Shown here: positions 1-64,000 of the stretch, one piece after another | Layout: each line of letters starts with the position of its first letter | How positions within the stretch are numbered: the first letter of the stretch is position 1 | Sequence record: MN655998.1 | Origin: Escherichia phage E26 | DNA: 64,000 nucleotides | Reading direction: 5' to 3' (one strand) | The notes under the pieces: model-generated | The model's input: only the letters and a program-made list of their open reading frames with translations | Databases searched by the model: none | What the model was told of the DNA's origin: nothing | Program-made: the position numbers and the translations under genes

Positions 1-510
1 ACGTGATTCTAATTGGATCATACGGTCGCGCGTTTGCTTATATTCGCGGATAGCACCGATTCGGCTAGGCATACCATCCAGTACGCTCTTAATACCTTCT
101 AGGGTAGTGATTTTAGCAATGCTATTATGCAATCCTGTCTTATCGATCAACTGAATGTCGTAGGCTTCCATAAGCAGACCCAGACGTTCTAAAGTTAGGT
201 CTTCTTCTTTTTCTTCCGATTCTGGAATCTTAGGTTCAATAGTAACTTCGGTAAAGAAACGACGCTCAGCAGCCCAAAACCACACACCGGAACAGCCAAT
301 AGGGGATTCTTTTAACGTCATAGAGTCGAAATCACTACCAATAATAGTAATTTCTCTAACATCACCATCATCGTCAATGTCTTCTACCATAAACGGGCGA
401 CCAGCCAACAAGTCCACAATACATCTGTTAATAGACGACGAAAATTTAGTCAGTTCGGCTTTCGACGCTTCGCATTCAATCTTGTAAGTTTTACCAACTT
501 CCCATTCCAT
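1..510 (-). CDS. hypothetical protein, partial (C-terminus beyond window start)
   Basis: Minus-strand frame open from ATG at 510 to position 1 (checked codon by codon); GGTGA RBS upstream; absent from ORF track because no stop in window. Confidence 0.55.
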   Translation of the reverse strand, partial: MEWEVGKTYKIECEASKAELTKFSSSINRCIVDLLAGRPFMVEDIDDDGDVREITIIGSDFDSMTLKESPIGCSGVWFWAAERRFFTEVTIEPKIPESEEKEEDLTLERLGLLMEAYDIQLIDKTGLHNSIAKITTLEGIKSVLDGMPSRIGAIREYKQTRDRMIQLESR

Positions 511-520
511 AATAATCACC

Positions 521-1024
521 TCAAATAATTTTCACTGGAATACTATTAACAATCTTGTATTGTACTTGATTGTCAGACCCCCGCCACGGCTTCTTCGTTG
601 GCATATCTTTAATATAACGACCATCTATGAACATGTCAACTGATTCTACAATTTTTCTTTGCTCATCATTCAATTGGTCAAGGGTATAACCGGACCATAG
701 CCAAATATCTTTATTTGGCATCCATGATTTTACTTCATCGATGATCCGCTGTACACCCTTTAAATTGCGTTTATACAGCGGATCACCACCTAAGAATGTT
801 AACCCCTGAATAAAATCAGGTCTAAGCAGATCCAGAATCAATCCCATTGTATCATCGGTGAATGGTTCCCCGTTCTTAGGATTGAGTAGGCTAGCATTAA
901 AGCAACCATCACATGCGTGTGAACATCCGGTAACGTAAAGGGAGACTCTCACTCCCTCACCGTTAACCATATCACAATCTTTAATATCGGCATAGCGTAG
1001 TTTGCCGTATGTATCAGAACTCAT
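521..1024 (-). CDS. nrdG: anaerobic ribonucleotide reductase activating protein NrdG (radical SAM)
   Basis: CxxxCxxC cluster (GCSHACDGC) typical of glycyl-radical activases; downstream of nrdD as in T4; ATG at 1024, track start at 1030 is TTG. Confidence 0.88.
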   Translation of the reverse strand: MSSDTYGKLRYADIKDCDMVNGEGVRVSLYVTGCSHACDGCFNASLLNPKNGEPFTDDTMGLILDLLRPDFIQGLTFLGGDPLYKRNLKGVQRIIDEVKSWMPNKDIWLWSGYTLDQLNDEQRKIVESVDMFIDGRYIKDMPTKKPWRGSDNQVQYKIVNSIPVKII

Positions 1025-1166
1025 ATTCAATTACCCCGAACTCGTTTACAATCTGCGCTTTATAGTAACCACCGCGAGATGCTAATAGATAAGCTGGGCT
1101 TAGGTATTCGTATTCACGGATTTCTACTTGTGCGTTTTCAGTTTCCCAAATCAGTAAAGTCCACAT
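1014..1166 (-). CDS. small hypothetical protein (about 50 aa)
   Basis: ATG at 1166 preceded by AGGAGAATCAAA leader shared with other early genes; the longer track ORF would start inside the promoter. Confidence 0.4.
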   Translation of the reverse strand: MWTLLIWETENAQVEIREYEYLSPAYLLASRGGYYKAQIVNEFGVIEYEF

Positions 1167-1208
1167 ATTTGATTCTCCTGTAAAGTTGTATCTCGTCTTG
1201 ATGAATAT

Positions 1209-1237
1209 AGTATAGGGGATCGCGAGATCCCCGTCAA
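1209..1237 (-). promoter_or_regulatory. sigma70-type early promoter (TTGACG-N17-TATACT), palindromic GATC-containing spacer
   Basis: Minus-strand -35 at 1232-1237, -10 at 1209-1214; spacer GGGGATCTCGCGATCCCC is an inverted repeat. Confidence 0.6.
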
Positions 1238-1241
1238 GCAT

Positions 1242-1769
1242 TTATTTTAAATTTTTTCGAATGTATTCAGACCATTCCTTCCCTGTCAGTTCGGTCCCAT
1301 TCTGGAAACTGAAATATTCATACGGCATCGAGTCAAGATAAAACAGGATCATACATCGCGCCATATAATACCAATCACGATTAAAGTAAACTACGTTATC
1401 TCCAGTACCATCAGCACCTTTATCATAACCATCGCGGGTACGGGCGACCCATTGAATGGTATCATTTTTCTCACGGATAGTAACAGGTTCCCAATATCCA
1501 GCACACCCAGCATGACCACACGAACAAGTAAGGAAATATTGACCTTTTGCTTTGTTGTCATCCCATTCACGATGGATTGGTTTGATCTCGTGAAACAGTG
1601 CCAAACAATCATGATTATGCAACACTGGCTTACCATCAATCAATGCATGGAATGTATACAAACGACCCGTAGACAAATAGCTATCCTCACGCTCAACCAG
1701 TTCAATAGCAATCTTTTTAGCTCGTTCTTTGTGTCGTTGTGCTTTACGTTTACGGTTTAATGATTTCAT
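1242..1769 (-). CDS. hypothetical protein
   Basis: ORF with ATG at 1769 and GAGGTGA RBS; track start is GTG two codons upstream. Confidence 0.55.
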   Translation of the reverse strand: MKSLNRKRKAQRHKERAKKIAIELVEREDSYLSTGRLYTFHALIDGKPVLHNHDCLALFHEIKPIHREWDDNKAKGQYFLTCSCGHAGCAGYWEPVTIREKNDTIQWVARTRDGYDKGADGTGDNVVYFNRDWYYMARCMILFYLDSMPYEYFSFQNGTELTGKEWSEYIRKNLK

Positions 1770-1786
1770 AGTCACCTCACATTATT

Positions 1787-2326
1787 TCAAAGATCGCGAT
1801 ATTGTACATTATGAAAATGAGAACTTGCATTACCAATATTGTAGATAACAAATTCTTCATCCGGCGCTTGCGCTACAAATTGAGTATGAGCAACCGCCAC
1901 AACCTTAAAAATACGATCCGTGATCTTGTGTTTAATTTCTGCCCCTACTTCCATAGGAACATATTCATTTGTTTCTGTTTCAGTCGCAAAACAGCCATCT
2001 TCTTCATAAGCACGAACAAATCGGTCGCAATCAGTACGCTTAACAAATTCAAGAGTATATAATTCTCGTGAATTGTCGGTATAGACCAATACAGAATTAT
2101 TATGATAGCGAATCACATACAGGTTATTATCATCGTCAATTACACAAAAGCTACGGATTCCTTCGCCTTGACTCCAGCAGACATTAACCACCGTTCCTCT
2201 AATAAAAAAACTTTCCTTTAAATTAAAACTAGTCAATGTGCTAGCGTGCATTTTAACAACAACACCATCGCCAATTTCCAGTTTACGAAGTTTAACTTCT
2301 TTGCTCAGTACACAAAACATCATCAT
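1787..2326 (-). CDS. hypothetical protein
   Basis: ORF with ATG at 2326 and GAGAGGA RBS, directly downstream of a promoter cassette. Confidence 0.55.
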   Translation of the reverse strand: MMMFCVLSKEVKLRKLEIGDGVVVKMHASTLTSFNLKESFFIRGTVVNVCWSQGEGIRSFCVIDDDNNLYVIRYHNNSVLVYTDNSRELYTLEFVKRTDCDRFVRAYEEDGCFATETETNEYVPMEVGAEIKHKITDRIFKVVAVAHTQFVAQAPDEEFVIYNIGNASSHFHNVQYRDL

Positions 2327-2355
2327 GTTGTCCTCTCGTTGTTTTCGATGTGAGC

Positions 2356-2383
2356 ATTATACATTAGCTAATCAGGTTGTCAA
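2356..2383 (-). promoter_or_regulatory. sigma70-type early promoter (TTGACA-N16-TATAAT)
   Basis: Minus-strand -35 at 2378-2383, -10 at 2356-2361; immediately follows a terminator hairpin (PeSL-like arrangement). Confidence 0.65.
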
Positions 2384-2389
2384 CACCCA

Positions 2390-2420
2390 AAAACGAAAAA
2401 GCCGACCCTTTCGGATCGGC
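2390..2420 (-). terminator. rho-independent terminator after nrdD
   Basis: GC hairpin GCCGATCCGAAAGGGTCGGC followed by U-run on minus strand. Confidence 0.7.
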
Positions 2421-2426
2421 TGAAAA

Positions 2427-4289
2427 TTACATGTGCTTAACGCGGTTTACCATCTCGGAGTGTTTCCCGTGGTTGAATGGACGCAGATCAACAGATCCAA
2501 GATATCCACTAACGCGACGGATAACATTCATCTTTTCCAGATTGTCGTTGCCGCAATCAGGACAAACAAAACCAGACTCGGTCGCTCTCATTTCCTTATT
2601 AGATCCGCATACATGACATACATCAGAAGGAGTATTAACACCGAAGTAGTGCAATTTATCCATTGCATAGTCTACTACAGTTTCAAGACCTTTCAGGTTG
2701 TTTTTCATGTCTGGGAACTCAACATAAGAGATCATGCCACCGGACGCCAGCCAGTGATAATCTTTCTCAAAGTCGATTTTCTCAAATGGTGTGACTTTCC
2801 GGTCTACGTCAAGGTGGAATGAGTTGGTGTACCAGTCTTTATCGGTAGCACCCTTAACAATACCAAATTGCTCTCGATCCAGTCGATTAAATCGATAGCA
2901 AAGGCTCTCGGCTGGCGTACCGTAAAGACTAAACCCAAGTCCGGTTTCATCCTTCCATTTTTCAGTATAATGACGCAAGATCTTAAGAATATGTTTACCG
3001 TATCGCTGCGCATCTTCCGAATCAAACGGATGAACACCAAACAGGACGCTCAATACCTCATGTAAACCAATATATCCAAGAGAGATACTAGCGCGACCAT
3101 CTTTCAACACTTCCAAAATTTCATCGTTTTGATGAATACGGAAAAATGCACCTTCTGTATACAGCACCGGAGCAACATTGGCTTTAGCGCCTTTTAAAGC
3201 GTCTACGCGACTCATGAGCGCATCAAAGCAAATAGGCATACGATTGGCTAGCTCTTGTTCGAATAGCTCAATTCTGCGCATTACAGACGCTTTACCAGCA
3301 CGAAGCGCGGCAATAAGGGCAATACGCGGAAGATTCAGAGTCACAACACCTAAGTTATTACGTCCGTCTAATACTTCTTCGCCTTTCTCATTATGCCACA
3401 CACCCAGGAAGCTACGACAACCCATCGGGCTAACCGGAACACTAGATCCAGTGATGCTACGGTTATTCTTCGCAGAGATATAATCAGGGTAAAGACGCTT
3501 ACTAGAACATTCCAATGCAAGTTGCTTAATGTCGTAGTTCGGATCTTCCGGTTTAAGGTTTAATCCTTCTTCTAAGAACATCACCAGCTTAGGAAACACC
3601 GGAGTTATACCATCTTTACCTAAACCTTTAGTTCGAACTTTCAGGATCGCTTTCTGAATCAGTTTTTCTTCCCAGCTAGTACCCATACCAAAGGTTAAAG
3701 TCACAAAAGGCGTTTGACCGTTGGTGGAGAACAAAGTGTTGATTTCATATTCCAACGCTTGATACCCGTCTAAAGTTTCTTTTTCTGTCTTCTCTTGTGC
3801 ATAGAGAGTATCAGCTTTGATTCCGTAGGTTTCGGCATCAGCAAGGTGTTTATGATATGTTTTCTCAACGTATGGCGCTAAAACCTGATCGATGTTTGCA
3901 ATTGTGGTCCCGCCATATTGATGACTTGCCACCTGTGCGATAATTTGAGCGGTTACAGCACAAGCAACGCCGATTGATTTCGGACTTTCGATTTGTGCGC
4001 TACCCAATTTAAAACCATTCTCTAACATGTCTTTGAGATTAACAAGACAGCAGTTAGTAAACGGCATAGCGGGTGCATAATCCATATCATGATAATGAAT
4101 ATCACCGTCTACATGCGCTTTATAGATGTGCTCAGGTAACACGGTTTTAGCAATCTGTTTAGACACAGCACCAGCAATCAGATCTCGACGTGTCGGGAAT
4201 GTTCGCGCGTCTTTGTTCGCGTTCTCTTTGCTTACTTCGTTTTCTTTACCCGTTGCGATCTCTGTAATGTCTTTGATTAGTTTTTCCAT
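2427..4289 (-). CDS. nrdD: anaerobic ribonucleoside-triphosphate reductase NrdD (glycyl radical enzyme)
   Basis: 620 aa; C-terminal zinc ribbon (CHVCGS...CPDCG) and glycyl radical motif RVSGYLG; ATG at 4289 with AGGTGA RBS. Confidence 0.95.
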   Translation of the reverse strand: MEKLIKDITEIATGKENEVSKENANKDARTFPTRRDLIAGAVSKQIAKTVLPEHIYKAHVDGDIHYHDMDYAPAMPFTNCCLVNLKDMLENGFKLGSAQIESPKSIGVACAVTAQIIAQVASHQYGGTTIANIDQVLAPYVEKTYHKHLADAETYGIKADTLYAQEKTEKETLDGYQALEYEINTLFSTNGQTPFVTLTFGMGTSWEEKLIQKAILKVRTKGLGKDGITPVFPKLVMFLEEGLNLKPEDPNYDIKQLALECSSKRLYPDYISAKNNRSITGSSVPVSPMGCRSFLGVWHNEKGEEVLDGRNNLGVVTLNLPRIALIAALRAGKASVMRRIELFEQELANRMPICFDALMSRVDALKGAKANVAPVLYTEGAFFRIHQNDEILEVLKDGRASISLGYIGLHEVLSVLFGVHPFDSEDAQRYGKHILKILRHYTEKWKDETGLGFSLYGTPAESLCYRFNRLDREQFGIVKGATDKDWYTNSFHLDVDRKVTPFEKIDFEKDYHWLASGGMISYVEFPDMKNNLKGLETVVDYAMDKLHYFGVNTPSDVCHVCGSNKEMRATESGFVCPDCGNDNLEKMNVIRRVSGYLGSVDLRPFNHGKHSEMVNRVKHM

Positions 4290-4301
4290 TGTATCACCTA
4301 T

Positions 4302-4324
4302 GAAAAAGCGGGATTTCTCCCGCT
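4302..4324 (-). other. stem-loop with short U-run immediately upstream of nrdD RBS
   Basis: Inverted repeat AGCGGGA/TCCCGCT at 4307-4324, then TTTTT and RBS on minus strand. Confidence 0.5.
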
Positions 4325-4333
4325 CGTTGATAG

Positions 4334-4828
4334 TTATTTTACCAGTTCTGCTAATTCTTTTTCCGCCGCTTCCAGTTCAGCTTTAAGCTGTTTAATCTCT
4401 TGTCGCTTCTTATTAGCGGCTTCCTGCTTACTATTTCGGATAACCTGATCTAGATACAACTCCCAATCCTGAATATTTTTGATAATGTAGCCGTCAACAT
4501 TAATTGGTCGTAGATTCAGTACAGCTTCCAGTTTAGTCGCAAAAACTTTAATTGCTGGTGTGAAGTATTCATATTCGTTATCTTCAAACCAATAACCTAG
4601 ACTTGCATTATCAATACGAAGACGAAGTTCAAGATCAAGGTCTTTATCTTCGGTGTAAAGATCTTTCACCTGACCCAGCGAACTAACAACAACTTTAAAA
4701 CGAATTTTATCTACACCACCAAACACATCAGTAAGTATACCAGCAATTGAGCTATTAGCGCAAGATTGGTCGCTGAATGCGTCAAGGTTTTCTTTAGTTA
4801 CAGTATACCAAACATCTTGTACCCACAT
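4334..4828 (-). CDS. hypothetical protein
   Basis: ORF with ATG at 4828 and GAGAGGA RBS, behind a promoter cassette. Confidence 0.55.
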   Translation of the reverse strand: MWVQDVWYTVTKENLDAFSDQSCANSSIAGILTDVFGGVDKIRFKVVVSSLGQVKDLYTEDKDLDLELRLRIDNASLGYWFEDNEYEYFTPAIKVFATKLEAVLNLRPINVDGYIIKNIQDWELYLDQVIRNSKQEAANKKRQEIKQLKAELEAAEKELAELVK

Positions 4829-4858
4829 AATATAATCCTCTCGTTGTTAAGTGGGAGT

Positions 4859-4886
4859 ATTATAGCATACTCCCTTCGCATGTCAA
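4859..4886 (-). promoter_or_regulatory. sigma70-type early promoter, -10 inside a hairpin loop
   Basis: TTGACA (4881-4886) N16 TATAAT (4859-4864); GGGAGTA/TACTCCC stem encloses the -10. Confidence 0.6.
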
Positions 4887-6061
4887 GCACTAACTTTTTT
4901 CTTTACTGCTTTCACCTTCTGGCGAATTGCTCGAATCTCTTCGATCTCTTTTTCAGTATCTTTAACAATTTCTTTGCGATTCTGAATATCTTTATCGAGA
5001 TTATCATCAAGTTTAGGCAGCATGTCAATCAAGAACTTTTTAAGGTCTTTCAGGTTGCGAATAACAGTACCTTCACCCATTACCGCCACACCTACACCGT
5101 CCGGCAGATCACCAAACAGTTTAACCAGTTCAGACAGATGATCATGATCTTCTAGTGCTTCTTCCGGTTCAGATGGCAGTTCAACAAAGTTATAACGTTC
5201 ATCATTGCTGATCAAGTGATACCAGCAAAGCCCGAAAGATTTCGGTGTATATTCTACACCATCAATTTCAACCGCGTCAACACTTCCATAATCATCTACT
5301 TTAGTTACCTTAAATCCTTGTCCCAGCTTTTGAACAATTTCAACAACATGACTTGATACAGTTTCAGCGGTAAACCAATATGGCAAATTATGCTGATTTG
5401 GCTTGTAGCGTTCACCTACTTTAAATCTCTGACCATCCGCTTGCATAGAATGAAATTGTTGTTTCGTGATTTCCGCGAAGTATTCAAATTCGCTACCGTC
5501 AAACAAGCAATTCCATTGATCACAAAAACGATCCGCCTTAACAGTTTCACCTTTCGCGGTGATCATGGTAGCTGATCCGTGCAATTCTTCTTCAACTAAA
5601 AAGCCATATTCGACAAAATCAACAAGTTTCATAGCTTCTTTGTGATCTGGATCATGCTCTCCCCAGAATCGCTTAAATTCTTGCAAACCTTCTGGTGTAA
5701 ACGAATAACATTTACCTTTTTCAAAGTAAGTCGGCATTGCATCCTCTTTCTTGTTCATCGCTTCGTATGCCTCTTTTGAGATGCGTTTAAAGTATTTACG
5801 CTCATCGTGCATAATCATAGTAGCCCAATAATAAACGATATCCTCAGCGGAATAAACTACATCTCCAGCTTCAATAGTAATAACATGACCGTTGTCATCT
5901 TTTTCTAATACTTTAAAGCCCTTTTCGACGATTTCAGCAACCCGAATATGACCACGGCGCGAAGCATCGGTCAGAATAATTGAATAGCGAGAAAAGTCTA
6001 GAAACTCATCTTTACCACCTTCACGGAATGCATAGTAATGACCTTCAAAGAATTTAGCCAT
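4883..6061 (-). CDS. hypothetical protein, paralog family A (two copies of a shared domain)
   Basis: 392 aa; shares ERKYFKRIxK and GFKV(L/T) motifs with the next two ORFs; ATG at 6061. Confidence 0.6.
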   Translation of the reverse strand: MAKFFEGHYYAFREGGKDEFLDFSRYSIILTDASRRGHIRVAEIVEKGFKVLEKDDNGHVITIEAGDVVYSAEDIVYYWATMIMHDERKYFKRISKEAYEAMNKKEDAMPTYFEKGKCYSFTPEGLQEFKRFWGEHDPDHKEAMKLVDFVEYGFLVEEELHGSATMITAKGETVKADRFCDQWNCLFDGSEFEYFAEITKQQFHSMQADGQRFKVGERYKPNQHNLPYWFTAETVSSHVVEIVQKLGQGFKVTKVDDYGSVDAVEIDGVEYTPKSFGLCWYHLISNDERYNFVELPSEPEEALEDHDHLSELVKLFGDLPDGVGVAVMGEGTVIRNLKDLKKFLIDMLPKLDDNLDKDIQNRKEIVKDTEKEIEEIRAIRQKVKAVKKKVSA

Positions 6062-6092
6062 AATATAATCCTCTAGTTGTTTAAATGGGAGT

Positions 6093-6121
6093 ATCTTACT
6101 ACTCCCGTTTCATCATGTCAA
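6093..6121 (-). promoter_or_regulatory. sigma70-type early promoter, -10 inside a hairpin loop
   Basis: TTGACA (6116-6121) N17 TAAGAT (6093-6098); GGGAGTA/TACTCCC stem around the -10. Confidence 0.6.
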
Positions 6122-6124
6122 GTG

Positions 6125-6685
6125 TTAAAGTGACTTTTGGATCTCTTTCAGTTCAGCTACTTTATCGGCGCTGAATTTAGCGTAGGTATCATGTCGAATA
6201 ATTTCACTTTCAAGAAAGGTTTCCAGCCGAGATCTATTTTCAATAAGGAACTCTTTCAGGTCTTCCGCGTTCTTGATAAAGATTTTATTGTCAGTAATGT
6301 CATCTTCAATCGCAAAGGAGATAGAGCGAACTTTACCAAACAAGTTAATCAGATCTTCCAGAGATTCTTCTTTCTTAACTGGTTTCATTTCTTCAAACTG
6401 CTTTTTAGTGATGCGTTTAAAGTATTTGCGCTCGCTTGCATCAATCATGATTGACGCACCCTCATAATCATGAGTTTCTACCAAATACACTTTACCCATA
6501 ACATTAACCGTAAGAACTTTAAAGCCCCTGTGAAGCACACCATACAGGAACTTGTTATGTTGTGGATAGCGTTTAACAAATTCCTCTGCGGACTCAGCAT
6601 TACGGAAAGTGTAATAACGACCTCGTTCAAAAACAGCATCATTTGAAGACTTAGCTGGATACAATTTATACGTTTTCTGTACCAT
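6125..6685 (-). CDS. hypothetical protein, paralog family A
   Basis: ATG at 6685 with AGAGGA RBS (track start further upstream lacks RBS); ERKYFKRITK and GFKVL motifs shared with 4883..6061. Confidence 0.55.
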   Translation of the reverse strand: MVQKTYKLYPAKSSNDAVFERGRYYTFRNAESAEEFVKRYPQHNKFLYGVLHRGFKVLTVNVMGKVYLVETHDYEGASIMIDASERKYFKRITKKQFEEMKPVKKEESLEDLINLFGKVRSISFAIEDDITDNKIFIKNAEDLKEFLIENRSRLETFLESEIIRHDTYAKFSADKVAELKEIQKSL

Positions 6686-6699
6686 AATACAATCCTCTA

Positions 6700-6972
6700 T
6701 CATTTCACTAATTGAACAGCACGAAACAGAATGCGGTCACACGGAAGAAGCATAAATTCCCAACGCGGATCAAAGTCTTTAGCGGTATATGTTTTCCCAT
6801 CAACCGAGATTTCACTTACATAACCAATAGGTGACACTTTAAGAACAGTAAATCCATTCTTGATGACTTCGTAGGTATCTTTCAAACCTTCGTAGTCATC
6901 CTCTAAGAAGTCTTTACGTGCTTGCTCAGATTTAAAAACATAGGCAACACCGGATTTAAACATCTTACGCAT
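6700..6972 (-). CDS. hypothetical protein, paralog family A (single domain)
   Basis: 90 aa; GFTVLKV motif resembles N-terminal domain of neighbours; ATG at 6972 with AAGGAG RBS. Confidence 0.5.
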   Translation of the reverse strand: MRKMFKSGVAYVFKSEQARKDFLEDDYEGLKDTYEVIKNGFTVLKVSPIGYVSEISVDGKTYTAKDFDPRWEFMLLPCDRILFRAVQLVK

Positions 6973-7003
6973 TGTTGATTCTCCTTCTTGATTAGATGGG
7001 AGT

Positions 7004-7032
7004 ATTTTACTACTCCCATTTCATGCTGTCAA
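7004..7032 (-). promoter_or_regulatory. sigma70-type early promoter, -10 inside a hairpin loop
   Basis: TTGACA (7027-7032) N17 TAAAAT (7004-7009); GGGAGTA/TACTCCC stem. Confidence 0.6.
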
Positions 7033-7035
7033 CTA

Positions 7036-7509
7036 CTATCTTAATCTTTGTATAAATTGTTTCTTATACTTCTTCGTGATCTCTTCTCTTGTATCAGCGT
7101 CACAATAATCGAAACCTTCTGCGTCCATAATAGCAACCATCTCCGCGCGTGTCAAGCGTGAAAATCGTTTTACTTTATCAACAGCATATTGAGGATGTAA
7201 ATGATTGTTGGTGTAGTCTCCTTTGATGTAATTAACATAGTTTGTCGCCCAAACAACGAAATCAGCACCTAAAGCACCAACACCAAACCGTTTAAAGTCT
7301 CCGGTCAACGATCCTTCTAGGCGGTTGCAACACGAATGAAGCAATCCCCTTACGCGGCCTTGCCCTTTACCATCTAGATCGTGGTCGTGGTCAAGATGGT
7401 TTTTGCTCATATCCTCAAAAAGTGGCAATTGACAAAGGGGGCAAATGCCCCCCTGTTTTTCGAATAGTTCTTGTTTGTACTCTTTAGCACTCTTAGCAGT
7501 CAGTAACAT
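7036..7509 (-). CDS. 49: endonuclease VII (Holliday junction resolvase, T4 gp49-like)
   Basis: Cys-rich zinc motif and HLDHDH motif recalled from T4 endonuclease VII; ATG at 7509 with GGAGGG RBS (track start is TTG). Confidence 0.85.
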   Translation of the reverse strand: MLLTAKSAKEYKQELFEKQGGICPLCQLPLFEDMSKNHLDHDHDLDGKGQGRVRGLLHSCCNRLEGSLTGDFKRFGVGALGADFVVWATNYVNYIKGDYTNNHLHPQYAVDKVKRFSRLTRAEMVAIMDAEGFDYCDADTREEITKKYKKQFIQRLR

Positions 7510-7533
7510 AAATTCACCCTCCAAAGAAGGTAT

Positions 7534-7815
7534 TTAACCATGAATCTTGTTTTTGACTACAAAGGATCGGAACTCATCAAAGCCACCAATATAATCACCA
7601 TCATAGAAAATCTGCGGCATGGTGGCAATAACTTCTACCCCTGCGCGATCCTGAATATCGGCAATGATAGAATCAATCTTTACGGGGCGACCGTTTTCGT
7701 CAACACCATCATTAACCGGAATGTAGATGTAAGGGATCTTACGCGATTCACAAAGGCGCTTTGCATTCTGGCAATACTTACAGTTGTAACCTTCAAAACC
7801 AAAAATTTCTACCAT
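7534..7815 (-). CDS. nrdC: glutaredoxin/thioredoxin NrdC
   Basis: CxxC active site (CKYC) near N-terminus and MPQ(I/V)F...GG motif as in T4 thioredoxin; ATG at 7815. Confidence 0.8.
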   Translation of the reverse strand: MVEIFGFEGYNCKYCQNAKRLCESRKIPYIYIPVNDGVDENGRPVKIDSIIADIQDRAGVEVIATMPQIFYDGDYIGGFDEFRSFVVKNKIHG

Positions 7816-7823
7816 ATTATACC

Positions 7824-8636
7824 TCAATCTACGTTAGTTACATAAACTTCTTGCGTATCAGAAGACTTGCCACCTGAACGGTCTAGGCAATAGGTCTTAT
7901 TCAACAGGACGCAGTTTAAATCATTCCGCTTGATAAAGTCAAGAAGATGATCGTTTACCTTTCCCTTATGATGCGTGACATTACTGATACCAAACTGAAA
8001 ACCACGCGCCATAATAGATTCCACCCACCGATAGAATTTAATCTCTTCCTCGTCACTCCAGAACTTATTATATTCCGCAGAAGTGATAAGGTACGGCGGG
8101 TCCAAATAAACGAAATCACCTGGCAAGATCTCGATCTCGTCATAACGACCAGACGTAAAACTGATTCGACCGTCTTTGTTTTCTTCCTTAAAATTCAGGA
8201 CACGCTCTACCGCGTTTTCGTTAAAAGTCCGGCGACCAAAATTAGCATTAAATTCGCCCTTTCGGTTATGGCGGTTAATGTTGCTAAAACTGTGCTGAAT
8301 CAACACAAACAGCGATAGCGGATCTGGATTCTCGTTATACTTCTTACGGAATGCCATGTAAGCGTCTTTATCATCACGAGACAAACCATTTTCGGAAATA
8401 ATCCGATTGATTGTAGAAACCGGATCAGGACACGCATCAATGGCCTTGTAAGCGTCAATTAAACGATGGTCATAGTCATTAGCCAACACATCACCTTCGA
8501 CGTACAGAGACACGCTCAAACCGCCACAAAAGGCATCAACAAAGCGGTTATAGTGCTTAGGGAAATACTTACTAACACCTGGCAATAGCTTTTCCTTATT
8601 GCCAGTATAGGGAATTAAACCTAATGCTTTCTTCAT
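7824..8636 (-). CDS. dam: DNA adenine methyltransferase Dam (GATC-type, DPPY motif)
   Basis: 270 aa; IPYTGNK, FCGGLSV and DFVYLDPPY motifs matching T4 Dam; ATG at 8636. Confidence 0.88.
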   Translation of the reverse strand: MKKALGLIPYTGNKEKLLPGVSKYFPKHYNRFVDAFCGGLSVSLYVEGDVLANDYDHRLIDAYKAIDACPDPVSTINRIISENGLSRDDKDAYMAFRKKYNENPDPLSLFVLIQHSFSNINRHNRKGEFNANFGRRTFNENAVERVLNFKEENKDGRISFTSGRYDEIEILPGDFVYLDPPYLITSAEYNKFWSDEEEIKFYRWVESIMARGFQFGISNVTHHKGKVNDHLLDFIKRNDLNCVLLNKTYCLDRSGGKSSDTQEVYVTNVD

Positions 8637-9067
8637 TATCCCTTCCTCAAATAAGTTCGCTCAATCTCTACCAGTTCGAAAAAATCTTGCCAGTCGCAAG
8701 GAAAATTGCAGTTTCCGAAATGATCCTCTTTGTAAAGTTCTTTACCGGATGGCAGCTTAATATCTGTTACGCTGTAGTATCCGCAACAATCGCAATCACC
8801 CTCTGTATATTCTGTTTTGGTAGGAATATCCATCATTGCCAGATACAAAGGCACATCGTCTTGCTCAAAGTTCATGTAACCTTCATGGTCGAATGAAACA
8901 AAGTTATCATCACCACCGAAAGGGATATAATGGTCATAATCTGTTACAGGTTGACCGTGTAATTCCCATTCTACAATTTTAACATTACCGCTAAACTTGA
9001 TACCCATAATTTCAACAATAAAATGAGTATCGTCAATGTAAATCTTACCAGGAGTTGGATAAACCAT
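8636..9067 (-). CDS. hypothetical protein
   Basis: ORF with ATG at 9067; operon-like packing with neighbours. Confidence 0.5.
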   Translation of the reverse strand: MVYPTPGKIYIDDTHFIVEIMGIKFSGNVKIVEWELHGQPVTDYDHYIPFGGDDNFVSFDHEGYMNFEQDDVPLYLAMMDIPTKTEYTEGDCDCCGYYSVTDIKLPSGKELYKEDHFGNCNFPCDWQDFFELVEIERTYLRKG

Positions 9068-9077
9068 TATATAATCC

Positions 9078-9371
9078 TCATATCTCAGAGAATAGAATCT
9101 CTGTTAGCTTCACTGACTGCTCTCTGAATGTTAGCGTATACTCGAAAGGAAAGTCAACACCCAATTTCAAAAGAGAATAGCCTACCGCCTCTTTATGCTT
9201 ATCGGTTAGGGCGATCCTAACCAATTCCCGTTGAATCTCTTTAGGCGGTGAATGGATAGTAACACGGGTATCATGTAATGTCCAGTCACCATTACGAATC
9301 AGGATTAACGGTTTATCGTCATTAAAGATCACCGACCCCTTTCCGGTCGGTGAGTGTTTTATACTAATCAT
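9078..9371 (-). CDS. hypothetical protein
   Basis: ORF; first ATG at 9371 (track start is TTG). Confidence 0.45.
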   Translation of the reverse strand: MISIKHSPTGKGSVIFNDDKPLILIRNGDWTLHDTRVTIHSPPKEIQRELVRIALTDKHKEAVGYSLLKLGVDFPFEYTLTFREQSVKLTEILFSEI

Positions 9372-9585
9372 CAAATTCTAAGAAATATTCTGGAACGATA
9401 TAACCGTTAAAGTCATTGCACTTATAAAAATGTGGTGCATTTAATGCTGGATGAGCGTTTGTAAAGAGTTTACCCTCTAGAAACAGAATGTAATTAATAG
9501 GTCTTATACCGACAGAATCAGGGTCTAATCCTTTTTCTCTCAGTTCAGCCAGCGTTAAAACTCGTCCAGATCGTAACTTAGCCAT
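9364..9585 (-). CDS. hypothetical protein
   Basis: ORF with ATG at 9585. Confidence 0.45.
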   Translation of the reverse strand: MAKLRSGRVLTLAELREKGLDPDSVGIRPINYILFLEGKLFTNAHPALNAPHFYKCNDFNGYIVPEYFLEFDD

Positions 9586-9871
9586 GATTTACCCCCAATT
9601 CATCAAGATTGTGTCGCAGCATTTCAGAGTATTTTTCTACTTCCTTAATCTTAGTGTGGATCTCCACGATCTCATCTTCACTATCAGAAAGTTTAATGGC
9701 AATAGCGGTACTGCTTTTACCCGCTTTCATAGTCTCTTTCAGTTCAACCAACAGGTCCGCGTGTTTCAGTAGCAGTTCTTCACGTCGAACATAAGCGACG
9801 GTCAAAGCCTCATCAGCGATTTCTAAAGCATTTTCAGCGACACCAACAACCATTTTACGAGTAGACAGCAT
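9578..9871 (-). CDS. hypothetical protein
   Basis: ORF with ATG at 9871. Confidence 0.45.
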   Translation of the reverse strand: MLSTRKMVVGVAENALEIADEALTVAYVRREELLLKHADLLVELKETMKAGKSSTAIAIKLSDSEDEIVEIHTKIKEVEKYSEMLRHNLDELGVNHG

Positions 9872-9885
9872 AAATTCACCTCACA

Positions 9886-10194
9886 TTATTTCACGTTAAC
9901 GCCGCCATCAATCCAGCCGACGCTATTTGGTTTAACAGTTTTACCATAGGATGCATACTTAATCAAGCATGGTTTAACATCATTATCAAATCTTCCTAAG
10001 CGTACTCCCAAATCAGGAATATCCATGTAAGCGGCTTTATATCCCCATGTACAATATTCAGCATCAATCTCAACCGGACGGCCTTTAAAAGCATACACTA
10101 CACCGTAACGGTCAACGATAACATAGCGATAGCCAGCCGGAAGATACACAGTTTCGCCGTAAACTTTAACTGGAGTAGCAGAAGAGATAAACAT
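9886..10194 (-). CDS. hypothetical protein
   Basis: ORF with ATG at 10194, first gene behind promoter at 10229-10257. Confidence 0.5.
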   Translation of the reverse strand: MFISSATPVKVYGETVYLPAGYRYVIVDRYGVVYAFKGRPVEIDAEYCTWGYKAAYMDIPDLGVRLGRFDNDVKPCLIKYASYGKTVKPNSVGWIDGGVNVK

Positions 10195-10228
10195 AATATA
10201 TTCCTCACATCGTTCATTTGATGCGGCT

Positions 10229-10257
10229 ATTATAGGATAACCGCATTTTCATGTCAA
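10229..10257 (-). promoter_or_regulatory. sigma70-type early promoter (TTGACA-N17-TATAAT)
   Basis: Minus-strand -35 at 10252-10257, -10 at 10229-10234. Confidence 0.6.
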
Positions 10258-10263
10258 CAGTTT

Positions 10264-10572
10264 TTAAAAATCTTCTTCCGGTTTATATCGACCGTCGTCT
10301 TCTTGTTTTGGGCTGAATCCGGTATGTTTGCGCGGCTTCGCTTCCGGTTTACCCGCAATCATCAAACCAAAACATTTCAGCCCCTTATAACACATAACAA
10401 TATAAACTACTGTCCACGTTATAGGCCAGATGATTGCGGCAATACAAAATGCTCCTGTATCGACCTCTTTCGTGTCCTTATCGAATCTGGCATACAAGCA
10501 GAATATAAGATACGAGATCATTGCACCCGTAGGCCAGATATAAAGCACATTAACAATATCTTGTGTTGTCAC
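10264..10572 (-). CDS. hypothetical membrane protein
   Basis: Hydrophobic segments; probable GTG start at 10572 five nt after in-frame AAGGAGG, just past upstream stop; start uncertain. Confidence 0.4.
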   Translation of the reverse strand: MTTQDIVNVLYIWPTGAMISYLIFCLYARFDKDTKEVDTGAFCIAAIIWPITWTVVYIVMCYKGLKCFGLMIAGKPEAKPRKHTGFSPKQEDDGRYKPEEDF

Positions 10573-10582
10573 ATTGTCCTCC

Positions 10583-10861
10583 TTACATGTCTTGCAGTGC
10601 GTAGAAGCATTTTTCTTCATAGTCATAGAAAATGTCAAAGTATGCTTTTTCTACATACTCGCCATTGATCCAAGCGGCAGTAACAATCAGGGTAGTCCAG
10701 TTAGATCCGCTCTCAACGGTAAAGGTTTTAATACCCAGCTTCACAGCAAGGTCACGCGCAAACTGGTCGCAACCACGGCAGGAAGTGATATTGGAAGTTT
10801 TGATTTTGATGCCACCGCGAGTTTTAGAAATTTCTACTTTAGCGAAAGACAGGTTGCTCAT
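10583..10861 (-). CDS. hypothetical protein
   Basis: ATG at 10861 preceded by AAGGAGAATCAAA leader. Confidence 0.5.
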   Translation of the reverse strand: MSNLSFAKVEISKTRGGIKIKTSNITSCRGCDQFARDLAVKLGIKTFTVESGSNWTTLIVTAAWINGEYVEKAYFDIFYDYEEKCFYALQDM

Positions 10862-10904
10862 TTTGATTCTCCTTAAGAAAAGTGTGTTTCGTTTTGATGT
10901 GTGT

Positions 10905-10933
10905 AGTATAGGGGATACGCGATCCCCTGTCAA
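10905..10933 (-). promoter_or_regulatory. sigma70-type early promoter (TTGACA-N17-TATACT), palindromic spacer
   Basis: Spacer GGGGATCGCGTATCCCC inverted repeat containing GATC. Confidence 0.6.
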
Positions 10934-10948
10934 CAACTTTTTATGATT

Positions 10949-11224
10949 TTAGTGAATTAACTCTACACCAAAATGAGGCACAGAGAACGCCTTACGAAAC
11001 ACATATTCATCATGTTTAGGGATCGCCCCTAACCTCTCTATTTCGCTCGCCATAACGATAAACTGTTTATCTGGTGCATATGCCTTGTGTGCTTCAACAA
11101 CGCACGGAAAACGCGTTTTAGAGAGTTCTGGATAGTTTTCTGAATCCAGAAGGACGATGAATACCCTATTACATTGATTGTAGAATCCTGTTTTTGATTT
11201 CATCAAGTTTTTTTCTATGTACAT
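10949..11224 (-). CDS. hypothetical protein
   Basis: ORF; start uncertain, ATG at 11224 has AAGGAAG upstream. Confidence 0.4.
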   Translation of the reverse strand: MYIEKNLMKSKTGFYNQCNRVFIVLLDSENYPELSKTRFPCVVEAHKAYAPDKQFIVMASEIERLGAIPKHDEYVFRKAFSVPHFGVELIH

Positions 11225-11507
11225 TTCGTGCAATCTTCCTTTCATGATTTCGTTGGTTCTTGTCTTCACACTTTACCCACTCAACAAGATCTTTACCTAA
11301 CTCGAAAGCCCATTCTCGGTCTTGCTTTACGTTTTGTAGGTATGGGCTTTCCGACACTCGACGAAGTGATCTTGTCGTAACAAGAATGATCCCAGGAATG
11401 GTCGGATGTTCTTTTCCATATACAATAGGACGCGAGTCACTATCAATACCTTGTAAGAAGGTGTATCCTGAATCACTTAGAATCATATACTTTTTCATTT
11501 CACACAT
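11169..11507 (-). CDS. hypothetical protein
   Basis: ORF; ATG at 11507 overlaps upstream stop (TGATG coupling). Confidence 0.45.
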   Translation of the reverse strand: MCEMKKYMILSDSGYTFLQGIDSDSRPIVYGKEHPTIPGIILVTTRSLRRVSESPYLQNVKQDREWAFELGKDLVEWVKCEDKNQRNHERKIARNVHRKKLDEIKNRILQSM

Positions 11508-11764
11508 CACAGATTCCTCAACCAGTTATTAAAGCGAGCAAACCATGATGCTTTTCGTGCTTCTTTTACTTTATGTGCACGAAAACCACTGAAACACCAT
11601 TCATAATCATCACCGAAACATGATTCAACAGGAACACCCGCATTTCGTAGTTCTCTGGTCTTTATCATGAATCCTTGACATAAGGGTCGACCTTCAACAA
11701 TGATAGGAAGTTTAACTTTTTCCATGAAAGTATACCCAGCACGGTCAATAATTTCAATCTTCAT
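11507..11764 (-). CDS. hypothetical protein, paralog family B
   Basis: MKIEIID...PIIVEGR...AGVP motif shared with 11783..11980 and 14329..14550. Confidence 0.5.
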   Translation of the reverse strand: MKIEIIDRAGYTFMEKVKLPIIVEGRPLCQGFMIKTRELRNAGVPVESCFGDDYEWCFSGFRAHKVKEARKASWFARFNNWLRNL

Positions 11765-11782
11765 AATATAATCCTCAATTAG

Positions 11783-11980
11783 TTATACCGCCCAGGCTTC
11801 ATTTGCACGAAAACACCATTCATACTCAGGAAAATAACCTTTAATTGGCACGCCAGCTTTTTGTAGTTCCTGCGTTTCTACAAGATAATCAAGCCCATAA
11901 CGACGACCTTCCACGATGATAGGAAGTTTAACGCCATTCATGAAAGAAAATCCACCATCATCAATAATTTCAATTTTCAT
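11783..11980 (-). CDS. hypothetical protein, paralog family B
   Basis: N-terminal MKIEIIDxxG(F/Y)xFM motif shared with adjacent ORF. Confidence 0.5.
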   Translation of the reverse strand: MKIEIIDDGGFSFMNGVKLPIIVEGRRYGLDYLVETQELQKAGVPIKGYFPEYEWCFRANEAWAV

Positions 11981-12224
11981 TTACATTGTCTCCATAGATC
12001 TTTCCAGCAATATCAATTTCACCAGCGCGAACATCTAGGATAAGATGCGGTAGGTGTATGCAGTTTTCCCACCCTACGCGCTTCATTTCTTCTACGGTAA
12101 CGTAAGCCCACCCGTTCGCTGTAATAAAGTCTACTTCAACCTTGAGAGGAAAGCAAGACTTTTCTATGTCTTCGAATCCGACAATATGTTTTGTTGTTGA
12201 ATATGGAATATATCCGGTGATCAT
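11970..12224 (-). CDS. hypothetical protein
   Basis: ORF with ATG at 12224. Confidence 0.45.
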   Translation of the reverse strand: MITGYIPYSTTKHIVGFEDIEKSCFPLKVEVDFITANGWAYVTVEEMKRVGWENCIHLPHLILDVRAGEIDIAGKIYGDNVNEN

Positions 12225-12655
12225 TTTGTGATCTCCTTATACTCAACACACCATAAGCGGGTAGCCCATGATAAACGCTCATAACGCTGGCAGAAATCGG
12301 ACCATAGATATTGTGTACCGTCTTGCATAGTTGAAATATGCGTTTTCTCTCCTACTTTCACGAAAGAAGTATTCGATTTTGTGATCTCGACAGGAGTATA
12401 TCCGAAAGCTGGTTCCAAGTCAACATCTGAACTAAATGCCAATTTAACAGAATTTGTTTTTCTGACCGCTGTCCGGTTTCCTTCTGGGTATAGCACAGCA
12501 GGTTTAGCGCCTAAGCGGATAAACTCAGTATTTTTAATGAACAGAATATCATGATAACCGTCATATTCCGACACTTCCATAGTAACAGGAAAATCGATAT
12601 GTGCTAAACCTGGTAGATCTCGCATGTCATGAAATGTAGCCATCAACTTTTTCAT
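12221..12655 (-). CDS. hypothetical protein, paralog family C
   Basis: C-terminal VEITKSNTSFVKVGEKTHI...LSWA segment duplicated in 12666..12911. Confidence 0.5.
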   Translation of the reverse strand: MKKLMATFHDMRDLPGLAHIDFPVTMEVSEYDGYHDILFIKNTEFIRLGAKPAVLYPEGNRTAVRKTNSVKLAFSSDVDLEPAFGYTPVEITKSNTSFVKVGEKTHISTMQDGTQYLWSDFCQRYERLSWATRLWCVEYKEITK

Positions 12656-12665
12656 TTTGTATTCC

Positions 12666-12911
12666 TCACTCTTCTGTAATTACTTCATATTCAATTTTCC
12701 ATACATCAATCGCCCAGCTTAAAAGCTCATACGATTTACAGAAAGATGACCAAATATACTGTTTTCCGTGCATCGTTGTTATGTGTGTACGCTCGCCAAC
12801 CTCAACGAAAGACATATTTGACTTTGTGATAACTATAGGAATGCGACCGAAAGCTGGCGGTATTACTGATTCGTTGGTCTTCATTCTATGTTCCTCACTC
12901 TTCTGTTTCAT
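12666..12911 (-). CDS. hypothetical protein, paralog family C
   Basis: Shares ITKSNMSFVEVGERTHI and LLSWA motifs with 12221..12655. Confidence 0.5.
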   Translation of the reverse strand: MKQKSEEHRMKTNESVIPPAFGRIPIVITKSNMSFVEVGERTHITTMHGKQYIWSSFCKSYELLSWAIDVWKIEYEVITEE

Positions 12912-13131
12912 TTCTTTTATATGGTACTATAACAGGATTAATACAGTAAGCACCAATTACGTTATGAGCACCACAATTTAAGCATTTATAATCATGGAAC
13001 TTATTAAGGAATCGCCCGAACTCATAACCGACTAGCGCCGCATGTACTTGAGTCTCGATCTCATCCATATCAGCCAATGTTTTAACCCTCATATTATAAT
13101 CCTCAAATGGTAGTTTTGCGAAGATGGTCAT
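12895..13131 (-). CDS. hypothetical protein
   Basis: ORF with ATG at 13131. Confidence 0.45.
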   Translation of the reverse strand: MTIFAKLPFEDYNMRVKTLADMDEIETQVHAALVGYEFGRFLNKFHDYKCLNCGAHNVIGAYCINPVIVPYKRNETEE

Positions 13132-13393
13132 TACATGCTTTTAATGCATCAGTCGCGGTGTCATAGCGAGTATTATCATAGCACCAGTAACCATCTGTCA
13201 ACTGATAAATTAATCCATCCTTTTTAGCTTCGATGAAAGATAACTCTTTGAAAGTTTCTACTTTCTTTACGGATACTCCACGGTCACGGCGCTCATAGAG
13301 TTTAGCTAAAATGCGTTCAGCTTGTTCCTCTTTATCACCAGACAGATCCCAAATAATGTTGCGGATATGTTTGATTAATTGTTCAGCGGTCAT
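13103..13393 (-). CDS. hypothetical protein
   Basis: ATG at 13393 preceded by AAGGAGAATCAAAG leader. Confidence 0.5.
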   Translation of the reverse strand: MTAEQLIKHIRNIIWDLSGDKEEQAERILAKLYERRDRGVSVKKVETFKELSFIEAKKDGLIYQLTDGYWCYDNTRYDTATDALKACNDHLRKTTI

Positions 13394-13422
13394 CTTTGAT
13401 TCTCCTTAGTTGGTATGTGTGC

Positions 13423-13450
13423 ATTATAGCACTATGATTTTCATTGTCAA
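13423..13450 (-). promoter_or_regulatory. sigma70-type early promoter (TTGACA-N16-TATAAT)
   Basis: -35 at 13445-13450, -10 at 13423-13428; preceded by terminator hairpin. Confidence 0.65.
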
Positions 13451-13455
13451 CACCC

Positions 13456-13487
13456 AAAAAACAAAAAGGCTATCCCGAAGGATAGCC
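13456..13487 (-). terminator. rho-independent terminator
   Basis: Hairpin GGCTATCC-CGAA-GGATAGCC followed by U-run on minus strand. Confidence 0.7.
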
Positions 13488-13494
13488 CATAAAA

Positions 13495-14274
13495 TTACAC
13501 GCGAGCACCGTAGATCGTGCCTACTTTATCCCAGCGAGGGGCATTGCCAGTAACAGCCTTACCAGCCGCACCGCCATTATATTCCGATCCCTGTCCACGG
13601 ATATTACATTTACCACCAGCACCGCCAGCATCACCACCGTTACCGCCATTATATACACCGTTGACAGACCCTTTACCTGGCGCGGAAATAGTACCAGCAG
13701 TAGCACCCCGTTCCATATTAGCAGACCCACCGGCAGCACCAAACGGACGCCCACCACCACCGCCAAAGGTTAATCTCATTTGTGAAAAAGGAGAATAATA
13801 CCCACCGCCGCCACCACCACCGCCACCACAAATAGCGCCGTTATTTGTGATGCGTAAGCGTGTGCCTATACCGTTGTTAATTGCATTACCACCAGCACCA
13901 CCAGCGGAGTTATTGCCACCATTACCACCACGCCCCCAAACATGAACACCGGGGTTAATGATCAATGTTACATATTCGTTTGTTAACGAGCTAGGGAAGT
14001 CAAGACAAGGAACGCCAGTAGATTGGGAAACAATATTACCCGTGATAGTAATTACTACAGGAGTAGACCCTTGTGCTTTCATCCAGTTAATAAGAGTGTC
14101 TTTATTGTAAGAGTTACTAGCACCAATGCTATAATGAATCTCTTTAGAGCGTCCGACCATTGCCGACATATACGCCGGACGACCTAAGCGTACAGCTTGC
14201 ATTGCGGCGCTCATCCACCGTTGACCAGTCTCGGACACCGCAGATGATCCTACCCATCCAGAAGATATTGCCAT
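13495..14274 (-). CDS. glycine-rich repeat protein of unknown function
   Basis: 259 aa; C-terminal two-thirds dominated by GGxGG/GGNGG repeats, making the DNA locally GC-rich; ATG at 14274 with GAGGAAA RBS. Confidence 0.6.
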   Translation of the reverse strand: MAISSGWVGSSAVSETGQRWMSAAMQAVRLGRPAYMSAMVGRSKEIHYSIGASNSYNKDTLINWMKAQGSTPVVITITGNIVSQSTGVPCLDFPSSLTNEYVTLIINPGVHVWGRGGNGGNNSAGGAGGNAINNGIGTRLRITNNGAICGGGGGGGGGYYSPFSQMRLTFGGGGGRPFGAAGGSANMERGATAGTISAPGKGSVNGVYNGGNGGDAGGAGGKCNIRGQGSEYNGGAAGKAVTGNAPRWDKVGTIYGARV

Positions 14275-14290
14275 AAAATTTCCTCACAAG

Positions 14291-14310
14291 AAAAGCCCCA
14301 ATTAAGGGGC
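14291..14310 (-). other. intergenic stem-loop upstream of glycine-rich gene
   Basis: Hairpin GCCCC-AATTAA-GGGGC followed by short U-run then RBS. Confidence 0.45.
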
Positions 14311-14328
14311 ATTGATTGATAATATTAC

Positions 14329-14550
14329 TTAGATGACCTCGGCTTCACCATCCAGGAAGAAAGACCATGTTTTGTTAGGATAGCGAAGCGCCCAAGATTC
14401 GGCAGTCTTAACACCAGCTTCGAACAATTGACGGCTGGTTACTTTAGCCATACCATCTTCGATGGCAACGTTTTCAATAATCATCGGGTACTTAGCGCCA
14501 CGCATGAAACCGAAACCAGCGGAAGATTTGATAATTTTAACAGTTGCCAT
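14329..14550 (-). CDS. hypothetical protein, paralog family B
   Basis: KIIKSSAGFGFM...PMIIE...AGV resembles 11507..11980 pair. Confidence 0.5.
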   Translation of the reverse strand: MATVKIIKSSAGFGFMRGAKYPMIIENVAIEDGMAKVTSRQLFEAGVKTAESWALRYPNKTWSFFLDGEAEVI

Positions 14551-14593
14551 TTTTTTGATTCTCCTAGAAAGTGTATCTCGTTTCGATGGATGT

Positions 14594-14622
14594 ATTATGC
14601 ATTAACACCGGATCGCTGTCAA
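14594..14622 (-). promoter_or_regulatory. sigma70-type early promoter (TTGACA-N17-CATAAT)
   Basis: -35 at 14617-14622, -10 at 14594-14599; conserved ATCGAAACGA leader downstream. Confidence 0.6.
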
Positions 14623-14640
14623 CACTTTCTAAGAAAAATT

Positions 14641-14925
14641 TTAAATTAATCGAATATATCCCAGAATTTCAGCACCTTTAGCCAGTCCTAAAACCTCCCA
14701 TTCAAGGTCGCCGTAGTCATAATTTGCAACCATCAGTTCACCATTTTTCATGCAGCAATCATGAGAGAAAATTTGCCCCGCATAAACTACGATAGTAATA
14801 AACTTTCCTGATTCTGGCGGTGTGGAAGACAAAGCGACCATATGACCATTCAGCTTAGTCACCAGTGATGGAACAATAAAATTCGGGCTTACCTGAATGC
14901 AGTTAAATTCGTTTGTGTCTTTCAT
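14641..14925 (-). CDS. hypothetical protein
   Basis: ORF with ATG at 14925. Confidence 0.45.
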   Translation of the reverse strand: MKDTNEFNCIQVSPNFIVPSLVTKLNGHMVALSSTPPESGKFITIVVYAGQIFSHDCCMKNGELMVANYDYGDLEWEVLGLAKGAEILGYIRLI

Positions 14926-15272
14926 GCCATACCTCGCAAAACACTAATAGCATAATCATGCTGGTTATTCATAATATCAATTGCATTGTGATAACGAGCT
15001 AAACCATCAAGGATAAATTCTTGTTTATCCTGTTTCAGTTTGGTATCACGCGCAGCCATAAGAGCATCAAGAACAGGTCCAAAGTGATTATCTAATTCAT
15101 CTTCGGTTGCAATGTTTCCTATTGCCTCGTCGATCCGTGATTCTAATGCTTGCTTTTCGTTGATCACTTGCTGGGTATATTCCAACACATCAAGAATATC
15201 GCGGGTAACGTCGCCATGATAAGGTATTCCCGCATGAAGATGATCAATTAATCGTTGAATGTCAATGTTCAT
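14922..15272 (-). CDS. hypothetical protein
   Basis: ORF with ATG at 15272, overlapping neighbours by 4 nt. Confidence 0.45.
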   Translation of the reverse strand: MNIDIQRLIDHLHAGIPYHGDVTRDILDVLEYTQQVINEKQALESRIDEAIGNIATEDELDNHFGPVLDALMAARDTKLKQDKQEFILDGLARYHNAIDIMNNQHDYAISVLRGMA

Positions 15273-15607
15273 TTGTAACCCTCCTCTGAAAGCACATCCC
15301 AGATAATCGGATCAAGGTGCATTAAATTCCACATAATAGAGTCATAACTACCGAAGCCAGAAGTAAAAATTACATCACACTGGCGATATGTCTTATGAAA
15401 ATCGGTGGCTGTCTCTGCATCAATCGGCATATCGTCACCGGAAAGCACCAGACATTTAAGAATCATAACCCTGTTAGCCGTTGGCGCTTGCTTAGTCTTT
15501 TCAGCATATTTTTCGATGATCCGTTTTGCCTTTTCTTCTTTGATACGTCCAGACCAAATCCGGTTTCGGTATTGATTCATAATAATTTCAATCACATCAT
15601 TTTGCAT
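15269..15607 (-). CDS. hypothetical protein
   Basis: ORF with ATG at 15607. Confidence 0.45.
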   Translation of the reverse strand: MQNDVIEIIMNQYRNRIWSGRIKEEKAKRIIEKYAEKTKQAPTANRVMILKCLVLSGDDMPIDAETATDFHKTYRQCDVIFTSGFGSYDSIMWNLMHLDPIIWDVLSEEGYK

Positions 15608-15806
15608 TCTTCACGGTCTCCATAATTGTTTTGTAAGCCAGTTTAAGATGATCACCGAAAAACTTTGCAGTGTTACCATTCGGATCGCGGAGCATGGTTT
15701 CTACGATCTCATCGGCAGTAACAATTTCTCCTTTCTTTGCTGCATGTTCTACCATATACTTCAAAGTTTCTTCGGAAGCAAGTGCTGCGGCTACTGGATT
15801 AATCAT
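15597..15806 (-). CDS. hypothetical protein
   Basis: ATG at 15806 preceded by AAGGAGAATCAAA leader. Confidence 0.5.
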   Translation of the reverse strand: MINPVAAALASEETLKYMVEHAAKKGEIVTADEIVETMLRDPNGNTAKFFGDHLKLAYKTIMETVKNAK

Positions 15807-15835
15807 TTTGATTCTCCTTTGTTGTCGATGTGTGC

Positions 15836-15864
15836 ATTATGCTATACCCTATTCCGGTTGTCAA
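15836..15864 (-). promoter_or_regulatory. sigma70-type early promoter (TTGACA-N17-CATAAT)
   Basis: -35 at 15859-15864, -10 at 15836-15841; preceded by terminator hairpin. Confidence 0.65.
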
Positions 15865-15869
15865 CACCT

Positions 15870-15900
15870 AAAAACAAAAAAGCCACCCTTTCGGATGGCT
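15870..15900 (-). terminator. rho-independent terminator
   Basis: Hairpin AGCCACCC-TTTC-GGATGGCT followed by U-run on minus strand. Confidence 0.65.
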
Positions 15901-16133
15901 TTTGATTATATTTTATTCACGTCCATTTGTATAGTAGTGTTTGAATCGACCTTTGCTAAACTAGTTAAACATAGTAACCAATTCACCATCCCTTTCCAAT
16001 GATAACCCTTCCTCGTCTTAGACGGGTCTTCCGATTCGGCAGTAATTGAACACGCGAAAGTATGAGGAAACCAAATAGTTGTGTTAATGCTAGTATTCTT
16101 TTACTTATGGTATGCATCCCACGGTGACTAACA

Positions 16134-23859: not shown

Positions 23860-24044
23860 AATAAAACACATTCACCAAACAAATAAGAAAAAAGCCATAT
23901 CAACAGAAACGAGGCAATTGATCCGGCAAGCAAAATGATATTAGAGAATCCACCGTCTATCCATGCAACAAAACAGAATACGCTAGTATAGAAGCATAAA
24001 CCCATTACAAAGCATACTATAAGCAACCATAGATAAAACGCCAT
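23856..24044 (-). CDS. small hydrophobic membrane protein
   Basis: 62 aa, hydrophobic; ATG at 24044. Confidence 0.4.
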   Translation of the reverse strand: MAFYLWLLIVCFVMGLCFYTSVFCFVAWIDGGFSNIILLAGSIASFLLIWLFSYLFGECVLL

Positions 24045-24255
24045 AGAAAGGATAAATTAGTGCGGGTAGGGTAATGTACTACCCGCTTTGTTAATCAACG
24101 CAGAGCTTGTTCTAGCGCGATCCCAAACCATCCACAAACAACGCCCATACAGACAGCTACAAGAAGATTCATTCTCTCTTTAGGGATCATTGCAATCATA
24201 ACAACAACCATACAGAAAGCCATTACCATTGAAGTTAACATTTGTTCAACCATTA

Positions 24256-24588
24256 TCACACCTTTAAAGTCATAGACGCATAAACATTAATGCCAGGCCA
24301 GTTAGGATCGCAATTATACTCAACATCCCACAAATAAAGCGGTTTAGATGTATCAGCCAAGTTTTTAAAATCTTCTACCCACATTTCAAGGCTATATGAT
24401 GGATAAACTAGGCTATCATATCCGCCGTAACGTTGGCCTACTGGTCGGTCAGTAAAAACTACCTCAAGATCAGGTAATTCTTTTTCAAGGATAACCGCCA
24501 GCGCATAAATCAGACGGTCTTCCTTGTTACGCTGCCGTAGGACCGTTGTCAGTTGGTTTTTCTGGTTCACTAGCAAGCACCTCCACAT
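24256..24588 (-). CDS. hypothetical protein
   Basis: ORF; overlaps upstream ORF by about 60 nt, start uncertain. Confidence 0.35.
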   Translation of the reverse strand: MWRCLLVNQKNQLTTVLRQRNKEDRLIYALAVILEKELPDLEVVFTDRPVGQRYGGYDSLVYPSYSLEMWVEDFKNLADTSKPLYLWDVEYNCDPNWPGINVYASMTLKV

Positions 24589-24847
24589 TTTCACAGAATG
24601 AAATTTTCACAGACACAATTTTACCATAAGTGAAGAATGAATATACATTATCGAGATATTCAACGTCACCTACAATCACATCAAACTGCGGGTCAGCAAC
24701 CGCCGCAACATATTCTACCAGTTCATCAAGAGAATGCAACTTAATTTCATCAATTCGGCTGTATTTGGTTGCATCTTTAATTTTAAAACCACGTTCTTTC
24801 AGCTTGTCAATCAGAATTTCACGCGGCGTTTCAAACAGTTTGCTCAT
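24527..24847 (-). CDS. hypothetical protein
   Basis: ORF with ATG at 24847. Confidence 0.45.
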   Translation of the reverse strand: MSKLFETPREILIDKLKERGFKIKDATKYSRIDEIKLHSLDELVEYVAAVADPQFDVIVGDVEYLDNVYSFFTYGKIVSVKISFCENVEVLASEPEKPTDNGPTAA

Positions 24848-24868
24848 AATATAATCCTCACATTAAAT

Positions 24869-25066
24869 CTAAAATTTGTTAACGACGAATTGCATAATTA
24901 GACTAATCATAAACATTGCAAACCAAGTATAAATGCAACAGATAAAAGCTACATACAATTCAATCTGGTCAGAGAATACACCGGGTAAAAGCATTAGCAA
25001 AATAACAACAGTAAAGACGCTAGCGATACCCGCAACAAAACCAATATCATTTTTACTAATCGTCAT
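24869..25066 (-). CDS. small hydrophobic membrane protein
   Basis: ATG at 25066 overlapping upstream stop (ATGA); hydrophobic. Confidence 0.4.
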   Translation of the reverse strand: MTISKNDIGFVAGIASVFTVVILLMLLPGVFSDQIELYVAFICCIYTWFAMFMISLIMQFVVNKF

Positions 25067-25263
25067 CAAGTCACCGTTTTGTAAAGAAACACAATAAAAT
25101 CCAAGACAAGAAAGACAGTGTAAATGATCATCGTCAAGACAGTAAACACTGTCAGATTTTCATCGTTAGTTAATTCATAGTCGCCCATCCATACAATAAC
25201 AAGATATAGCATTGAAAGAATGGAAGCACCTACGAAGTTAAAAAACATATTCTTGAGCGTCAT
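25066..25263 (-). CDS. small hydrophobic membrane protein
   Basis: ATG at 25263 one nt past upstream stop; hydrophobic. Confidence 0.4.
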   Translation of the reverse strand: MTLKNMFFNFVGASILSMLYLVIVWMGDYELTNDENLTVFTVLTMIIYTVFLVLDFIVFLYKTVT

Positions 25264-25264
25264 A

Positions 25265-25447
25265 TTAACAACCATCGCGGCTTAAGTCAACAGCAATTGC
25301 ATACAGCATAATGAATATGCTAGCAGATCCAAGAATCAATGCACCGTCACATTTTGAAACTCGCTCATCAAAATGCAACATTATCCATCCGAGGATGTTA
25401 AAGGCGCACACCGCGCCTATGTTATCTAACCAATTAATCTTTTTCAT
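25265..25447 (-). CDS. small hydrophobic membrane protein
   Basis: 60 aa, hydrophobic; ATG at 25447. Confidence 0.4.
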   Translation of the reverse strand: MKKINWLDNIGAVCAFNILGWIMLHFDERVSKCDGALILGSASIFIMLYAIAVDLSRDGC

Positions 25448-25455
25448 AATATACC

Positions 25456-25782
25456 TTAGAAAGAAACAGTTTTCAAGAAATCCAGATTTTCAGTACCGAA
25501 AACAGAAAAGTAGTGTTTTCCTTTTTCGGTTTTAGAGAAAGCGATTGTCTTCTCTACATGGTGACGGAAGCCAGACAGACGATCACCCAGGTCAAGGCGG
25601 CAAGCGTAAGTAGTACCGTCTTCGAAAGTAACCTCGATTTGAGTTTTGTCATATTCGCTTTCATAGGCTTTTTCTGCCGCTTCCAGTGCTTTACGCTCGA
25701 AGTCTTCGAAGTGGAATACTTCGTTTGCGTTAGCGAATACAGAAGATTCAGAGAAGATAACTTTAACAGATACTGGTTTCAT
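25456..25782 (-). CDS. hypothetical protein
   Basis: ATG at 25782 behind AGGAGTATCAAA leader and promoter cassette. Confidence 0.5.
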   Translation of the reverse strand: MKPVSVKVIFSESSVFANANEVFHFEDFERKALEAAEKAYESEYDKTQIEVTFEDGTTYACRLDLGDRLSGFRHHVEKTIAFSKTEKGKHYFSVFGTENLDFLKTVSF

Positions 25783-25824
25783 TTTGATACTCCTTAGTAG
25801 TTCGTGTTTCGTTTCGATGGGTGT

Positions 25825-25853
25825 ATTATGCTATACACCCTCTCGTGTGTCAA
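25825..25853 (-). promoter_or_regulatory. sigma70-type early promoter (TTGACA-N17-CATAAT), -10 in hairpin
   Basis: -35 at 25848-25853, -10 at 25825-25830; GGGTGTA/TACACCC stem around -10. Confidence 0.6.
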
Positions 25854-25861
25854 CAACTTTT

Positions 25862-26050
25862 TTAGTCTTTTTTCATAATTTCTAGAGCAGTTTCTACAGC
25901 ACCTTTCCAACCCTCCCACATAATGGACATAGTAATGAAGTTAAAGCACCCGCAGGAATCAACCTTTTTAGATATAAACCACTCTACAAACGCTTCGCTC
26001 ATACCATGCTCTTTAGCTGATTCGCGTAATTGTTCAATTTGGTCTTCCAT
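25862..26050 (-). CDS. hypothetical small protein
   Basis: ORF with ATG at 26050. Confidence 0.4.
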   Translation of the reverse strand: MEDQIEQLRESAKEHGMSEAFVEWFISKKVDSCGCFNFITMSIMWEGWKGAVETALEIMKKD

Positions 26051-26059
26051 AGTATCACC

Positions 26060-26248
26060 TCAACACTTAACGTTATTCAACCTATTGTAAAAGTACATAT
26101 AACAAGCATAATTTTGCTTTGGCTGTACCGTATCAGATAGACACGCTTTTACAGCCTCGCGGTCCGATGGATCTACACCCTCAGCTTTAAGTAATGCTAA
26201 AATCTGGTTATAGCGTACTCTTAGTTGTACTAATGGTTTATCCCCCAT
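26060..26248 (-). CDS. hypothetical small protein
   Basis: ORF with ATG at 26248. Confidence 0.4.
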   Translation of the reverse strand: MGDKPLVQLRVRYNQILALLKAEGVDPSDREAVKACLSDTVQPKQNYACYMYFYNRLNNVKC

Positions 26249-26257
26249 ATTACCCCC

Positions 26258-26485
26258 TTATAGTTGATCAGCAATGTATGCGGTGCATTTGCGGAGTTTA
26301 GCCATAGCACCACCTTTCATGTCGCTTACGCCTACAATGTTCATGATCTCTAAGCGATCAGCCGGATTCAGTCTAGTAGCCCAGATCTGGTTAGCCAGTT
26401 CCATTTTACCCATCTGCGGTTCCATCTCAAACAGTTCGCGCTCAAAGTCGATAATTTCTTTTGCTGCGTCTTTAAAGTTAATCAT
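26258..26485 (-). CDS. hypothetical small protein
   Basis: ATG at 26485 preceded by GGGAGAATCAAA leader. Confidence 0.45.
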   Translation of the reverse strand: MINFKDAAKEIIDFERELFEMEPQMGKMELANQIWATRLNPADRLEIMNIVGVSDMKGGAMAKLRKCTAYIADQL

Positions 26486-26514
26486 TTTGATTCTCCCGTT
26501 TCGTTGATGGTTGT

Positions 26515-26543
26515 ATTGTAGGGGAGTTATCCTCCCCTGTCAA
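26515..26543 (-). promoter_or_regulatory. sigma70-type early promoter (TTGACA-N17-TACAAT), palindromic spacer
   Basis: Spacer GGGGAGGATAACTCCCC is a near-perfect inverted repeat. Confidence 0.55.
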
Positions 26544-26551
26544 CACTTTTA

Positions 26552-26737
26552 TCAGAAATATGCAATATAGTTTGCCAGTCCTACAGAGTCATCATTCGGC
26601 ATTGCTTTTACTGCCAGTTCAAACCCTGCTTCAACTTTCTGTTTAGCGGATTCTTCGTTATAACCCCAGATTACCAGAATAGCTACTACGTTTTCTTTGC
26701 TTACTGCTTTCAGTGCTTTAGTGATGCGACGTGCCAT
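26552..26737 (-). CDS. hypothetical small protein
   Basis: ORF with ATG at 26737 behind GGAGAATCAA leader. Confidence 0.4.
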   Translation of the reverse strand: MARRITKALKAVSKENVVAILVIWGYNEESAKQKVEAGFELAVKAMPNDDSVGLANYIAYF

Positions 26738-26783
26738 AATTTGATTCTCCGTTTAAGAAAGTGTGTTTCGTTTCGATGGGTGT

Positions 26784-26812
26784 ATTATGCTATAGGCCGG
26801 ATCTGGTGTCAA
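26784..26812 (-). promoter_or_regulatory. sigma70-type early promoter (TTGACA-N17-CATAAT)
   Basis: -35 at 26807-26812, -10 at 26784-26789; spacer contains GATC. Confidence 0.6.
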
Positions 26813-26837
26813 CAACTTTTTTAAAAAAATTTTAGGC

Positions 26838-26866
26838 AATAAAAAAGCCACTCCGAAGAGTGGCTT
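26838..26866 (-). terminator. rho-independent terminator
   Basis: Hairpin AGCCACTC-TTCG-GAGTGGCT followed by U-run on minus strand. Confidence 0.7.
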
Positions 26867-27015
26867 ATAGGGAAGGTAGCGAATCTTCCTTGTCTCCAAC
26901 CTGCTAGCGGCCTAGCAAGTGAATGCTTTAGCGTACCGGATCGCCCACATACGCTGTAATAAATGCGGCTAGGTGACGTCCAAATCATTCTAACCGCGCT
27001 GTCTTTAGTTCACTG

Positions 27016-27234
27016 TTATTTATATCGCTTTCTCTCGCGACGTTTTTGATCTTCTTCCTTGATAGAGTTAAACGCATCAAAAAGACACATGACACTGATA
27101 ATGAACATAACCGTATTTTCTACGATATCCCACGGCTTCGCATCAGTACAGATCCCCCAAACGGTAAGAAATGCAAATAATGCAGAAGAGATCACAAGCA
27201 TGATACTTGCTAAGATATAAAAAGTCATTTTCAT
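27016..27234 (-). CDS. small hydrophobic membrane protein
   Basis: 72 aa, two hydrophobic helices and basic C-terminus; ATG overlaps upstream stop (ATGA). Confidence 0.4.
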   Translation of the reverse strand: MKMTFYILASIMLVISSALFAFLTVWGICTDAKPWDIVENTVMFIISVMCLFDAFNSIKEEDQKRRERKRYK

Positions 27235-27413
27235 GGTTTTACCTCAATTCTTCGATATTCATCACACATCCACGCAGTAAGCAAGAATCCCAACACATAA
27301 GCAACAAAATACGTTAATGCTTCTTCTGGTTCCGTGCTATGTATCATCAGTAAACCAGCGAGAACAGTCTTAATAATTACATTTAAAATAATTAGCCACG
27401 CAAATAGTTTCAT
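27231..27413 (-). CDS. small hydrophobic membrane protein
   Basis: ATG at 27413 overlapping upstream stop (ATGA). Confidence 0.4.
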   Translation of the reverse strand: MKLFAWLIILNVIIKTVLAGLLMIHSTEPEEALTYFVAYVLGFLLTAWMCDEYRRIEVKP

Positions 27414-27634
27414 CGTATACCCCATTTCGGTCGAGTCTTTTCAAACTTATACATTCCGTAACAATCTAGAATCATCCACGTAACAAGAGCACCAGTCAAC
27501 ACAGACAACACACAGAAGAAGTAAAACGGTCCGGTTGCATTATCAACATGAGCAAGCCATGTAAAGAATACACATGCTAAGAATGTAAAGAACATCATAA
27601 AACACAAGAAAGCAAAATATTTTATGCTACTCAT
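27410..27634 (-). CDS. small hydrophobic membrane protein
   Basis: ATG at 27634 with GGTGG RBS; hydrophobic. Confidence 0.4.
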   Translation of the reverse strand: MSSIKYFAFLCFMMFFTFLACVFFTWLAHVDNATGPFYFFCVLSVLTGALVTWMILDCYGMYKFEKTRPKWGIR

Positions 27635-27741
27635 AGCGCCACCATACAACAAATCATAAGAAACCCAAACGCAATTAGAATTGCATCAAATTTAGTGAAC
27701 TCAGGTCCACCTATCAACATCATTCGTTCTATTTCGTTCAT
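27631..27741 (-). CDS. very small hydrophobic ORF (about 36 aa)
   Basis: ATG at 27741 overlaps upstream stop and its stop overlaps the next ATG; below ORF-track size cutoff. Confidence 0.3.
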   Translation of the reverse strand: MNEIERMMLIGGPEFTKFDAILIAFGFLMICCMVAL

Positions 27742-27935
27742 AGCGTACAAAGCCATTTAAAAGCACCACATAAAGCGAGCAGAATACTAGGTATAAACGA
27801 GACCATAACAAGTTTGCAAAAATCATCTAAGGTAACACCGGAATAGCTACCTACTGTAACAACACCGATCATCAGACACAGAAAGAAAACAAATGCAATC
27901 ATAAACAAAGTATTGCTAAACAGTTTAGTGATCAT
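27738..27935 (-). CDS. small hydrophobic membrane protein
   Basis: Hydrophobic; probable ATG at 27935 with GTGGGG RBS (longer alternative starts at 27977). Confidence 0.35.
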   Translation of the reverse strand: MITKLFSNTLFMIAFVFFLCLMIGVVTVGSYSGVTLDDFCKLVMVSFIPSILLALCGAFKWLCTL

Positions 27936-28128
27936 TAGACACCCCACGACGATCAATTTCAAAAACTTTTTTACCATCAACGAAGCATGTCACAACTGCC
28001 TCGTTGACTTCCGCAAATTGTTGTGTTACCCACTTAAGGTCAGAGCGAAACAATGTTCTATTAATAACAAATGTTTTACCGCTCTTATCCTTACCCATAA
28101 ATTTTGCTTTAACCATATCAAATTCCAT
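27925..28128 (-). CDS. hypothetical small protein
   Basis: ATG at 28128 with AAGGTGA RBS. Confidence 0.45.
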   Translation of the reverse strand: MEFDMVKAKFMGKDKSGKTFVINRTLFRSDLKWVTQQFAEVNEAVVTCFVDGKKVFEIDRRGVSNDH

Positions 28129-28137
28129 ATTATCACC

Positions 28138-28295
28138 TTATTTGCTAATCGCTAAACCCAATCCGAAGAGAGCACCCGACGCTACAGTATACCCGAAAGT
28201 TTCAAATGCAGTAAAGATATCCAACCCACCAGCTAACAGAGTTGCAGTAAACAGAGTACCAGCTACGAACATAAAAGTTTTACCGATAAATTTCA
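28138..28295 (-). CDS. small hydrophobic membrane protein (52 aa)
   Basis: ATG at 28295 behind AAGGAGAATCAAG leader and promoter; below ORF-track cutoff. Confidence 0.45.
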
Positions 28296-28327
28296 TCTTG
28301 ATTCTCCTTTCGTTTGTTTGTGGGGGT

Positions 28328-28356
28328 ATCTTACTACCCCCGTTTCATGTTGTCAA
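28328..28356 (-). promoter_or_regulatory. sigma70-type early promoter, -10 inside a hairpin loop
   Basis: TTGACA (28351-28356) N17 TAAGAT (28328-28333); GGGGGTA/TACCCCC stem. Confidence 0.6.
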
Positions 28357-28363
28357 CTATTTT

Positions 28364-28741
28364 TTAAGAATATTTTACTTCGTCTACAATGTCTTTCATG
28401 ACATTGATTTCCATTCCGGTCAGAACACGTTGGAACATGTGCTGCACATACGCTTTCAGGTATTCATTTGATGGCTTGCTATCGAAAGTCTTTTTAGTGT
28501 AGTAGTCATCACCGAAAGCTACTGTAATTACATTTTCGTCGTCGTTCCAAGCGATATAAGCAAATTTGCCGTTATCCCAGAAGCGAGCACTAATTGCTAC
28601 TTTTGTTGAATCGAATCCTACTTCGCTGTGAGATTCAAGAACTACTTGCGTACCAGTTTCTTTATGAATGTAGTAGCGGGATACTAAGTCAAAGTTACGG
28701 GTGTAGTGACATTCGAATTTATCTTTAAACATCATCATCAT
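28364..28741 (-). CDS. hypothetical protein
   Basis: ATG at 28741 behind AGGAGAATCAAA leader; track start lies further upstream. Confidence 0.5.
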   Translation of the reverse strand: MMMMFKDKFECHYTRNFDLVSRYYIHKETGTQVVLESHSEVGFDSTKVAISARFWDNGKFAYIAWNDDENVITVAFGDDYYTKKTFDSKPSNEYLKAYVQHMFQRVLTGMEINVMKDIVDEVKYS

Positions 28742-28778
28742 TTTGATTCTCCTAAGTGTGTTTCGTTTCGATATGTGC

Positions 28779-28807
28779 ATTATGCTATAGTAGTTTATGG
28801 TTGTCAA
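28779..28807 (-). promoter_or_regulatory. sigma70-type early promoter (TTGACA-N17-CATAAT)
   Basis: -35 at 28802-28807, -10 at 28779-28784; preceded by terminator hairpin. Confidence 0.65.
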
Positions 28808-28808
28808 C

Positions 28809-28841
28809 ACCTAAAAACAAAAAACCCCGAAAAATTTTCGG
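28809..28841 (-). terminator. rho-independent terminator after 57B/Acb1
   Basis: Hairpin CCCCGAAAA-TTTTCGGGG followed by long U-run on minus strand. Confidence 0.7.
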
Positions 28842-28850
28842 GGTATAAAA

Positions 28851-29315
28851 TTACAGTTTGGTCGTCCACTCCAGGTCTAGATCTTCGACATACTCATGAG
28901 ATCGGACAATCTCTAAATCAAACTCTAGGTCAGTGCCAAATTTACGCGCACCAACATCATAAGAAAGCGTGATATGCGGTACATATTCAGGATAATCCCA
29001 CGTCGCACCTAAAGCAGTGCCGATATCGTGTCTGAATTGCATGTAGTCGCTTTCAAATGCCAGCACAAGCGCATTAGTACCGGATTGAGTTTCAAACACT
29101 TTCAGATGGCATAGAGAGCCTAAGAACTTCTCCCCTTCTTCTGGGATAAACGGAACATAGACACGAGAATATAAGATAGTGCTATGCAGTTTATCACGAG
29201 GAACAGCATTAGGCAGATCGTAAAACTCCTGCAATTTTTCAATGCGGTCTAGTGTATCCTCAGTGAATTTAACCGCAGCATATGTACCTTTAACGGATTC
29301 TCGAAACGGGGTCAT
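28851..29315 (-). CDS. 57B: 2H phosphoesterase, Acb1 (gp57B)-like anti-CBASS cyclic-oligonucleotide phosphodiesterase
   Basis: Two H-x-T/S motifs (LHSTI and PHITLS) of the 2H fold; sits downstream of 57A and gene 1 as T4 57B; ATG at 29315. Confidence 0.65.
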   Translation of the reverse strand: MTPFRESVKGTYAAVKFTEDTLDRIEKLQEFYDLPNAVPRDKLHSTILYSRVYVPFIPEEGEKFLGSLCHLKVFETQSGTNALVLAFESDYMQFRHDIGTALGATWDYPEYVPHITLSYDVGARKFGTDLEFDLEIVRSHEYVEDLDLEWTTKL

Positions 29316-29317
29316 AA

Positions 29318-29578
29318 TCAAGCCTCCGTGATCAGTTCTACTTCCTCTTTAGCGTCTTCCGCTGCTTCGTCTTTAGGGAGAAGTGCTTTCACTTCTTCGA
29401 CAATAGCATCAAGGGAAACAGTCCCGTTTTCGTCTGGCTGAATACCCAGAATGCGTACCAGTTCCATCAATACACGCTCACGATCTTTCAGTTGGCCTTC
29501 TAAGAATGCGGCCTTTTCTTGAGTGTCAAACAGACGTACTTTCAGGACATTAATCATTTGTTCATGCTGATTGGACAT
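29318..29578 (-). CDS. 57A: tail fiber assembly chaperone gp57A
   Basis: 86 aa coiled-coil with acidic C-terminus, next to gene 1 as in T4; ATG at 29578 with AGGAG RBS. Confidence 0.65.
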   Translation of the reverse strand: MSNQHEQMINVLKVRLFDTQEKAAFLEGQLKDRERVLMELVRILGIQPDENGTVSLDAIVEEVKALLPKDEAAEDAKEEVELITEA

Positions 29579-29610
29579 ATTCACATCTCCTACTTGTTGA
29601 TAACTTTTTA

Positions 29611-30267
29611 TTAAATGTTCGCGAGAATCGCGCTTTCAAATTCTTCTAATGTACCATTATTTATGATAATGGTTTCACCGTCAATAGGCAAAATTCCTTT
29701 TTCGGTGGAGTGAGTCGATACAATACCAGTATCACGCTGAATATGCAACACCTTAGCACCCATAGCACGCATAAGAGCAATTTCAATAGGCTGACGCACA
29801 TCAACCACTACAAAATACCCTTCTTCATTTTTGCGCTTCATAAACTCATTCACGAAGAGATTACACCAATAAAGCGGATTGATCAAGTTAACCATTATAT
29901 CAGTACCGAGAGTGGTTAACATGAGACGAATAGACCAGACGTTATTATGTTTTTCGCCGATCTCATTAACGACCTTGTAAATCTCAGCCAGACTATCACA
30001 AGTAAAGGAACTACCGCCATACTTCGAATCTAGCATAAGCAGACACTGAATAAACCACTTATGCGCGGTATAGGTATCAATACCTAGATCGGCTTCTCTG
30101 TCACGCCCTAACCCGTCAAAGTCAAGATAAGTCAGACCTAAGTCTGGTTGACATTCGCATAAGATTTCTTTGATCGGTGCTGCCAGTTGATAACTGTGTC
30201 CATCAATGATTAACGCGGCAGTGTCTTTTCCTACTCGCTTTTTACCACAAAGTGCAATCAATTTCAT
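29611..30267 (-). CDS. 1: deoxynucleoside monophosphate kinase gp1
   Basis: P-loop GKKRVGKDT and overall similarity to T4 gp1 as recalled (RLM..LGTD, YW..LF). Confidence 0.85.
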   Translation of the reverse strand: MKLIALCGKKRVGKDTAALIIDGHSYQLAAPIKEILCECQPDLGLTYLDFDGLGRDREADLGIDTYTAHKWFIQCLLMLDSKYGGSSFTCDSLAEIYKVVNEIGEKHNNVWSIRLMLTTLGTDIMVNLINPLYWCNLFVNEFMKRKNEEGYFVVVDVRQPIEIALMRAMGAKVLHIQRDTGIVSTHSTEKGILPIDGETIIINNGTLEEFESAILANI

Positions 30268-30282
30268 AATATAAGCCTCTTA

Positions 30283-30873
30283 TTACTTTCTAAAAGCAGG
30301 ATGCATAGCTTTAATTCCTTCCACTCGCTGACGATCCGCCGCCTGAATTGCAGGGCGAGGAACGATCAGCTGACCATCACGTTCAATGCTCATCGTTTTA
30401 AATGGAAGAATTGCAGTACACACCAGAGATTCATGCATATCATCGGTGTATGTTAACTCAAGTTCCCCCAATTGTGAACACCAACAACCATAAAAGTTAA
30501 AAGTGCACACAATGTTACGGCGTTCGTTGTCCATCATGTGAACTTGAACGGCTTCCGGCATTGAATCCTTCCACGCTGTGGAGTTACCGTTATTGTAGTC
30601 TACTATAGAAAGCATCCATGTGTAAAGGTTTAGATAGCTTTCCAAATGCTCATCGACAATAAACCGGACTACCAACGGGTCAAACTCTACATGACTAGAC
30701 GGATAATCAGCTACTGCCAAACCATATTGACCAGCAACTTGTTTAGTCGGTGGAATGGTTATAGCCGGAAGTGTAACACCTTGACAGTTTAAAGTAAAGC
30801 CTTTTGTTAGTTGACCATCTGGAATGGCAATCTGCCAGTTGCTGGGGTTAGCATAGTTAAAGAGATTAGACAT
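30283..30873 (-). CDS. 3: tail tube terminator / tail completion protein gp3
   Basis: Assigned by synteny (between gene 1 and gene 2) and size (196 aa). Confidence 0.6.
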   Translation of the reverse strand: MSNLFNYANPSNWQIAIPDGQLTKGFTLNCQGVTLPAITIPPTKQVAGQYGLAVADYPSSHVEFDPLVVRFIVDEHLESYLNLYTWMLSIVDYNNGNSTAWKDSMPEAVQVHMMDNERRNIVCTFNFYGCWCSQLGELELTYTDDMHESLVCTAILPFKTMSIERDGQLIVPRPAIQAADRQRVEGIKAMHPAFRK

Positions 30874-31062
30874 TACTGATTCCTCAAATGAAAATATTTA
30901 TTAACAATTGTCGCTTTGCGACGTGCCGGAGGCACTGACTACTTTTTAACCGAAACAAATTTTTATTATTCTAAAGATCTTTCTTCGTTTTGGTTATGTT
31001 TTAACCAATAACTATATTTTTATACAGTAATAAATAAAACGGGTACTATACGAGGACTTCTT

Positions 31063-31317
31063 ATGACAGAAGACATTTTGTTAAAACTCTATGATCGTTT
31101 GGATAACGAATTGGCAACATTGCGGGGTGAAGTTCTCTATTTGTCTAAATGCAATACAGATCTGCTTAAGCAGATTGCAGAAAGGGATGATCAAATAAAA
31201 TCCCTTTCAGGTGCATTACGTGATCGCGACAAGGCATTAGAGATTTTACAGCGTGTTACCAATAAGGAAGAATTAAAAGACTTCTTACATGGTTATGCTC
31301 ATGCCATCGATCTATAA
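31063..31317 (+). CDS. hypothetical coiled-coil protein encoded opposite to flanking late genes
   Basis: 84 aa ORF with GAGGA RBS, heptad-like hydrophobic pattern, followed by a hairpin terminator. Confidence 0.45.
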   Translation: MTEDILLKLYDRLDNELATLRGEVLYLSKCNTDLLKQIAERDDQIKSLSGALRDRDKALEILQRVTNKEELKDFLHGYAHAIDL

Positions 31318-31324
31318 TAAAAAA

Positions 31325-31343
31325 GCCCGTCAATGACGGGCTT
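31325..31343. terminator. bidirectional hairpin terminator between convergent genes
   Basis: Hairpin AGCCCGTC-AAT-GACGGGCT flanked by A-run upstream and T-rich downstream. Confidence 0.6.
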
Positions 31344-31347
31344 AATC

Positions 31348-32169
31348 TTATGCATCCTTCCAAACTTTCCTTGCGTCGTATTTCTTGCCTTTTGACATAA
31401 ACTGATATGTAGGCATATAGATAATATTGCTCCAGTCTTTCGGGCTAATCTCAACAAGTTTTGTTTTAATGTGTCCCGGTAGATATGCTTTGATCATGTG
31501 GTCACTACCACGCATACCTTTTACATCGCTCCATTTGATTTTTAAGCGTGTTTTATTGCTCAAGGTAGGAGTAGATGCATATTGCTTTAAAAGTGCCTCT
31601 AAAAACTGCTGACGGGCTTTAGGAGTTACATAGTGTAAGTTAAGACCCAGCATCACAGTATTACCCGCCTTTGTCTTAGAATCACCCAGACAAATGATCA
31701 GCGGGAAAACATCCCAATATGGCAAAGTGTCTTTATACTTAGCATCATACATAAAGGTATAGATTCGCCCTACTTGCGGTTTTACAATCTGGTGTCCCTT
31801 TATTCCAGCTTTTATTGTTTTAGTAAACCACTCCTGTGATTTTTCTTTAGGACGACTCTTTGATACAGCACGCATAGACGCACGAAAATCATTAATCATC
31901 ATCATTGCGCGTTGCTGCTTATTGAGACCCTTTGCGCCTTTCCCTTTTAGTTTTTCAACTTCTATTGCTGTTTTAATTTCGCTGGCATAACGAGACATAC
32001 TTTTAGTGAAAGTCGCATAGGCTATTCCCTTAGAATCTGCAAATGCTTTAGCTGTCATGCCTTTGGCTTTTGCCTTCGCAAATTCTACACCCAATTCGAC
32101 CCACTGTTTAGACTTTCGTTTTTGGGGAGACGGCTTTTCGTCTTCTGTGATTATTTCAAATACGCTCAT
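31348..32169 (-). CDS. 2: DNA end protector protein gp2
   Basis: Assigned by synteny (between 3 and 4) and size (273 aa). Confidence 0.65.
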   Translation of the reverse strand: MSVFEIITEDEKPSPQKRKSKQWVELGVEFAKAKAKGMTAKAFADSKGIAYATFTKSMSRYASEIKTAIEVEKLKGKGAKGLNKQQRAMMMINDFRASMRAVSKSRPKEKSQEWFTKTIKAGIKGHQIVKPQVGRIYTFMYDAKYKDTLPYWDVFPLIICLGDSKTKAGNTVMLGLNLHYVTPKARQQFLEALLKQYASTPTLSNKTRLKIKWSDVKGMRGSDHMIKAYLPGHIKTKLVEISPKDWSNIIYMPTYQFMSKGKKYDARKVWKDA

Positions 32170-32180
32170 AATATTATCCT

Positions 32181-32654
32181 CTATTTGTTAAGCCCTTTAA
32201 AGCCAAATACTTTCTTTAATGCGTGTTCAGTTATGATCTTAAACTCCATGTTATACTTTTGGCATAATTTCACGGCAGCCAACCATTTTTCGGTATTTTT
32301 TGTGTACGTCCATACTTCATGCATATACCGTTGCTTTGTCTTCGCGGTCATTCTTTTTGGCTTTTCCGGTGGCCTTGTCTCTTTAGCTGGTTTAACTTCC
32401 CATAAATGCTCCTTGCCATCATCAAACTTAACGTAAAAATCCATAAAGTATCTGTGTCTTTTTCCGTCTGTTGATGACTCATAAGGAATTACTACGGTCT
32501 CAGATCCCCATTTTGCAACTCTAGGATTGCGGTCTAGCCACTGCATGATCCATCTTTCCCAGCTTGAACGGTATGTGATTTTCCGTATATCCCCTTTATA
32601 TTTTTCCTTATTCTCAGGAACATACTTGCCCTTATAAGTGTTAGATCCTCCCAT
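32181..32654 (-). CDS. 4: head completion protein gp4
   Basis: Assigned by synteny (divergent from gene 53) and size (157 aa). Confidence 0.6.
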   Translation of the reverse strand: MGGSNTYKGKYVPENKEKYKGDIRKITYRSSWERWIMQWLDRNPRVAKWGSETVVIPYESSTDGKRHRYFMDFYVKFDDGKEHLWEVKPAKETRPPEKPKRMTAKTKQRYMHEVWTYTKNTEKWLAAVKLCQKYNMEFKIITEHALKKVFGFKGLNK

Positions 32655-32669
32655 TTTAGCACCCTTTAT

Positions 32670-32677
32670 TATAAATA
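32670..32677 (+). promoter_or_regulatory. T4-type late promoter (TATAAATA)
   Basis: Exact TATAAATA 33 nt upstream of gene 53 start. Confidence 0.65.
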
Positions 32678-32709
32678 CATAATACTATTTATCAATTGAG
32701 GGTGATAAA

Positions 32710-33264
32710 ATGCTCTTTTCTTTCTTCCCTGCCATAGAATACAACGGCAAGATGATTACTGACATTGTGCGCAATTACCGCGCATATTTCAACGCAATAA
32801 TTTCTGATTATAACATACAAACATATTACATTCAAGGTAGTCCACGACCGGAACAAGTTGCATATGAAGTATACGGAAACCAGCAACTTTATTGGATCTT
32901 GCTGATGCTTAATGACGTATACGATCCGTTTCATGACTGGATCACCGATCAAGAGACAGCATATGAATCAGCCGAACAACGATATGCAAATGTAGGAGGA
33001 AATCAAGTATTATACCACGTTGATATTGACGGAAACAAGTATTGGAATCTTACCGAATATCCGAAAGGATCAAGCAACTGGTATGATAAAGGGGATATTC
33101 ATCATCGTCATTTGCAGTTTCAAGGTGCATTATCGGCAGTAGACACACTGGAAGATGCGATCCTCCGTAATGAGGAACGACGCAAGATCAAGATCATAGA
33201 TCCTACACAAATTAAACAATTTATTAACGCATTCATTCGAGAAATGGAAAAGGCTGATGTGTAA
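32710..33264 (+). CDS. 53: baseplate wedge protein gp53
   Basis: Assigned by position immediately upstream of gene 5 and size (184 aa). Confidence 0.65.
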   Translation: MLFSFFPAIEYNGKMITDIVRNYRAYFNAIISDYNIQTYYIQGSPRPEQVAYEVYGNQQLYWILLMLNDVYDPFHDWITDQETAYESAEQRYANVGGNQVLYHVDIDGNKYWNLTEYPKGSSNWYDKGDIHHRHLQFQGALSAVDTLEDAILRNEERRKIKIIDPTQIKQFINAFIREMEKADV

Positions 33265-33275
33265 GGTGATTAATT

Positions 33276-35075
33276 ATGCTAATGTTTAATAACTCCGTTA
33301 AATGGTTTACCGGAATTGTAGAAAACAGGGAAGACCCATTAATGCTGGGGCGTGTTCAGGTTAGGATTCATGGTATACATCCTTCGCTATCCGCACACGG
33401 TGACATTCAAGGTCTTCCAACCGAAGATCTATTATGGATTACGCCAGTACAAGATATTACAAGCGCGGCGATCTCCGGTATAGGTCAAAGCCCTACTGGT
33501 ATTGTTGAAGGTTCAATGGTATTTGGTTTGGCTTTAGATGAACGTTATTTAAACTGCGTTATTCTGGGTACTATTGCCGGACAATATACAGAGAAACCAC
33601 TCACTACAGAAGGTTTTTGCGACCCTTCCGGTGCATATCCGCGTTATATCGGTAATGATGTTAATATTCTTGCCCGTGGCGGTATTAACCCAGAAACCGG
33701 ACAAACAACAAAACCTGATAGTGTCTATATTCGAGATGAAAACACTGGAGTTGCAGTAAATCCAGACGACGAGCCATTAGATCAAATTCCGGTTGATGAT
33801 AATCCTGATTTTACAATAGAAAAAATGCTTCGTGGCGATGAGGGATATCGTGAGAAATGGTATCTTGATTCAGAAGGATATCCGACAATAGGCATCGGGC
33901 ATTTGATCATTTATAAGAAAACCAGTGATCTGGGTATTATCAATAATGAACTTTCTAAGCTGGTAGGGCGTGAAGTTACAAACGGAAGACTTACCGCCGA
34001 AGAAGTTAGTAAAGTATTTGCCGACGATATAGAAAAGACTCGTCGTGATATGCGCAAACATCCACGAATTGCACCTGTCTATAATAAATGTAATGCCTCA
34101 CGTCGTATGGCATTAGAAAATATGGCGTTTCAAATGGGTGTTGGTGGATTGGGTAAATTTAAGAATAGTCTTGCTGCGATGTTAGCGGAAGAATGGAAAC
34201 AAGCCTATGATGGATTACGTCAATCGGTATGGGCTAACCAAACTCCAGGACGTTCAAGCCGTGTTTCTAAAATTATTTTAACTGGTAACTTAGAATCATA
34301 TGGCGTAATTGCTCCTAAGAAAGAGGAAACTGTTTCAGATGATCCGAGAGCACGTTTGAGAAATGCCCGTATTGCTGCCTATAAGACGCAGAGAGCAGAA
34401 GAAGACCCAGAAGCACCGTTTACCCCACAAGACACACGAATCATGTTTAAAGAGCCTAAGAGTTCGTATTCTGCGAGGTATCCTTATAACCATGTGTACG
34501 AGTCAGAGAGCGGTCATATTATCGAGATTGATGATACTCCTTCTCATGAGCGATATCATCGCAAACATCCTTCTGGTACATTTGAAGAAACCAGACCGGA
34601 CGGAACGAGGGTAGAAAAGATTGAAGGTGATGATTATCTGATCGTTAAACAAGGCCGGAAAGTAAACGTTAAGGGTAATTTGCAAGTTGTTGTTGAAGGT
34701 GACGCGCAAGTTTATTATATGGGTAATGTGATGCAAACCGTTGATGGTAACGTCACTGAATTTATTCGTGGCAATGTTAATCAGACCGTTGAAGGTACTG
34801 CTAACATGCATGTTGTTGGTGATGTTATCGCACAGCTTGACGCTAATTTGACGGCTAACGTCAAGGGTAATGCTGAATTAATGATCGAGGGTAACACTAC
34901 AGAGACAATTAAAGGTAACTATGATTTAACCGTTGAGGGTAATTTTAATATGACCGTCAATGGCACTAAATCAGATCAGGTTAATGGTGACTGGTCCCGT
35001 AATTGTGGTGCAAGCGTTAAAGATATTGCATCTGGTACAGTTAAAATTGATGGTAGCCGTATTGATCTTGGGTGA
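33276..35075 (+). CDS. 5: baseplate hub and tail lysozyme gp5
   Basis: 599 aa; internal T4-lysozyme-like segment (YLDSEGYPTIGIGHL) and C-terminal VxGxxxxxV beta-helix repeats. Confidence 0.9.
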   Translation: MLMFNNSVKWFTGIVENREDPLMLGRVQVRIHGIHPSLSAHGDIQGLPTEDLLWITPVQDITSAAISGIGQSPTGIVEGSMVFGLALDERYLNCVILGTIAGQYTEKPLTTEGFCDPSGAYPRYIGNDVNILARGGINPETGQTTKPDSVYIRDENTGVAVNPDDEPLDQIPVDDNPDFTIEKMLRGDEGYREKWYLDSEGYPTIGIGHLIIYKKTSDLGIINNELSKLVGREVTNGRLTAEEVSKVFADDIEKTRRDMRKHPRIAPVYNKCNASRRMALENMAFQMGVGGLGKFKNSLAAMLAEEWKQAYDGLRQSVWANQTPGRSSRVSKIILTGNLESYGVIAPKKEETVSDDPRARLRNARIAAYKTQRAEEDPEAPFTPQDTRIMFKEPKSSYSARYPYNHVYESESGHIIEIDDTPSHERYHRKHPSGTFEETRPDGTRVEKIEGDDYLIVKQGRKVNVKGNLQVVVEGDAQVYYMGNVMQTVDGNVTEFIRGNVNQTVEGTANMHVVGDVIAQLDANLTANVKGNAELMIEGNTTETIKGNYDLTVEGNFNMTVNGTKSDQVNGDWSRNCGASVKDIASGTVKIDGSRIDLG

Positions 35076-35083
35076 GGTAACTA

Positions 35084-35650
35084 ATGGTTGAAATTCTTCC
35101 GATGAGTTCAAAATTGGAGGATATCAGCGAGCGAGAAATCTTTGAGGTGGTGTTCTCTTATAAAGCAACGCCACCGGATGCAAATACCACATACACGATT
35201 AAAGAGTTTAAGATCAGCGAGTATCGCCCTAATAAGGGCGTTACCGTTGAAGAAACTAAAATATCTGGTGAGTATAGGGATAGTTTTTCGCTTGGCGCGG
35301 ATTCTCTTAAATATATAACGAAAGATCGAATTAAAAAATCTGCCGGAAGTTTTGATGATTTACCAGATCCAACTACCGCAGATCTATATTATTTTAACGC
35401 TCCTACACGTCTACAGGAGGTTTATACTTATAAAGTAACCCTAACCTATATCCAATCTGTTTCAGAGTCTTCTGGTGGTTCTGGTGAAGGAAATAGTGGT
35501 GGTTCCAATAGCCGAGAGGGTTCTGGTGAAACTAATCCTCCTCCGGTAGTAACCGAGCACACAATAGAGAAAGTTTATACTCAAACCGTTTTTGGAAATT
35601 GGGATGTGTGGGCGCAGCAACTAAGAGATTATGTACATAGGGGTGTTTAA
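35084..35650 (+). CDS. 5.1: hypothetical protein at gp5.1 position
   Basis: Position after gene 5. Confidence 0.5.
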
Positions 35651-35943
35651 TGGCTGGATTATCCTACGATAAAGCTAAAACTACAGGGCACGGAAACTAC
35701 CCACCTACGGTAATTAATGCAACTCAATCTAAGGTATTTGTTGAGGGTATCCCTGTATTAGTCGAAGGAGACCCAATTACACCACACACAAAAACAACAA
35801 AGCCTTATGATACACACGGGGGAACTACGGTCGCCAGTACCCCGAAAGTATTTGTTACCGGAAAGAAAGCAATTCAAATGGCAGATCGTATTAGCTGTGG
35901 CGATACCGTCGCTATGGCATCACCGAAGGTATTCATAAAATGA
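35650..35943 (+). CDS. 5.4: PAAR-repeat spike tip protein gp5.4
   Basis: 97 aa with repeated PxxVEGxP / KVFV motifs typical of PAAR proteins, after gene 5. Confidence 0.7.
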
Positions 35944-37844
35944 CAAAGCAAAAGATTACACAAATTCCTGATATTTTTAATGCTGCTACATTCGATGAAA
36001 TTAAAAGCGCATTAACAGACTGGATGAGAAACCAGGAAGAATTTAAAGATTTTGATTTTAATGGTGCTGGTATTAACGTATTGATGGACTTGCTCGCATA
36101 TAACACTCTGTATATTCAGCAATTCGCTAACGCCGCGCTATATGAATCTTTTATCAGAACGGCAATTAAGCGTAGTTCAGTTGTTCAAGCCGCGCAAGAT
36201 TTAGGATATTTGCCAGCAAGTAAAACTAGTGCATCGACTACAATTATGTTGCACGTAACACATCCGCGAAATCCGGCAAGTATTCGAATCCCACGAGGAA
36301 CTAAATTTATTGCAAGTGTGGATCGCCAGACGTCTTATCCGTTTGTGACTACCGAAGACGTTGTGAGCGTTTTAGGTTCAAATGGTTTATATACGCCTAT
36401 GCTTAAAGTCGCACAAGGTCGTATTGTTCGTACAGAAATGTTATTTGATCCGAAGAAACAAATTCTGATCCGCGATCCTGATATTGACCGCGCTCAGGTT
36501 AAATTGTGGGTAGACGGTGCTGAATGGAAAGACTGGACGCGAGAAAGCATTGTTAATGCAACTGGCGCTAGTAATATTTTCTATATGCGTGAAACCGTAG
36601 ACGGTCATACAGAAATCTTCTTTGGTGAGGGTGAATCAACTTTATCTGCTGCTGGCGGTGCACTGGAAGCAAATTATATTGGTGGACTTAAGCCGTCAAC
36701 TGGCGCTAATATTGTTATCGAATATATCAGCACTAAAGGCGCGGAAGCAAACGGTTCAGTTAATTTCACATACGCGGATACCCTTGCATCTATCTCTATT
36801 GTTAAAATTATTGAGAATCCGACAAATGATCGTGATTATGTCGGTGCGGATGGTGGTGGTGATCCTGAATCAATCGAACGTATCCGTGAACTTGCTCCGG
36901 TAATGCGTGAATCTCAGCGTCGTTGTGTAACTGCTTCCGACTATGAGGCTTTTGTGTCTAGCCGTTTTGGTAGTATTGTTCAGGCGGTACAATGTTTCAC
37001 CGACCGAGAAAAACCGGGTTATGCTTTTGTTGCTGTTAAGCCTAAATCTGGCTTGCGCTTGACAACCGTTCAAAAAGAAGATATGCGGGATTATCTGGCA
37101 AAATATAACCTTGCCCCTATCACGCCGAGCATCATTGACCCTAACTATCTGTATATTAAACAGAATATTAAAGTTTCCTATTCAATCAACGACTTGTCAG
37201 AATCAGAGCAGTGGTTGCGCGGTGCGGTTATTGATCAGATTGATGCATATTATACCGACGAAGTGGAAATTTTTAACCAGACCTTTAGTAAGTCTAAAAT
37301 GCTTGCGCGTATTGACAAAGCTGATGTATCTGTGATAGGTTCTAGTGCAGAAATCGAGATGGTGCGAGAGATCGACAACTTCTATAAAGCACCGATGGCT
37401 GGAATCAAGTTTTTAAACCAGTATAAGAGCGGAATCAAGTCTAGTTCATTCAACTTCGAAAAGGACGACAAGCAATATCCGATCCATTATGTAAGTACAG
37501 AAATGAACAAAGAATCCGGTTTAGCTAAATTGCTGGTTGGACCTTTCCCTGTTGATTCTACAATCGCTTTACCGCACTATTCCGGCACTGATTTTGATAA
37601 AGAGGTTATCGACGGTGCGGACCTATACTTTGAGGTTGGAGAGGTTAAGCATTATGACGACCTTATTTCATGGGATCTGGGTAAACTGAATATCAATAGC
37701 GATCGCTTTACTGGTTCATATATTGAGTTGACAGCTAAACCGATTGCTGATAACATCTTTACTAAAGACGGTTCTTTGATCGTGTTTGAAAACGATCTCC
37801 GTCCTCAGTACACAACTATTAGTCTGGAGGCAATTGCTCAATGA
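35940..37844 (+). CDS. 6: baseplate wedge protein gp6
   Basis: Synteny and size (634 aa vs about 660 in T4). Confidence 0.75.
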
Positions 37845-40800
37845 TTAAAGCGCCTAGTGTAACTAGCTTGACAATAGAAAAATTGTCTGCTAATCAGGCG
37901 TATATCACATGGGATGACGTAGGCGAAAACTTCTTTTATTTTGTGGAGTTAGCCGAAACCAGAACACGAGACGGGGAGATCATCCCCGTCGATGAGTTAA
38001 GCTGGGTAAACCTGGGATATACTGCCGAACAAAACTGGTTTGAGGATAAAAACCTTTTTCCAGAATATTATTACAAGTTTCGTGTAGCAGTAGCCGCAGA
38101 AGGATTTGAACAAAGTAAATGGGTTGAAACAGAAGAGTTTCAGACATTTAAAACAAACGCATATAATTTTTCTATGATGCGAGAGTTCAACCTTGCAAAT
38201 GAGTTTATAAAGGAAAAATTTACATACGATAATCGAGAGTATGTCAAGTTTAATACTGACCTGATTCAAGCATCATTGATGAAGGAAGATTTTGTCTTTA
38301 GTCCTGAATATGCAAACATGACAAATATCTCAAACTACATTGTAGTTGATGAGAACTTTCATGAAATACAGGATCACATAGAAAAAGTTTGTATTGATAT
38401 AAACCGCACTATGTTAGCGGAAATGAACGGTGTTTTGTACCTTTTCGAACGGTTCCAGCCGATCGTGAAAGTGTCAAATGATAAAGGTCAATCATGGAAA
38501 GCATACAAGGCTTTTAATGACCGTGTAGGCAATCCGGTTTCCCGTACATGCGTTTATCAGTCTAAAACAACTACTTACGTTTTAGGTTATGACCGAATCT
38601 TTTACGGACGACAAGCGAGCGATACTCGATGGAGCGCGGACGATGTTCGATTTAGTGATGATACGATCACTTTTGCAAAGGTTGGTGACGAGAACGATTT
38701 AGGGTTTGATGTTGAGGTATTTGGCGTATTTTCCCGATTAACAGGCGACACCACAAAATACGCCGAAGCGATGGCGTGTAGTGACGATTATTTGTGGGTT
38801 GGTGCTAAGGATGTTATTCGCAGGATTCGCCTTAAGAATACTCCGGTCGATACCGTACAGGGTTCGCCTACGTTTGGAGAAAAAATATTCGATCCTGATG
38901 TTATCAGAGTAACAGGAAATGATAAAGCTGTCATTCAGAAAATGGATGTGATCGACGGTAAATTGCTTGTATTTGTTACGGGTGAAGTTAAACAGCGTTA
39001 TCAAGATCCAACTAAACCAGAAAACGTTGTTCCGTCAGATGATGCGGGTGTATACTTAATAGGGAGTGATGGTCTGTCTTTTCAGAGAGTATTTGGCAAC
39101 ACTCCGCAGGAAAGGGAATATATTCAGCATGGGTTCAGTAATATGTCAACCAATGGTGATGAGGTGTTCATAAGCCATTATAATCATCACTTCGAAAGCA
39201 TTTTACCTGATCCAGAAACTGCCGCGAAATATGAATTAGGCGAAGCTGTGAAATATTCTCAGGAGCCAACTTATCTAACTGATAAGAAAATACATCAAAC
39301 TACTTTCAGAGCAAGTTATGATGATTTGCGTATTTGGGAGTTAGGACCGCAAGCGTATTATAATGAGGCTGATTATACATGGATGCGTCGAAACGGTGTC
39401 CGTGTGTGGATCACAAATGATAATCGCCCGTTGGTTGTTTATCCAGAGGTTATCTATACTCAAGAAGTTGATACGTCCGGCATTCTTGATCAAAATAGGG
39501 TCAACCGAGAAGTTTATGATAAAGGGACCGTGACCTGTTATCTTAACAATGTTAAATTTGAAGGATTCAAACAATATGCATCCGGTGTAATGTTCCATAA
39601 AAACACGGGAGAGATCATAGGATTCTATCAATTTAACTATCGCGTTCGTGATCAGGTTGGTGTATATTGGAAACCTACAAATGTAGCATTTGTTGCTGAA
39701 TTGCAAAATCAGGTTCGAGAGGTTCCCTGGGTTCCGGTTCACTACGATCGAGAGCAAGATCCAGATTTGCGACCTTTACTGAATAAGATGACACCTGATA
39801 GCTTTTTACTTGAGAACGAAAATTTCAGAAAATTCTCTGAATATTATCTGCAATTCTTAAGTGATGGTTCAGGAACATATTATAATAAACTAAAAAATCT
39901 GATTAAAAACAAATATCCACGCGAGCAAGATGCATATGAGTATCTTTGGTCAGAGATGAACAAACGAAACATCTATGCAGATAAAAACAAGCGAGATGCG
40001 GTAGTAAGATTCTTTGAATCCCGCAAATCAGATTTTTATTCCACTAAGGGCGTGGAGGCTTCTTATAAGTTCTTGTTTAAGTTACTTTATAATGAAGATG
40101 TGGAAATTGAGGTTGAATCACAAGCCGGACTAGAGTATGATATTGTTGTTAGTTCAACGAACATTGACGAGGATATCGTAGGTCGCACGATTTATACTCC
40201 AACCGGACGGGCTAACGTGACTTATCTTGAAAGGGAATATGAAGGTGGTCGCCTACGCTGGCGAGTAACCATTCATAACCTGATCGGGCGGTTCGAAGAA
40301 GGTCAAGTGATCAAATCAGAGAAAACAGCGTTTGAAGGGATGATCCTTGTTGGTGTACGTGGTAAAGAGTTGTTGAGTAGTTCAATCGACTATATCAACC
40401 GCTCACGAAGCCAATACACCATGAAGATTAAAAGTGCATTGCCAGTTTCTCGCTATGCAAATGATGTAATGCGATTCGTTCATCCTGTCGGCTTTGGGTT
40501 TATCGGTGTTACCCTGCTTACGATGTTCATTAACAGCGGGTTAAGCATGAAACACACAGAGACGATAATTCAATCTCTAAAAAATTATAAGTTTGACAGC
40601 GGATTGCCTAGCGTGTATCCTGATCGGGTGGCAGACCTTGACGTTGACGGAAACATTAAGAAAGACCCGCTTACCGGAAAAGCATTATATTTGACTTCAC
40701 CTTTAATTGGTGAAGAATTTCCGGTTCCCCCTGAATATGATCAGGAGAACAGCGAATTGTTCCACGGACTTAAAGCAAGCGAACGAAGATTTGCAATGAG

Positions 40801-40927
40801 TCCACTGTTTGACCAGTCGGCGGTAACATTCTCTATGTTCCGTGAACTTGTAGATAAACGGTTGAAGGATAATATAGGGAATCCACGCGATCCGAAGAAT
40901 CCGACACAGAGGAAAATTAATGGCTAA
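37841..40927 (+). CDS. 7: baseplate wedge initiator gp7
   Basis: Synteny and size (1028 aa vs about 1032 in T4). Confidence 0.8.
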   Translation: MIKAPSVTSLTIEKLSANQAYITWDDVGENFFYFVELAETRTRDGEIIPVDELSWVNLGYTAEQNWFEDKNLFPEYYYKFRVAVAAEGFEQSKWVETEEFQTFKTNAYNFSMMREFNLANEFIKEKFTYDNREYVKFNTDLIQASLMKEDFVFSPEYANMTNISNYIVVDENFHEIQDHIEKVCIDINRTMLAEMNGVLYLFERFQPIVKVSNDKGQSWKAYKAFNDRVGNPVSRTCVYQSKTTTYVLGYDRIFYGRQASDTRWSADDVRFSDDTITFAKVGDENDLGFDVEVFGVFSRLTGDTTKYAEAMACSDDYLWVGAKDVIRRIRLKNTPVDTVQGSPTFGEKIFDPDVIRVTGNDKAVIQKMDVIDGKLLVFVTGEVKQRYQDPTKPENVVPSDDAGVYLIGSDGLSFQRVFGNTPQEREYIQHGFSNMSTNGDEVFISHYNHHFESILPDPETAAKYELGEAVKYSQEPTYLTDKKIHQTTFRASYDDLRIWELGPQAYYNEADYTWMRRNGVRVWITNDNRPLVVYPEVIYTQEVDTSGILDQNRVNREVYDKGTVTCYLNNVKFEGFKQYASGVMFHKNTGEIIGFYQFNYRVRDQVGVYWKPTNVAFVAELQNQVREVPWVPVHYDREQDPDLRPLLNKMTPDSFLLENENFRKFSEYYLQFLSDGSGTYYNKLKNLIKNKYPREQDAYEYLWSEMNKRNIYADKNKRDAVVRFFESRKSDFYSTKGVEASYKFLFKLLYNEDVEIEVESQAGLEYDIVVSSTNIDEDIVGRTIYTPTGRANVTYLEREYEGGRLRWRVTIHNLIGRFEEGQVIKSEKTAFEGMILVGVRGKELLSSSIDYINRSRSQYTMKIKSALPVSRYANDVMRFVHPVGFGFIGVTLLTMFINSGLSMKHTETIIQSLKNYKFDSGLPSVYPDRVADLDVDGNIKKDPLTGKALYLTSPLIGEEFPVPPEYDQENSELFHGLKASERRFAMSPLFDQSAVTFSMFRELVDKRLKDNIGNPRDPKNPTQRKING

Positions 40928-41915
40928 TGAAAATAGTGTGATCTATCGCTCAATCATTACTAGTAAATTCAGAACGGAAAAACTTCTGAATTTCTATAAT
41001 TCTGTAGGCGATGAGGCAAATCAAATTACAATTTATGGAACGTTTGGACGTTCGGAGCCGTGGTCAGAAAACGAAAAAGAGGTGGGCTTTGCCCCACCTT
41101 ATCCGACCGATTCAACGGCTGGTGTTGTTGACATGTGGACCCATATGATGGGGGCGGTTAAGATTAACAAATCACTTCTTGATGCGGTTATCCCTCGTAA
41201 AGATTGGGGTGATACCGGACAGGATAACCCGCGCACATTCTTTATCAATGACATTGTTGTTGTCAACTCAGCACCATATAACCGAACTGATGTTGGTAGC
41301 GGCTGGATGGTGTATCGCGTAACCGATGTTCCTGATCGCGGTTACTGCTCGATTTCAAGCATTGATGCTAAAGTAGAGTGTTTGAAGTTGGGCGGAAAGT
41401 GGACCCCCACTCATGAATCAATTGCGCCACCTGTAGGAAAGGGCGATTCTATTGATATGGGTGATGGGTATCGTTGGGAATATCTGTACACAATTCCACC
41501 TGATGCGGCGATCAACCGTTGCACCAATGAACATATTGTTGTACCGTTCCCCGATGAACTGCGACAAGATCCGGCGCGTTGGGGCTATGACAATGTGATC
41601 ACCTGGTATAATGACTATAATCTGCTTTATCGGCTGAAAGTAGTAACTTTGCGTTTTCAGGCTTATATGGACTCTGCGCAATTCCCAACTACCGCGTTAG
41701 TGGGTAATACTGGTTTCCGTCAGTTAAGCATTATCCTTAACCCATTGGAAAAGAAAGCACGCCCTAGCGATCCAGACGTTAAAGCGGTTAACGATAAGTA
41801 CCGACCGCAAGACTTAGAGCCACACTCAGGAGAAATGATCTACATGGAAAACCGACAACCTATCGTTCGGTCATTAGATCAAACAGAACTTGTTTCTGTA
41901 TTGTTTGAGTTCTAA
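40920..41915 (+). CDS. 8: baseplate wedge protein gp8
   Basis: Synteny and size (331 aa). Confidence 0.75.
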   Translation: MANENSVIYRSIITSKFRTEKLLNFYNSVGDEANQITIYGTFGRSEPWSENEKEVGFAPPYPTDSTAGVVDMWTHMMGAVKINKSLLDAVIPRKDWGDTGQDNPRTFFINDIVVVNSAPYNRTDVGSGWMVYRVTDVPDRGYCSISSIDAKVECLKLGGKWTPTHESIAPPVGKGDSIDMGDGYRWEYLYTIPPDAAINRCTNEHIVVPFPDELRQDPARWGYDNVITWYNDYNLLYRLKVVTLRFQAYMDSAQFPTTALVGNTGFRQLSIILNPLEKKARPSDPDVKAVNDKYRPQDLEPHSGEMIYMENRQPIVRSLDQTELVSVLFEF

Positions 41916-41929
41916 GTGTATGATTTAAA

Positions 41930-41957
41930 AAGCCAATTCGAGAGAGTTGGCTTTTTC
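41930..41957 (+). terminator. rho-independent terminator after gene 8
   Basis: Hairpin AAGCCAA...TTGGCTT followed by TTTTT. Confidence 0.6.
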
Positions 41958-41968
41958 TATTTTGGGTG

Positions 41969-41997
41969 TTGACAGTCTTGTCTGGTAAAGGTATAAT
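41969..41997 (+). promoter_or_regulatory. sigma70-type promoter (TTGACA-N17-TATAAT) on plus strand inside late region
   Basis: Perfect -35 and -10 hexamers with 17-nt spacer 30 nt upstream of the inserted ORF at 42027. Confidence 0.7.
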
Positions 41998-42026
41998 GCT
42001 CACATCTAAACAACGGAGGATAAATT

Positions 42027-42284
42027 ATGGCACGTCGTAAATTTACAGATAATTGTGAAGCAATTCAGGTATCCCCTTGCGGTTGGGATGTGATCGCGAA
42101 CGGTGAAAAGATCGGCGAGATCATCGATCATACTCATTCATCACTAGCCGATTACACCGATGAACTATGGGAGGGTATCAACTTCATGAATGACACTAAA
42201 CGATTCAAGACTATCGACGAAGCTATCTATTTTGTGTATAATCCAACTTTCGGTATGTGGGGAACTAGAAAATGGCACGCGTAA
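42027..42284 (+). CDS. hypothetical protein (first gene of inserted cassette)
   Basis: 85 aa ORF with strong GGAGGA RBS directly downstream of the promoter. Confidence 0.5.
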   Translation: MARRKFTDNCEAIQVSPCGWDVIANGEKIGEIIDHTHSSLADYTDELWEGINFMNDTKRFKTIDEAIYFVYNPTFGMWGTRKWHA

Positions 42285-42601
42285 ATATTAAATTGCATTA
42301 CACAATGGGTAAACCAAAACATCCAATGCATAAAGTGTTTTGGGGCTTGCATCTTCAAGAAAAATGGCATGATAACTATTGGTTTTGTGACCATGATAAG
42401 AAGTGGCATTCTCAAGATGAAGTTAATGCGATGATGGAACAGGGTATAAAATTTAATTACTCTAATTATGACCATAGCATTACTTGTATTCGAAAATTGA
42501 AACGGTTTATTCGAAAGAATCCGCAATTTAAAAACTTTGTGTTCTTTATGTCTCATGTTTATTTGGGGCATAGCGTTACAGTAACAGCAAAGGTTAAATA
42601 A
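42272..42601 (+). CDS. hypothetical His/Trp-rich protein (second gene of inserted cassette)
   Basis: 109 aa ORF overlapping upstream gene; stop overlaps next start (TAATG). Confidence 0.45.
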   Translation: MARVNIKLHYTMGKPKHPMHKVFWGLHLQEKWHDNYWFCDHDKKWHSQDEVNAMMEQGIKFNYSNYDHSITCIRKLKRFIRKNPQFKNFVFFMSHVYLGHSVTVTAKVK

Positions 42602-43440
42602 TGGCACGACTTTCTAAACAAGAACAAAAATTACACGATCGGGTGATGGAGTTGATTAATTCAGATCGCCCATTGACATATGAAGAAAAAGAATTTTGCT
42701 ATAATAACTATCATGGCGATGGGCTAGGTGGTTCCGGTGCATTCTTTACCCCAGAAGGGCTTGCATGGGATTTTACCATCGATGCACATTGCACAGGAAA
42801 AGTATTAGATCTTTGTGCTGGGATCGGTCGCTTATCTTTTTGTATGTTACATCGTTGTAAGTCAGAAAAGATCGTATGCGTCGAACTCAATCCAGAATTT
42901 GCGCGGATTGGCAAGCGACTATTACCGGAAGCAGAATGGATCACCAGCGATGTATTCGAATTTGAGTCAAACGAAAAATTCGATGTTGTAATTAGCAATC
43001 CACCTTTCGGGAAAATCAATACAACCGACACAAAGGATGTATTTGAGTACACTGGCGGCGAATTTGAATTTAAGGTTATGACGCTAGGGCAAAAGTTTGC
43101 CGATGTTGGCTATTTTATTGTTCCTGTGGGTTCCGCTGGTTTTGCTTATTCCGGCAGACCTTATTATGACGGGACCATGAAGTCTAATAAATATCTAAAA
43201 TGGAGCAAACAAACTGGTTTGGTGACTTATGCCGGATGTGGGATCGATACATCAATCTATCGCGATGAATGGCACAGTACCAACGTTTTAACAGAAGTGG
43301 TTGAGGTTCGGTATTACGAGAAAGAAGCCGTAGAAGCGCCTAAATCGCGTCCTAACAAACAAATAGAAGAAAGTAAGGAGATTACCTTACCGAAACAGGA
43401 AAGCGAGTCTGGGACGCTCTCAGATTTGTTTGGCATTTAA
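42601..43440 (+). CDS. orphan N6-adenine (amino) methyltransferase, gamma-class
   Basis: Motifs FFTP, VLDLCAGIGR (SAM binding) and VVISNPPFG (catalytic NPPF) in N6_Mtase-like order; no adjacent restriction gene. Confidence 0.7.
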   Translation: MARLSKQEQKLHDRVMELINSDRPLTYEEKEFCYNNYHGDGLGGSGAFFTPEGLAWDFTIDAHCTGKVLDLCAGIGRLSFCMLHRCKSEKIVCVELNPEFARIGKRLLPEAEWITSDVFEFESNEKFDVVISNPPFGKINTTDTKDVFEYTGGEFEFKVMTLGQKFADVGYFIVPVGSAGFAYSGRPYYDGTMKSNKYLKWSKQTGLVTYAGCGIDTSIYRDEWHSTNVLTEVVEVRYYEKEAVEAPKSRPNKQIEESKEITLPKQESESGTLSDLFGI

Positions 43441-43445
43441 TTATA

Positions 43446-43470
43446 AGCCGTCCTTGTGGGCGGCTTTTTT
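43446..43470 (+). terminator. rho-independent terminator closing the inserted cassette
   Basis: Hairpin GCCGTCC-TTGT-GGGCGGC followed by TTTTTT. Confidence 0.75.
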
Positions 43471-43480
43471 GTATGTATTT

Positions 43481-43488
43481 TATAAATA
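43481..43488 (+). promoter_or_regulatory. T4-type late promoter (TATAAATA)
   Basis: Exact TATAAATA 28 nt upstream of gene 9 start. Confidence 0.65.
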
Positions 43489-43515
43489 ATACATCATAAC
43501 ATGAGGAATTAAACA

Positions 43516-44370
43516 ATGGCACAAGTTCCAAAGAAAAGAATAGACACCGGTACTGTCGGCAATCCATCGACTGGCGATATCTTATATGATGGCGGCAATA
43601 AAATTAACGATAACTTTGATTCAATATATGACGCATTTGCTGATCAGCGGTTTAAAGACGTAGACCACGGTGTGGGAAGAATGGTTATTCATGCAACCGG
43701 ATACTATCAGAAGCATCCACGTCAAAGCTACGCGGGTTCCGCTGTTGAGATTGGGAGTCTACACGATATCGATACAACTCAAGGCGCACTTATTGCTATT
43801 CTACCTAAAGCAAAGGTCGGCGAGGGTGTTGTATTCATAAATAGTAACGGTAGCCTTTCAACGACGACACCGCTCAATATTCGAACTCAAGCAGGTGATT
43901 CTATTAGCGGTTATTCCGGTGATGCTACAATAACACAACCATTTTCAAAAGTCACTGTTTGGTGTACTGCCGTTGAAGGTAGTCGCGTAACGTGGCGATT
44001 GGGTATCGAAAGTATGTTTACCGATACAACAACGCCATTAGATAAAACAGTTAACGTAACTGGAGTAGCAACAAACGTTGCTATTGCCGCAAAAACAGAA
44101 TACGTTTCCATCAAATTATTAACTACCGCTAGCAATACATCCGGTTCAAAAATGCGTTCAAGTGAAACGCTACTGATGATTGATTCTAAAGCCGGAAAAG
44201 TTTATGCGACGGAATATGCAGTTTTGCAGAAGACAGAAGATGAACTATACATGGTTCGTTATTTCATCGGTTCCGGCGATAAAGTATATGCAGAGTATAA
44301 GGCTACTGGCGAAAATATTCGTTTAGCAGTTAAAGCCGTAGACACTATTAAAATCGGGGTTGCTACATGA
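43516..44370 (+). CDS. 9: baseplate wedge tail fiber connector gp9
   Basis: Synteny and size (284 aa vs about 288 in T4). Confidence 0.75.
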   Translation: MAQVPKKRIDTGTVGNPSTGDILYDGGNKINDNFDSIYDAFADQRFKDVDHGVGRMVIHATGYYQKHPRQSYAGSAVEIGSLHDIDTTQGALIAILPKAKVGEGVVFINSNGSLSTTTPLNIRTQAGDSISGYSGDATITQPFSKVTVWCTAVEGSRVTWRLGIESMFTDTTTPLDKTVNVTGVATNVAIAAKTEYVSIKLLTTASNTSGSKMRSSETLLMIDSKAGKVYATEYAVLQKTEDELYMVRYFIGSGDKVYAEYKATGENIRLAVKAVDTIKIGVAT

Positions 44371-46169
44371 AACAATTAATTAATATCGGTAACGTTGTTG
44401 ATGACGGTACAGGTGATTATTTAAGAAAAGGTGGTCAAAAGATTAATGACAACTTTTCTGAACTTTATACTAAGCTGGGGGATGGTGATATCCCTCATGC
44501 ATCCGGCGCGTGGAAAACTCACACACAACCAGTATTAAAACCAAATTTTGGTGATGCATGGGCGATTAATACAACGAACAACTCTGTTTCTGTTGAATTG
44601 CCTAAAGGAAGCGCGAGTGATTACAATAAAACAATTAAACTTCGTGATGTTTGGCGCTCATGGGCTGCACATAACGTAACATTGAAGCCAGCACAAGGTG
44701 ATACCATTAAGGGATCTCCAATCGACCGTGAGTTGTATAAAGATTTCATGGATGTTGAATTGGTTTATTGTGCTCCTGGACGTTGGGAATATGTCGAAAA
44801 TAAACGAGTAGATACTATCACCACTTCCGATTTAAGCACAGTCGCCAAAGAAGTTTATATTGCAACCGAAGGACAAACAGACTTCCCCAATGTGTTTGGT
44901 TCCAATACTTACAATATTCGAAATGTTGAAGTGTATTATCGCGGTAACTTGCTTTATTATGGCAAGGATTTAACCGATGATTCTAACTATGGTTCAATCG
45001 GTGAAAACGGTGATATTGTTCCGCTGGACGGTAAAAGCATTAAATTACGCTTCCCTTGTTCGGCGGGTGATACCATTCAAATCATAACTTATATGGACGG
45101 TATCGCATCCTTCCGGTCAAGCTATATTACTCATACAATCCGCGTTTATGAAACAGGAATGACCACTTTGGAATCCATCCCTGGTGAAGTTTGGGTTGGT
45201 GAACTAGCTAATAAGAAAGAATTTACTAATGCTGAATTAGGCGTAAGTAAGCGAGATCTTATTAATCCAAATTCATTTGAATTGCTAATCAACGGCACAC
45301 AAATGATTAAAGCGGGTGATGCGGATTTACCTTCCTTTATTTGTGAAGGCGCTGACGGTGAAACGGAAGAAACCTGCGTACTTGCTGGCGGTCAATGGGT
45401 GGAATCTGGGGAAGATTATTCATTGATGTTCGACGAAAACAGCGTGGTGACTGGTATTAAATTATCTAAAGCACTAGATAACCGAGATACTATCACAATT
45501 CGCTGGTTTAATAATGATATCGGAACATTAATGGAATGGGACGGTGTAGGCGGTATTAAAGAAAAAGCAGATAAAATCTATCTTAATAACGAAGATGAAG
45601 TTACTCTGACAAATCGAATTGAATATACCGATTTCCAGAATCCAAGCCAAGCAACTAAACGCCCAATGGAAGATTATACAGGTCGTGTGATGGATATCTA
45701 TTCCATATTCGATATTTTCTATCCTATAGGCACAATTTATGAAAATGCGCATAACCCAGCTAACCCAGCGACCTATATGGGATTTGGTACATGGGTACGG
45801 TATGCGGAAGGTGAATTTTTGGTTGGTTGGTCATCCGATGCAAGCGATCAAAACTTCGCACTAAACAATAACGATCTTGATACACATGGTCAACCTACAC
45901 ACACCGCAGGTGGTAACGGTGGTGATGTTGCATATCAGATCAAGAAAAATATGATTCCTGAATTACAGAGCAGCGATCGAGTTCTTGTAAAAGATGATAA
46001 CGGAAATATTATTATCGGTGGTTGTCAGGTAGATCCTGATGCAGTAGGTCCAGCGTTTACCAAATATCGCGAAGATAATGTTAAAGTTAATCAGGGAAAT
46101 ACTGACCCATCAATGATGGGTATTCTTCCTCCATACAGAACTGTCTATCGTTGGCTAAGGGTAGGTTAA
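44367..46169 (+). CDS. 10: baseplate wedge subunit and tail pin gp10
   Basis: Synteny and size (600 aa). Confidence 0.8.
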   Translation: MKQLINIGNVVDDGTGDYLRKGGQKINDNFSELYTKLGDGDIPHASGAWKTHTQPVLKPNFGDAWAINTTNNSVSVELPKGSASDYNKTIKLRDVWRSWAAHNVTLKPAQGDTIKGSPIDRELYKDFMDVELVYCAPGRWEYVENKRVDTITTSDLSTVAKEVYIATEGQTDFPNVFGSNTYNIRNVEVYYRGNLLYYGKDLTDDSNYGSIGENGDIVPLDGKSIKLRFPCSAGDTIQIITYMDGIASFRSSYITHTIRVYETGMTTLESIPGEVWVGELANKKEFTNAELGVSKRDLINPNSFELLINGTQMIKAGDADLPSFICEGADGETEETCVLAGGQWVESGEDYSLMFDENSVVTGIKLSKALDNRDTITIRWFNNDIGTLMEWDGVGGIKEKADKIYLNNEDEVTLTNRIEYTDFQNPSQATKRPMEDYTGRVMDIYSIFDIFYPIGTIYENAHNPANPATYMGFGTWVRYAEGEFLVGWSSDASDQNFALNNNDLDTHGQPTHTAGGNGGDVAYQIKKNMIPELQSSDRVLVKDDNGNIIIGGCQVDPDAVGPAFTKYREDNVKVNQGNTDPSMMGILPPYRTVYRWLRVG

Positions 46170-46170
46170 T

Positions 46171-46815
46171 ATGATTTCGAAAACACGTTCAAAAGCTAGT
46201 GTATTTTCCAGCGATGCGGCGTTTATTTCATACGATCCAGGATCGAAAGATCCTGTTATCGGTGGTTCTCGTCCAATTGGTGGCGTTAATGTCGATCAAT
46301 CAAGAAAAGGTTCCTATGTGAGCAACGTTCAATCTGCAATTGATGACCTTTATTCATTGTCAATGATCCGAATTGGTGATGTGTTGGTTACAACCAACTC
46401 AACTCCACCACAAGCCGCAGGACAGATTGAAACTCTGTCATTTTCTGGTTCTGTTAACAATCAGCATAATCCAGACGCAAACAAAGTATTAATTGATGTT
46501 TTGGGTTATCCATTTATTGTTGATGTTGGGTCTTCCGGCGTTTCTCTATGTGAGAAAGTAACGGAAAAATTTACCGAACTAATGAATAAAAACATTATGT
46601 TCAAAGAAGTAAAAAGAAAAGGAAGTAGCAACGACCAATTAGAAATTCATTATATCGATTCTCTTGAACATCCACCAACCGATATTAACAAGTACGGAAT
46701 TACAATCACAGGAAATGTTGATTCTCCTGCTCGTGTTGGTTATGGTTCATGGTCTCGAATGGGTACAGAAGAGAAATTTGGAACTACCCTATATTATTTC
46801 AAACGTATTGCATAA
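46171..46815 (+). CDS. 11: baseplate wedge subunit and tail pin gp11
   Basis: Synteny and size (214 aa). Confidence 0.75.
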   Translation: MISKTRSKASVFSSDAAFISYDPGSKDPVIGGSRPIGGVNVDQSRKGSYVSNVQSAIDDLYSLSMIRIGDVLVTTNSTPPQAAGQIETLSFSGSVNNQHNPDANKVLIDVLGYPFIVDVGSSGVSLCEKVTEKFTELMNKNIMFKEVKRKGSSNDQLEIHYIDSLEHPPTDINKYGITITGNVDSPARVGYGSWSRMGTEEKFGTTLYYFKRIA

Positions 46816-46826
46816 GGTGATGTATA

Positions 46827-48227
46827 ATGGCAAACAATACTATTAACCATGTAAAAGACGATGCTCAATACGTCAAGTTTAACCCTGTAAATGATTGGCC
46901 TCAAAGCATTACCAACGTACAAGCGGCTTTAGCCGCTATTAATGGCTTTGCCGTAAATGGATTACCGGACGCTACGGAAGATACAGCCGGGATCGCTGCA
47001 ATCGCAACTCAGGAAGAAGTAAACGACGGGACAGTAGACAATAAGATCGTGACTCCAAAAACACTGGCTGTTAAAATGTCACGTCCAGATGCCACAAAAG
47101 AAGTAAAAGGCATTACCCGATTTGCCACGATGGAAGAATCGCTGCAAGAGAGCAACGAGAACATAGCAATCGGTCCAGACACACTAAACCATTACTTCAC
47201 CACTAAAAAGGCGTCAGAGAGCGTTCAGGGGACTATTAAGATATGTTCTCTTGAGGCGGCAAAGATTGGCAGTGATGACACAATGGCAGTAACACCGAAA
47301 AAGATGCACACTGCCATTGCACAGATTGTACCTGGATTAATTCCAGATCAAAACACAGCAACCGAAAGCGCACAGGGTTTAGTTCAGTTAGCAACCAATG
47401 CGCAAGTTTTACAAGGCCAGATTCGAGAAGGTTTTGCAATTAGTCCTTATGCATTTGCAAATGCTCGCGCCAATGAGAATCAGGCGGGTACTGTTAAGAT
47501 CGCCAGTCAGTCACAGATGAATGCTGGTTCAGATGATACTGTAGTTGTTTCTGCTAAGAAGTTTGCAAGCACTAAGGCAACAACGTCTCAATACGGTATT
47601 GTTAAACTACGAGACACCGTGGGAAGTGAGGCTAACGCTGCACTATCAGCAAATGCTAAGGTTCTTCCTAGCACTGGCGGTACGGTAAGCGGAAACGTCT
47701 ATAAAGGTTCAAACTCAGACGGCAACCAGTTTGTTACTAAAAATGAATTAGCGAATCACGCAATGCCAATTGGTGGTATTATCCTTTCTGGATTCAATGC
47801 CGATCGAGGTGACTTTCTGATCTGTAATGGTCGTTCGCTGAATAAAAATCAATATCCGCAATTATTTTCTGCGATTGGTTATACCTTTGGTGGTTCAGGT
47901 GACAATTTTAACATTCCTGATATGCGCGGTTTAGTTGCTCGTGGTTGCGATCATGGAAGAAACCTTGATCCAGGTCGTCGATTTGGTTCTTATCAAGAAG
48001 ACGCAATGCAGAGAATTACTGGTAAATTCCCTGTAGCTGACCGCTGGCGCGGTTGGTATGGTGGAGCATTTACTGCACAGCGCGGTCAATGGAGCACGAA
48101 CTATAAAAACGGTGGTGGTGATGATTGGGGTACTACTGTTAACTTTGACTCAGGAAGATCCGTAAGAACGGCTAACGAGACTCGCGTCAAGAGTCTGGCA
48201 TTAAACTATATCATAAGGGTGCGCTAA
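46827..48227 (+). CDS. 12: short tail fiber gp12
   Basis: Repeated (Q/K)GxVx(L/I)A(T/S)xxE/Q motifs in N-terminal half typical of gp12; synteny. Confidence 0.75.
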   Translation: MANNTINHVKDDAQYVKFNPVNDWPQSITNVQAALAAINGFAVNGLPDATEDTAGIAAIATQEEVNDGTVDNKIVTPKTLAVKMSRPDATKEVKGITRFATMEESLQESNENIAIGPDTLNHYFTTKKASESVQGTIKICSLEAAKIGSDDTMAVTPKKMHTAIAQIVPGLIPDQNTATESAQGLVQLATNAQVLQGQIREGFAISPYAFANARANENQAGTVKIASQSQMNAGSDDTVVVSAKKFASTKATTSQYGIVKLRDTVGSEANAALSANAKVLPSTGGTVSGNVYKGSNSDGNQFVTKNELANHAMPIGGIILSGFNADRGDFLICNGRSLNKNQYPQLFSAIGYTFGGSGDNFNIPDMRGLVARGCDHGRNLDPGRRFGSYQEDAMQRITGKFPVADRWRGWYGGAFTAQRGQWSTNYKNGGGDDWGTTVNFDSGRSVRTANETRVKSLALNYIIRVR

Positions 48228-49996
48228 TGATTGAACAATTAAACATCCACGAGATCCCACATGTTGACGGTGTACCAAGCGAAGGACAGCACCGTATTAA
48301 CTGGATCAAGAATGGCGAATGTTTAAGCGCAGCAACGACACAGACTGGCAATGACGGGACGCTTAACCGCGCCCCTGTTGCAATTCAAGAAAACGTTGCA
48401 CGCGTAAACGAAAACGCAAAATCAACCGTCGCTAAAGTTAACGAGGTTGTAACGGCGGTTAACGATATTAAAACAACTTTAGGGGTAATTTCTGACGGAA
48501 GTATCATTGATGTGGTTAACCAGACTGTCGCAAAAGTTGAATCCGTCGAAGAGAACTTAGGAGAAACAGCAAGAACTCTGCAAACAACGGTAGACGCTGT
48601 GTCAGAACTTAACATCAAGATTGGTGATCGCCCCGCTGCCGATCCGAGCACAAGAACAATCTATGATGACATTTCTTTCATCAAACAAGAAATGGGTTCT
48701 TATCCTAACTTTAATATCAATGGTTCCCCTGATGCTGGCAGTTCCGGTTCTGGCATCAAATACCGAGTTATTCAGAATACCGCAGCATTAAATGACCACG
48801 GTCGCCGAATCGTTCAGCTTGAAAACGACTGGCAAGATTCTGACGTAGGCGAGTTAACAAGACAAGTTAACAAAATGCGCAGTGAGATCGGAGACACGTC
48901 TCTTGCCACACAAGAAAATGTGTATGTTCGTCTCCGCACCAACGCAAGAAACATTGCTAACTTATCAAACGAAGTTCTAGAAGTCAAGAAAGCAATTTTG
49001 TTTGATTCAATCCCTGATATCGGGACTAAAGTCACTACGCTGGGAACTAATTATGAACGTCTAAACAATGATGTTAATGGTGTAGATTCCGGTATTCGTC
49101 CTCGTCTTCTGGCTGTCGAGAATAAGATCGGAACGCCTCAATCGGCTGGAAGCATTGATTATCGATTAACCAACACAGAGCGAGAATTTTTAGATCTTAA
49201 ACAGGTTGTTGGTGTAAGCGGTGCTGACGGTTTGCGCGGTGAAGTTGTTCGACTTTCCAATGAGATTGGCACTGACAGCGATCGACATACTCTAGCCGGA
49301 CGTATTAAAGTTGTAGAAAACACTCAGGGTCGGTTAGAAGCAAGCGTACAGGACATGGAACAGATTGTAGGTGATCGCGAATCAGGTTTGACCGCTGGCG
49401 TTATTAAACTATCAAGTGATATCTATGGCGATGATGGTTCAGAAGATCCATTTACTCAGAAAGGCGTGATTAAAATCGTCAAAGAGCTACAAACATCTAA
49501 CGGAAACAAAGTAGATGATGTACCTGATGACGGTTTTCATTATCTGCGTAAGCACGGCGAATGGGTGCAAGTTGCATATGCTGCTGGAGCATTTAAAAAT
49601 ACCGCAGATATTACGGTTGAACTTGACGAACAGGATGTTTATAAACCGATTCCGCTAAACGATATGACCGAAGAAGTTCCTGCGCGTGGAATGGTTAAGA
49701 GCGAATCTCTTGTTACGGTTAACGACAAAGGCTTATTCCGTTGTGATTTCCGTTGTTCTGTAAATGCGGCACATAACGCTACTTTCGTAGTCGGTATTGC
49801 TAAAAATGGTCTGATTGTACATGAGGTACGAAATGGTCATTATGGAGCTGATGATTTAATTAGCTATTCTACCAGTGCTTTCCTAAATATTGAAAAGGGC
49901 GACCGGATCGATATTCGCATTAAGGGCGTATCCGAAGAAGCATTAGCGCAACAGCTACAAATTAAAGAGTTCCTCTTTGGGATTTCTCCGGTATAA
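48227..49996 (+). CDS. wac: fibritin (whisker) Wac
   Basis: 589 aa, long coiled-coil-like repeats, between gene 12 and gene 13. Confidence 0.7.
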   Translation: MIEQLNIHEIPHVDGVPSEGQHRINWIKNGECLSAATTQTGNDGTLNRAPVAIQENVARVNENAKSTVAKVNEVVTAVNDIKTTLGVISDGSIIDVVNQTVAKVESVEENLGETARTLQTTVDAVSELNIKIGDRPAADPSTRTIYDDISFIKQEMGSYPNFNINGSPDAGSSGSGIKYRVIQNTAALNDHGRRIVQLENDWQDSDVGELTRQVNKMRSEIGDTSLATQENVYVRLRTNARNIANLSNEVLEVKKAILFDSIPDIGTKVTTLGTNYERLNNDVNGVDSGIRPRLLAVENKIGTPQSAGSIDYRLTNTEREFLDLKQVVGVSGADGLRGEVVRLSNEIGTDSDRHTLAGRIKVVENTQGRLEASVQDMEQIVGDRESGLTAGVIKLSSDIYGDDGSEDPFTQKGVIKIVKELQTSNGNKVDDVPDDGFHYLRKHGEWVQVAYAAGAFKNTADITVELDEQDVYKPIPLNDMTEEVPARGMVKSESLVTVNDKGLFRCDFRCSVNAAHNATFVVGIAKNGLIVHEVRNGHYGADDLISYSTSAFLNIEKGDRIDIRIKGVSEEALAQQLQIKEFLFGISPV

Positions 49997-50004
49997 GAAA
50001 TTAA

Positions 50005-50026
50005 AGGGGCGTTAAGCCCCTTTTTC
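50005..50026 (+). terminator. rho-independent terminator after wac
   Basis: Hairpin AGGGGC-GTTA-AGCCCCT followed by TTTTT. Confidence 0.7.
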
Positions 50027-50042
50027 GTTTATAGGTGATATT

Positions 50043-50975
50043 ATGTCAGGATATGTAACCAATAACCCAAGAGAATTAAAAGACGCTATTCTGCGTCGTT
50101 TAGGCGCACCAGTAATTAACGTAGAAGTAACAGAAGACCAGATTTACGATTGTATTCAGAGAGCATTAGAACTCTATGGGGAATATCATTTCGATGGTGT
50201 GAATAAAGGATATAAAGTATTTCGTGTCAGTGCAGAGCAAGCGCAACATGGGGTATTTGATTTAAGCGATTCTGGAGTATTCGCAGTAACTAAAATAATT
50301 AGAACAAACGTAGGTAGCGCGGCTACGATGGATGGCACTGCCGTTTATCCGTGGTTTACTGACTTTCTGTTGGGTTTAGCGGGTGTAAATGGCGGTTTAG
50401 GATCTGGCTGTAGTAAATTTTATGGACCAAATGCAATGGGCGGTGATCTGGGATATTTCGAACAGCTTATGAGCTATCGAGCCACTATGCAAAATATGCT
50501 TAATCCGCTGCCAGATTATTGGTATAATAGCGCAAACGGACAACTTAAGATCACAGGAAACTTCCGAGAAGGCGATCTCATTGTTGTTGAATTGTATGTT
50601 AAAAGTTATGTTGATGTACCGGACATGATGGGGGCGGTTGCTGGTTATGCTCATGCGGGAGGATGTTCTACCGCTGGCGGGATTAGCGCCGTTTATGATA
50701 ATCCAACCGCCGGATTGAGCGGTATTGTTGCTGGCATGGGTCCGATCAGCGAGAACAAACAGGGCGCATATAATAACCGCTGGGTTAAAGACTGCGCGAC
50801 CGCGTTTACTCGTGAGCTATGGGGGCAGATCTTAGCTAAACATCAAGGGTTGCAATTACCAGGTGGTGTAACAGTTGATGGTGTCAGAATCATCGAAGAA
50901 GCACGCGCGGATATTGAGAAATTACGACAAGAATTGGAATTACTAGACCCACCGTTTGGGATCATTATGGTTTAA
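50043..50975 (+). CDS. 13: neck protein gp13
   Basis: Synteny and size (310 aa vs 309 in T4). Confidence 0.8.
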
Positions 50976-50984
50976 TGTTTACAA

Positions 50985-51021
50985 TCCGTTCTCGTTTATG
51001 TATAATCAAGGCGAGAACGGA
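50985..51021 (+). promoter_or_regulatory. 10-bp stem-loop upstream of homing endonuclease start
   Basis: TCCGTTCTCG/CGAGAACGGA stem; loop contains TATAAT-like hexamer; RBS lies just 3' of stem. Confidence 0.5.
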
Positions 51022-51036
51022 TATAGGAGTTTAACA

Positions 51037-51933
51037 ATGAATCATTATGTGTATAAAATAACCAACAAATTAAATGGTAAAATCTATATCGGCGTCCGTA
51101 GCTGTGATTGCGATATCGACAAAGATCCTTATATGGGTAGTGGGGTATTAATTAAAAAAGCTATCCATACTCATGGAGTTGAAAATTTTCACAAAGAAAT
51201 TCTCGAAACATTTGAAACAAGAGAAGAAGCTAATCAAGAAGAAGCCAGATTAGTGACACTAGATTTTGTTAACCGACAAGACACATACAATCTAATTGAA
51301 GGTGGTCTGGGTGGTTGCTACTGGAATACATTTTCAGAAGAAAAAAAGGAAGAGATCAAGAACAAATTAAGACAACATAAACCAGATCCAGAACAATTAA
51401 GAAAATTACATGAATCAAATAGAGGCGTTCCGCGTTCGGAAGAGACTAAATTGAAAGTTAGCCGAGCAAATAAAGGAAGAATCCACACGGAGCAGTCAAG
51501 AAAAAACATGTCCGAAGGGCGAAAAGGTATGGTGTTTTCAGAAGAACACAGAAAAAATATATCAAAAGCAAATGTAGGACGTGTACATTCTCCAGAAACA
51601 TTGGAAAAAATAAGATTAGGGAATTTAGGAAAAAAATTAAAACCAGAAACAATAGAAAAACTAAGAGAGGTTGCCAAGAATCGTCCTCCTGTCTCAGAAG
51701 AAACAAGAAGAAAACTATCAGAGGCAGCAAAGAAACAAATAAGAAACTTCGGGGATAAAATAAGTAAAGGGAAAATAGATAAACCTATATCAACGAGCAA
51801 AACAGTGTATGCGGAAGGTGTTGAATATCCTTCTGTTAGTGTTTGTGCAAGGGCATATGGGATTTCAAACACATCAATATTGAAGAGAATTAATTCAACG
51901 TCAGAAAAATGGAAGGAGTTTTATTATGTTTGA
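51037..51933 (+). CDS. GIY-YIG homing endonuclease (Seg-like) with tandem NUMOD3-type repeats
   Basis: N-terminus [17 protein letters not shown] is a GIY-YIG motif; repeated ExxKxKxS/R units; ATG at 51037 with AGGAG RBS. Confidence 0.8.
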
Positions 51934-52666
51934 TAATACCCTATTTGCTCGCCTTGAATCGCAAAAGGATTATGAGAATACACGACAATCAGAGATTCTT
52001 AATCCTTATGTGAACTTTCACAAATATACAAATACTCAGACGTTAGCCGACGTTATGGTCGCCGAAGCTATTCAGATGCGAGGTGTAGAATTATATTACA
52101 TCCCTCGTGAATTTGTCAAACCAGACATGATCTTTGGCGAGGATGTTCAAAGCAAATTTACTAAAGCATGGAAATTTGCTGCTTATATTAACTCATTTGA
52201 TGGGTATGAAGGCGCGGGTAATTTCTTCTCTAGTTTCGGTTATCAAGCCAATGATGAACTAACTTTTACGGTTAATCCTAACCTATTCAAACATCAAGTA
52301 GATGATCAAGAGCCAAAATCAGGTGACTTGATTTATATTCCAATGAGTAATGATTTATTTGAAATCAATTACGTCGAGCCATATCAGCCGTTTTTTCAGG
52401 CTGGCAAAAATGCCATGCGTAAAATTATTGCAGAGAAATTCGTATATAGCGGCGAGGAATTGCGACCAGAATTACAACGCAATGAGGGAATTAATGTTGA
52501 TGAGTTTGCGGATCTGGATCTTGCACCGATCACTAATCTGGACGGGTTAACAGATATCAACTTAGATCAGTACAAAGAAGATAAGCAATTCAGAAGCGAA
52601 GGACAAGATTTTATTGATCCGTTTGATCCTATTAATGGCAAGGGTTCACCTTTCGCCGATTTTTGA
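51926..52666 (+). CDS. 14: neck protein gp14
   Basis: Synteny and size (246 aa). Confidence 0.75.
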
Positions 52667-52692
52667 TAAATACTCATAAACAAGGGGGTCAA

Positions 52693-53526
52693 ATGTTCGG
52701 TTGGCACTATAATTCGTCAATTAGAAGGTATATTGTATTGCTGGGTAATTTATTCTCCGGCGTACAAATTAAAAGGGTGCGTAGTGACGGTGAGCGGTTT
52801 ATTAAAGTTCCTATCACCTACGCAAAGAAAGAAAAATTCATGATGAGTCTGGACAAATATAACAATATCTCAAGCGAGGAAGACGTAGCAAAGGTAGAAA
52901 CTATTTTACCGCGTATGTGTCTTTCTTTGATTGATATGACATACGCCCAGAACTTTAAAACAAATATTGCAAATAAGACAGTACCAAAATATACGGCTGA
53001 TGGAATCAGGAGCGTAACACAATATAATCCTGTACCATATAAGTTTACTTTCGAGTTAGGGATTTATACGCGTAACGAAGATGATATGTTTCAGATAATT
53101 GAACAGATTCTTCCTTACTTCCAGCCTCATTTTAACTGCAAGATTAAAGAACTACACGGTAATGATGTATGGATTGACCGAGATATTCAGGTCACAATTA
53201 GTTCTATTACTCCAGATGAACAGGTAGGCGAAGATAAGTTTTCTCGTCGTCGTCTTGAGTGGACCATTATGTTCGAATTTATCGGGTTTATATATCCTCC
53301 AGCTACCGACGTTAAGGGGGAAATTAGAACGATTTATCTTGATTTTCATGCCAATTCTCGTGAATTGAATCCTAGCGGTAATTTTGAATCAGTGGACCAC
53401 GAGGTCGTTAAACGTGACGTCGAGCAAGAAGATTGGGACGGAACAATCAAAGAATCATATTCTAGTGATATTCCAATACCAGTTGCACCAACTCCACCGG
53501 GTCCACGTATTGTAAGAGAATTTTAA
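52693..53526 (+). CDS. 15: tail sheath stabilizer / tail terminator gp15
   Basis: N-terminus MFGWHYNSSIRRY and internal motifs match T4 gp15 as recalled; ATG at 52693 with AGGGGG RBS (track start is TTG at 52663). Confidence 0.85.
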   Translation: MFGWHYNSSIRRYIVLLGNLFSGVQIKRVRSDGERFIKVPITYAKKEKFMMSLDKYNNISSEEDVAKVETILPRMCLSLIDMTYAQNFKTNIANKTVPKYTADGIRSVTQYNPVPYKFTFELGIYTRNEDDMFQIIEQILPYFQPHFNCKIKELHGNDVWIDRDIQVTISSITPDEQVGEDKFSRRRLEWTIMFEFIGFIYPPATDVKGEIRTIYLDFHANSRELNPSGNFESVDHEVVKRDVEQEDWDGTIKESYSSDIPIPVAPTPPGPRIVREF

Positions 53527-53539
53527 GAGGTATTTTATT

Positions 53540-55860
<2,321 letters not shown>

Positions 55861-55891
55861 CGATAATGCATAAAAAGATGAGGAAATTCTA

Positions 55892-57892
55892 ATGACTCTA
55901 TTATCACCGGGTTTCGAAACGAAAGAAACTACTCTCTCCACTACCATTGTGCAATCTGCGACTGGTCGCGCGGCACTGGTGGGTAAATTCCAATGGGGTC
56001 CAGCTTTCCAGATTATTCAAGTAACTAATGAAGTTGAATTAGTTAATAAATTTGGTCAGCCGGATAATAACACCGCAGACTATTTCATGAGCGGGGCTAA
56101 CTTCCTCCAGTACGGTAATGATCTGCGTGTTGTTCGTGTACTCAATAAAGAAAAAGCAAAAAACGCAACTGCCCTAGCTGGTAACGTCGAGTTTGAAATC
56201 ACAAACGAAGGTTCAAACTATGAAGTAGGCGATACTATCAAGATTAAACATAACCGTCAAGATATTGAAACGGCGGGTAAAGTAACTAAAGTTGATGGTG
56301 ATGGTAAAGTTAAGGGCGTATTTATCCCAACTGGTAAAATTATCGCTCACGCTAAAGCAATCGGTGTATATCCAGAACTCGATGGCGGTTGGACGGCAGA
56401 GTTCACTTCTTCGTCAGGTAACGGTAGTGCGGCGCTGTCAGTAACTAAAATTGTCACTGATTCCGGTCTTCTGTTAACGGATCTGGAAACTTCCCGCGCC
56501 AATATCACAAATCAAACTTTCTTGACTAAACTCAAGAAATATGATATGCCAGCGGTAAGCGCGATCTATGCTGGTGAGATTGGAAACTCGCTGGAAGTTG
56601 AAATTCTGGCGCGTAGTGCGTTTAAGAACACTGCACCGGATCTGACCATGTATCCTTATGGTGGCGAGCGCACCGCAGCACGCAACCTGATTCCATATGC
56701 ACCGCAGAATGATAATCAATATGCGTTTATTGTTCGTCGTGATGGTGTTGTGGTAGAATCCTATGTACTGTCTACTCTGAAAGGGGATAAAGACGTATAC
56801 GGCAATTCTATCTATATGGACGACTTCTTTGCTCGTGGTTCTAGCCAGTACATCTATGCAACCGCTCAAGGGTGGGTAGATGGTTTCAGTGGTATTATCT
56901 CTCTTGCTGGTGGTGTTTCTGCTAACGAAGCAACGACTGCTGGTGTTGGTGCTGATCCGTTCATCGGTGCGATGATGCAAGGATGGGATCTGTTTGCTGA
57001 ACGTGAATCTATTCACGTAAACCTGTTGATTGCTGGTGCATGTGCTGGCGAAGGCGATGCGTTCTCTACCGTACAGAAACATGCTGTTTCCATCGGTGAT
57101 GAGCGTCAGGATTGCTTAGTAATGGTTTCTCCGCCGCGTAGCACTGTTGTTAATATTCCGGTGACTACTGCAATTGATAACCTGATTGCATGGCGCGAAG
57201 GTTCAGGAAACTATAATGAAAACAACATGAACATTAATACCACTTACGCGGTTATTGATGGTAACTACAAATATCAGTATGACAAATACAACGACGTAAA
57301 CCGTTGGGTTCCGTTGGCTGCTGATATTGCTGGTTTGTGCGCTCGTACTGATGCTGTATCCCAGCCGTGGATGAGTCCGGCAGGTTATAACCGTGGTCAG
57401 ATCATGAACGTGGTTAAACTGGCAATTGAGCCTCGCAAGGCGCACCGCGATCGTCTGTATCAGGCCGCAATTAACCCGGTGATCGGTGCTGGTGGTGAAG
57501 GGTTTATCCTGATGGGTGATAAAACCGCTACGACTGTTCCCAGCCCGTTTGACCGCATTAACGTTCGTCGTCTGTTTAACATGCTGAAAAAGAATATCGG
57601 CGATTCAAGCAAATACAAACTGTTTGAAAACAACGATAACTTTACTCGCGCTTCCTTCCGTATGGAGGTTTCGCAATATCTCAGCACGATTCGCTCTCTG
57701 GGTGGAATTTATGACTTCCGAGTACAATGCGACACCACGAATAACACGCCGGATGTAATTGATCGTAACGAATTTGTTGCTAGTATGTTCATCAAACCAG
57801 CAAAATCGATCAACTATATCATGCTCAATTTCACTGCTGTTGCAACTGGTTCTGATTTTGACGAAATTATCGGTCCAGCTAACCAGGCATAA
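55892..57892 (+). CDS. 18: tail sheath protein gp18
   Basis: 666 aa, synteny and size match T4 gp18. Confidence 0.93.
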   Translation: MTLLSPGFETKETTLSTTIVQSATGRAALVGKFQWGPAFQIIQVTNEVELVNKFGQPDNNTADYFMSGANFLQYGNDLRVVRVLNKEKAKNATALAGNVEFEITNEGSNYEVGDTIKIKHNRQDIETAGKVTKVDGDGKVKGVFIPTGKIIAHAKAIGVYPELDGGWTAEFTSSSGNGSAALSVTKIVTDSGLLLTDLETSRANITNQTFLTKLKKYDMPAVSAIYAGEIGNSLEVEILARSAFKNTAPDLTMYPYGGERTAARNLIPYAPQNDNQYAFIVRRDGVVVESYVLSTLKGDKDVYGNSIYMDDFFARGSSQYIYATAQGWVDGFSGIISLAGGVSANEATTAGVGADPFIGAMMQGWDLFAERESIHVNLLIAGACAGEGDAFSTVQKHAVSIGDERQDCLVMVSPPRSTVVNIPVTTAIDNLIAWREGSGNYNENNMNINTTYAVIDGNYKYQYDKYNDVNRWVPLAADIAGLCARTDAVSQPWMSPAGYNRGQIMNVVKLAIEPRKAHRDRLYQAAINPVIGAGGEGFILMGDKTATTVPSPFDRINVRRLFNMLKKNIGDSSKYKLFENNDNFTRASFRMEVSQYLSTIRSLGGIYDFRVQCDTTNNTPDVIDRNEFVASMFIKPAKSINYIMLNFTAVATGSDFDEIIGPANQA

Positions 57893-57926
57893 TCAGTAAA
57901 TTAGCATAGATTAAAAGTTAAATCAA

Positions 57927-57945
57927 GCGGGGAGAAAATCCCCGC
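57927..57945 (+). other. conserved intergenic stem-loop (GCGGGGA-loop-TCCCCGC) after gene 18
   Basis: 7-bp GC-rich stem with 5-nt loop; same stem repeats after gene 19. Confidence 0.55.
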
Positions 57946-57965
57946 TCTATTAAGGAATATCAATT

Positions 57966-58460
57966 ATGGCACTCGATTTGAATGATATTACACGCGGTTT
58001 CGAGTCTGGCGATTTTGCTCGTCCTAACCTGTTTGAAGTTGAGATCCCGTATCTGGGGCAAAACTTTAAGCTGATGTGTAAGGCTGCGACTGTCCCGGCT
58101 GCTACCGTAGAAAAAATTGCTATAGGCTATCAAAACCGTAAAATTAACATCGCTGGCGACCGTGTATACGACGACTGGACCATCACTGTATTCAACGATG
58201 ACGCACACAAGATCCGTGATGCTATCGTTGCATGGAGCGATCAGACACACGGCACTGGTTCGGCGATCACTGGTGCAACTCCTGCACAATATAAGAAACA
58301 AGCTATTGTTCGTCAACTTAACCGTAACACCGAATCAACTAGCGAAAAAACATTGTACGGTATTTTCCCTACCAACGTTGGTGAAGTAACCCTCGATTGG
58401 GAACAAAACAACGAAGTTGAAACGTTTGAAGTTACTTTTGCTATCGATTGGGTAGAATAA
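57966..58460 (+). CDS. 19: tail tube protein gp19
   Basis: 164 aa, directly after sheath gene. Confidence 0.9.
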   Translation: MALDLNDITRGFESGDFARPNLFEVEIPYLGQNFKLMCKAATVPAATVEKIAIGYQNRKINIAGDRVYDDWTITVFNDDAHKIRDAIVAWSDQTHGTGSAITGATPAQYKKQAIVRQLNRNTESTSEKTLYGIFPTNVGEVTLDWEQNNEVETFEVTFAIDWVE

Positions 58461-58472
58461 ATATATTATCAT

Positions 58473-58491
58473 GCGGGGAGAAGTTCCCCGC
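58473..58491 (+). other. conserved intergenic stem-loop (GCGGGGA-loop-TCCCCGC) after gene 19
   Basis: Same 7-bp stem as 57927..57945. Confidence 0.55.
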
Positions 58492-58518
58492 CTAATTTCT
58501 CCCAATTCGAGGTGAATA

Positions 58519-60084
58519 ATGTTTAGTAGATTAAAAATGCTTGCGCGTTGGGCTGATTTTGACAACGACAAATACGAAGAACAAATTAAAGATAAAGCAG
58601 AGTCTATCGCCGCACCTAAAAACAATGATGGTGCTACGGAAGTAGAAATTAACGATAATTCACCTGCTAGCTCGTGGAACTCTCTTACCCAGCAATTTTA
58701 CAGCACAGACCAGAAAATCAGCACAACTAAGCAATTAGTTAACACATATCGCGGTTTGATGAATAACCATGAAGTCGAAAACGCTGTACAAAATATCGTT
58801 AACGATGCGATTGTATTTGAAGAAGGTCATGAAGTTGTTTCATTAAATCTTGAGGCGACTGGCTTTAGTGAATCTGTAAAAGAGCGCATTCATGAAGAAT
58901 TTAAAGATCTTTTAAACACTATCCAGTTTGATAGGCGCGGTCAGGATATGTTCCGCCGCTGGTATGTCGATTCGCGTATTTTCTTCCATAAAATCATCGG
59001 CAAAAATCCAAAAGATGGTATCGTAGAATTACGCCAGCTTGATCCACGAAATCTTGAATATGTTCGCGAGATCATTACAGAAGACACACCGGAAGGTAAA
59101 ATTTATAAAGCAACGAAAGAATATTTCATTTACACTGTAGGCAATAGCTCTTATTGCGCAGGTGGTCAAGTATTCTCTCCTAACAGTCGCGTTAAAATCC
59201 CGCGTAGTGCTATTACATACGCTCACAGCGGCTTGATGGATTGCGATGATAAATATATCATTGGTTATTTGCATCGGGCGGTTAAGCCAGCAAACCAGCT
59301 TAAATTGTTGGAAGACGCAATGGTCGTTTATCGTATCACGCGTGCACCGGAACGCCGAGTGTTCTTTATTGATACCGGAAACATGAACAACCGCAAGGCT
59401 GCACAGCACATGAACTCAGTGGCACAGTCTTTTAAAAACCGCGTTGTTTATGATGCATCGACTGGTAAACTTAAAAACCAGCAAGCAAATCTATCAATGA
59501 CAGAGGACTACTGGTTACAGCGTCGAGATGGTAAAGCAATCACCGACGTTACTACTTTACCTGGTGCATCCGGTATGAGTGATATCGATGATATTCGCTA
59601 CTTTAACCGTAAGTTGTATGAAGCGTTGCGTGTGCCATTGTCACGTAGTAATCTCTCCGATGCTAATATGGTGATCGGTGGTGACGGTTCAGAAATTACT
59701 CGCGATGAGTTGGAATTTTCGAAATTCATTAGAACTCTGCAATCACAGTTTTCGGAAGTATTGCGCGATCCTCTGAAATATAATCTGATTCTCAAAAATG
59801 TAATTACGGAAGACGATTGGGATCGTGAAATAAATAATATCAAGGTGGTTTTCCATCGGGACTCTTACTATACAGAAGTTAAAGACGCGGAAATTTTAGA
59901 ACGTCGAATCGGTCTAATCGAACGTATTACACCTTACATTGGTAAATATTTCTCTAACCAGACAGTGATGCGTGACATTCTGAAATATACCGATGACCAG
60001 ATGGACACCGAGAAGAAACAGATCGAAGAAGAAGCGAACGATCCGCGCTTTAAACAAACTCCCGATGAAATAGAGGATTTTTAA
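58519..60084 (+). CDS. 20: portal vertex protein gp20
   Basis: 521 aa, synteny and size match T4 gp20. Confidence 0.93.
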   Translation: MFSRLKMLARWADFDNDKYEEQIKDKAESIAAPKNNDGATEVEINDNSPASSWNSLTQQFYSTDQKISTTKQLVNTYRGLMNNHEVENAVQNIVNDAIVFEEGHEVVSLNLEATGFSESVKERIHEEFKDLLNTIQFDRRGQDMFRRWYVDSRIFFHKIIGKNPKDGIVELRQLDPRNLEYVREIITEDTPEGKIYKATKEYFIYTVGNSSYCAGGQVFSPNSRVKIPRSAITYAHSGLMDCDDKYIIGYLHRAVKPANQLKLLEDAMVVYRITRAPERRVFFIDTGNMNNRKAAQHMNSVAQSFKNRVVYDASTGKLKNQQANLSMTEDYWLQRRDGKAITDVTTLPGASGMSDIDDIRYFNRKLYEALRVPLSRSNLSDANMVIGGDGSEITRDELEFSKFIRTLQSQFSEVLRDPLKYNLILKNVITEDDWDREINNIKVVFHRDSYYTEVKDAEILERRIGLIERITPYIGKYFSNQTVMRDILKYTDDQMDTEKKQIEEEANDPRFKQTPDEIEDF

Positions 60085-60327
60085 ATGAAACAATTTATCG
60101 AAGCAATTAAAACTCGCGATCTAACGCTGATCGAAAAAGAATTTGATAAGATCATGGAGGCTAAAAAAGCCCAGATCATCGAATCCCAGCGTGTCGAAAT
60201 CGCATCCAGTATCATGATCGAAGGTGAAGAAGAAAAAGACCGCGATGATGAAGAAGATATGGAAGATGAGGACGACGAAGACGAAGATCGCAAAGACGAT
60301 AAAAAAGACAAAGAAGACGACGAATAA
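60085..60327 (+). CDS. 67: prohead core protein gp67
   Basis: 80 aa with highly acidic C-terminal tail, after portal gene. Confidence 0.75.
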   Translation: MKQFIEAIKTRDLTLIEKEFDKIMEAKKAQIIESQRVEIASSIMIEGEEEKDRDDEEDMEDEDDEDEDRKDDKKDKEDDE

Positions 60328-60339
60328 TAGGAAGCCAAC

Positions 60340-60747
60340 ATGATTAAAGATTTTACTCCTAAAGCTGACTTAGAAACTTTTCTGCCGGAAGCACAGGAAA
60401 AATTGGACATGTTGGCTATGTTTGAGTCAGAAGAACTATTGAAAATCGTTGAAGGTATCTCCGAGGATGAGCCTGAACTGGCGGTAGCAATGCTGTCTAT
60501 CATCGACGGAATTACTGTAAATGAAGCAATGGTTAAACATGTAAACTCACGCGGGGAAGTTGCACGTAAGAAAGATCGCAAAACCCGTGAGCGTAATGCT
60601 TACATGACTACTGGCCTAAGCAAAGCTAAACGCCGTCAAATTGCCCGTCGTGCTGCAAAAACCAAACGTGCAAATCCATCTATCGAACGTCATGCGGAAC
60701 GTAAGCGCAAAAAAGCAATGCGTAAACGTAAGGCGTTAGGATTATAA
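60340..60747 (+). CDS. 68: prohead core protein gp68
   Basis: 135 aa with basic C-terminus; synteny. Confidence 0.7.
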   Translation: MIKDFTPKADLETFLPEAQEKLDMLAMFESEELLKIVEGISEDEPELAVAMLSIIDGITVNEAMVKHVNSRGEVARKKDRKTRERNAYMTTGLSKAKRRQIARRAAKTKRANPSIERHAERKRKKAMRKRKALGL

Positions 60748-60758
60748 CAGGAAACAAC

Positions 60759-61454
60759 ATGGAAAAGAACGAATTACTGATCGAACAATGGGGCGTTCCT
60801 TGTGCTCGCGGTAGTTCGTCATTGCTTGAATCATTTGATGATAAGGCTACAGGAAATCTCTATATTCAAGGGATTTTCCTGCAAGCCGAAACAGTAAACC
60901 GCAATAAACGCTGGTATCCTCGCAGTGTTCTAGAAAATGCGGTTACTAAATACATACATGAACAAGTTGAGACACATCAAGCTCTAGGCGAACTTAATCA
61001 CCCAGCAAGAGCAATGCCAGATCCATCTAATGCTTGCATCATAATTGAAAAATTATGGTGGGAAGGTAATAACGTGATGGGTAAAGCCCGTGTTATTGAA
61101 GGGGATAAAGGCGCAGGTGATAAACTTGCTGCACTGATTCGCGCTGGCTGGATTCCTGGCGTTTCCTCCCGTGGGTTGGGTCGGTTGAAAGACTCTGGTC
61201 GCGGATACAATATTGTACAGGAAGGTTTTGTGTTGACGGTTGGTGTTGATGTTGTATGGGGTCCGAGCGCACCAGATGCGTGGGTAACTCCGGTGGTTGA
61301 GTCAACGGATAGCGATTCTAGCGCGTCAGACGCACCAGAAAGCGATAAAACCGAAAATGTGACTAACCCTACAGCCTCACAACAAAACATCGTAGAATCG
61401 AATAATAGCGCGTTTATGGCGCTCGCAGAAGCGTTATCTAAACGCTATAAATAA
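60759..61454 (+). CDS. 21: prohead core scaffold protease gp21
   Basis: 231 aa; synteny between 68 and 22. Confidence 0.8.
   Translation: MEKNELLIEQWGVPCARGSSSLLESFDDKATGNLYIQGIFLQAETVNRNKRWYPRSVLENAVTKYIHEQVETHQALGELNHPARAMPDPSNACIIIEKLWWEGNNVMGKARVIEGDKGAGDKLAALIRAGWIPGVSSRGLGRLKDSGRGYNIVQEGFVLTVGVDVVWGPSAPDAWVTPVVESTDSDSSASDAPESDKTENVTNPTASQQNIVESNNSAFMALAEALSKRYK
61446..61453 (+). promoter_or_regulatory. T4-type late promoter (TATAAATA)
   Basis: Exact TATAAATA overlapping gene 21 stop, upstream of gene 22. Confidence 0.65.
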
Positions 61455-61485
61455 TAACGTCGTTATCAACAAGAAGGTTATAACC

Positions 61486-62280
61486 ATGCTTAAAGAAATG
61501 CTGCTCGAAGAAGCAAAACAGATCACCGTAGACGTTGCTCTCGATGACCTGTTTGAATCCGTCGAACTGTCGCCGGAAGTAAAAGAAAATTTTGGTGCTA
61601 TCTACGCTCAGGCGGTAAAAGCTAATGCTGTTGCTCTGGCAGAAAGCCACATTGAAAAAATCGCCGCTAAAGCCGATGAACTGGTAGAATCAAAGGTCGA
61701 AGAAGCACGCACCGAGATTGAAACCAAACTGTACGAAGATGCAGATAAATTCCTGAATCACTTAGGCGCTAAATGGCTGGCAGAAAATAAAGAAGCCGTC
61801 ACCCGTAATATTAAAGCGGATCTGTGCGAATCCCTGATTGGTTCTCTGAAAGATGTTTTCGTTACTCACAATGTTGTAGTACCGGAAGAATCTGTGGACG
61901 TTGTTGCTGAACTGGACGAAGCACTCAAAGAAGAAAAAGAAAAAACCTCTGAACTCTTTGATGCCAAACTGCAACTCGAAAGCGAAATTCGCGGCATGAA
62001 GCGTGAACAAGCGATCAATGAAAGCACTCGCGATCTTTCCGATACTCAGAAAGAAAAAGTAACCGCGCTGATTGAAGGTCTGGAATATAGCGAAACTTTC
62101 GATAAGAAATTAACTGCAATTGTCGAAATGGTTGCTAAGAAAGAAGACAAACCAGCGAAGATTGAAGAATCACTAAATACTGATGCCGACAAGCTGAATG
62201 TTATTGCAGAAAATGTCGAAAAATCAGATAAAAAGGCAACTGTAGATTCCGGCGTATCCCGCTACCTGAATTTCATCTAA
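61486..62280 (+). CDS. 22: prohead core scaffold protein gp22
   Basis: 264 aa, acidic coiled-coil-like, immediately upstream of major capsid gene. Confidence 0.8.
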   Translation: MLKEMLLEEAKQITVDVALDDLFESVELSPEVKENFGAIYAQAVKANAVALAESHIEKIAAKADELVESKVEEARTEIETKLYEDADKFLNHLGAKWLAENKEAVTRNIKADLCESLIGSLKDVFVTHNVVVPEESVDVVAELDEALKEEKEKTSELFDAKLQLESEIRGMKREQAINESTRDLSDTQKEKVTALIEGLEYSETFDKKLTAIVEMVAKKEDKPAKIEESLNTDADKLNVIAENVEKSDKKATVDSGVSRYLNFI

Positions 62281-62298
62281 TGTAATTCAAATCTACTT

Positions 62299-62306
62299 TA
62301 TAAATA
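62299..62306 (+). promoter_or_regulatory. T4-type late promoter (TATAAATA) for major capsid gene
   Basis: Exact TATAAATA 34 nt upstream of gene 23 start. Confidence 0.75.
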
Positions 62307-62339
62307 CTTTAGGTTAACAACAAACAAGGTTTAAAGAAC

Positions 62340-63926
62340 ATGAAAACTACCAAAGAACTGATGGAAAAATGGTCCCCGCTGCTGGAAAACGAAAAACTGC
62401 CGGAAATCGCAACTGCGTCTAAGCAGAAACTGGTTGCTAAAATTCTGGAATCTCAGGAAGCGGACTTTGCTGTAGACCCGATCTATAAGGATGAAAAAGT
62501 TGTTGAAGCATTCGGTGGCTTTATCGCAGAAGCCGAAGTTGCTGGCGACCACGGTTATGACGCATCTAATATCGCGGCTGGTCAGACTACCGGTGCAATC
62601 ACCAACGTAGGTCCGGCTGTTATCGGTATGGTTCGCCGTGCTATCCCTAACCTGATCGCATTTGATATTTGTGGTGTTCAGCCGATGAGCACTCCGACTA
62701 GCCAGATCTTTGCAATCCGTTCTGTATACGGTGGCGACCCGCTGAAATCCGGTGCTCGCGAAGCATTCCATCCGATGTATGCACCTGATGCGTTCCATAG
62801 CTCTCTTGCTGCTAAAGAGGCAACTGTAGGTTCACCAACTGGTACTGCATTCGCTAAACTAACTCTTTCCCAGGCTATCGCTGCTGGTGATATCGTATAT
62901 CACACCTTCGCAGAAACTGGTATTGCTTATCTGCAAAACGTAACTGGTGATTCTGTAACACCACAGAAAGTAGGTAGCGAATCCGAAGATGAAGTAGTAA
63001 TGAAGCTGATTGAAGAAGGTAAATTGGCTGAAATCGCTTTCGGTATGGCTACTTCCATTGCCGAAATTCAGGAAGGCTTTAACGGTTCCAGCAATAACCC
63101 GTGGGCTGAAATGTCAATGCGTATTGACAAACAGGTTGTTGAAGCGAAATCTCGCCAACTGAAAGCCCGTTATTCTATCGAAGTTGCGCAGGATCTGCGT
63201 GCTGTACACGGTATGGATGCTGATGCCGAACTGAATGCTATCCTGGCTAACGAAGTTCTGCTGGAAATCAACCGTGAAATCGTTGACGTTATCAACTTTA
63301 CCGCTCAGGTTGGTAAAACTGGTATGACTCAGACCGTTGGTTCTAAAGCTGGTGTATTTGACCTGCAAGACCCGATCGATACTCGCGGTGCTCGTTGGGC
63401 TGGTGAATCCTTCAAATCTCTGATCTACCAGATCGACAAAGAAGCTGCTGAAATCGCTCGTCAGACTGGTCGCGGTGCTGGTAACTTTGTTATCGCTTCC
63501 CGTAACGTTGTAAACATTCTGGCTTCTGCTGATCAGGGTATCAGTCTTGCTATGCAGGGTGCTGCAAAAGGTCTGAATACCGACACCACTAAAGCTGTTT
63601 TCGCTGGTGTTCTGGCTGGTAAGTACAAAGTATTCATCGACCAGTATGCTCGTCAGGACTACTTCACCGTAGGTTACAAAGGCGACAACGAAATGGATGC
63701 TGGTATCTACTATGCTCCGTATGTTGCTCTGACTCCGCTGCGTGCAACTGATCCGCAGTCTTTCCACCCGGTTCTGGGCTTCAAGACTCGCTACGGCATC
63801 GGTATTAACCCGTTTGCAGACAGCAAATCCCAGGCACCGTCCGCTCGCATCACCTCCGGTATGTTGAGCAAAGACAGCGTAGGTAAAAACGCATACTTCC
63901 GTCGTGTATGGGTTAAAGGTTGCTAA
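62340..63926 (+). CDS. 23: major capsid protein gp23
   Basis: 528 aa; long identical stretches to T4 gp23 as recalled (GPAVxGMVRRAIPNLIAFDICGVQPM, MDAGIYYAPYVALTPLR). Confidence 0.96.
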   Translation: MKTTKELMEKWSPLLENEKLPEIATASKQKLVAKILESQEADFAVDPIYKDEKVVEAFGGFIAEAEVAGDHGYDASNIAAGQTTGAITNVGPAVIGMVRRAIPNLIAFDICGVQPMSTPTSQIFAIRSVYGGDPLKSGAREAFHPMYAPDAFHSSLAAKEATVGSPTGTAFAKLTLSQAIAAGDIVYHTFAETGIAYLQNVTGDSVTPQKVGSESEDEVVMKLIEEGKLAEIAFGMATSIAEIQEGFNGSSNNPWAEMSMRIDKQVVEAKSRQLKARYSIEVAQDLRAVHGMDADAELNAILANEVLLEINREIVDVINFTAQVGKTGMTQTVGSKAGVFDLQDPIDTRGARWAGESFKSLIYQIDKEAAEIARQTGRGAGNFVIASRNVVNILASADQGISLAMQGAAKGLNTDTTKAVFAGVLAGKYKVFIDQYARQDYFTVGYKGDNEMDAGIYYAPYVALTPLRATDPQSFHPVLGFKTRYGIGINPFADSKSQAPSARITSGMLSKDSVGKNAYFRRVWVKGC

Positions 63927-63951
63927 TATAAGCCATTCCTGAAAACTCCTG

Positions 63952-63976
63952 TCGGGTGCAATGCCCGACTTATCAT
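63952..63976 (+). terminator. rho-independent terminator after gene 23
   Basis: Hairpin GTCGGG-TGCAATG-CCCGAC followed by T-rich tract. Confidence 0.6.
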
Positions 63977-64000
63977 AAACCTTATGACAGTGTAAAGTGT

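Follow-up and report, generated by a model that had tools for sequence, protein, structure and literature searches.

Promoter-early stem-loop cassettes in the early region of Escherichia phage E26, a close relative of RB49

Results and Discussion

Nature of the repeated units

The window analyzed here, a stretch of 64,000 nucleotides of Escherichia phage E26, comes from a Krischvirus, an RB49-like T4-type coliphage with approximately 95–97% nucleotide identity to RB49, Phi1 and GEC-3S. Its early region contains a family of repeated units which are the PeSLs (promoter-early stem-loops) already published for RB49 and its close relatives. PeSLs were defined in RB49 and phi1, with 51 and 52 elements, respectively (Arbiol et al. 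2010, PMC2839356; Comeau et al. 2014, PMC4122927). As E26 is a close relative of RB49, the cassettes described here are a correct rediscovery of known elements. The preliminary description had matched them to PeSLs, and this identity is supported, as all the PeSL features recognizable at the sequence level were found in a genome about 96% identical to those of RB49-type phages. The cassettes very probably act as early regulatory units of the PeSL type, which end one early transcript and start the next.

In the published work, promoter and terminator assays with lacZ and the mini-circles concern, each of them, a few RB49/phi1 PeSLs, and the lacZ fusions that displayed promoter and terminator/attenuator activity were only those of PeSL193/192, 206/205 and 211/210 (PMC2839356; PMC4122927). 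The early promoter consensus of RB49 is consistent with 5′-end mapping.

Detection of the cassettes

The strict pattern TTGACA-N15-19-ATAAT occurred 13 times in the whole window versus 0.59 times expected from shuffles, and 11 of the 13 matches are minus-strand ones within 2356–28807. At E<0.01, a motif profile built from the cassettes and run over the window picked out 18 sites, of which 17 are on the minus strand and a single one is on the plus strand (cassettes are named by the position of the first base of the −35 box, e.g., 28807 or 41969, the latter being the plus-strand one). Together with a looser plus-strand element at 50978, this makes 19 elements, which are summarized in Table 1 with three related genes or units. 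When each of the 18 cassettes was left out of the profile in turn, 16 were recovered at E<1e-3, cassette 1237 was marginal (E=0.18) and cassette 19662 was not recovered. The sequence AGGAGAATCAAA occurred six times exactly, always within a cassette, and with one mismatch in five further cassettes.

The family of repeated units is thus real: the 17 minus-strand cassettes, spanning 1164–28844, appear in counts far above chance, and their strand and position are always right for the downstream ORF. The limits given for the family in the preliminary description, 1209 and 28841, fall, respectively, on the −10 box in the first cassette and on the terminator in the last one. The 17 cassettes delimit units with a median size of about 1.2 kb within a leftward early region of about 29 kb that is rich in hypothetical ORFs (hyperplastic early region). 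All cassettes are intergenic, and the ORFs downstream of them match genes of RB49 and GEC-3S.

Table 1. Cassettes and associated features of the E26 window
Feature	Position	Strand	Description
Cassette 28807, terminator type	28739..28844	-	hairpin 28844-28824 + T-run, CATAAT, long leader ATCGAAACGAAACAC, GGAGAATCAAA, ATG
Cassette 28356	28294..28371	-	stem GGGGGTA/TACCCCC embracing -10 box (TAAGAT)
Cassette 26812, terminator type	26735..26866	-	hairpin 26866-26845, 32 nt upstream of -35; long leader
Cassette 26543	26483..26558	-	stem GGGGAG/CTCCCC in -35/-10 spacer
Cassette 25853	25780..25868	-	stem GGGTGTAT/ATACACCC embracing -10 box; long leader
Cassette 20507	20445..20522	-	stem GGGGGTA/TACCCCC embracing -10 box
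regB endoribonuclease gene	19685..20107	-	own Shine-Dalgarno GGAU (20107-20117)
Cassette 19662, peripheral (TTGACT...TATTAT)	19597..19677	-	long weak stem across -10 box; heads vs.1, downstream of regB
Cassette 15864, terminator type	15804..15903	-	hairpin 15903-15878
Cassette 14622	14548..14637	-	long leader; only weak stem around -10 box
Cassette 13450, terminator type	13391..13488	-	hairpin 13488-13467; downstream of gp38
Cassette 10933	10859..10948	-	stem GGGGAT/ATCCCC in spacer; long leader
Cassette 10257	10192..10272	-	stem GCGGTTAT/ATAGCCGC embracing -10 box; GAGG-type Shine-Dalgarno
Cassette 7032	6970..7047	-	stem GGGAGTA/TACTCCC embracing -10 box
Cassette 6121	6059..6136	-	stem GGGAGTA/TACTCCC embracing -10 box; GAGG-type Shine-Dalgarno; unannotated in GEC-3S record
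Cassette 4886	4826..4901	-	stem GGGAGTAT/ATACTCCC embracing -10 box; GAGG-type Shine-Dalgarno
Cassette 2383, terminator type	2324..2421	-	hairpin 2421-2400; downstream of nrdD
Cassette 1237, peripheral (TTGACG...TATACT)	1164..1252	-	stem GGGGATC/GATCCCC in spacer
Cassette 41969, terminator type	41927..42029	+	hairpin 41927-41956 closes gp8 transcript
Methyltransferase early unit	42027..43488	+	ORF 85 aa, ORF 109 aa, methyltransferase 279 aa (MTS domain, NPPF motif)
Looser PeSL-like promoter (TTTACA-17-TATAAT)	50978..51039	+	14-bp stem (50984-51022) embracing -10 box
SegE-like GIY-YIG endonuclease gene	51037-51933	+	headed by looser PeSL-like promoter 50978

Anatomy and sequence relationships

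The cassettes display a common order: an A/T-rich stretch, TTGAC(A), a spacer, a −10 box, an A/C-rich and weakly folded leader, a Shine-Dalgarno sequence and ATG. All 19 elements carry the near-consensus sigma-70 promoter that characterizes PeSLs (TTGACA, a spacer of 16–18 nt and a TATAAT-like −10 box). The spacer measures 16 nt in three cassettes and 17 nt in the remaining ones, and the −10 boxes are CATAAT, TATAAT or variants differing at one or two bases. The 20 nt before the −35 box average 75% A+T versus 60% for the region. With such an UP-like stretch next to the promoter, unmodified host RNA polymerase would be able to fire straight after infection, with a putative transcription start at the A of the conserved CAT. 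The ATG is located in all cases 29–46 nt past the −10 box, and the leader (50% A, 22% C, 11% G) has a folding energy of −0.039 kcal/mol per nt versus −0.131 for random 45-mers. This almost unstructured leader, ending in a strong Shine-Dalgarno sequence, may provide for efficient translation of the first gene.

Concerning the degree of similarity, the cassettes had been described as near-identical and provided with a shared leader, and neither expression is adequate. Mean pairwise identity between paralogues over 70 nt was 57% versus a background of 45%, with a maximum of 81% reached within sub-families. The leader sequence CATCGAAACGAAACAC was found, with up to three mismatches, in only five cassettes, most of the others having in common just the CATC(G/A)A start. 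The only invariant alignment columns were TTGAC, the A and T of the −10 box and the GAG of the Shine-Dalgarno sequence. This scarcity of invariant columns, like the mean column identity of 57%, is what would be expected if independent, strong sigma-70 promoters and ribosome-binding sites had simply converged on the host consensus, with no common descent. Such convergence is nevertheless improbable, since the sub-families (70–81% identity over 70 nt) have in common long stretches with no known consensus role, namely TTTTTGTTTTTAGGTG before the −35 box, tatagCATAATacaccCATCGAAACGAAACACACTT and GGGAGTAGTAAGATACTCCC. It also fits poorly with the distribution of an 88-nt cassette query, which among 50,697 phage records was confined to Krischvirus genomes, with about 9–12 detectable copies in each, save for seven weak partial matches (80–90% identity) in Cronobacter and Citrobacter phages.

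Stem-loops

A single stem-loop is present in each cassette: this is an intrinsic terminator lying upstream or else a G-rich/C-rich hairpin within the promoter. By location, there were six upstream terminators, three stems in the spacer and 9–10 stems embracing the −10 box. The terminators lie 13–32 nt upstream of the −35 box and have energies of −12 to −17 kcal/mol, while the core stem-loops range from −7.9 to −13.5 kcal/mol, the overall range being −7.9 to −20 kcal/mol, except for the weak stem of cassette 14622 (only −4.7 kcal/mol). Core stem and upstream terminator are nearly exclusive of each other: cassette 13450 has a terminator together with a weak core stem of −4.4 kcal/mol. Behind the promoter-embedded hairpins comes A/C-rich sequence with no U-run, so these are not canonical intrinsic terminators. 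Even so, the stem-loop may in either form mark the 3′ end of the upstream transcript, as an intrinsic terminator or as a G-rich/C-rich hairpin in the spacer or around the −10 box, and termination at the hairpins devoid of a U-run would be part of this putative role.

An alternative is that a phage protein, such as an early-promoter shut-off factor or a recombination protein, recognizes the G-rich/C-rich inverted repeats as operators in double-stranded DNA, and that these repeats are not RNA or single-strand structures. The palindromes lie exactly on the −10 box or in the spacer, where a repressor would act, the shut-off of T4-type early promoters is only partly understood, and Arbiol et al. 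speculate about protein binding to the GGGG...CCCC motif (PMC2839356). However, complementarity is kept while the sequence varies (GGGGGTA, GGGAGTA, GGGTGTAT, GCGGTTAT, CCGTTCTCG, CTTTCTG), to the point that the fourth pair is G-C, A-T and T-A in cassettes 28356, 7032 and 25853. Moreover, the stem shifts among spacer, −10 box and upstream positions, and six cassettes have either no core palindrome or a marginal one (13450), with a terminator instead. This pattern of conserved pairing, variable sequence and position, and substitution by a terminator is what selection for a folded strand, rather than for a recognition sequence, would give, so operators seem very improbable.

Shine-Dalgarno sequence and RegB

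The Shine-Dalgarno sequence contained GGAG in 13 of the 17 cassette-led genes versus 16 of 63 internal genes (Fisher p=3e-4), the four other cassettes having GAGG instead. Most genes internal to operons have another motif, (T/A)GAGGATTATATTATG. The sequence GGAGAATCAAA is carried by eight cassettes, and the site at 42015 has GGAGGATAAAT. The cleavage consensus of RegB/S1 in T4 early mRNA is GG*AGRAYARAA (Durand et al. 2006, as reviewed in PMC3014915), and GGAGAATCAAA fits GGAGRAYARAA at 10 of 11 positions, bearing in mind that this consensus is that of T4 and that the RegB of RB49 is a diverged homologue. The window contains 16 matches to the RegB/S1 consensus versus 8.7 expected, nine of the 16 being in cassettes. 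The mean predicted unpaired probability of the Shine-Dalgarno sequence was 0.54.

From these sequence data, the GGAG-containing Shine-Dalgarno sites, mostly embedded in GGAGAATCAAA, are candidate RegB/S1 cleavage sites which could bring about the shut-off of promoter-proximal genes once the early period is over, with the product of regB as the putative trans-acting partner. The PeSL papers of Arbiol et al. (2010) and Comeau et al. (2014) make no mention of RegB. The cassette could tentatively be viewed as a module of three functions, in which the 3′ end GGAGAATCAAA would be both RegB/S1 cleavage site and ribosome-binding site, and promoter-embedded hairpins would replace the terminators where these are absent; we consider this possible, but would not favor it over its contrary. 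If it were true, accumulation of RegB would lead to the selective silencing of whichever gene comes first behind an early promoter, and operon-internal genes would escape.

Conservation and rearrangements among relatives

All 17 minus-strand cassettes were found at orthologous sites in RB49, GEC-3S and OZ035808, and in JK32, JSE and G2248 there were 12 profile hits, in unchanged order, in the stretch that these cover. Orthologous cassettes are 95–97% identical, and the 300-nt flanks are just as similar, compared with an average of 57% between paralogues; no sign of homogenisation or recent movement is thus seen.

These data bear on whether the cassettes are chiefly recombination linkers or mobile units, with ORFs shuttled by cassette-to-cassette recombination and mini-circles, and with the methyltransferase unit acquired in this way. 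Mini-circles, and differences between RB49 and phi1 located at PeSLs, have been published. In G2248 and LF73P4, gp38, its two terminators and the 13450 promoter are replaced by a different PeSL with a spacer stem (TTGACA-CGGGGAGAAATCCCCG-TATAAT), the right breakpoint being between the −10 box and +1. In the LF73P4 record the start codon that follows cassette 10933 is the exact point of junction with another hyperplastic region, which has in common with the window only the cassettes; this junction may be an assembly error. On the other hand, the gp38 swap and the LF73P4 junction, i.e., one or two events, are the only ones that touch a cassette among about 11 rearrangements of at least 40 bp which set the window apart from nine relatives. 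Homing-endonuclease insertions account for three of the others (7830, 21686 and 22860), and the remaining ones took place within operons, as gains, losses or replacements at gene boundaries, or consist of the deletion of an internal gene.

The methyltransferase unit gives arguments in both directions. Cassette 41969 heads these three early genes amid late baseplate genes, between gp8 and gp9. As had been proposed, it is a member of the family: it belongs to the terminator-type sub-family, with 66–77% identity to the minus-strand members. The unit ends with a terminator (43445–43466) followed by a late promoter, TATAAATA, for gp9 (43481–43488). It is thus a self-contained block of terminator, promoter, genes and terminator, and its first two ORFs show 75% nucleotide identity to ORFs of unrelated coliphages of about 138 kb, as an acquired unit might. 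Nevertheless, it is fixed, being present in 57 of 57 full-length Krischvirus matches, and its acquisition by way of a cassette, as put forward in the preliminary description, finds no support in this comparison.

Considering all this, it is unlikely that recombination is the chief role of the cassettes. Of the modular shuffling mentioned in the preliminary description, the comparison shows one cassette swap. The evidence that shuffling has taken place in this region is weak, and module exchange would be a rare by-product of the early regulatory units and not their main activity; their 60–80% similarity over 70–100 nt might offer occasional homology for it, as published.

Comparison with known systems

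Like lambdoid morons and integron gene cassettes, E26 has genes that lie between other transcription units and are equipped with a promoter and a terminator of their own, the methyltransferase unit being an example; unlike them, it shows neither an integrase nor an attC-type site, and any exchange would use general homologous recombination of the T4 type. With the T4 RegB/S1 sites (PMC3014915), the cassettes share GGAG in the Shine-Dalgarno sequence of early genes and the A-rich tail, and regB itself has a GGAU Shine-Dalgarno sequence, as reported for RB49; the E26 sites differ in being predicted, and the RegB of RB49 is a diverged homologue. T4 early promoters and the PeSL-like elements of the T-even IP loci are similarly strong promoters for host polymerase; they have an A-rich, UP-like stretch, and many precede small ORFs that are non-essential. 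However, the −35 box of the T4 consensus is GTTTAC and its −10 box is extended, in contrast with the E. coli-consensus TTGACA/TATAAT of E26, and the T4 stem-loops are weaker and A/T-rich, while the E26 stems are G/C.

The GEC-3S record (HE978309) has promoters annotated at 16 of the 17 orthologous minus-strand sites, plus terminators, but as mere −35, −10 and terminator features with no concept of a family, and it misses the equivalent of cassette 6121. The closest likeness is to the PeSLs of RB49 and phi1 (PMC2839356, PMC4122927), from the same genus and at about 96% identity, which share the A/T stretch, sigma-70 boxes, G-run/C-run stem-loop, Shine-Dalgarno sequence and ATG, as well as the location of the stem-loop (upstream, in the spacer or over the −10 box) and the intergenic position before small ORFs of the hyperplastic region. 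The published RB49/phi1 loci gave stronger support to shuffling than the E26 stretch, whose cassettes keep their positions in nine relatives and are seldom at breakpoints; in nothing essential do the two sets differ.

Identification of the cassettes

When 12-25 kb pieces of the window were used as megablast queries, 45-57 full-length matches per query were obtained, all of them from Krischvirus (RB49-like T4-type coliphages). RB49, Phi1, GEC-3S, ECD7 and others were 95-97% identical to the window, and the gene order of RB49 is that of the window, with the sign of the GC skew flipping at about 33000, where the late genes begin. The relatives used for comparison were drawn from GenBank records; a RegB-based IMG/VR scan for relatives gave one locus only, that of phage ECD7.

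The cassettes, named by the first base of their -35 box, were interpreted as promoter-early stem-loops (PeSLs). The strict pattern TTGACA-N15-19-ATAAT was observed 13 times against 0.59 in the shuffled expectation, and 11 of the 13 matches fell in the 2356-28807 stretch of the minus strand. The motif scan proposed in the preliminary description was run over both strands with a profile made from clear members, which yielded 18 matches at E<0.01, 17 on the minus strand and one on the plus strand (Table). Chance is ruled out by these counts as the source of the cassettes, and the claim of at least 17 of them in the minus-strand early region was borne out. Leave-one-out runs, made against circularity, recovered 16 of the 18 at E<1e-3, while 1237 was marginal (E=0.18) and 19662 was missed, so the core family was taken to be 16, with these two as peripheral members.

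All the elements are intergenic and each faces an ORF, the ATG being 29-46 nt past the -10 box. Three cassettes have a 16-nt spacer, the others one of 17 nt. The 12-mer AGGAGAATCAAA occurs in exactly six copies, all within cassettes, and with one mismatch in five further cassettes. A looser 19th element of the same layout, with a 14-bp stem around its -10 box, was found at 50978 (+); it is the PeSL-like promoter of a SegE-like GIY-YIG/NUMOD3 homing-endonuclease gene (50978-51933, +) located among late genes. On the minus strand, an intrinsic terminator followed by TTTTTCGTTTTATGATG (21717-21741) looks like the start of a terminator-type cassette without a -35 box, and may be a decayed cassette; it adjoins a homing-endonuclease insertion site.

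Features of the window (cassette positions are those of the first base of the -35 box; all cassettes except 50978 were found with the profile)
Feature	Position	Strand	Embedded hairpin	Sub-family or details
Leftward early region	1 to ~31000			nrdG, nrdD, gene 49, nrdC, dam, gp38, rI, tk, vs, regB, dmd, 57B/57A, gene 1, gene 3
Rightward late baseplate genes	start ~33000
Cassette	28807	-		terminator-type
Cassette	28356	-	around -10 box	GGG(G/A)GTAG-TAAnAT
Cassette	26812	-		long-leader
Cassette	26543	-	in spacer
Cassette	25853	-	around -10 box	long-leader
Cassette	20507	-	around -10 box	GGG(G/A)GTAG-TAAnAT
Cassette	19662	-	around -10 box
Cassette	15864	-		terminator-type
Cassette	14622	-	around -10 box (weak)	long-leader
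Cassette	13450	-		terminator-type
Cassette	10933	-	in spacer	long-leader
Cassette	10257	-	around -10 box
Cassette	7032	-	around -10 box	GGG(G/A)GTAG-TAAnAT
Cassette	6121	-	around -10 box	GGG(G/A)GTAG-TAAnAT
Cassette	4886	-	around -10 box
Cassette	2383	-		terminator-type
Cassette	1237	-	in spacer
Cassette	41969	+		terminator-type
Looser element	50978	+	around -10 box	TTTACA-17-TATAAT
Hairpin of cassette 41969	41927-41956	+		after gp8
Methyltransferase unit ORFs		+		85 aa, 109 aa, 279-aa methyltransferase
Terminator closing methyltransferase unit	43445-43466	+
Late promoter	43481-43488	+		TATAAATA, before gp9
(T/A)GAGGATTATATTATG sites	4826, 6059, 6683, 9065, 10192, 11762, 13090, 18624, 21662, 24845, 30265, 32167	-
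Homing-endonuclease gene insertions	7830; 21677-21704; 22851-22871
Multi-gene replacement	11764-12880			left edge at conserved TGAGGATTATATTATG start site
Hypervariable segment	inside gp38
Internal gene deletion (~1.95 kb)	15905-16133			non-coding remnant
Small gains or losses	18005-18178; 24050; 25066-25260

Similarity among cassettes

The cassettes had been described as near-identical and as sharing a leader. Over a span of 70 nt reckoned from the first base of the -35 box (-20 to +50), paralogous cassettes showed a mean identity of 57% (range 42-81%) against a background of 45%, so the first of these terms was too strong. The invariant columns of the multiple alignment are limited to TTGAC, the -10 box A and T, and the Shine-Dalgarno GAG. 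Identity rises to 66-81% within three sub-families. The shared leader stood in part: CATCGAAACGAAACAC was found with at most three mismatches in only five cassettes, and most of the others have just its CATC(G/A)A start in common. An 88-nt cassette query against 50,697 phage records matched 64 of them, 57 at ≥90% identity, each Krischvirus genome having about 9-12 copies detectable in this way; the other seven matches were weak and partial (80-90% identity), the three listed being Cronobacter and Citrobacter phages.

Stem-loops and leaders

The 20 nt preceding the -35 box are 75% A+T (60% regionally), and each cassette has one stem-loop. In six cassettes it is an upstream hairpin followed by a T-run, that is, a canonical intrinsic terminator (-12 to -17 kcal/mol), which on the minus strand ends 13-32 nt before the -35 box. 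Five of these six have no meaningful promoter stem, and 13450 has one of only -4.4 kcal/mol. The remaining cassettes lack an upstream terminator and carry instead an embedded G-rich/C-rich hairpin, located in the spacer or around the -10 box. This nearly exclusive distribution suggests that, for the upstream transcript, the embedded hairpin acts in place of a terminator. What follows the embedded stems is A/C-rich sequence with no U-run, so they do not qualify as classical terminators. The 3' arm of these stems stops just before the conserved CAT, the predicted transcription start, so the hairpin would be carried by read-through RNA only.

The sequence of the embedded stems varies while pairing is kept, the fourth pair being G-C in 28356, A-T in 7032 and T-A in 25853, and several pairs differ in 10257. 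A MAFFT alignment of the stems around the -10 box, made for pair counting, matched up the -10 hexamers and left the two loop registers out of phase; since no single structure line fitted it, the sequences themselves were inspected for covariation. The retention of pairing under sequence change favours a function of the folded strand over a protein recognition sequence, and this variation makes it unlikely that the palindromes are operators. Read on the plus strand, two of the hairpins around the -10 box (20470-20495 and 28320-28343) are followed by T-rich sequence and have a terminator-like score; they might stop antisense transcription.

The leaders are rich in A (A 50%, C 22%, T 18%, G 11%) and fold little, with -0.039 kcal/mol per nt versus -0.131 ± 0.072 for random 45-mers of the same strand.

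Between the ORF 27016..27234 and cassette 26812 there is a non-coding stretch of about 170 nt (26845-27015, minus strand), which terminates in the terminator 26866-26845 and contains several hairpins (MFE -60.4 kcal/mol, z=-3.2). It is 96-99.4% identical across ten relatives, the changes clustering in one hairpin loop, and it gave no Rfam or tRNA matches. This stretch is a small-RNA candidate. Scans of the entire window found no tRNA and, at gathering thresholds, no Rfam family.

Shine-Dalgarno modules

A GGAG Shine-Dalgarno sequence precedes 13 of 17 cassette-led genes but, within the same region, only 16 of 63 internal ones (Fisher p=3.3e-4). Its recurrent module, GGAGAATCAAA, fits the consensus of T4 RegB/S1 strong sites, GG*AGRAYARAA, at 10 of 11 positions. 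A scan with this consensus (≤1 mismatch) gave 16 matches where 8.7 were expected. Shine-Dalgarno sites of cassettes make up nine of them, and a tenth is regB's own Shine-Dalgarno, GGAU, in agreement with a review's account of RB49. The Shine-Dalgarno module thus offers a possible link to RegB, an enzyme unmentioned in the PeSL paper of Arbiol et al. 2010 (PMC2839356): RegB would cut between the G and the A of GGAGAATCAAA and not at GAGGATTATATT sites, and from this fit to a T4 consensus we infer that it may silence promoter-proximal early genes preferentially.

Many internal genes use another start motif, (T/A)GAGGATTATATTATG, with 13 matches (≤3 mismatches) versus 1.1 expected. It is found mostly at operon-internal genes, its TGA being often the upstream stop codon, and one copy is at the edge of the 11764-12880 replacement.

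The plus-strand methyltransferase unit

The preliminary description placed a cassette at the head of the plus-strand methyltransferase insertion, and the terminator-type cassette 41969, which shares 66-77% identity with the minus-strand cassettes of its group, indeed precedes the three ORFs of the unit. The methyltransferase matches Pfam MTS (E=4.5e-10) and has an NPPF motif. Having its own promoter and terminator as bounds, the block is a self-contained early unit amid late genes, and it is present in 57 of 57 full-length Krischvirus matches. The 85-aa and 109-aa ORFs (42027-42601) are 75-77% identical in nucleotide sequence to a gene pair of unrelated coliphages of about 138 kb such as HMD-6, where the pair lies behind a different sigma-70-type promoter and similarity begins near the transcript start; for the methyltransferase part, the similar genes are those of RB43- and KP15-type phages. 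Judged from these similarities the unit is a mosaic, for which the cassette is at most a candidate vehicle.

Cassettes and rearrangements among relatives

Window 1-33500 was aligned to RB49, GEC-3S, OZ035808, JK32, JSE, G2248, LF73P4, Brandy and SSG23. Each of the three records spanning the whole stretch gave 17 profile matches; JK32, JSE and G2248 gave 12 each, in unchanged order. Orthologous cassettes were 95.4-97.2% identical versus 94.9-96.6% for their 300-nt flanks, a comparison with no sign of paralogue homogenisation or recent cassette movement. By this measure the cassettes are stable positional orthologues in Krischvirus, evolving at the rate of their flanks.

The junction comparison advocated in the preliminary description, restricted to distinct differences of ≥40 bp, gave a mixed answer, as only 1-2 of about 11 events touched a cassette. 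HNH/AP2-type homing-endonuclease genes (525-730 bp) occupy three intergenic sites in some relatives that are empty in the window, and these insertions explain more of the variation in gene content than the cassette events. The 11764-12880 stretch has several alternative versions among relatives, and a 202-bp segment of the window (12677-12880) is missing from RB49, GEC-3S and Brandy. JK32, G2248, Brandy and SSG23 have an intact gene of about 2.1 kb beside 15864, from which about 1.95 kb is lost in the window and RB49; the window retains both gene ends, so the difference is a deletion within the gene rather than a cassette-bounded insertion. An apparent breakpoint at 26823, beside 26812 (SSG23-type megablast end), was discarded, the alignment being colinear through to the end of the fetched locus.

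The only event clearly involving a cassette is a swap in G2248 and LF73P4, where the block terminator, gp38, terminator, promoter 13450 (window 13417-14329) is replaced by a different, single PeSL with a spacer stem (TTGACA-CGGGGAGAAATCCCCG-TATAAT). Homology restarts between the -10 box and +1, a junction resembling those sequenced in mini-circles by Arbiol et al.

A second event may be present in LF73P4 (OZ035795.1), where the equivalent of window 53.5-64 kb is followed by 27 kb of another region, the alt hyperplastic region, and then by the window from 10858 onward. The junction is exactly the start codon behind a 10933-type cassette, and is a candidate for a real rearrangement at a cassette; an assembly mis-join is also a candidate, because this assembly is unannotated and its segment order is unlike that of all the other records. 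In the LF73P4 record, a 17.6-kb stretch of a hyperplastic region other than that of the window has only ten cassettes in common with the window, 77-87% identical over 55-119 nt.

Gene-content differences in the 30-kb early region are mostly due to homing endonucleases and gene-boundary exchanges, not to PeSL recombination. PeSL shuffling is uncontradicted, yet on these alignments it is a minor contributor within window 1-33500. On the safest reading, the first role of the cassettes would be in gene expression, as early promoter/terminator/translation-initiation units.

Comparison with known PeSLs

The observation of the cassettes is confirmed and their interpretation as RB49-type PeSLs is supported: 16 of the 17 orthologous sites bear promoter, -35, -10 and terminator annotations in the GenBank record of GEC-3S. 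The cassettes were already known and the finding is a rediscovery, which confirms that a published class of phage regulatory element can be recovered and correctly named from raw sequence without tools. For the E26 genome, one refinement is a class-by-class cassette map.

PeSLs were defined in RB49 and phi1, with 51-52 per genome, by Arbiol et al. 2010 (PMC2839356), who distinguished five sub-classes by the position of the stem-loop, located them mostly in hyperplastic regions ahead of ORFans, obtained promoter and terminator activity for a few of them with lacZ fusions, and detected PeSL-to-PeSL mini-circles. Comeau et al. 2014 gave the RB49/phi1 stem signature as G-run/loop/C-run, and the 5'-end mapping in RB49 is that of Desplats et al. 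2002, according to a citing statement in Nolan et al. 2006. The added refinements leave the accepted picture of PeSLs unaltered, and the anatomy of the E26 cassettes is exactly that of the PeSLs of Arbiol et al. 2010.

Follow-up and report, generated by a model that had tools for sequence, protein, structure and literature searches.

Promoter-early stem-loop (PeSL) cassettes are known in numbers of about 50 each from the phages RB49 and phi1 (Arbiol, Comeau, Kutateladze, Adamia and Krisch 2010, Genome Biol Evol 2:140, PMC2839356; Arbiol et al. in what follows); Comeau et al. 2014 added examples from T4/PST and KVP40/nt-1. As described, a cassette is made up of an AT-rich region with the stop codon of the upstream gene, a consensus sigma-70 early promoter, a stem-loop, and an ORFan's Shine-Dalgarno (SD) sequence and start codon. 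The stem-loop, which is "frequently polyG followed by polyC", takes five positions relative to the promoter and is most commonly found between -35 and -10 or over -10. The stem-loop of PeSL211/210 lowered downstream lacZ expression about as strongly as rrnB T1, while PeSL206/205 is a very strong promoter (~13,000 Miller units). When flanking PeSLs recombine, ORFans are excised as mini-circles; one such crossover was placed in the loop, and Arbiol et al. speculate that a DNA-binding protein may promote this recombination (PMC2839356).

Rho-independent terminators and the morons of lambdoid phages are related in part. PeSLs with the stem-loop in the promoter spacer resemble the former in presenting a GC-rich hairpin just past a stop codon, and one PeSL comes close to rrnB T1 in effect; unlike them, this class lacks an uninterrupted U-tract, and the -10 hexamer (UAUACU, UAUAAU) stands there instead. 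With morons, PeSL cassettes share the character of self-contained units which express accessory genes in transcriptional isolation from adjacent genes. They differ from morons in that the regulatory sequence is itself a recombination substrate, and in that promoter and hairpin are physically fused (PMC2839356).

The present analysis concerns 64,000 nucleotides of Escherichia phage E26 (sequence record MN655998.1), referred to below as the window. Five promoters in it had been singled out for spacers described as GATC-containing palindromes, and the original prediction was that these act, in a phage which encodes Dam, as methylation-sensitive switches or as operators of a dimeric regulator. We consider it likely that the five sites are PeSL cassettes, in which the hairpin serves as a terminator or attenuator in read-through RNA. 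The feature is thus already known, as a PeSL cassette in a phage genus known to bear PeSLs. With those of RB49 and phi1, the sites share the genus, the gene junctions, the promoter type, the AT-rich upstream region, the stem-loop positions, the SD-ATG of an ORFan, and the setting in hyperplastic regions, and there is no essential difference between them.

Genomic setting

The window belongs to an RB49-like Krischvirus (Straboviridae), with ~98% identity to RB49 and kaaroe; over its first 8 kb, identity is 97-98% to RB49, kaaroe, GEC-3S, and ~55 other Krischvirus genomes. Positions 1-32,000 are collinear with RB49 32,099-64,000, a stretch of minus-strand early genes which encode mostly small hypothetical proteins and include nrdG, nrdD, gene 49, nrdC, and dam. 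The PeSL-bearing region of the window corresponds to RB49p053-p118, where hypothetical proteins again predominate. The presence of a phage-encoded Dam, on which the original prediction relied, was confirmed:

7824..8636, minus strand: dam, D12-class N6-adenine DNA methyltransferase, 270 aa (Pfam PF02086, E=1.5e-29)

The RB49 orthologue of this ORF is annotated dam, and the protein is 100% identical to the Dam of phage ELT4. An IMG/VR search with the Dam protein returned two Krischvirus contigs only, and the comparison genomes were taken from GenBank phage records. Across the window GATC is not avoided (366 observed versus 339 expected under a Markov model).

Five promoters and their stem-loops

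The five promoters exist as sequences, each upstream of a small ORFan gene, and are of a strong sigma-70 type, with 10-11 of 12 hexamer positions matched at every site. All are located on the minus strand, and not on the plus strand, as the earlier reading of them had implied. Together with their stem-loops, they comprise:

1209..1237, minus strand: PeSL early promoter TTGACG-GGGATCTCGCGATCCCC-TATACT, 17-nt spacer, driving a 50-aa DUF7170 ORF at 1014-1166
1215..1232, minus strand: spacer stem-loop GGGGATC-TCGC-GATCCCC, 7-bp stem, 4-nt loop, GATC in both arms (DNA fold)
10905..10933, minus strand: PeSL early promoter TTGACA-GGGGATCGCGTATCCCC-TATACT, 17-nt spacer, driving a 92-aa ORFan at 10583-10861
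10910-10928, minus strand: hairpin (A)GGGGAT-CGCGT-ATCCCC(T) within the spacer of the 10905 promoter, one GATC (DNA fold)
14594..14622, minus strand: PeSL early promoter TTGACA-GCGATCCGGTGTTAATG-CATAAT, 17-nt spacer, driving a 73-aa ORFan at 14329-14550
~14599-14625, minus strand: weak hairpin GTGTTGACA...TGTTAATGC over the -35 box of the 14594 promoter, GATC at the apex (z=-1.45)
26515..26543, minus strand: PeSL early promoter TTGACA-GGGGAGGATAACTCCCC-TACAAT, 17-nt spacer, driving a 75-aa ORFan at 26258-26485
26520-26538, minus strand: hairpin (A)GGGGAG-GATAA-CTCCCC(T) within the spacer of the 26515 promoter, without GATC (RNA and DNA fold)
26784..26812, minus strand: PeSL early promoter TTGACA-CCAGATCCGGCCTATAG-CATAAT, driving a 61-aa DUF7421 ORF at 26552-26737
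26840..26866, minus strand: hairpin AAGCCACTC-TTCG-GAGTGGCTT with a T-run behind it, a canonical intrinsic terminator located upstream of the 26784 promoter (terminator scan)

At each of the five, GGAG(A)ATCAAA and the ATG of an ORF of 50-92 aa follow 30-50 nt past the -10 box, and the products of these genes have no Pfam family or a DUF only. AT-rich stretches, such as aaaaaatttaaaataaatgc and aaaatcataaaaagttg, lie ahead of the -35 box. The stop codon of the upstream gene precedes that box by 4-18 nt at four of the promoters (by 4 nt at 1209-1237), while the fifth, at 26784, is of the upstream-terminator class and has a wider gap. The sites have orthologues at matching gene junctions in up to eight Krischvirus genomes, RB49 included, and the orthologues of all five, that of 1209-1237 among them, are annotated as promoters in GEC-3S.

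The description of the spacers as perfect palindromes did not hold. Each of those at 1209, 10905, and 26515 is an interrupted inverted repeat, in which arms of 7, 6, and 6 bp, respectively, enclose a non-symmetric centre of 4-5 nt. Folded as DNA, each of the three was more stable than all of its 200 shuffles, the hairpin at 1215-1232 reaching -6.7 kcal/mol; as RNA, the 26515 hairpin folds at -21 kcal/mol (z=-5.0). Inverted repeats are thus present in three of the spacers, with the stem-loop between -35 and -10, but the 14594 promoter has its weak stem-loop over -35, and the spacer at 26784 contains GATC and gave no hairpin on folding (z=+0.5). The stem-loop of the latter promoter lies in the upstream AT-rich region: the terminator at 26840-26866 corresponds to the PeSL subclass described as "stem-loop in the AT-rich region", and GEC-3S carries a terminator annotation at the orthologous position. 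As for GATC, the spacers at 1209, 10905, 14594, and 26784 carry it as claimed, and that at 26515 does not.

Inventory and classes

PeSLs have near-consensus sigma-70 -35 and -10 hexamers separated by a spacer of 16-18 nt. An inventory of PeSL-like promoters yielded 21 for the window and 58 for a complete RB49 genome. Further PeSLs of the window fall into two classes:

4859..4886, minus strand: PeSL of the class in which the stem-loop overlaps -10, GGGAGTATGCTATAATACTCCC (promoter inventory)
6093-6121, 7004-7032, 10229-10257, 20479-20507, 25825-25853, and 28328-28356: further PeSLs with the stem-loop overlapping -10
2356..2383, minus strand: PeSL of the class with a canonical terminator just upstream and no internal hairpin (promoter inventory, terminator scan)
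13423-13450, 15836-15864, 28779-28807, and 41969-41997 (the last on the plus strand): further upstream-terminator PeSLs

Several stem families recur among the PeSLs, namely GGGGATC/GATCCCC (~7 copies, with differing loops), GGGGAG/CTCCCC, and CGGGGA-GAAA-TCCCCG, and the class overlapping -10 employs other stems (GGGAGT, GGGGGT, GGGTGT, and GCGGTT).

The PeSLs assayed in the literature were assigned to sequences by equating the ORF numbers of the paper with RB49 locus tags. The RB49p211/p210 junction reads TTGACA-GGGGATCACGTATCCCC-TATACT and the RB49p206/p205 junction TTGACA-GGGGATCGGTGATCCCC-TATAAT, and by this numbering the assayed spacers are identical, or nearly so, to those flagged here. 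If ORF numbers and locus tags do coincide, an element of the GGGGATC type has therefore already been assayed, for both promoter and terminator activity.

Internal hairpins and upstream terminators

Internal hairpins and upstream canonical terminators stand in an either-or relation. Among the promoters of the window, none has both, 11 have the hairpin only, six the terminator only, and four neither (Fisher P=0.004); the corresponding numbers for RB49 are one, 26, 11, and 20 (Fisher P=0.003). The median gap between stop codon and -35 box is 3-8 nt in the internal-hairpin classes versus 44-48 nt in the upstream-terminator class. An alternation of this kind, which tracks the size of the intergenic gap, strengthens the reading of PeSL stem-loops as substitutes for terminators. 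Both this relation and the inversion of the 1209 loop described below were found here and are unreported in the PeSL papers.

The spacer hairpins have no canonical U-tract. Their tails, UAUACUAUAU or ACAAUACAAC, were not flagged in a terminator scan which called for five T within the eight bases after the hairpin, and which the upstream terminators passed. That the spacer hairpins are canonical intrinsic terminators is ruled out by tails such as TATACTATAT, in which there is no T-run. "Attenuator or 3'-end structure" is consequently a safer label than "intrinsic terminator", and, given these tails, the term terminator is owed to a single published experiment, in which one stem-loop was assayed with lacZ. 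The reduction reported in that assay could instead reflect RNA processing.

Variation among orthologues and in unrelated phages

Orthologous sites were compared across eight Krischvirus genomes. The stem at 1209 is constant, and its loop reads GCGA in six of the seven other genomes which have the junction; in the window (1222-1225) and in one RB49 isolate the loop is the reverse complement, TCGC. Among the 10905 orthologues, variation affects the loop and 3' arm (GCGTAT, ACGTAT, GGTGAT, and GGCGAT), and the variant spacers are mosaics which match those of other PeSLs exactly. Spacer mosaicism at 10905 and loop inversion at 1209 fit exchange both between and within PeSLs. GATC is itself subject to turnover. 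It is kept among the orthologues at 1209, at 26784, and in the 5' arm at 10905, toggles between GATC and TATC at the 3' site of 10905, and is gone from the 14594 orthologue in GEC-3S (GCGTTCCGG); gains were observed in the 15836 orthologue in GEC-3S and in the 20479 orthologue in JSE and LF73P4.

Outside Krischvirus, a scan of IMG/VR with the pattern TTGAC(N)GGGG-N9/10-CCCCTA yielded 81 unique matches. At least two extra Watson-Crick pairs past the G4/C4 clamp were present in 27% of these (22), versus 6% expected. Most of the 22 hairpin-bearing matches have a TAnnnT -10 box, 13 have an SD-ATG downstream, and GATC was found in none of the 22 spacers. The jumbo Salmonella phages Munch, 7t3, and PHA46 have relatives among the contigs with this layout. 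When 34 unique sequences were aligned, the inner stem pairs proved to covary (AU, GC, CG, and UA), and none of 500 shuffles reached the observed score; this covariation extends across Krischvirus paralogues and the contigs of unrelated phages. These results point to pairing, or structure, as the conserved feature, rather than to the GATC sequence. The occurrence of the layout, TTGACA followed by a G4 hairpin, C4, and TAnnnT, in unrelated phages suggests a convergent, space-saving design.

GATC and alternative explanations

Comparison of GATC in promoters with the background gave a mixed outcome for the original prediction, which had proposed such a count. The spacers do show a nominal excess of three to four times the genome rate. 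In the window, four of 21 promoters have GATC in the spacer, at five sites versus 1.67 expected (binomial P=0.07, Poisson P=0.03). For RB49 the count is 14 of 58 promoters, which are paralogous, and for LF73P4 13 of 59, versus ~4.5 expected in either case (nominal P=1e-4 for RB49, and ~1e-4 to 6e-4 over both genomes). The promoters are, however, recombining paralogues, and such counts are therefore not independent. When spacers were clustered by single linkage at no more than six mismatches, a rough control for paralogy, GATC occurred in five of 31 clusters versus 2.4 expected, and seven of the 14 GATC-bearing RB49 spacers belong to a single stem family. The modest excess is probably a by-product of paralogy. 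In the first 100 kb of the Slopekvirus phiKp_11, a T4-like phage which also encodes Dam, only eight promoters passed the filter of the inventory, too few to bear on the question, and these had no GATC versus 0.7 expected.

Two observations count against the PeSL account. At 14594 and 26784, GATC occupies the same position in the spacer although neither promoter has a convincing hairpin there. Moreover, a nominal three- to four-fold excess of GATC in spacers is not itself something that the PeSL model predicts.

In the classic Dam-sensitive promoters of IS10 (pIN), Tn5, dnaA, and P1 cre, GATC falls in the -10 or -35 hexamer, while in pap, agn43, and Mu mom it falls inside a regulator binding site and acts through Lrp or OxyR. 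The promoters considered here are similar in having GATC near a sigma-70 promoter in a Dam-methylated genome. They are dissimilar in that their GATC is a spacer element, located inside or beside a hairpin stem, is turned over among orthologues, and is absent from most sister promoters.

A Dam-dependent switch would require that spacer GATC be selected, and that methylation by phage or host Dam modulate early-promoter strength, directly or via SeqA on hemimethylated DNA, such that early promoters were, for example, turned down once replication starts. The possession of a dam gene and the unmodified cytosine of RB49 DNA (PMC4041780, a Cas9 paper) are in keeping with this, as are the raw spacer counts in RB49 and LF73P4, though these are weakened by paralogy, as the clusters and the share of one stem family indicate. 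No 4-bp palindrome is more over-represented in spacers than GATC, whose rate per position is 0.023 there and 0.006 in the 40 nt that precede -35, but GGAT and ATCC are enriched as much as GATC, and GGGG, CCCC, and GGGA three to five times more. Its start is nearly always at spacer position 3-5, and also at 11 (~-29 to -26 and the mirror copy), and it appears in some six to seven distinct sequence contexts, two of which have no hairpin; against this, about three quarters of PeSLs have no spacer GATC at all. Nor does any GATC fall in a -35 or -10 hexamer, the count for hexamers plus spacer being that for the spacer alone, and no regulator binding site is known where it does fall. Coupled with the gains and losses among orthologues, the covarying stems, and the lack of GATC in the hairpin spacers of unrelated phages, these points leave the proposed methylation-sensitive switch unsupported and, in our estimation, highly improbable. 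The PeSL papers make no comment on GATC or Dam, and a literature search on RB49 with GATC or Dam returned the Cas9 paper only, with nothing tying Dam to these promoters. There is a correspondingly slim prospect that GATC owes its fixed spacer position, in about one in four Krischvirus early promoters, to selection and not to paralogy, and couples PeSL behaviour to Dam methylation or replication state. If this were true, early promoters could be damped by SeqA on the hemimethylated GATC pairs of freshly replicated DNA, in a T4-like phage which reportedly (Desplats et al. 2002) lacks the MotA middle-mode switch; PeSL recombination could, alternatively, be biased by mismatch repair or nicking directed by GATC.

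The G4/C4 inverted repeat might also be read as a protein site, whether the operator of a dimeric regulator, the other half of the original prediction, or the target of a structure- or sequence-specific protein which promotes PeSL recombination. Its symmetry and shared G4/C4 ends would suit such a site; past the G/C run, however, no half-site is conserved and the inner stem positions covary, while the loops are asymmetric and variable in length. The recombination-promoting protein speculated upon by Arbiol et al., the mapping of crossovers to the loop or to the vicinity of the stem, and the loop flip and spacer mosaicism between genomes would each accord with such a site; no recombinase or regulator candidate was identified. 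An operator is at odds with a stem-loop which takes five positions relative to -35 and -10, uses other stems where it overlaps -10, and has a loop which can be flipped, and the operator claim found no support here. Exclusivity with ordinary terminators points, moreover, to a role at the RNA level, and we regard a protein site as highly improbable. Finally, GC-rich spacers could be self-complementary by accident and contain GATC by accident, an explanation to which the marginal GATC excess of the window taken alone lends itself. It is refuted by shuffle controls and by conservation across genomes, and retains next to no probability: GGGG-N9-CCCC occurs three times in the window versus 0.16 expected, a number matched by none of 100 shuffles (the third copy lies inside gene 49), and GGGGATC-N4-GATCCCC once versus 0.00 expected; the three spacer hairpins are unmatched by any fold shuffle, the elements are conserved across the genus, and other phages show the design again, with covarying stems.

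Discussion

On the PeSL account, each cassette fills the short stretch which separates one early gene from the next, and includes the conserved leader ahead of the SD of a small ORFan. In the flagged subclass, the stop codon lies ~4-15 nt before the -35 box, which leaves no space for a separate terminator, and the stem-loop is accordingly nested in the 17-nt spacer. Because transcription starts downstream of -10, the spacer hairpin is absent from the RNA of its own promoter. It would form only in read-through RNA from the upstream gene, where it most likely acts as a terminator or attenuator which insulates neighbouring cassettes, and it probably also protects the 3' end of the RNA. At the DNA level, the conserved cassette of ~100 bp and its inverted repeat probably offer a substrate for homologous exchange between PeSLs, which would shuffle ORFans and homogenise or flip spacers. 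GATC would then be part of one successful stem family, GGGGATC/GATCCCC, and of a few related spacers; as GATC is its own reverse complement, its presence in one arm of a stem puts a second copy in the other.

For the copies in the window, we infer that selection acts on termination or insulation. The analysis itself shows the identity of the loci with RB49 PeSLs, the hairpin potential, the covariation, the compact geometry, and the exclusivity with upstream terminators; promoter and terminator activity, and the crossover in the loop, are known from published work.

The re-discovery of a documented RB49-type cassette adds little by itself. For phage specialists, two additions may be of use: the either-or relation of internal hairpin and upstream terminator, which tracks the size of the intergenic gap, and the recurrence of the layout, with covarying stems, in unrelated phages.

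Hairpins, terminators and tetranucleotide motifs

Promoter-early stem-loop (PeSL) cassettes almost never combine an internal hairpin with a canonical terminator upstream; one or the other is present (Fisher P ~0.003-0.004, for the promoter set across the window and RB49 isolate OZ035808, L125-L128). The distance from the preceding stop codon to the -35 box tracks this choice, with medians of 3-8 nt for internal hairpins versus 44-48 nt for upstream terminators. We found no statement of such an either/or relation in the PeSL papers.

GATC is also found in the stem of a terminator belonging to the cassette at 2356:

2400-2421 (-), canonical terminator preceding the 2356 promoter, AGCCGATCC-GAAA-GGGTCGGCT

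The motif is therefore common in GC-rich hairpins of this genome generally, beyond promoter spacers. It is nearly missing from the conserved A/C-rich 5' leaders of PeSLs in the window and RB49, where a single site was observed in ~1,850 positions against the ~10 expected at the genome rate. Spacers carry an excess of CCGG too (six promoters in RB49, 1.5 expected).

A composite design unlike the PeSL spacer hairpin was seen in the Slopekvirus phage phiKp_11, where a terminator hairpin (AAAAAGCCC...GGGCTTTTT) and a promoter overlap, such that the hairpin loop contains the -35 hexamer TTGACT and the T-run of the terminator is the promoter spacer:

L136, about 38,489, and joined L136 and L137 coordinate, about 55,242, phiKp_11 composite terminator/promoter

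Variation of the spacer hairpins

Two spacers differ among related phages:

1222-1225, 4-nt loop of hairpin 1215-1232, orientation differing among phages
10911-10927 and orthologues, variable PeSL spacer (compare L135, 4700-4730 and 6270-6300)

On the coding strand, the first loop reads TCGC in the window and in RB49 OZ035808; in RB49 NC_005066, LF73P4, ECD7, GEC-3S, JSE and one IMG/VR contig it is GCGA, which is of the GNRA type. Judged from sequence, TCGC versus GCGA means that the inverted repeat at 1215-1232 has been flipped, which suggests recombination or template switching inside the stem. The second spacer occurs across genomes as GGGGATC-GCG-TATCCCC and with -ACG-TATCCCC, -GGT-GATCCCC or -GGC-GATCCCC after the same left arm; spacers identical to these variants occur in other PeSLs of the same genomes (e.g. 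RB49 PeSL206/205 and PeSL211/210). This variation looks like gene conversion among paralogous cassettes.

Gene 49 and homing endonucleases

The following features lie in gene 49 or belong to homing-endonuclease genes:

7036-7524 (-), gene 49 (endonuclease VII)
7127-7155, promoter-like site within gene 49
7437-7453, third G/C-clamped hairpin, GGGGGCAAATGCCCCCC, within the gene 49 coding sequence
50978-51933 (+), segment carrying the following gene and its promoter
51037-51933 (+), GIY-YIG (SegE-like) and NUMOD3 homing-endonuclease gene, 298 aa
GEC-3S L004 22427-23182 and phiS L133 4732-5487, homing-endonuclease gene of the HNH type, located between nrdC and dam

The hairpin at 7437-7453 looks like an antisense terminator, because a T-run comes next when it is read on the + strand. 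An internal start and a hairpin are known in T4 gene 49, and the hairpin and promoter-like site here may, by analogy, be connected with them.

The GIY-YIG/NUMOD3 gene has its own promoter (TTTACA-N17-TATAAT), with an 11-bp stem (ATCCGTTCTCG...CGAGAACGGAT) extending across the -10 box. Its segment appears to be a mobile insertion, as RB49 OZ035808 and LF73P4 have no counterpart at the same site. The HNH gene is absent from the window (about 7824-7830), RB49 and JSE, and nrdD is interrupted by a homing endonuclease in JSE and phiS.

Distribution beyond Krischvirus

The succession of TTGACA, G4 hairpin, C4 and TAnnnT, then a Shine-Dalgarno sequence and ATG, recurs in IMG/VR phage contigs outside Krischvirus, on different, covarying stems:

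L049, L055, L107, L066, PeSL-like layout, contigs of 170-366 kb
L022, L053, L099, L104, L117; L039, L041, L074, L120, further loci with PeSL-like layout

L049 shares ~68% identity with the jumbo Salmonella phages Munch, 7t3 and PHA46, and L053 resembles 35-kb freshwater phages. As read from these layouts, the promoter-hairpin design extends beyond the T4-like phages covered by the PeSL papers.

Follow-up and report, generated by a model that had tools for sequence, protein, structure and literature searches.

The window (the whole 64,000-nt stretch of DNA that was analysed) derives from an RB49-like coliphage of Krischvirus (Straboviridae) that shares ~98% identity with kaaroe, JSE, and RB49. 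Three consecutive genes in it, the counterparts of RB49 ORF058, ORF059, and ORF060, are very likely members of the GoF/Frd.2/MotB.1 early-gene family, built from copies of one ~95-aa domain that is modelled as a five-stranded beta-barrel of the SH3/LSm-like type, its first strand followed by a two-helix insert. When this identity and anatomy are taken jointly with a general role as early takeover binders, the combined reading is still likely. Feature coordinates are provided in Table 1.

Table 1 Features of the array (all on the minus strand)
Feature	Coordinates	Strand	Description
ORF060	6700..6972	-	90 aa; single N-domain (predicted SH3/LSm-like barrel); first gene of the predicted 060-059 operon
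ORF059	6125..6685	-	186 aa (counted from Met at 6685); N-domain and helical C module
ORF059 N-domain	6380-6685	-	aa 1-102; pI 9.6
ORF059 C module	6125-6379	-	helical, ends in long helix
ORF058 ('frd.2' in RB49 records)	4883..6061	-	392 aa; three tandem N-domains and C module
ORF058 R1	5744-6061	-	aa 1-106
ORF058 R2	5438-5743	-	aa 107-208
ORF058 R3	5162-5437	-	aa 209-300
ORF058 C module	4883-5161	-	after R3
ORF057	4334..4828	-	164 aa; probable fourth, divergent member; N-domain, 'IKNIQDWELYL', coiled-coil tail
RB49 ORF051 orthologue	1..510	-	C-terminus cut by window start; N+C family member downstream of nrdG
PeSL1	6973..7035	-	-35 TTGACA 7032-7027; -10 TAAAAT 7009-7004; hairpin 6998-7018; ORF060 Shine-Dalgarno box
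PeSL2	6062..6124	-	-35 TTGACA 6121-6116; -10 TAAGAT 6098-6093; hairpin 6087-6107; box AGAGGATTATATTATG into ORF058
PeSL3	4829..4886	-	-35 TTGACA 4886-4881; -10 TATAAT 4864-4859; hairpin 4853-4875; box AGAGGATTATATTATG into ORF057
Intrinsic terminator	4302..4325	-	GAGCGGGA-GAAA-TCCCGCT then TTTT; 12 nt before nrdD ATG; closes array

Domain copies and architecture of the array

The three minus-strand ORFs of the initial annotation were recovered unchanged in position, with products of 392, 186, and 90 aa. Its description of them as paralogs assembled from repeats of a single domain was confirmed, as pairwise alignment placed the shared module far beyond chance. For the ~95-aa N-terminal module, Smith-Waterman z-scores of 9-14 were obtained in seven of the ten pairs of domain copies (500 shuffles, none of which reached the observed score), and BLASTP gave E-values of 5e-9 to 2e-5. 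Taken by themselves, the R2 vs R3 (z 1.9) and R3 vs ORF059 N-domain (z 3.2) pairs were weak; the ORF060 N-domain scored z 9-11 against R1, R3, and the ORF059 N-domain. A profile built from the domain copies matched exactly these ORFs within the window. Although the two weak pairs could be cited in its favor, the proposal that the shared motifs arose by chance, or reflect no more than the composition of a phage genome rich in AT, is refuted by the shuffle tests, by the profile search, and by independent PHROG profiles that match every copy, with orthologues moreover kept under purifying selection; its residual probability is negligible.

Along the minus strand, the architectures are N (ORF060), N-C (ORF059), N-N-N-C (ORF058), and a divergent N-C (ORF057); in most members, the barrel is followed by a helical C module ('LxxLF...DLKxFL' and a long terminal helix). 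The full motif set had been ascribed to all three genes. The N module is indeed present in each and the C-terminal 'LxxLFG...DLKxFL' module occurs both in the 392-aa and in the 186-aa protein (z 7.7), but ORF060 has neither ERKYFKRI nor the C module and consists of the N-domain alone (broad family profile E 2.5e-29; phrog_16115, and phrog_622 at 1.3e-6). The largest protein, previously credited with two copies of the N-domain, carries three, each with an i-Evalue of 1e-24 to 1e-27 against the broad family profile, and phrog_622 likewise matches it in three stretches (5.6e-20). ORF059 was matched by phrog_8944 ('goF') and by phrog_622 at 1.3e-5.

The array is larger than three genes: within the window, the RB49 ORF051 orthologue and, probably, ORF057 also belong to the family. 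ORF057 matched the broad profile at 1.3e-6 (covering profile positions 4-87) and phrog_3710 at 2.2e-4, a family that T4 GoF matches at 8e-12. A 28-nt DNA patch in ORF057 (4562-4589) is 86% identical to ORF058 repeat 2 (5477-5504), and a Foldseek E-value of 2e-5 was obtained to the putative ORF057 counterpart, a 163-aa ECD7 protein with the length of the ORF057 orthologues. For the ORF051 orthologue (MEWEVGKTYK...), the broad-profile E-value was 2.8e-13, and an E-value of 3.9e-12 was obtained for RB49p051. Beyond the window, ORF048-050 and Dc2 are further members encoded by RB49, which has ~10 family genes and ~13 barrels in all, with eight of these genes flanking nrdG-nrdD. ORF049 carries two barrels, and isolates differ in whether it has one domain or two.

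At the corresponding site, a more distant metagenomic relative (nrdD 82% identical) has three separate paralogs, and its set of genes there differs. Origin of ORF058 by in-frame fusion of three neighboring genes, as arranged in that relative, was considered, but the score matrix gave it no support. In ORF058, R1, R2, and also the C module have their closest relative in one and the same 196-aa protein, which points to internal domain duplication.

Fold and relationship to T4 GoF

The AlphaFold2 model of ORF059 reached a pLDDT of 78.5 (~90 across most of the N-domain barrel), with strands at 24-27, 55-60, 66-70, 77-81, and 89-92 and a helix at 151-185. Full-length ORF058, modelled from an alignment of nine near-identical orthologues, reached a pLDDT of 40, and its three-barrel arrangement is thus a prediction from sequence.

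GoF (ComC-alpha), Frd.2, and MotB.1 are early proteins of T4-like phages with an LSm-like (SH3-like) fold (Kim et al. 2025, PMC12152347). The same authors place the family in 'Tevenvirinae' (PMC12152347), a subfamily that the taxonomy line of the RB49 record does not give for Krischvirus. The window proteins are predicted to follow the arrangement that characterizes the GoF family, in which a bent, antiparallel five-stranded sheet (SH3/LSm-like barrel) at the N-terminus is joined through a linker to a C-terminal domain that varies; ORF060 has the barrel alone. PHROG 622 unites all three proteins with T4 GoF (4.6e-38) and Frd.2 (4.1e-46), and a profile that included GoF and Frd.2 without MotB.1 retrieved T4 MotB.1 at 3e-5. 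Using the window-only profile, GoF ranked top of 189 T4 ORFs (E 0.004); when the five window domains were compared directly with individual T4 sequences by hhalign, matches were weak (E 1e-3 and 4.5e-3), and sequence identity to T4 GoF is ~20%. BFVD structure matches included phage VR7 GoF, Dc2, and many uncharacterised T4-like phage proteins. Like the T4 family, the array consists of predicted early genes (sigma-70 promoters) in a T4-like phage with several paralogs per genome, and FeoA and IdeR turn up as structural neighbors for both. ORF058 and ORF059 already bear the label 'goF mRNA metabolism modulator' in RefSeq and PHROGs.

Searches outside of this family returned little. A single-sequence search of a 5.8-billion-protein set recovered orthologues only, all with at least 82% identity. 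The window-only profile had just 10 matches among 1.8 billion representatives; the family is too divergent for it, and two long matches (4074 and 1079 aa) were set aside as probably spurious. Pfam yielded only sub-threshold noise (e.g., RecT, KIB1-4), with no match to LSM or Hfq even at E up to 1; the PDB sequence search gave no match and Rfam nothing in 4200-7700.

Organization differs from that in T4, where three single-barrel genes lie at three separate sites (39-motB and frd-32); RB49 has none at those sites and instead has fusions of three barrels (ORF058) and of two (ORF049), a bare barrel (ORF060), and, shared by most members, an extended C module that ends in a long helix and is absent from the description in PMC12152347. 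Hfq and other Sm (LSm) proteins share the small bent five-stranded beta-sheet and, through GoF(D25Y), a possible link to mRNA stability. Unlike them, the array domains have two helices inserted after strand 1 and before strand 2, and they lack the Sm-type N-terminal helix and any Sm1 or Sm2 motif; nor has a ring oligomer been predicted, and Hfq was not found among the fold matches listed. Weak fold neighbors included eL27, the KOW domain of NusG/Spt5, and the PcrA/UvrD Tudor domain, a binder of RNA polymerase. Identity to the FeoA, DtxR/IdeR SH3-like, KOW, and Tudor barrels is 6-14%, and this likeness carries no evidence of common ancestry or function.

Both building blocks are already in the literature, the PeSLs since 2010 (PMC2839356) and the GoF/MotB.1/Frd.2 proteins since 2025 (PMC12152347), and two of the three genes are labelled 'goF', so no new category is opened. 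The previously undescribed parts are the three-barrel protein and the ~10-gene expansion. Descriptively, the family has moved and grown to ~10 genes around the anaerobic ribonucleotide reductase genes in RB49-like phages, where it includes multi-barrel fusions, a naturally basic paralog, and a C module in most members.

Promoter cassettes and predicted transcription units

A hairpin promoter had been assigned to each of the three genes. This holds for ORF060 and ORF058, but ORF059 starts 14 nt past the ORF060 stop codon with a Shine-Dalgarno box only, and no promoter match was found in front of it. The three cassettes (PeSL1-3, the third preceding ORF057) have sigma-70 consensus promoters with AT-rich sequence upstream, spacers of 16-17 nt, and stems of 7-9 bp that overlap the -10 box. 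Promoter matches were 11/12 (PeSL1), 10/12 (PeSL2), and 12/12 with a TG extension (PeSL3), and hairpin free energies were -13.8, -11.9, and -13.3 kcal/mol, respectively (z vs shuffles -4.6, -3.7, and -4.0). The stem GGGAGTA/TACTCCC is near-identical in all three, and two of the three have an identical 16-nt translation-start box. No T-run follows the stem, so strong intrinsic termination at the cassettes is doubtful.

PeSL cassettes are known from RB49/phi1 and other T4-like phages (Arbiol et al. 2010, PMC2839356; Comeau et al. 2014, PMC4122927). Promoter and terminator activity of other PeSLs was shown by lacZ fusions (PMC2839356), 5' end mapping is consistent with the consensus of the early promoters in RB49 (PMC1524935), and nrdD was named as PeSL-associated in the PeSL paper. 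Like the published examples, those described here combine a sigma-70 consensus promoter with a stable stem-loop over the -10 box, have an upstream stop codon at or in the -35 region (the PeSL3 -35 box contains the ORF058 stop codon), end in a Shine-Dalgarno box and ATG, and are intergenic, before function-unassigned genes and adjoining nrdD. Nothing essential sets them apart; their activity is predicted from consensus sequence matches and from the published work on other PeSLs.

The predicted units are PeSL1 to ORF060-ORF059, PeSL2 to ORF058, and PeSL3 to ORF057, followed by the terminator and nrdD; terminators are annotated at the corresponding place in GEC-3S and G37-3. From the consensus sigma-70 promoters of the PeSLs, we infer early timing.

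Candidate functions, age, and selection

By analogy with T4 GoF, the array proteins would be abundant, non-essential prereplicative 'takeover' proteins that dimerise through the C-terminal helix and whose barrels bind RNA or RNA-handling host proteins (Rho, RNase, or the translation area), thereby tuning mRNA fate, with ORF058 as a multivalent version. The RNA-linked mechanism is put forward tentatively, as a possibility somewhat short of even. GoF reaches ~20,000 copies per cell and, like MotB.1, runs as a dimer; GoF(D25Y) stabilises mRNA post-transcriptionally. The effect on mRNA level and stability is known for the D25Y mutant only; wild-type GoF and MotB.1 have little effect in a reporter assay, and their deletions are without laboratory phenotype. 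The ORF059 N-domain is basic (pI 9.6), and ORF057 and ORF058 are acidic (net charge -8 and -21). That most domains are acidic argues against direct RNA binding by those domains, and the paralogs probably have different ligands, given that surface and charge have diverged. Where T4 GoF carries its gain-of-function substitutions, D25Y and G84R, the aligned residues of the ORF059 N-domain are Arg and Lys, in an alignment that lies partly in a variable helix. Such natural variants could serve as reagents for the RNA-stabilisation idea.

The acidity of most domains fits protein-binding adaptors or mimics, in which the barrels, in the manner of KOW, Tudor, or SH3 domains, would dock on and modulate host proteins (e.g., RNA polymerase, Rho, the degradosome, or partners of NusG). 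goF was found genetically via rho alleles, the weak Tudor, KOW, and eL27 fold neighbors fit such docking, and conserved residues lie mostly in the hydrophobic core, leaving the barrel surfaces free to diverge. Against this, a GoF pull-down yielded essentially GoF itself, and we consider the adaptor reading rather unlikely.

The initial annotation had read the array as recently duplicated host-interaction genes, a reading that extends to anti-defence genes diversifying under arms-race selection. Neither its timing nor its mode of selection was upheld. The domain copies are mutually only 20-35% identical, so duplication is not recent; the 060-059-058-057 order is kept in all 58 Krischvirus records; and paralogs are already present in the distant metagenomic relative. 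Judging from these comparisons, the duplications are ancient. Gene-wide dN/dS among eight Krischviruses is 0.12-0.28, which is purifying. That said, the neighboring core genes nrdD and gp49 have dN/dS of 0.02-0.04, and the array, at 3-10 times higher, is more relaxed. ORF057 and ORF059 alleles reach dS of up to ~1 within the genus, suggesting allele replacement, and the number of domains in ORF049 varies as noted above. The locus itself is plastic, lying between core genes and bordered by PeSLs, elements linked to gene shuffling, and the metagenomic relative differs at this site. Gene content here has probably been reshuffled from one lineage to another, with recombination at PeSLs as a plausible cause. 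PADLOC had no defence-model match among the array proteins, which is weak evidence because its library holds host defence proteins. Overall, an arms-race origin is unlikely.

A role linked to metals, as in FeoA or the DtxR/IdeR/SloR SH3-like domain, is very improbable, as the likeness is at the fold level only and the domain alignments have no conserved His/Cys ligands, GoF likewise being without metal ligands (Kim et al., PMC12152347).

Returning to the RNA-linked mechanism, an elaborate form of it can be drawn in which ORF058 would dimerise via its C-terminal long helix so that six barrels form a pseudo-hexameric, Hfq-like RNA platform, with mixed dimers among paralogs. We regard this form as highly unlikely. 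If true, the shared C module would let ~10 paralogs make combinatorial RNA/protein adaptors that reprogram early host mRNA metabolism.

Tandem copies of a small barrel module

The initial annotation had described three consecutive genes built from one domain, and these three ORFs (ORF058, ORF059, and ORF060) were confirmed. Five copies of the shared module of roughly 95 aa (N-domain) were compared: ORF058 residues 1-106 (R1), 107-208 (R2), and 209-300 (R3), ORF059 residues 1-102, and ORF060, which is an N-domain alone. ORF058 therefore carries three N-terminal copies rather than the two originally counted. The module is real, given that seven of ten pairs scored 9-14 SD above 500 shuffles by Smith-Waterman alignment (observed score reached by 0/500 shuffles in each) and that BLASTP between copies gave E values of 5e-9 to 2e-5. 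The C-terminal helical part ("LxxLFG...DLKxFL") is common to ORF058 and ORF059 (z 7.7). Global identity between copies was only 20-35%; at the strand-5 "E..YF" region of these domains, two patches of more similar DNA were observed, which could reflect gene conversion or nucleotide-level constraint.

No Pfam family was found for the N-domain. Using PHROGs, phrog_622 and phrog_5347 were each matched by all three ORFs, and phrog_622 was also matched by T4 GoF (4.6e-38) and T4 Frd.2 (4.1e-46). A profile (A2) of the window domains, GoF, Frd.2, and metagenomic relatives, from which MotB.1 was left out, recovered T4 MotB.1 at 3e-5. The T4 proteins linked here are exactly the three of the GoF/Frd.2/MotB.1 family of Kim et al. 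(PMC12152347), and membership of the window proteins in that family is solid. Reported structural neighbors of the T4 proteins are FeoA, IdeR/SloR, and Hfq (PMC12152347).

ORF059 was modeled using AlphaFold2 (17-sequence alignment, mean pLDDT 78.5, ~90 over most of the barrel). The predicted N-domain is five-stranded, with strand 1 followed by an insertion of two helices, and the predicted C domain is helical with a 35-residue helix at its end. Foldseek searches of viral models returned many uncharacterized T4-like phage proteins, GoF of phage VR7, and Dc2, and no significant match was found in the PDB. Calling the domain "LSm-like" specifies no more than calling it an "SH3-like small barrel" does.

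Locus and promoter cassettes

The 3.3 kb around ORF058-ORF060 was 96-98% identical to RB49-like Krischvirus coliphages (e.g., kaaroe, JSE, RB49, and PHB13). The RB49 counterparts (RB49p058, gene name "frd.2", p059, and p060) are flanked by gene 49 (endonuclease VII) and nrdD, with the minus strand used throughout, and p058 and p059 already carry the label "goF mRNA metabolism modulator" in RefSeq and PHROGs. An HNH homing endonuclease gene lies in the nrdC-dam interval of GEC-3S (comparison DNA L002:5018-5773) and is absent from the window and RB49.

A regex search for the GGGAGTA-loop-TACTCCC hairpin recovered three copies at the locus, all embedded in sigma-70 consensus promoters and folding at -12 to -14 kcal/mol (z -3.7 to -4.6). 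The claim that each gene has its own promoter held for ORF058 and ORF060 and failed for ORF059, which has no cassette, starts 14 nt past the ORF060 stop codon, and shares the Shine-Dalgarno box only. The translation-start box, AGAGGATT(A/G)TATTATG, is shared without change by ORF057 and ORF058; ORF059, despite its missing cassette, has this box with a single base changed. The three cassettes match published promoter-early stem-loops (PeSLs) of RB49/phi1, for which promoter and terminator activity was shown by experiment; gene shuffling is associated with PeSLs, and nrdD is expressly named as a PeSL neighbor (PMC2839356). The RB49 early promoter consensus is consistent with transcript 5' end mapping (PMC1524935).

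Features of the array in window coordinates
Feature	Coordinates	Strand	Remarks
Cut ORF	1-510		RB49p051
Intrinsic terminator	4325-4302	-	canonical; 3' of ORF057, 12 nt before nrdD ATG
ORF057	4334-4828	-	164 aa
ORF058	4883-6061	-	392 aa
ORF059	6125-6685	-	186 aa
ORF060	6700-6972	-	90 aa
Hairpin	4853-4875	-	precedes ORF057; promoter match 12/12
Hairpin	6087-6107	-	precedes ORF058; promoter match 10/12
Hairpin	6998-7018	-	precedes ORF060; promoter match 11/12
Start box	4826-4848		ORF057
Start box	6059-6081		ORF058
Start box	6683-6705		ORF059
DNA patch	5754-5803 vs 6384-6433		78% over 50 nt; core 23/24
DNA patch	4562-4589 vs 5477-5504		ORF057 vs ORF058 R2; 86% over 28 nt
Further PeSL-like promoter	26522-26536	-	different stem, TTGACAGGGGAGGATAACTCCCCTACAAT

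Extent and age of the array

A broad profile also matched ORF057 (E 1.3e-6), which the window-only profile missed, and the cut ORF (E 2.8e-13). We assign ORF057 to the family with moderate confidence, based upon this match, phrog_3710, the 28-nt patch, and a similarly patterned C-terminal segment. Elsewhere in the RB49 genome, p048, p049 (two barrels), p050, and Dc2 were matched. This brings the family to about ten genes with some thirteen barrels between them, and eight of these genes flank nrdG-nrdD; no goF, motB.1, or frd.2 was found at the T4 positions in RB49. Dc2 (L008:11993-12628 in RB49, 211 aa, near gene 41; N-domain profile E 2e-7, Foldseek 9e-4) looks like a distant member at a separate locus.

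The genes are indeed paralogs, and their supposed recent duplication was not borne out. The four-gene arrangement (ORF057-ORF060) was unchanged in every Krischvirus record examined. Just outside the window, the two N-domains of RB49p049 (L007:2776-3600) scored 219 by Smith-Waterman, far above any other pair, and in ELT4 and AV108 (2/58 Krischvirus records) the p049 match spans only ~540 nt. A single barrel in these two phages indicates recent domain gain or loss; apart from this variation in ORF049, no sign of a recent change in copy number was seen.

Nei-Gojobori dN/dS over eight Krischvirus genomes was 0.12 for ORF060, 0.22 for ORF059, 0.24 for ORF058, and 0.28 for ORF057, compared to 0.02 for gp49 and 0.04 for nrdD, so that selection is purifying but relaxed. 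Among the same genomes, dS was ~0.9-1.0 for ORF057 and ORF059 and ≤0.25 for ORF058, ORF060, nrdD, and gp49, a contrast that suggests allele replacement at the PeSL-bounded genes ORF057 and ORF059.

A metagenomic T4-like phage (L014:5522-9957; ENA ERZ27235521 contig k119_34593; nrdD 82% identical) encodes, between gp49 and nrdD, three different N+C paralogs of 196, 204, and 189 aa and has hairpin promoters of its own (e.g., TTGACA...GAGGGTAT-AGTATCA-TACCCTC). In a score matrix, R1, R2, and the ORF058 C module all had the 196-aa protein as their closest relative, which favors internal domain duplication over fusion of neighboring genes as the origin of ORF058. The initial observation was partly confirmed and its interpretation partly supported; the components were already known, and the architecture and expansion are, as far as we found, undescribed, an incremental addition.

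Possible role of the array products

T4 GoF is early, dispensable, and present at ~20,000 copies per cell, and both GoF and MotB.1 run as dimers. Gene 41 mRNA is stabilized post-transcriptionally by GoF(D25Y), an effect that wild-type GoF does not have. The array products may likewise be early takeover proteins that would dimerize via the C-terminal helix, their diverged barrels binding RNA or RNA-handling proteins. We put this RNA-linked role forward tentatively, as a best guess; a takeover role exercised purely through protein binding appears somewhat less likely. The ORF059 N-domain is basic (pI 9.6), with Arg at the GoF D25 column and Lys at the GoF G84 column of alignment A2, and ORF057 and ORF058 are acidic. 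Among the T4 fitness genes scored in a CRISPRi-ART screen, frd.2 alone had no known function (PMC11879866).

Follow-up and report, generated by a model that had tools for sequence, protein, structure and literature searches.

A relocated Dam and a second, putatively clamp-tethered orphan methyltransferase in a Krischvirus genome

The genus Krischvirus is the 'pseudo-T-even' RB49 group of T4 relatives. RB49 carries neither hydroxymethylase nor glucosyltransferase genes, and its DNA is cut by enzymes that are sensitive to cytosine modification (PMC4041780). The same genes are missing from Krischvirus genomes, and modified DNA was undetectable when nucleosides of the Krischvirus TB34 were analysed by HPLC-MS; phage SAP, which is 99.96% identical to TB34, contains modified cytosines and is an unexplained exception (PMC13390438).

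The orphan Dam methylase of T4 (M.EcoT4Dam; PDB 1q0s, 1yfj and 1yfl) is the best-described relative of the first methyltransferase considered here. In T4, dam is located next to oriA, with the primase gene 61 on one side and gene 56 on the other, and lies approximately 30 kb from nrdC and gene 49, which are themselves separated by four genes. For the second methyltransferase, the comparison is with the gamma-class N6-adenine DNA methyltransferases, which include M.TaqI, the HsdM subunits of Type I systems, M.BseCI, MmeI and Eco57I-type enzymes as well as the putative lmo1582/YtxK, and with the rRNA (m6A or m2G) methyltransferases METTL5, PH1948, Ta1320 and RsmC. Ligands of two sliding clamps are also relevant. 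Interchangeable gp45-binding epitopes form the C-termini of gp43, gp55 and gp33 in T4-family phages, where they are carried on divergent flexible linkers, and a methyltransferase is not among the gp45 ligands listed (PMC2988020). T4 gp43 ends in SLDFLFG and T4 gp55 in SLDFLYEAND, and an RB69 gp43 peptide has been co-crystallized with the clamp. The bacterial beta-clamp motif, QL[SD]LF, is found in Pol III alpha, Pol II, IV and V, MutS and MutL, and Hda; in the beta-clamp review that was searched, methyltransferases had no occurrences.

The DNA analysed here, referred to as the window, is a stretch of 64 000 nt from Escherichia phage E26 (GenBank accession number MN655998.1). A search with positions 6500–10500 identified Krischvirus as the source group, as all 58 matching records were from this genus. 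Identity over this segment was 99.4% to Escherichia phage vB_EcoM_011D4 (011D4) and approximately 96% to RB49, JSE and Phi1, and the segment 40900–44400 gave the same pattern of relatives. The RB49 genome is 96–98% identical to the window, and the gene order is the same in RB49 and 011D4. Position 7824 of the window corresponds to position 39922 of RB49, and the window is therefore equivalent to approximately 32–96 kb of that genome.

The features in and around dam are as follows.

7036–7509, minus strand: gene 49, encoding endonuclease VII, ATG at 7509 (PF02945 and PF09124; 44.6% identity to T4 gp49 over 157 aa)
7515–7532, minus strand: hairpin, of presumed function, over the GGAGGG ribosome-binding site of gene 49 (terminator-like scan and sequence)
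7534–7815, minus strand: nrdC, encoding a glutaredoxin/thioredoxin (PF00462; 36.7% identity to T4 NrdC)
7824–8636, minus strand: dam, encoding an alpha-class (D12) N6-adenine DNA methyltransferase of 270 aa, orthologue of T4 Dam, ATG start (profile and structure-chain matches)
8091–8102, minus strand: Dam catalytic motif IV, DPPY, residues 179–182 (alignment with T4 Dam)
8229–8288, minus strand: Dam beta-hairpin region, corresponding to residues 111–130 of T4 Dam, the GATC-reading loop (alignment with T4 Dam)
8514–8543, minus strand: Dam SAM-binding motif I, FVDAFCGGLS, residues 32–41 (matches F32, G35 and S37 of T4 Dam)
8636–9067, minus strand: Krischvirus-specific ORF of 143 aa, phrog_8157, overlapping the dam start by 1 nt (ORF list)
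10229–10257, minus strand: nearest perfect sigma-70 consensus promoter (TTGACA-17-TATAAT) upstream of dam-nrdC-49 (match to the consensus only)

An earlier note, made from the letters of the window, had placed a Dam homologue directly upstream of nrdC and endonuclease VII in a neighbourhood unlike that of T4, and both points were borne out at these exact coordinates. The dam stop codon (TGA, 7824–7826) is separated by 8 nt from the nrdC start codon at 7815 and is overlapped by a GAGG sequence. However, these points are not new, because dam, nrdC, 49 and the second 'DNA methyltransferase' were already labelled in the records for RB49. The order dam-nrdC-49 is found in both the GenBank and RefSeq entries for RB49, and it has been deposited for approximately 58 relatives as well. 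The note had also called the arrangement an operon. The tight packing and shared orientation make a dam-nrdC-49 operon plausible, and no convincing terminator was detected by the terminator-like scan between dam, nrdC and 49. The dam gene is probably transcribed as part of a long early unit, with translational coupling to its neighbours. No homologue of the ORF upstream of dam was present in the non-Krischvirus loci examined.

RB49 has gene 56 right beside gene 61, without an intervening dam, and a search with T4 Dam matched a single locus in that genome. The Dam of the window has 49% global identity to T4 Dam (47–49% is the range given), and the values for other orthologues are 45% for gp49, 49% for gp56 and 55% for gp43. 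As the divergence of Dam is typical of nearby orthologues, a relocated ancestral gene fits better than recent capture. Dam would thus be a vertically inherited orthologue of T4 Dam whose place has shifted from the replication cluster at 61/56 to a site just upstream of nrdC and gene 49.

The assignment to the Dam family was clear. The protein matched the D12 N6-adenine methyltransferase profile PF02086 (E=1.5e-29; 104 bits, cut-off 22), the 'Dam family' model TIGR00571 (149.5 bits, cut-off 114.85) and, over its full length, the chains of the T4 Dam crystal structure 1yfj (E=2.8e-65). It is colinear with T4 Dam, is likewise an orphan and has the FxGxG and DPPY motifs in the alpha-class order, with the SAM motif (F36-C-G-G39) N-terminal to D179-P-P-Y182. 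Most of the hairpin is also shared, with F117, S118, N119, R122, F133, G134 and R136 equivalent to F111, S112, N113, R116, F127, G128 and R130 of T4 Dam. In the T4 Dam-DNA structures, the equivalent residues have roles in GATC recognition. Apart from its genomic position, the protein differs from T4 Dam by 11 extra residues and by three substitutions in or near the recognition hairpin (M114 to I, P126 to N and K129 to R). These substitutions could point to an enzyme that is inactive or has a specificity other than GATC, and no experiments on RB49 Dam were found in the literature searched. We consider this very unlikely, as the N-terminal lysine K14 and the catalytic DPPY are conserved along with the rest of the hairpin, Dam is retained at 91–100% across 58 Krischvirus genomes and has orthologues at 50–53% in RB43, Slopekvirus and Karamvirus, and GATC is not avoided in the window whereas other palindromes are. 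With 366 sites and an observed/expected ratio (O/E) of 1.08, GATC has the highest ratio of the sixteen 4 bp palindromes and is the only one that is not depleted. The Dam of the window most likely methylates the adenine of GATC.

The second methyltransferase, here called MTase2, is encoded elsewhere in the window, and its features are listed below together with those of the cassette in which it lies.

41927–41956, plus strand: terminator-like hairpin with a 13 bp stem and a T-run, past the stop codon of gene 8 at 41915 (hairpin scan and sequence)
41969–41997, plus strand: perfect sigma-70 (early-type) promoter, TTGACA-17-TATAAT, at the head of the cassette (12/12 match)
42027–42284, plus strand: orfA, 85 aa, phrog_16603, restricted to Krischvirus
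42272–42601, plus strand: orfB, 109 aa, phrog_12630, restricted to Krischvirus, with a stop codon that overlaps the MTase2 start
42601–43440, plus strand: MTase2, a gamma-order NPPF amino-methyltransferase of 279 aa (class-I SAM methyltransferase profiles)
42736–42774, plus strand: MTase2 motif X-like segment, GAFFTPEGLAWDF, residues 46–58 (G46–P51, GAFFTP, invariant)
42802–42837, plus strand: MTase2 motif I, VLDLCAGIGRLS, residues 68–79 (C72–G76, CAGIG, invariant)
42997–43008, plus strand: MTase2 catalytic motif IV, NPPF, residues 133–136 (N133, P134 and F136 invariant)
43318–43413, plus strand: disordered charged linker of MTase2, approximately residues 240–271 (pLDDT 47–69)
43414–43437, plus strand: C-terminal octapeptide of MTase2, TLSDLFGI, a proposed gp45 sliding-clamp-binding epitope (likeness to the gp43 tail)
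43445–43472, plus strand: intrinsic-terminator-like hairpin with a 9 bp stem (6 GC) and a T-run, at the end of the cassette (hairpin scan and sequence)
43481–43488, plus strand: T4-type late promoter, TATAAATA, for gene 9, ATG at 43516 (promoter scan and sequence)

The MTase2 profiles that exceeded their cut-offs were MTS (PF05175, 39.9 bits against 23) and Eco57I (PF07669, 27.7 against 25.3), while N6_Mtase (PF02384) scored 17.2, below its cut-off of 20.4. The protein also matched phrog_3820, which is labelled 'DNA methyltransferase'. An alignment of 29 sequences revealed invariant motifs in the order X, I, IV that is characteristic of the gamma class, and the fold resembles those of solved gamma-class members. 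MTase2 is much smaller than the gamma-class N6-adenine DNA methyltransferases, with a core of approximately 240 aa and no evident separate target-recognition domain, specificity subunit or restriction partner, and it bears a C-terminal clamp-type peptide. Kinship to the non-specific prophage enzyme M.EcoGII was considered and rejected, as M.EcoGII belongs to the beta class (PMC7544214) and MTase2 has the gamma order.

Members of the MTase2 family are variously annotated in public records as hypothetical protein, DNA methyltransferase, putative methyltransferase, PrmC or RNA methylase. Homologues in ECD7, 011D4, kaaroe and Makalu_002 are labelled 'prmC' or 'release factor glutamine methyltransferase', and TIGR03534 is the best NCBIfam match of MTase2 (E=7.5e-10). 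However, this match reached only 38.7 bits against a cut-off of 199.1 and aligned only residues 64–137, and the catalytic motif is NPPF rather than NPPY. A PrmC identity was rejected on these grounds, and a PrmC-type release-factor methyltransferase or other protein glutamine methyltransferase is extremely improbable. An RsmC identity was also rejected (NF007023, 29.9 against 295).

An RNA target deserves more weight. The solved sequences closest to MTase2 are RNA methyltransferases (PH1948 and RsmC, E 2.5e-4 to 4.4e-3), and METTL5 scores almost as high as the best structural match. MTase2 could thus be a METTL5-, RsmC- or Trm-type enzyme acting on host or phage rRNA or tRNA, and Dam would then be the sole adenine DNA methylase. 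Identity to METTL5, PH1948, Ta1320 and RsmC is only 16–24%, and MTase2 has no TRMT112-type partner. Its family also differs in being found in phage and prophage replication modules and in carrying clamp motifs, and we know of no clamp motifs in METTL5- or RsmC-type RNA enzymes. An RNA methyltransferase is an unlikely reading, and MTase2 is probably an orphan DNA amino-methyltransferase that targets the N6 position of adenine. The earlier note had counted two N6-adenine methylases. Dam is genuine, and the second ORF encodes a class-I SAM methyltransferase with an NPPF motif and a fitting motif order, but its closest solved sequences act on RNA and it is only a candidate N6-adenine DNA methylase.

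The MTase2 gene is part of a self-contained cassette located between the late baseplate genes 8 and 9, in which a ribosome-binding site lies between the sigma-70 promoter and the small ORFs. No late promoter for MTase2 was found, and TATAAATA occurs only after the cassette, before gene 9. From the perfect sigma-70 promoter and the terminator-bounded layout, we infer that MTase2 would be expressed early, from its own promoter, by the host RNA polymerase. Conserved partner genes were also sought among orfA, orfB and the ORF upstream of dam, but these were rejected as their homologues were found in no non-Krischvirus locus.

The genes for gp43 and gp45 lie outside the window and the C-terminal tails were therefore compared using relatives at 95–99% identity. 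MTase2 of the window ends in ESGTLSDLFGI and that of RB49 in TLSDLFDI, and the gp43 proteins of RB49 and of ELT4 and 011D4, the two closest relatives of the window, end in ASLTDLFDI. The RB49 MTase2 and gp43 tails are identical at six of the eight positions and the other two are S/T swaps, while the tail in the window has G where gp43 has D. A scan of RB49 covered 1564 stop-to-stop segments with a length of 40 aa or more, and none except MTase2 reached 5/8 identity to the gp43 terminus. The linker varies among the Krischvirus copies and the tail is kept. The arrangement is that of the T4-family gp45-binding epitopes of gp43, gp55 and gp33, namely a hydrophobic-acidic octapeptide at the extreme C-terminus after a divergent flexible linker, and the octapeptide of Krischvirus MTase2 is 5–6/8 identical to that of Krischvirus gp43. 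This similarity suggests that MTase2 may methylate DNA while tethered to the replication clamp.

Homologues of MTase2 were found in 288 phage records, from Krischvirus, the RB16/RB43 group, Slopekvirus, Karamvirus, Aeromonas phages and jumbo phages, and they were not found in hundreds of Tequatrovirus and Mosigvirus genomes that carry gp42. They are also common in enterobacterial prophages, at the prophage edge and with 53–61% identity. No restriction-enzyme gene was seen beside any copy at the loci examined. In RB16 and the Pantoea phage Phynn, the homologue lies between the genes for the helicase gp41 and the primase gp61/gene 56, within the replication cluster that houses dam in T4. In L073, a homologue with a beta-clamp-motif tail directly follows a DnaB-like helicase gene.

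The C-terminal extension differs between branches of the family. It is absent from the enterobacterial prophage copies, which are approximately 238 aa, and present in the phage copies. In prophages of Rhizobiales, 63 of 120 homologues had the strict motif Q-x-[SD]-[LIM]-F in their last 14 residues, compared with none of 2206 other 14-residue windows in the same proteins, and nearly all of the remaining homologues had the variants QLNLF, QLDFF or QFDLF. Here too, the linker before the tail is hypervariable. Copies on IMG/VR contigs of 45–76 kb end in QLSLFDAA, QLDLFGRAA, QADLFGVAA or QASLFGDAA. The Rhizobiales and IMG/VR tails, with QLSLF, QLDLF, QADLF or QLNLF followed by G-x-A-A, carry the canonical bacterial beta-clamp motif, the difference being that its bearer here is a phage methyltransferase of the orphan kind. 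Copies of the RB16, KP27 and Phynn type have a conserved tail of a third sort, [ND]LFTFTIE or FTFRIE. The gp43 proteins of these phages end in SLNTLFGDDW or SLSDLFDF, of which the MTase2 tail is not a copy. The idea that the tails of MTase2 and gp43 covary strictly throughout the T4-like genera was accordingly rejected, as this was seen only in Krischvirus; in RB16 and KP27 the two tails have no more than an N/D-L-F core in common, and in Phynn they lack even this core.

The differing tails in RB16, KP27 and Phynn, together with enterobacterial prophage, Aeromonas and jumbo phage copies that work without the tail, would be expected if MTase2 were a DNA methyltransferase whose likeness to gp43 is coincidental or serves another partner in packaging, regulation or degradation, with methylation that is not clamp-coupled. 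We regard this as improbable. Judged empirically, a match of this kind would turn up in fewer than 1 in 1500 reading-frame segments, and gp55 and gp33 share the layout of linker and epitope. Independently of this, more than 100 homologues display canonical beta-clamp motifs at the position of the tail.

The state of cytosine in the phage was assessed by tblastn with T4 proteins against RB49 and the window. With gp42, the only match was a weak one to the td (thymidylate synthase) paralogue (E=0.006), and alpha-gt and beta-gt gave nothing below E=0.3. A homologue of gp56 was present. The hydroxymethylcytosine pathway that the earlier note had asked to be searched for is thus absent from RB49, 96–98% identical to the window, in agreement with PMC4041780 and PMC13390438. 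There is also no dam at the T4-type locus in RB49, so the note's view that the phage has no cytosine hypermodification and a dam in an unusual place stands. The other 4 bp palindromes are depleted in the window, including GGCC (O/E 0.40), AGCT (0.60) and GTAC (0.72), a composition that agrees with an unmodified-cytosine genome under restriction pressure. The window is best read as encoding two unrelated orphan DNA methyltransferases, Dam and MTase2, in a T4 relative with ordinary cytosine.

The note had gone further and proposed heavy reliance on adenine methylation, possibly in compensation for the absent hypermodification. The first proposal does not hold in that strong form: any methylation is likely to be sparse, because the nucleosides of TB34 showed no detectable modification. 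For the same reason, and because the adenine-containing palindromes AGCT and GTAC are still avoided, MTase2 is unlikely to be non-specific. Beyond this avoidance, the palindrome statistics were uninformative when used to search for the target of MTase2, and no Krischvirus methylome was found in the literature searched. As for compensation, the T4-like phages in which the MTase2 family is found are ones that lack gp42, and the family is missing from Tequatrovirus, which is in favour but is a correlation only. T4 itself has Dam.

A third, small methyltransferase-like protein is annotated in RB49 outside the window. This protein (RB49p189) has PPC and ENP motifs and a sub-threshold match to C5-cytosine methyltransferases, and given this annotation the count of two methylases may be too low.

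The analysis shows the sequence homology and motifs, the order of the genes, the signals of the cassette and the likeness of the tails, and from these we favour, with some reservation, the explanation that the phage has a relocated Dam and a clamp-tethered, replication-coupled orphan DNA adenine methyltransferase, MTase2. The flexible linker of approximately 30 residues would present a tail that mimics the C-terminus of gp43 and docks on gp45, and MTase2 would ride gp45 clamps on replicating phage DNA, methylating newly made DNA as it leaves the fork, probably at N6 of adenine. Clamp-tethered methylation would rapidly protect a genome that has no cytosine hypermodification.

A broader reading, to which we give roughly even chances, is that MTase2 defines a family of orphan DNA methyltransferases, widespread in phages and prophages, whose recruitment to replicating DNA depends on a modular C-terminal clamp peptide matched to the clamp used. 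Krischvirus would have a gp43-like peptide suited to gp45, and temperate phages of Rhizobiales a QLxLF peptide suited to the beta clamp of their host. No description of clamp-binding methyltransferases in phage or bacteria was found in the literature searched, the coverage of which is incomplete. In eukaryotes, the maintenance-type methylase DNMT1 is brought to newly replicated DNA by the sliding clamp PCNA, through a PIP box. Here only the concept is shared, as an analogy, since DNMT1 is a C5-cytosine enzyme and the enzyme class, clamp and motif are all unrelated to those of MTase2.

MTase2 is the part of this locus worth following, and its database annotation is inconsistent. The clamp-type tails lead to a concrete proposal as to what the enzyme acts on (DNA) and how it would work (replication-coupled methylation through the sliding clamp). 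If true, this would be a prokaryotic and viral counterpart to the coupling of DNMT1 to PCNA, and would explain how a T4-like phage with unmodified cytosine could stay ahead of host restriction through rapid methylation of its DNA. Methyltransferases would join the 'tool-belt' of gp45 and of the bacterial beta clamp, and the C-terminal peptide would be a portable module that phages swap to fit the clamp they use. This would bear on phage-host arms races, on the choice of Krischvirus phages for therapy and on the engineering of clamp-tethered DNA modifiers.

Across the whole window, and also in the genome of the close relative RB49, GGCC, AGCT and GTAC were strongly avoided, with observed/expected ratios of 0.40, 0.60 and 0.72, respectively. 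GATC, at 1.08, ranked first among the sixteen 4-bp palindromes. This pattern looks like a restriction-avoidance signature, of the kind that would be left in a phage with unmodified cytosine and protected GATC sites.

The second methyltransferase (MTase2) is found between baseplate genes 8 and 9 in Krischvirus, in contrast to its homologues in Pseudotevenvirus and Phynn, which are in the replication cluster (41-61-56) where T4 keeps dam. The locus extracts examined included the following features.

L011 14055..14786, MTase2 homologue of RB16 (Pseudotevenvirus), flanked by helicase gene 41 and by 61.1-primase 61-gene 56
L010 14001..14783, MTase2 homologue of Phynn, with the same flanks
L073 6630..7313, plus strand, GcrA-like gene in an IMG/VR contig

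The GcrA-like gene was found approximately 2.7 kb upstream of a clamp-motif methyltransferase and a DnaB-like helicase. GcrA is a methylation-responsive cell-cycle regulator in alphaproteobacteria.

The region around dam, nrdC and gene 49 (endonuclease VII) in the window contains two structural elements and two groups of neighbouring paralogous ORFs.

7515..7532, minus strand, predicted hairpin between nrdC and 49, sequestering the gene 49 ribosome-binding site (GGAGGG)
9329..9353, both strands, perfect 9-bp GC-rich inverted repeat, TCACCGACC...GGTCGGTGA
4883..6061, 6125..6703 and 6700..6972, minus strand, three adjacent 'frd.2/goF-like' paralogues (group 4883..6972)
11507..12224, minus strand, three small adjacent paralogous ORFs

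The arrangement is similar to the translational control reported for early transcripts of T4 gene 49. The inverted repeat, located upstream of dam among a series of small early ORFs, had a terminator-like score on either strand. A repeated ...GFKVL...G.V... module is common to all three 'frd.2/goF-like' proteins, and two of the three small ORFs begin with MKIEIID...LPIIVEGR. Both groups look like tandem duplications with no assigned function.

The DNA of Krischvirus SAP has been reported to contain glucosylated hydroxymethyl-type cytosines, while the bases of TB34, a sibling 99.96% identical to SAP, are canonical; pathway genes were not found (PMC13390438). The window matches SAP and TB34 at ~97% each. 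Two RB49 genes outside the window (NC_005066.1) were also noted.

136870..138102, td, thymidylate synthase, annotated as 410 aa
115890..116606 (15890..16606 in extract L013), minus strand, RB49p189, 238 aa, annotated 'DNA methyltransferase'

The sole weak match of T4 gp42 across the RB49 genome was td (E=0.006). T4 td is noticeably shorter (~286 aa). RB49p189, the third methyltransferase annotated in RB49, showed no relation to Dam or to MTase2. Its FAFPPC and MIENP motifs recall those of C5-cytosine methylases, and its match to PF00145 was sub-threshold only (E=0.059). RB49p189 may be relevant to the unexplained cytosine modification reported in SAP.

Follow-up and report, generated by a model that had tools for sequence, protein, structure and literature searches.

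Known relatives of the protein analysed here include the gp38 tip adhesins of the T2/T6/K3-type Tequatroviruses and that of Salmonella phage S16 (PDB 6F45). The domain model of gp38 given in PMC12032242, citing Dunne 2018, is that of a monomer built from an attachment domain, a beta-helix and a polyglycine-II (PGII) sandwich. Five glycine-rich motifs make up the core of this sandwich and four hypervariable segments form the receptor-contacting loops; the N-terminal domain binds the tip of gp37 after the C-terminal chaperone of gp37 has been removed (PMC12032242, PMC3157838, PMC9569957). For RB49, the same chaperone-cleavage assembly of gp37 has been described, with one gp38 monomer per long tail fibre, or about six copies per virion (PMC9569957). 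Modular shuffling at conserved gp38 motifs has been reported by Tetart 1998 and Trojet 2011 (PMC3157838), and in related phages the receptor has been switched by swapping gp38 (preprint 10.64898/2026.04.02.716166). In S16 and these Tequatroviruses, gene 38 is on the late strand, with gene 37 directly on one side and the holin gene t on the other.

In the Krischviruses, the genus of RB49, gene 38 has already been reported to be displaced (Trojet 2011, PMC3157838), and in a 2026 preprint all five of the Krischviruses studied have gp38 ‘approximately 55 kb downstream of gp37’ (preprint 10.64898/2026.04.02.716166), while one sentence of PMC12032242 seems to limit the displacement to two Krischvirus isolates. 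The hyperplastic regions of RB49 and phi1 also contain PeSL cassettes, defined as a stem-loop terminator, an AT-rich region and a near-consensus sigma-70 promoter directly before an open reading frame (ORF); their stem-loops have been shown to terminate transcription (Arbiol 2010, PMC2839356).

We analysed a 64,000-nucleotide stretch of the genome of Escherichia phage E26 (sequence record MN655998.1), referred to throughout as the window, and within it an ORF that an initial annotation, made from the letters alone, had described as a 259-amino-acid (aa) glycine-repeat protein, embedded among early genes, atypical in composition of small T4 early proteins and apparently acquired laterally. The ORF itself stands as described, at 13495..14274 on the minus strand with an ATG start and an unbroken frame. 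The homology search that had been proposed as a check returned full-length matches to gp38 adhesins, and a small early-type protein gives way to a predicted structural component of the tail fibre. Residues 45–259 cover model positions 1–218 of 218 in Pfam GP38 (PF05268, E = 9.3e-73), residues 1–40 cover positions 1–40 of 40 in Gp38_N (PF21721, E = 3.9e-18), and the ORF matches PHROG 2056, ‘tail fiber protein; host specificity’ (E = 4.9e-102). Residues 1–257 align to residues 1–247 of S16 gp38 (PDB 6F45_D, E = 2.3e-50), with 46.5% identity across 260 aligned columns, and a second solved gp38, the gp38 fusion in PDB 9v85, aligns as well. By these matches the ORF is gene 38, encoding gp38, the long-tail-fibre tip adhesin of an RB49-like Krischvirus. 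As an explanation of the whole locus, we consider it highly probable that this is the displaced Krischvirus gene 38 carrying a Tsx-type allele with a recombined specificity cassette. The parts of the gene referred to below are as follows.

13495..14274, minus strand: gene 38, gp38 tip adhesin (receptor-binding protein), 259 aa, assigned from Pfam, PHROG and PDB matches
14155..14274, minus strand: codons 1–40, predicted N-terminal attachment domain docking on the gp37 tip, from the Gp38_N match
13561..13944, minus strand: codons 111–238, exchanged receptor-specificity cassette in which glycine-rich motifs alternate with hypervariable segments (predicted PGII sandwich region), from maximum chi-square analysis and segment identities

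The protein shares its three-part architecture and its Pfam families with the gp38 of S16 (6F45) and of the T2/T6/K3-type Tequatroviruses. Both the glycine-rich motifs and the hypervariable segments are present, with allele variation confined to the segments between the glycine runs, and the C-terminus (...W.KVGTIYG.RV) is common to Tequatrovirus alleles and has a close match in the 9v85 gp38 fusion. The ‘GGxGG repeats’ that had attracted attention would be the structural core of a known adhesin fold. By analogy with S16, the N-terminal 40 residues would dock on the trimeric gp37 tip once the intramolecular chaperone has been cleaved, and the glycine-rich motifs would pack as a PGII sandwich from which the hypervariable loops contact the outer-membrane receptor. 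Gene 37 lies outside the window; in the relative Phi1, gp37 (980 aa) carries a Peptidase_S74 domain at residues 872–931 (E = 1.2e-11). A single-sequence AlphaFold2 model of gp38 was unusable (pLDDT 32.8), and the PGII sandwich and beta-helix fold is a prediction drawn solely from homology to 6F45_D.

The division into an ordinary N-terminal part and a glycine-rich part was correctly seen in the initial annotation, although the latter is shorter than the approximately 170 residues given there: with its first residue at 114 (GRGGNGG), it is about 146 residues long. Glycine accounts for 23% of the whole 259-aa protein and for 34% of residues 113–259, with runs at residues 116–120, 125–129, 150–158, 171–175 and 210–221. 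The DNA is likewise richer in GC than its surroundings, as had been claimed, with 300-bp windows peaking at 0.53 over 13500–13950, most flanking windows at about 0.37–0.42 and a value of 0.4075 for the whole window. The reading of this peak as a sign of foreign origin did not survive a codon-usage check. By codon position, the GC content of gp38 is 0.546, 0.592 and 0.354. With 23 long ORFs of the window taken as background, GC at third positions (GC3) is 0.354 for gp38 versus 0.365 (0.365 versus 0.374 at non-glycine codons). Glycine is encoded by GGT, GGC, GGG and GGA at 60, 22, 10 and 8% in gp38 and at 58, 17, 8 and 16% in the background, and the GC content back-calculated from the amino acids of gp38 and the codon usage of the window is 0.505, compared with 0.497 observed. 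Since GC3, the expected GC and the choice among glycine codons all agree with the phage’s own usage, the GC excess is no foreign signature, and the peak arises only from glycine and alanine codons. A repeat-expansion locus was also considered and rejected, as the DNA repeats are only short, imperfect units of 9 and 12 nucleotides built of glycine codons.

The surroundings of the gene are those of a resident. The surrounding 3 kb are 93–97% identical to Krischvirus genomes (011D4, PHB13, Makalu, ECD7, GEC-3S, RB49, Phi1 and others), reaching 97.4% DNA identity over 3 kb in Krischvirus 011D4, and the locus is colinear in 43 phage records. In all nine relatives that we inspected, annotated or aligned (GEC-3S, Phi1, RB49, ECD7, 011D4, Makalu_003, PHB13, JK32 and GoldenSnicker), this locus holds a homologue that shares the repeats. 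The initial annotation had itself named such conservation as grounds for refutation, and the view of the gene as a laterally acquired oddity at this site is thereby overturned. The window differs from GEC-3S, Phi1 and RB49 by a 229-bp insertion about 600 bp downstream of gp38; a 7% gap in many of the 3-kb matches lies not inside gp38 but at this downstream insertion with its extra small ORF.

Compared with the Tequatrovirus-type arrangement, genes 37 and 38 are here about 55 kb apart, and gene 38 is on the early strand and has no late promoter. Phi1 illustrates the genus-typical layout: downstream of gene 37 (151643–154585) come a 79-aa ORF and the holin gene t. Gene 38 does not occupy the position directly after gene 37 and before t, which is typical of such adhesin genes without defining them, and is found instead at 44989–45765 on the opposite strand, with the rI/tk region on one side and a run of small hypothetical genes on the other. 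Gene 38 is displaced at every locus examined here, unlike what the sentence of PMC12032242 naming two isolates seems to say. The displaced position of gene 38, in the hyperplastic early-gene region on the early-gene strand and about 55 kb from gene 37, is ancestral to the genus, as has been published. The idea of lateral acquisition keeps part of its force, in that the gene is displaced from gene 37 (in the literature, displaced or acquired in the ancestor of the genus) and its glycine-rich codons 111–238 have been exchanged relative to RB49, Phi1 and ECD7; what falls away is a recent foreign gene.

Comparison of eleven gp38 alleles shows how the exchanged part is delimited. In a maximum chi-square analysis the 5′ breakpoint falls at codon 111, and none of 2,000 permutations reached the observed value; informative sites favour Krischvirus over Tequatrovirus by 88–94 to 1–2 to the left of this codon, versus 45–52 to 67–73 to its right. 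Over codons 1–110, DNA identity is 98.5% to RB49 and 70.6% to SholemSchwarzbard (Sholem), and more broadly 98–99% to RB49, Phi1 and ECD7 versus about 71% to the Tequatroviruses. Codons 111–149 are roughly equidistant from both groups (71–76%; RB49 76.1%, Sholem 73.5%). Over codons 150–238 the order is reversed, with 68–71% identity to the RB49-type alleles (RB49 68.3%) and 86–88% to slur02 and SholemSchwarzbard (Sholem 88.0%), two Tequatroviruses whose gene 38 keeps the canonical 37-38-t order. Krischvirus similarity then returns in codons 239–259 (Krischviruses 94–100%, RB49 100%; Sholem 71.4%).

Over the first 40 codons, amino acid identity is 100% in seven of eight Krischvirus alleles and 97.5% in the eighth, that of PHB13, but drops to 62% for the Tequatroviruses slur02, Sholem and Shfl2; this conservation within the genus fits co-adaptation to its own gp37. 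Tsx-type and OmpA-type Krischvirus alleles are separated by 36 fixed differences, every one of them at residues 111–230. The OmpA-type gp38 of RB49, Phi1 and ECD7 is encoded at the same displaced locus, with promoter, hairpin and ribosome-binding site almost unchanged, and differs from that of the window over codons 111–238 (68–76% DNA identity, 36 fixed amino acid differences and two indels in variable segments). On these comparisons, the gp38 gene is resident in the genus and its specificity cassette has been exchanged. The Tsx-type cassette differs from the OmpA-type one through recombination where the glycine-rich domain has its conserved edges, and its distal part is related to the alleles of slur02 and SholemSchwarzbard. 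With only 86–88% DNA identity over codons 150–238 and differences at many synonymous sites, the Tequatrovirus alleles sampled are relatives of the exchange partner and not the partner itself.

The allele points to a receptor. The gp38 of GEC-3S, JK32 and GoldenSnicker, all Tsx-type, is encoded at the same locus with the same flanking elements, and is 98–99.6% identical to that of the window at the amino acid level: GEC-3S (99.6%) differs at R189Q, and JK32 and GoldenSnicker are 98% identical, with R168K as the sole difference from JK32 over residues 113–259. Genome-wide RB-TnSeq identified Tsx as the primary and Kdo as the secondary receptor of JK32 and GoldenSnicker, and OmpA/Kdo for RB49 (supplement to preprint 10.64898/2026.04.02.716166); Tsx-type and OmpA-type Krischviruses have both been found independently (PMC12032242). 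The hypervariable segments of the window’s gp38 match those of phages that experimentally depend on Tsx, and given this near-identity to alleles with a receptor mapped by RB-TnSeq, we predict that the receptor of this phage is most likely Tsx. One substitution in a gp38 loop can be enough to change the receptor: Q206L switches the receptor from OmpF to OmpW (preprint 10.64898/2026.04.02.716166), and E230K alters the host range of RB49, whose host-range mutants map to gp38 (PMC9569957). RB49 uses OmpA and some O antigens, compared with the Tsx-type allele of the window, and since RB49-like gp38 can also use O antigens (PMC9569957), Tsx may not be the only receptor.

The elements around the gene that may bear on its expression are listed here in order of position.

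13423..13488, minus strand: complete PeSL-type cassette just 3′ of gp38, with a strong terminator (13488..13467) followed by the promoter TTGACA-16-TATAAT (13450..13423)
14275..14287, minus strand: gp38 ribosome-binding region GAGGAAATTTT before the ATG, with no GGAG, as read from the sequence
14295..14310, minus strand: orphan stem-loop GCCCC-TTAATT-GGGGC followed by a T-tract, TTTTCTTG, a terminator-like site
14329..14550, minus strand: 73-aa ORF, phrog_7345 (match to PHROG 7345, E = 4.9e-34)
14594..14622, minus strand: nearest upstream promoter, sigma-70 early-type TTGACA-17-CATAAT (11/12 match)
16855..16862, minus strand: nearest perfect late-promoter motif TATAAATA, between tk and rI, about 2.6 kb upstream of gp38

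The initial annotation had noted a short hairpin directly before the ribosome-binding site and the lack of a cassette promoter belonging to the gene itself, and this is borne out: no sigma-70-type promoter was found on the gp38 strand between 14275 and 14594, and the nearest strong one lies upstream of the preceding 73-aa ORF. Both hexamers of that promoter (14622..14594) are kept in seven Krischviruses, and it is annotated as a promoter in GEC-3S. The 73-aa ORF has two paralogues elsewhere in the window and no Pfam match, and its DNA is almost invariant across the genus; it is probably co-transcribed with gp38, upstream of it. The whole arrangement of promoter, 73-aa ORF, hairpin and gp38 is almost invariant in seven Krischviruses.

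The two stem-loops that border gp38 are of different kinds. The downstream element is a textbook PeSL cassette in the sense of Arbiol 2010, with a hairpin of −15.3 kcal/mol (z = −4.55) and a perfect sigma-70 promoter, and is conserved in GEC-3S and Phi1. The upstream stem-loop (14310..14295) resembles a PeSL stem-loop in pairing a G-tract with a C-tract, but differs in its length of 5 bp, compared with 9–11 bp, and in lacking the promoter half that the PeSL definition includes. It lies nine bases before the GAGGA and ATG of gp38, has only five G-C pairs and is no more stable in context than shuffled sequence (z = −0.41), compared with a z of about −4.5 for the bracketing 9–11-bp terminators; it is invariant in seven Krischviruses and annotated as a terminator in GEC-3S. 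From sequence, we regard it as a likely leaky terminator or attenuator. A riboregulator that sequesters the Shine–Dalgarno sequence was rejected, the extended hairpin fold being no better than shuffled sequence (z = −0.41).

On the minus strand from 14275 to 16855 there is no late promoter TATAAATA, and only a one-mismatch site, TATGAATA, occurs at 14966–14973, inside a gene. For RB49, the one late promoter predicted in the corresponding region is Pl:48756, before rI, which matches 16855..16862 (Nolan 2006 supplement, PMC1524935). The literature was searched for transcriptomes and virion proteomes of Krischviruses, and nothing relevant was found. In the mechanism that we propose, transcription that starts at the early promoter (14622), at the late promoter (16862) or at both would read through the weak hairpin and probably yield small amounts of gp38; with about six copies of gp38 per virion, low expression could suffice.

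T4 RegB cuts GGAG in the leaders of early genes. The window encodes a homologue of this endoribonuclease at 19685–20149 (PF10715, E = 3e-48), and the first gene after each PeSL promoter has the leader AGGAGAATCAAA, which contains GGAG; the leader of gp38 reads GAGGAA. We speculate that the gp38 mRNA, with its non-GGAG Shine–Dalgarno sequence, might be spared from RegB. Taken one step further, the Krischvirus adhesin, a structural virion protein, could run on a schedule apart from that of the other tail-fibre proteins, with low-level early sigma-70 read-through of the conserved and deliberately weak stem-loop and sparing from RegB in place of a gp55 late promoter, an idea that we put forward as tentative and give rather less than even chances.

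Other accounts of the locus fare less well than that of a displaced gene 38 with an exchanged cassette. A recent lateral gain from a GC-richer source, of a gene for a glycine-repeat early protein unrelated to virion structure, would fit the GC peak of 0.53 against about 0.39, the setting amid small early genes on their own strand and the lack of a late promoter; such an origin is almost certainly excluded, however, by the phage-like GC3, glycine codon choice and expected GC, by the strong full-length adhesin matches, by the conservation of the locus and its flanks across the genus, and by the 94–100% DNA identity of codons 1–110 and 239–259 to RB49, Phi1 and ECD7. It is also very improbable that the protein is a T4-type gp38, that is, a chaperone for gp37 assembly that is not in the virion. 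The records of GEC-3S, PHB13, ELT4 and JEP8 do carry ‘assembly catalyst’ or ‘tail assembly’ labels, and placement in the early region might suit a chaperone, but the architecture is that of T2/T6/S16, and the protein can be aligned from end to end with the S16 adhesin, which was crystallised at the tip of its fibre. In T4 the adhesin function lies in gp37 itself, and the gp38 adhesin of T2/T6 is an unrelated protein (Trojet 2011); moreover, the gp37 of this genus has its own Peptidase_S74 intramolecular chaperone, and the mapping of RB49 host-range mutations to gp38 (PMC9569957) speaks against a protein confined to assembly.

An account that draws on the flanking elements would treat the whole gene as a movable host-range cassette that co-infecting phages exchange through PeSL recombination or mini-circles, explaining both its displacement and its allelic diversity. 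Both processes have been shown to act on other ORFs of RB49 and phi1 (PMC2839356), and gene 38 lies in the hyperplastic region with a stem-loop on each side and a complete PeSL directly downstream. The breakpoints between allele classes are nonetheless intragenic (codons about 111 and 238) and do not coincide with the stem-loops, so whole-gene PeSL swapping is disfavoured as the source of present allele diversity. The upstream stem-loop without a promoter is also not a full PeSL, and the flanks are nearly invariant, with no sign of repeated insertion. We judge this account unlikely, while noting that PeSL mobility may lie behind the original, ancient displacement.

The gene, its family and its unusual, genus-typical location are already known, and the allele-level findings are not new biology; the cassette boundaries and the Tsx prediction are useful annotation. 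The gene encodes the host-range determinant of the phage, yet its distance from gene 37 makes it easy to overlook or to misname; the labels ‘assembly catalyst’ and ‘hypothetical protein’ both occur among several database records. The predicted use of Tsx would be useful in designing phage-therapy cocktails and in anticipating resistance through loss of tsx, and the sharply bounded cassette at codons 111–238 offers a place to re-engineer host range. If the tentative separate schedule of the Krischvirus adhesin is true, the host-range determinant would have been left as a self-contained unit in a recombination-prone region.

At every Krischvirus locus examined here, gene 38, which encodes the long-tail-fibre tip adhesin gp38, was displaced from its usual position between gene 37 and the holin gene t. 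In Phi1, this slot is occupied instead by a 79-amino acid ORF, ORF252 (record 154627-154866; L003, a stretch of the Phi1 record, 16628-16867), which matched phrog_402 (E=5.6e-20) and returned no match in a Pfam search; a counterpart in RB49 was mentioned previously (Trojet 2011, PMC3157838). One conceivable role for this ORF is that of a fibre chaperone. A recent preprint likewise describes gp38 as displaced in five of five Krischviruses (10.64898/2026.04.02.716166). The statement that gp38 lies apart from the holin gene only in Krischviruses FL37 and FL38 (PMC12032242) appears at odds with both the preprint and all loci examined here, possibly an artefactual discrepancy arising from genome start coordinates or from the assignment of phages to the genus.

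The early region in which E26 gene 38 resides contains the following features, including three paralogs of the phrog_7345 small-protein family (E=1e-34 to 1e-39).

Features of the E26 early region
11507-11764, minus strand, phrog_7345 paralog (phrog_7345 match)
11783-11980, minus strand, phrog_7345 paralog (phrog_7345 match)
12666..12911, minus strand, small extra ORF borne by a 229-bp insertion (comparison with GEC-3S and Phi1)
13393, 14550 and 15806, minus strand, start codons with the AGGAGAATCAAA-ATG leader (first genes after early promoter cassettes)
14329-14550, minus strand, phrog_7345 paralog immediately upstream of gp38 (phrog_7345 match)
18171-18626, minus strand, ORF with a Macro domain (E=1.3e-6)
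19685-20149, minus strand, RegB endoribonuclease homolog (PF10715, E=3e-48)
20966-21664, minus strand, ORF with an RlaP-type nucleotidyltransferase domain (E=3.7e-14)
21751-22167, minus strand, short glycine-radical-domain protein of 138 amino acids (E=1.5e-16)

The phrog_7345 copy just upstream of gp38, whose DNA is almost unchanged in seven Krischviruses, is probably co-transcribed with it. Behind every early promoter cassette, the first gene has a common leader, ...AGGAGAATCAAA-ATG, within which lies GGAG; gp38 is preceded by GAGGAAATTTT, which lacks this motif. Antisense to gp38, a 93-amino acid proline-rich ORF (13517-13798, plus strand; PPAPPASPPLPPL...) was rejected as a gene, being the mirror image of the gp38 glycine codons (GGN read as NCC).

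Downstream of gp38, E26 carries an extra 229 bp (12660-12890) relative to GEC-3S and Phi1. The product of the ORF on this insertion resembles the C-terminal half of the neighbouring 144-amino acid ORF (12221..12655), and GAAGAGTGAGGAA is repeated at the insertion junction, giving the ORF the look of a partial paralog or duplication. Alignment coverage suggests that 011D4, PHB13, Makalu and ECD7 share the insertion, and that RB49, JK32 and other matches of 93% coverage lack it.

Counted over the entire window, octamers differing at no more than one position from the late-promoter consensus TATAAATA were strongly depleted, with 78 observed against 131 ± 11.7 expected from 100 shuffles, all 100 of which gave at least 78; exact matches numbered 7 against 5.9 expected. 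The depletion of these near-consensus octamers suggests selection against spurious late promoters.
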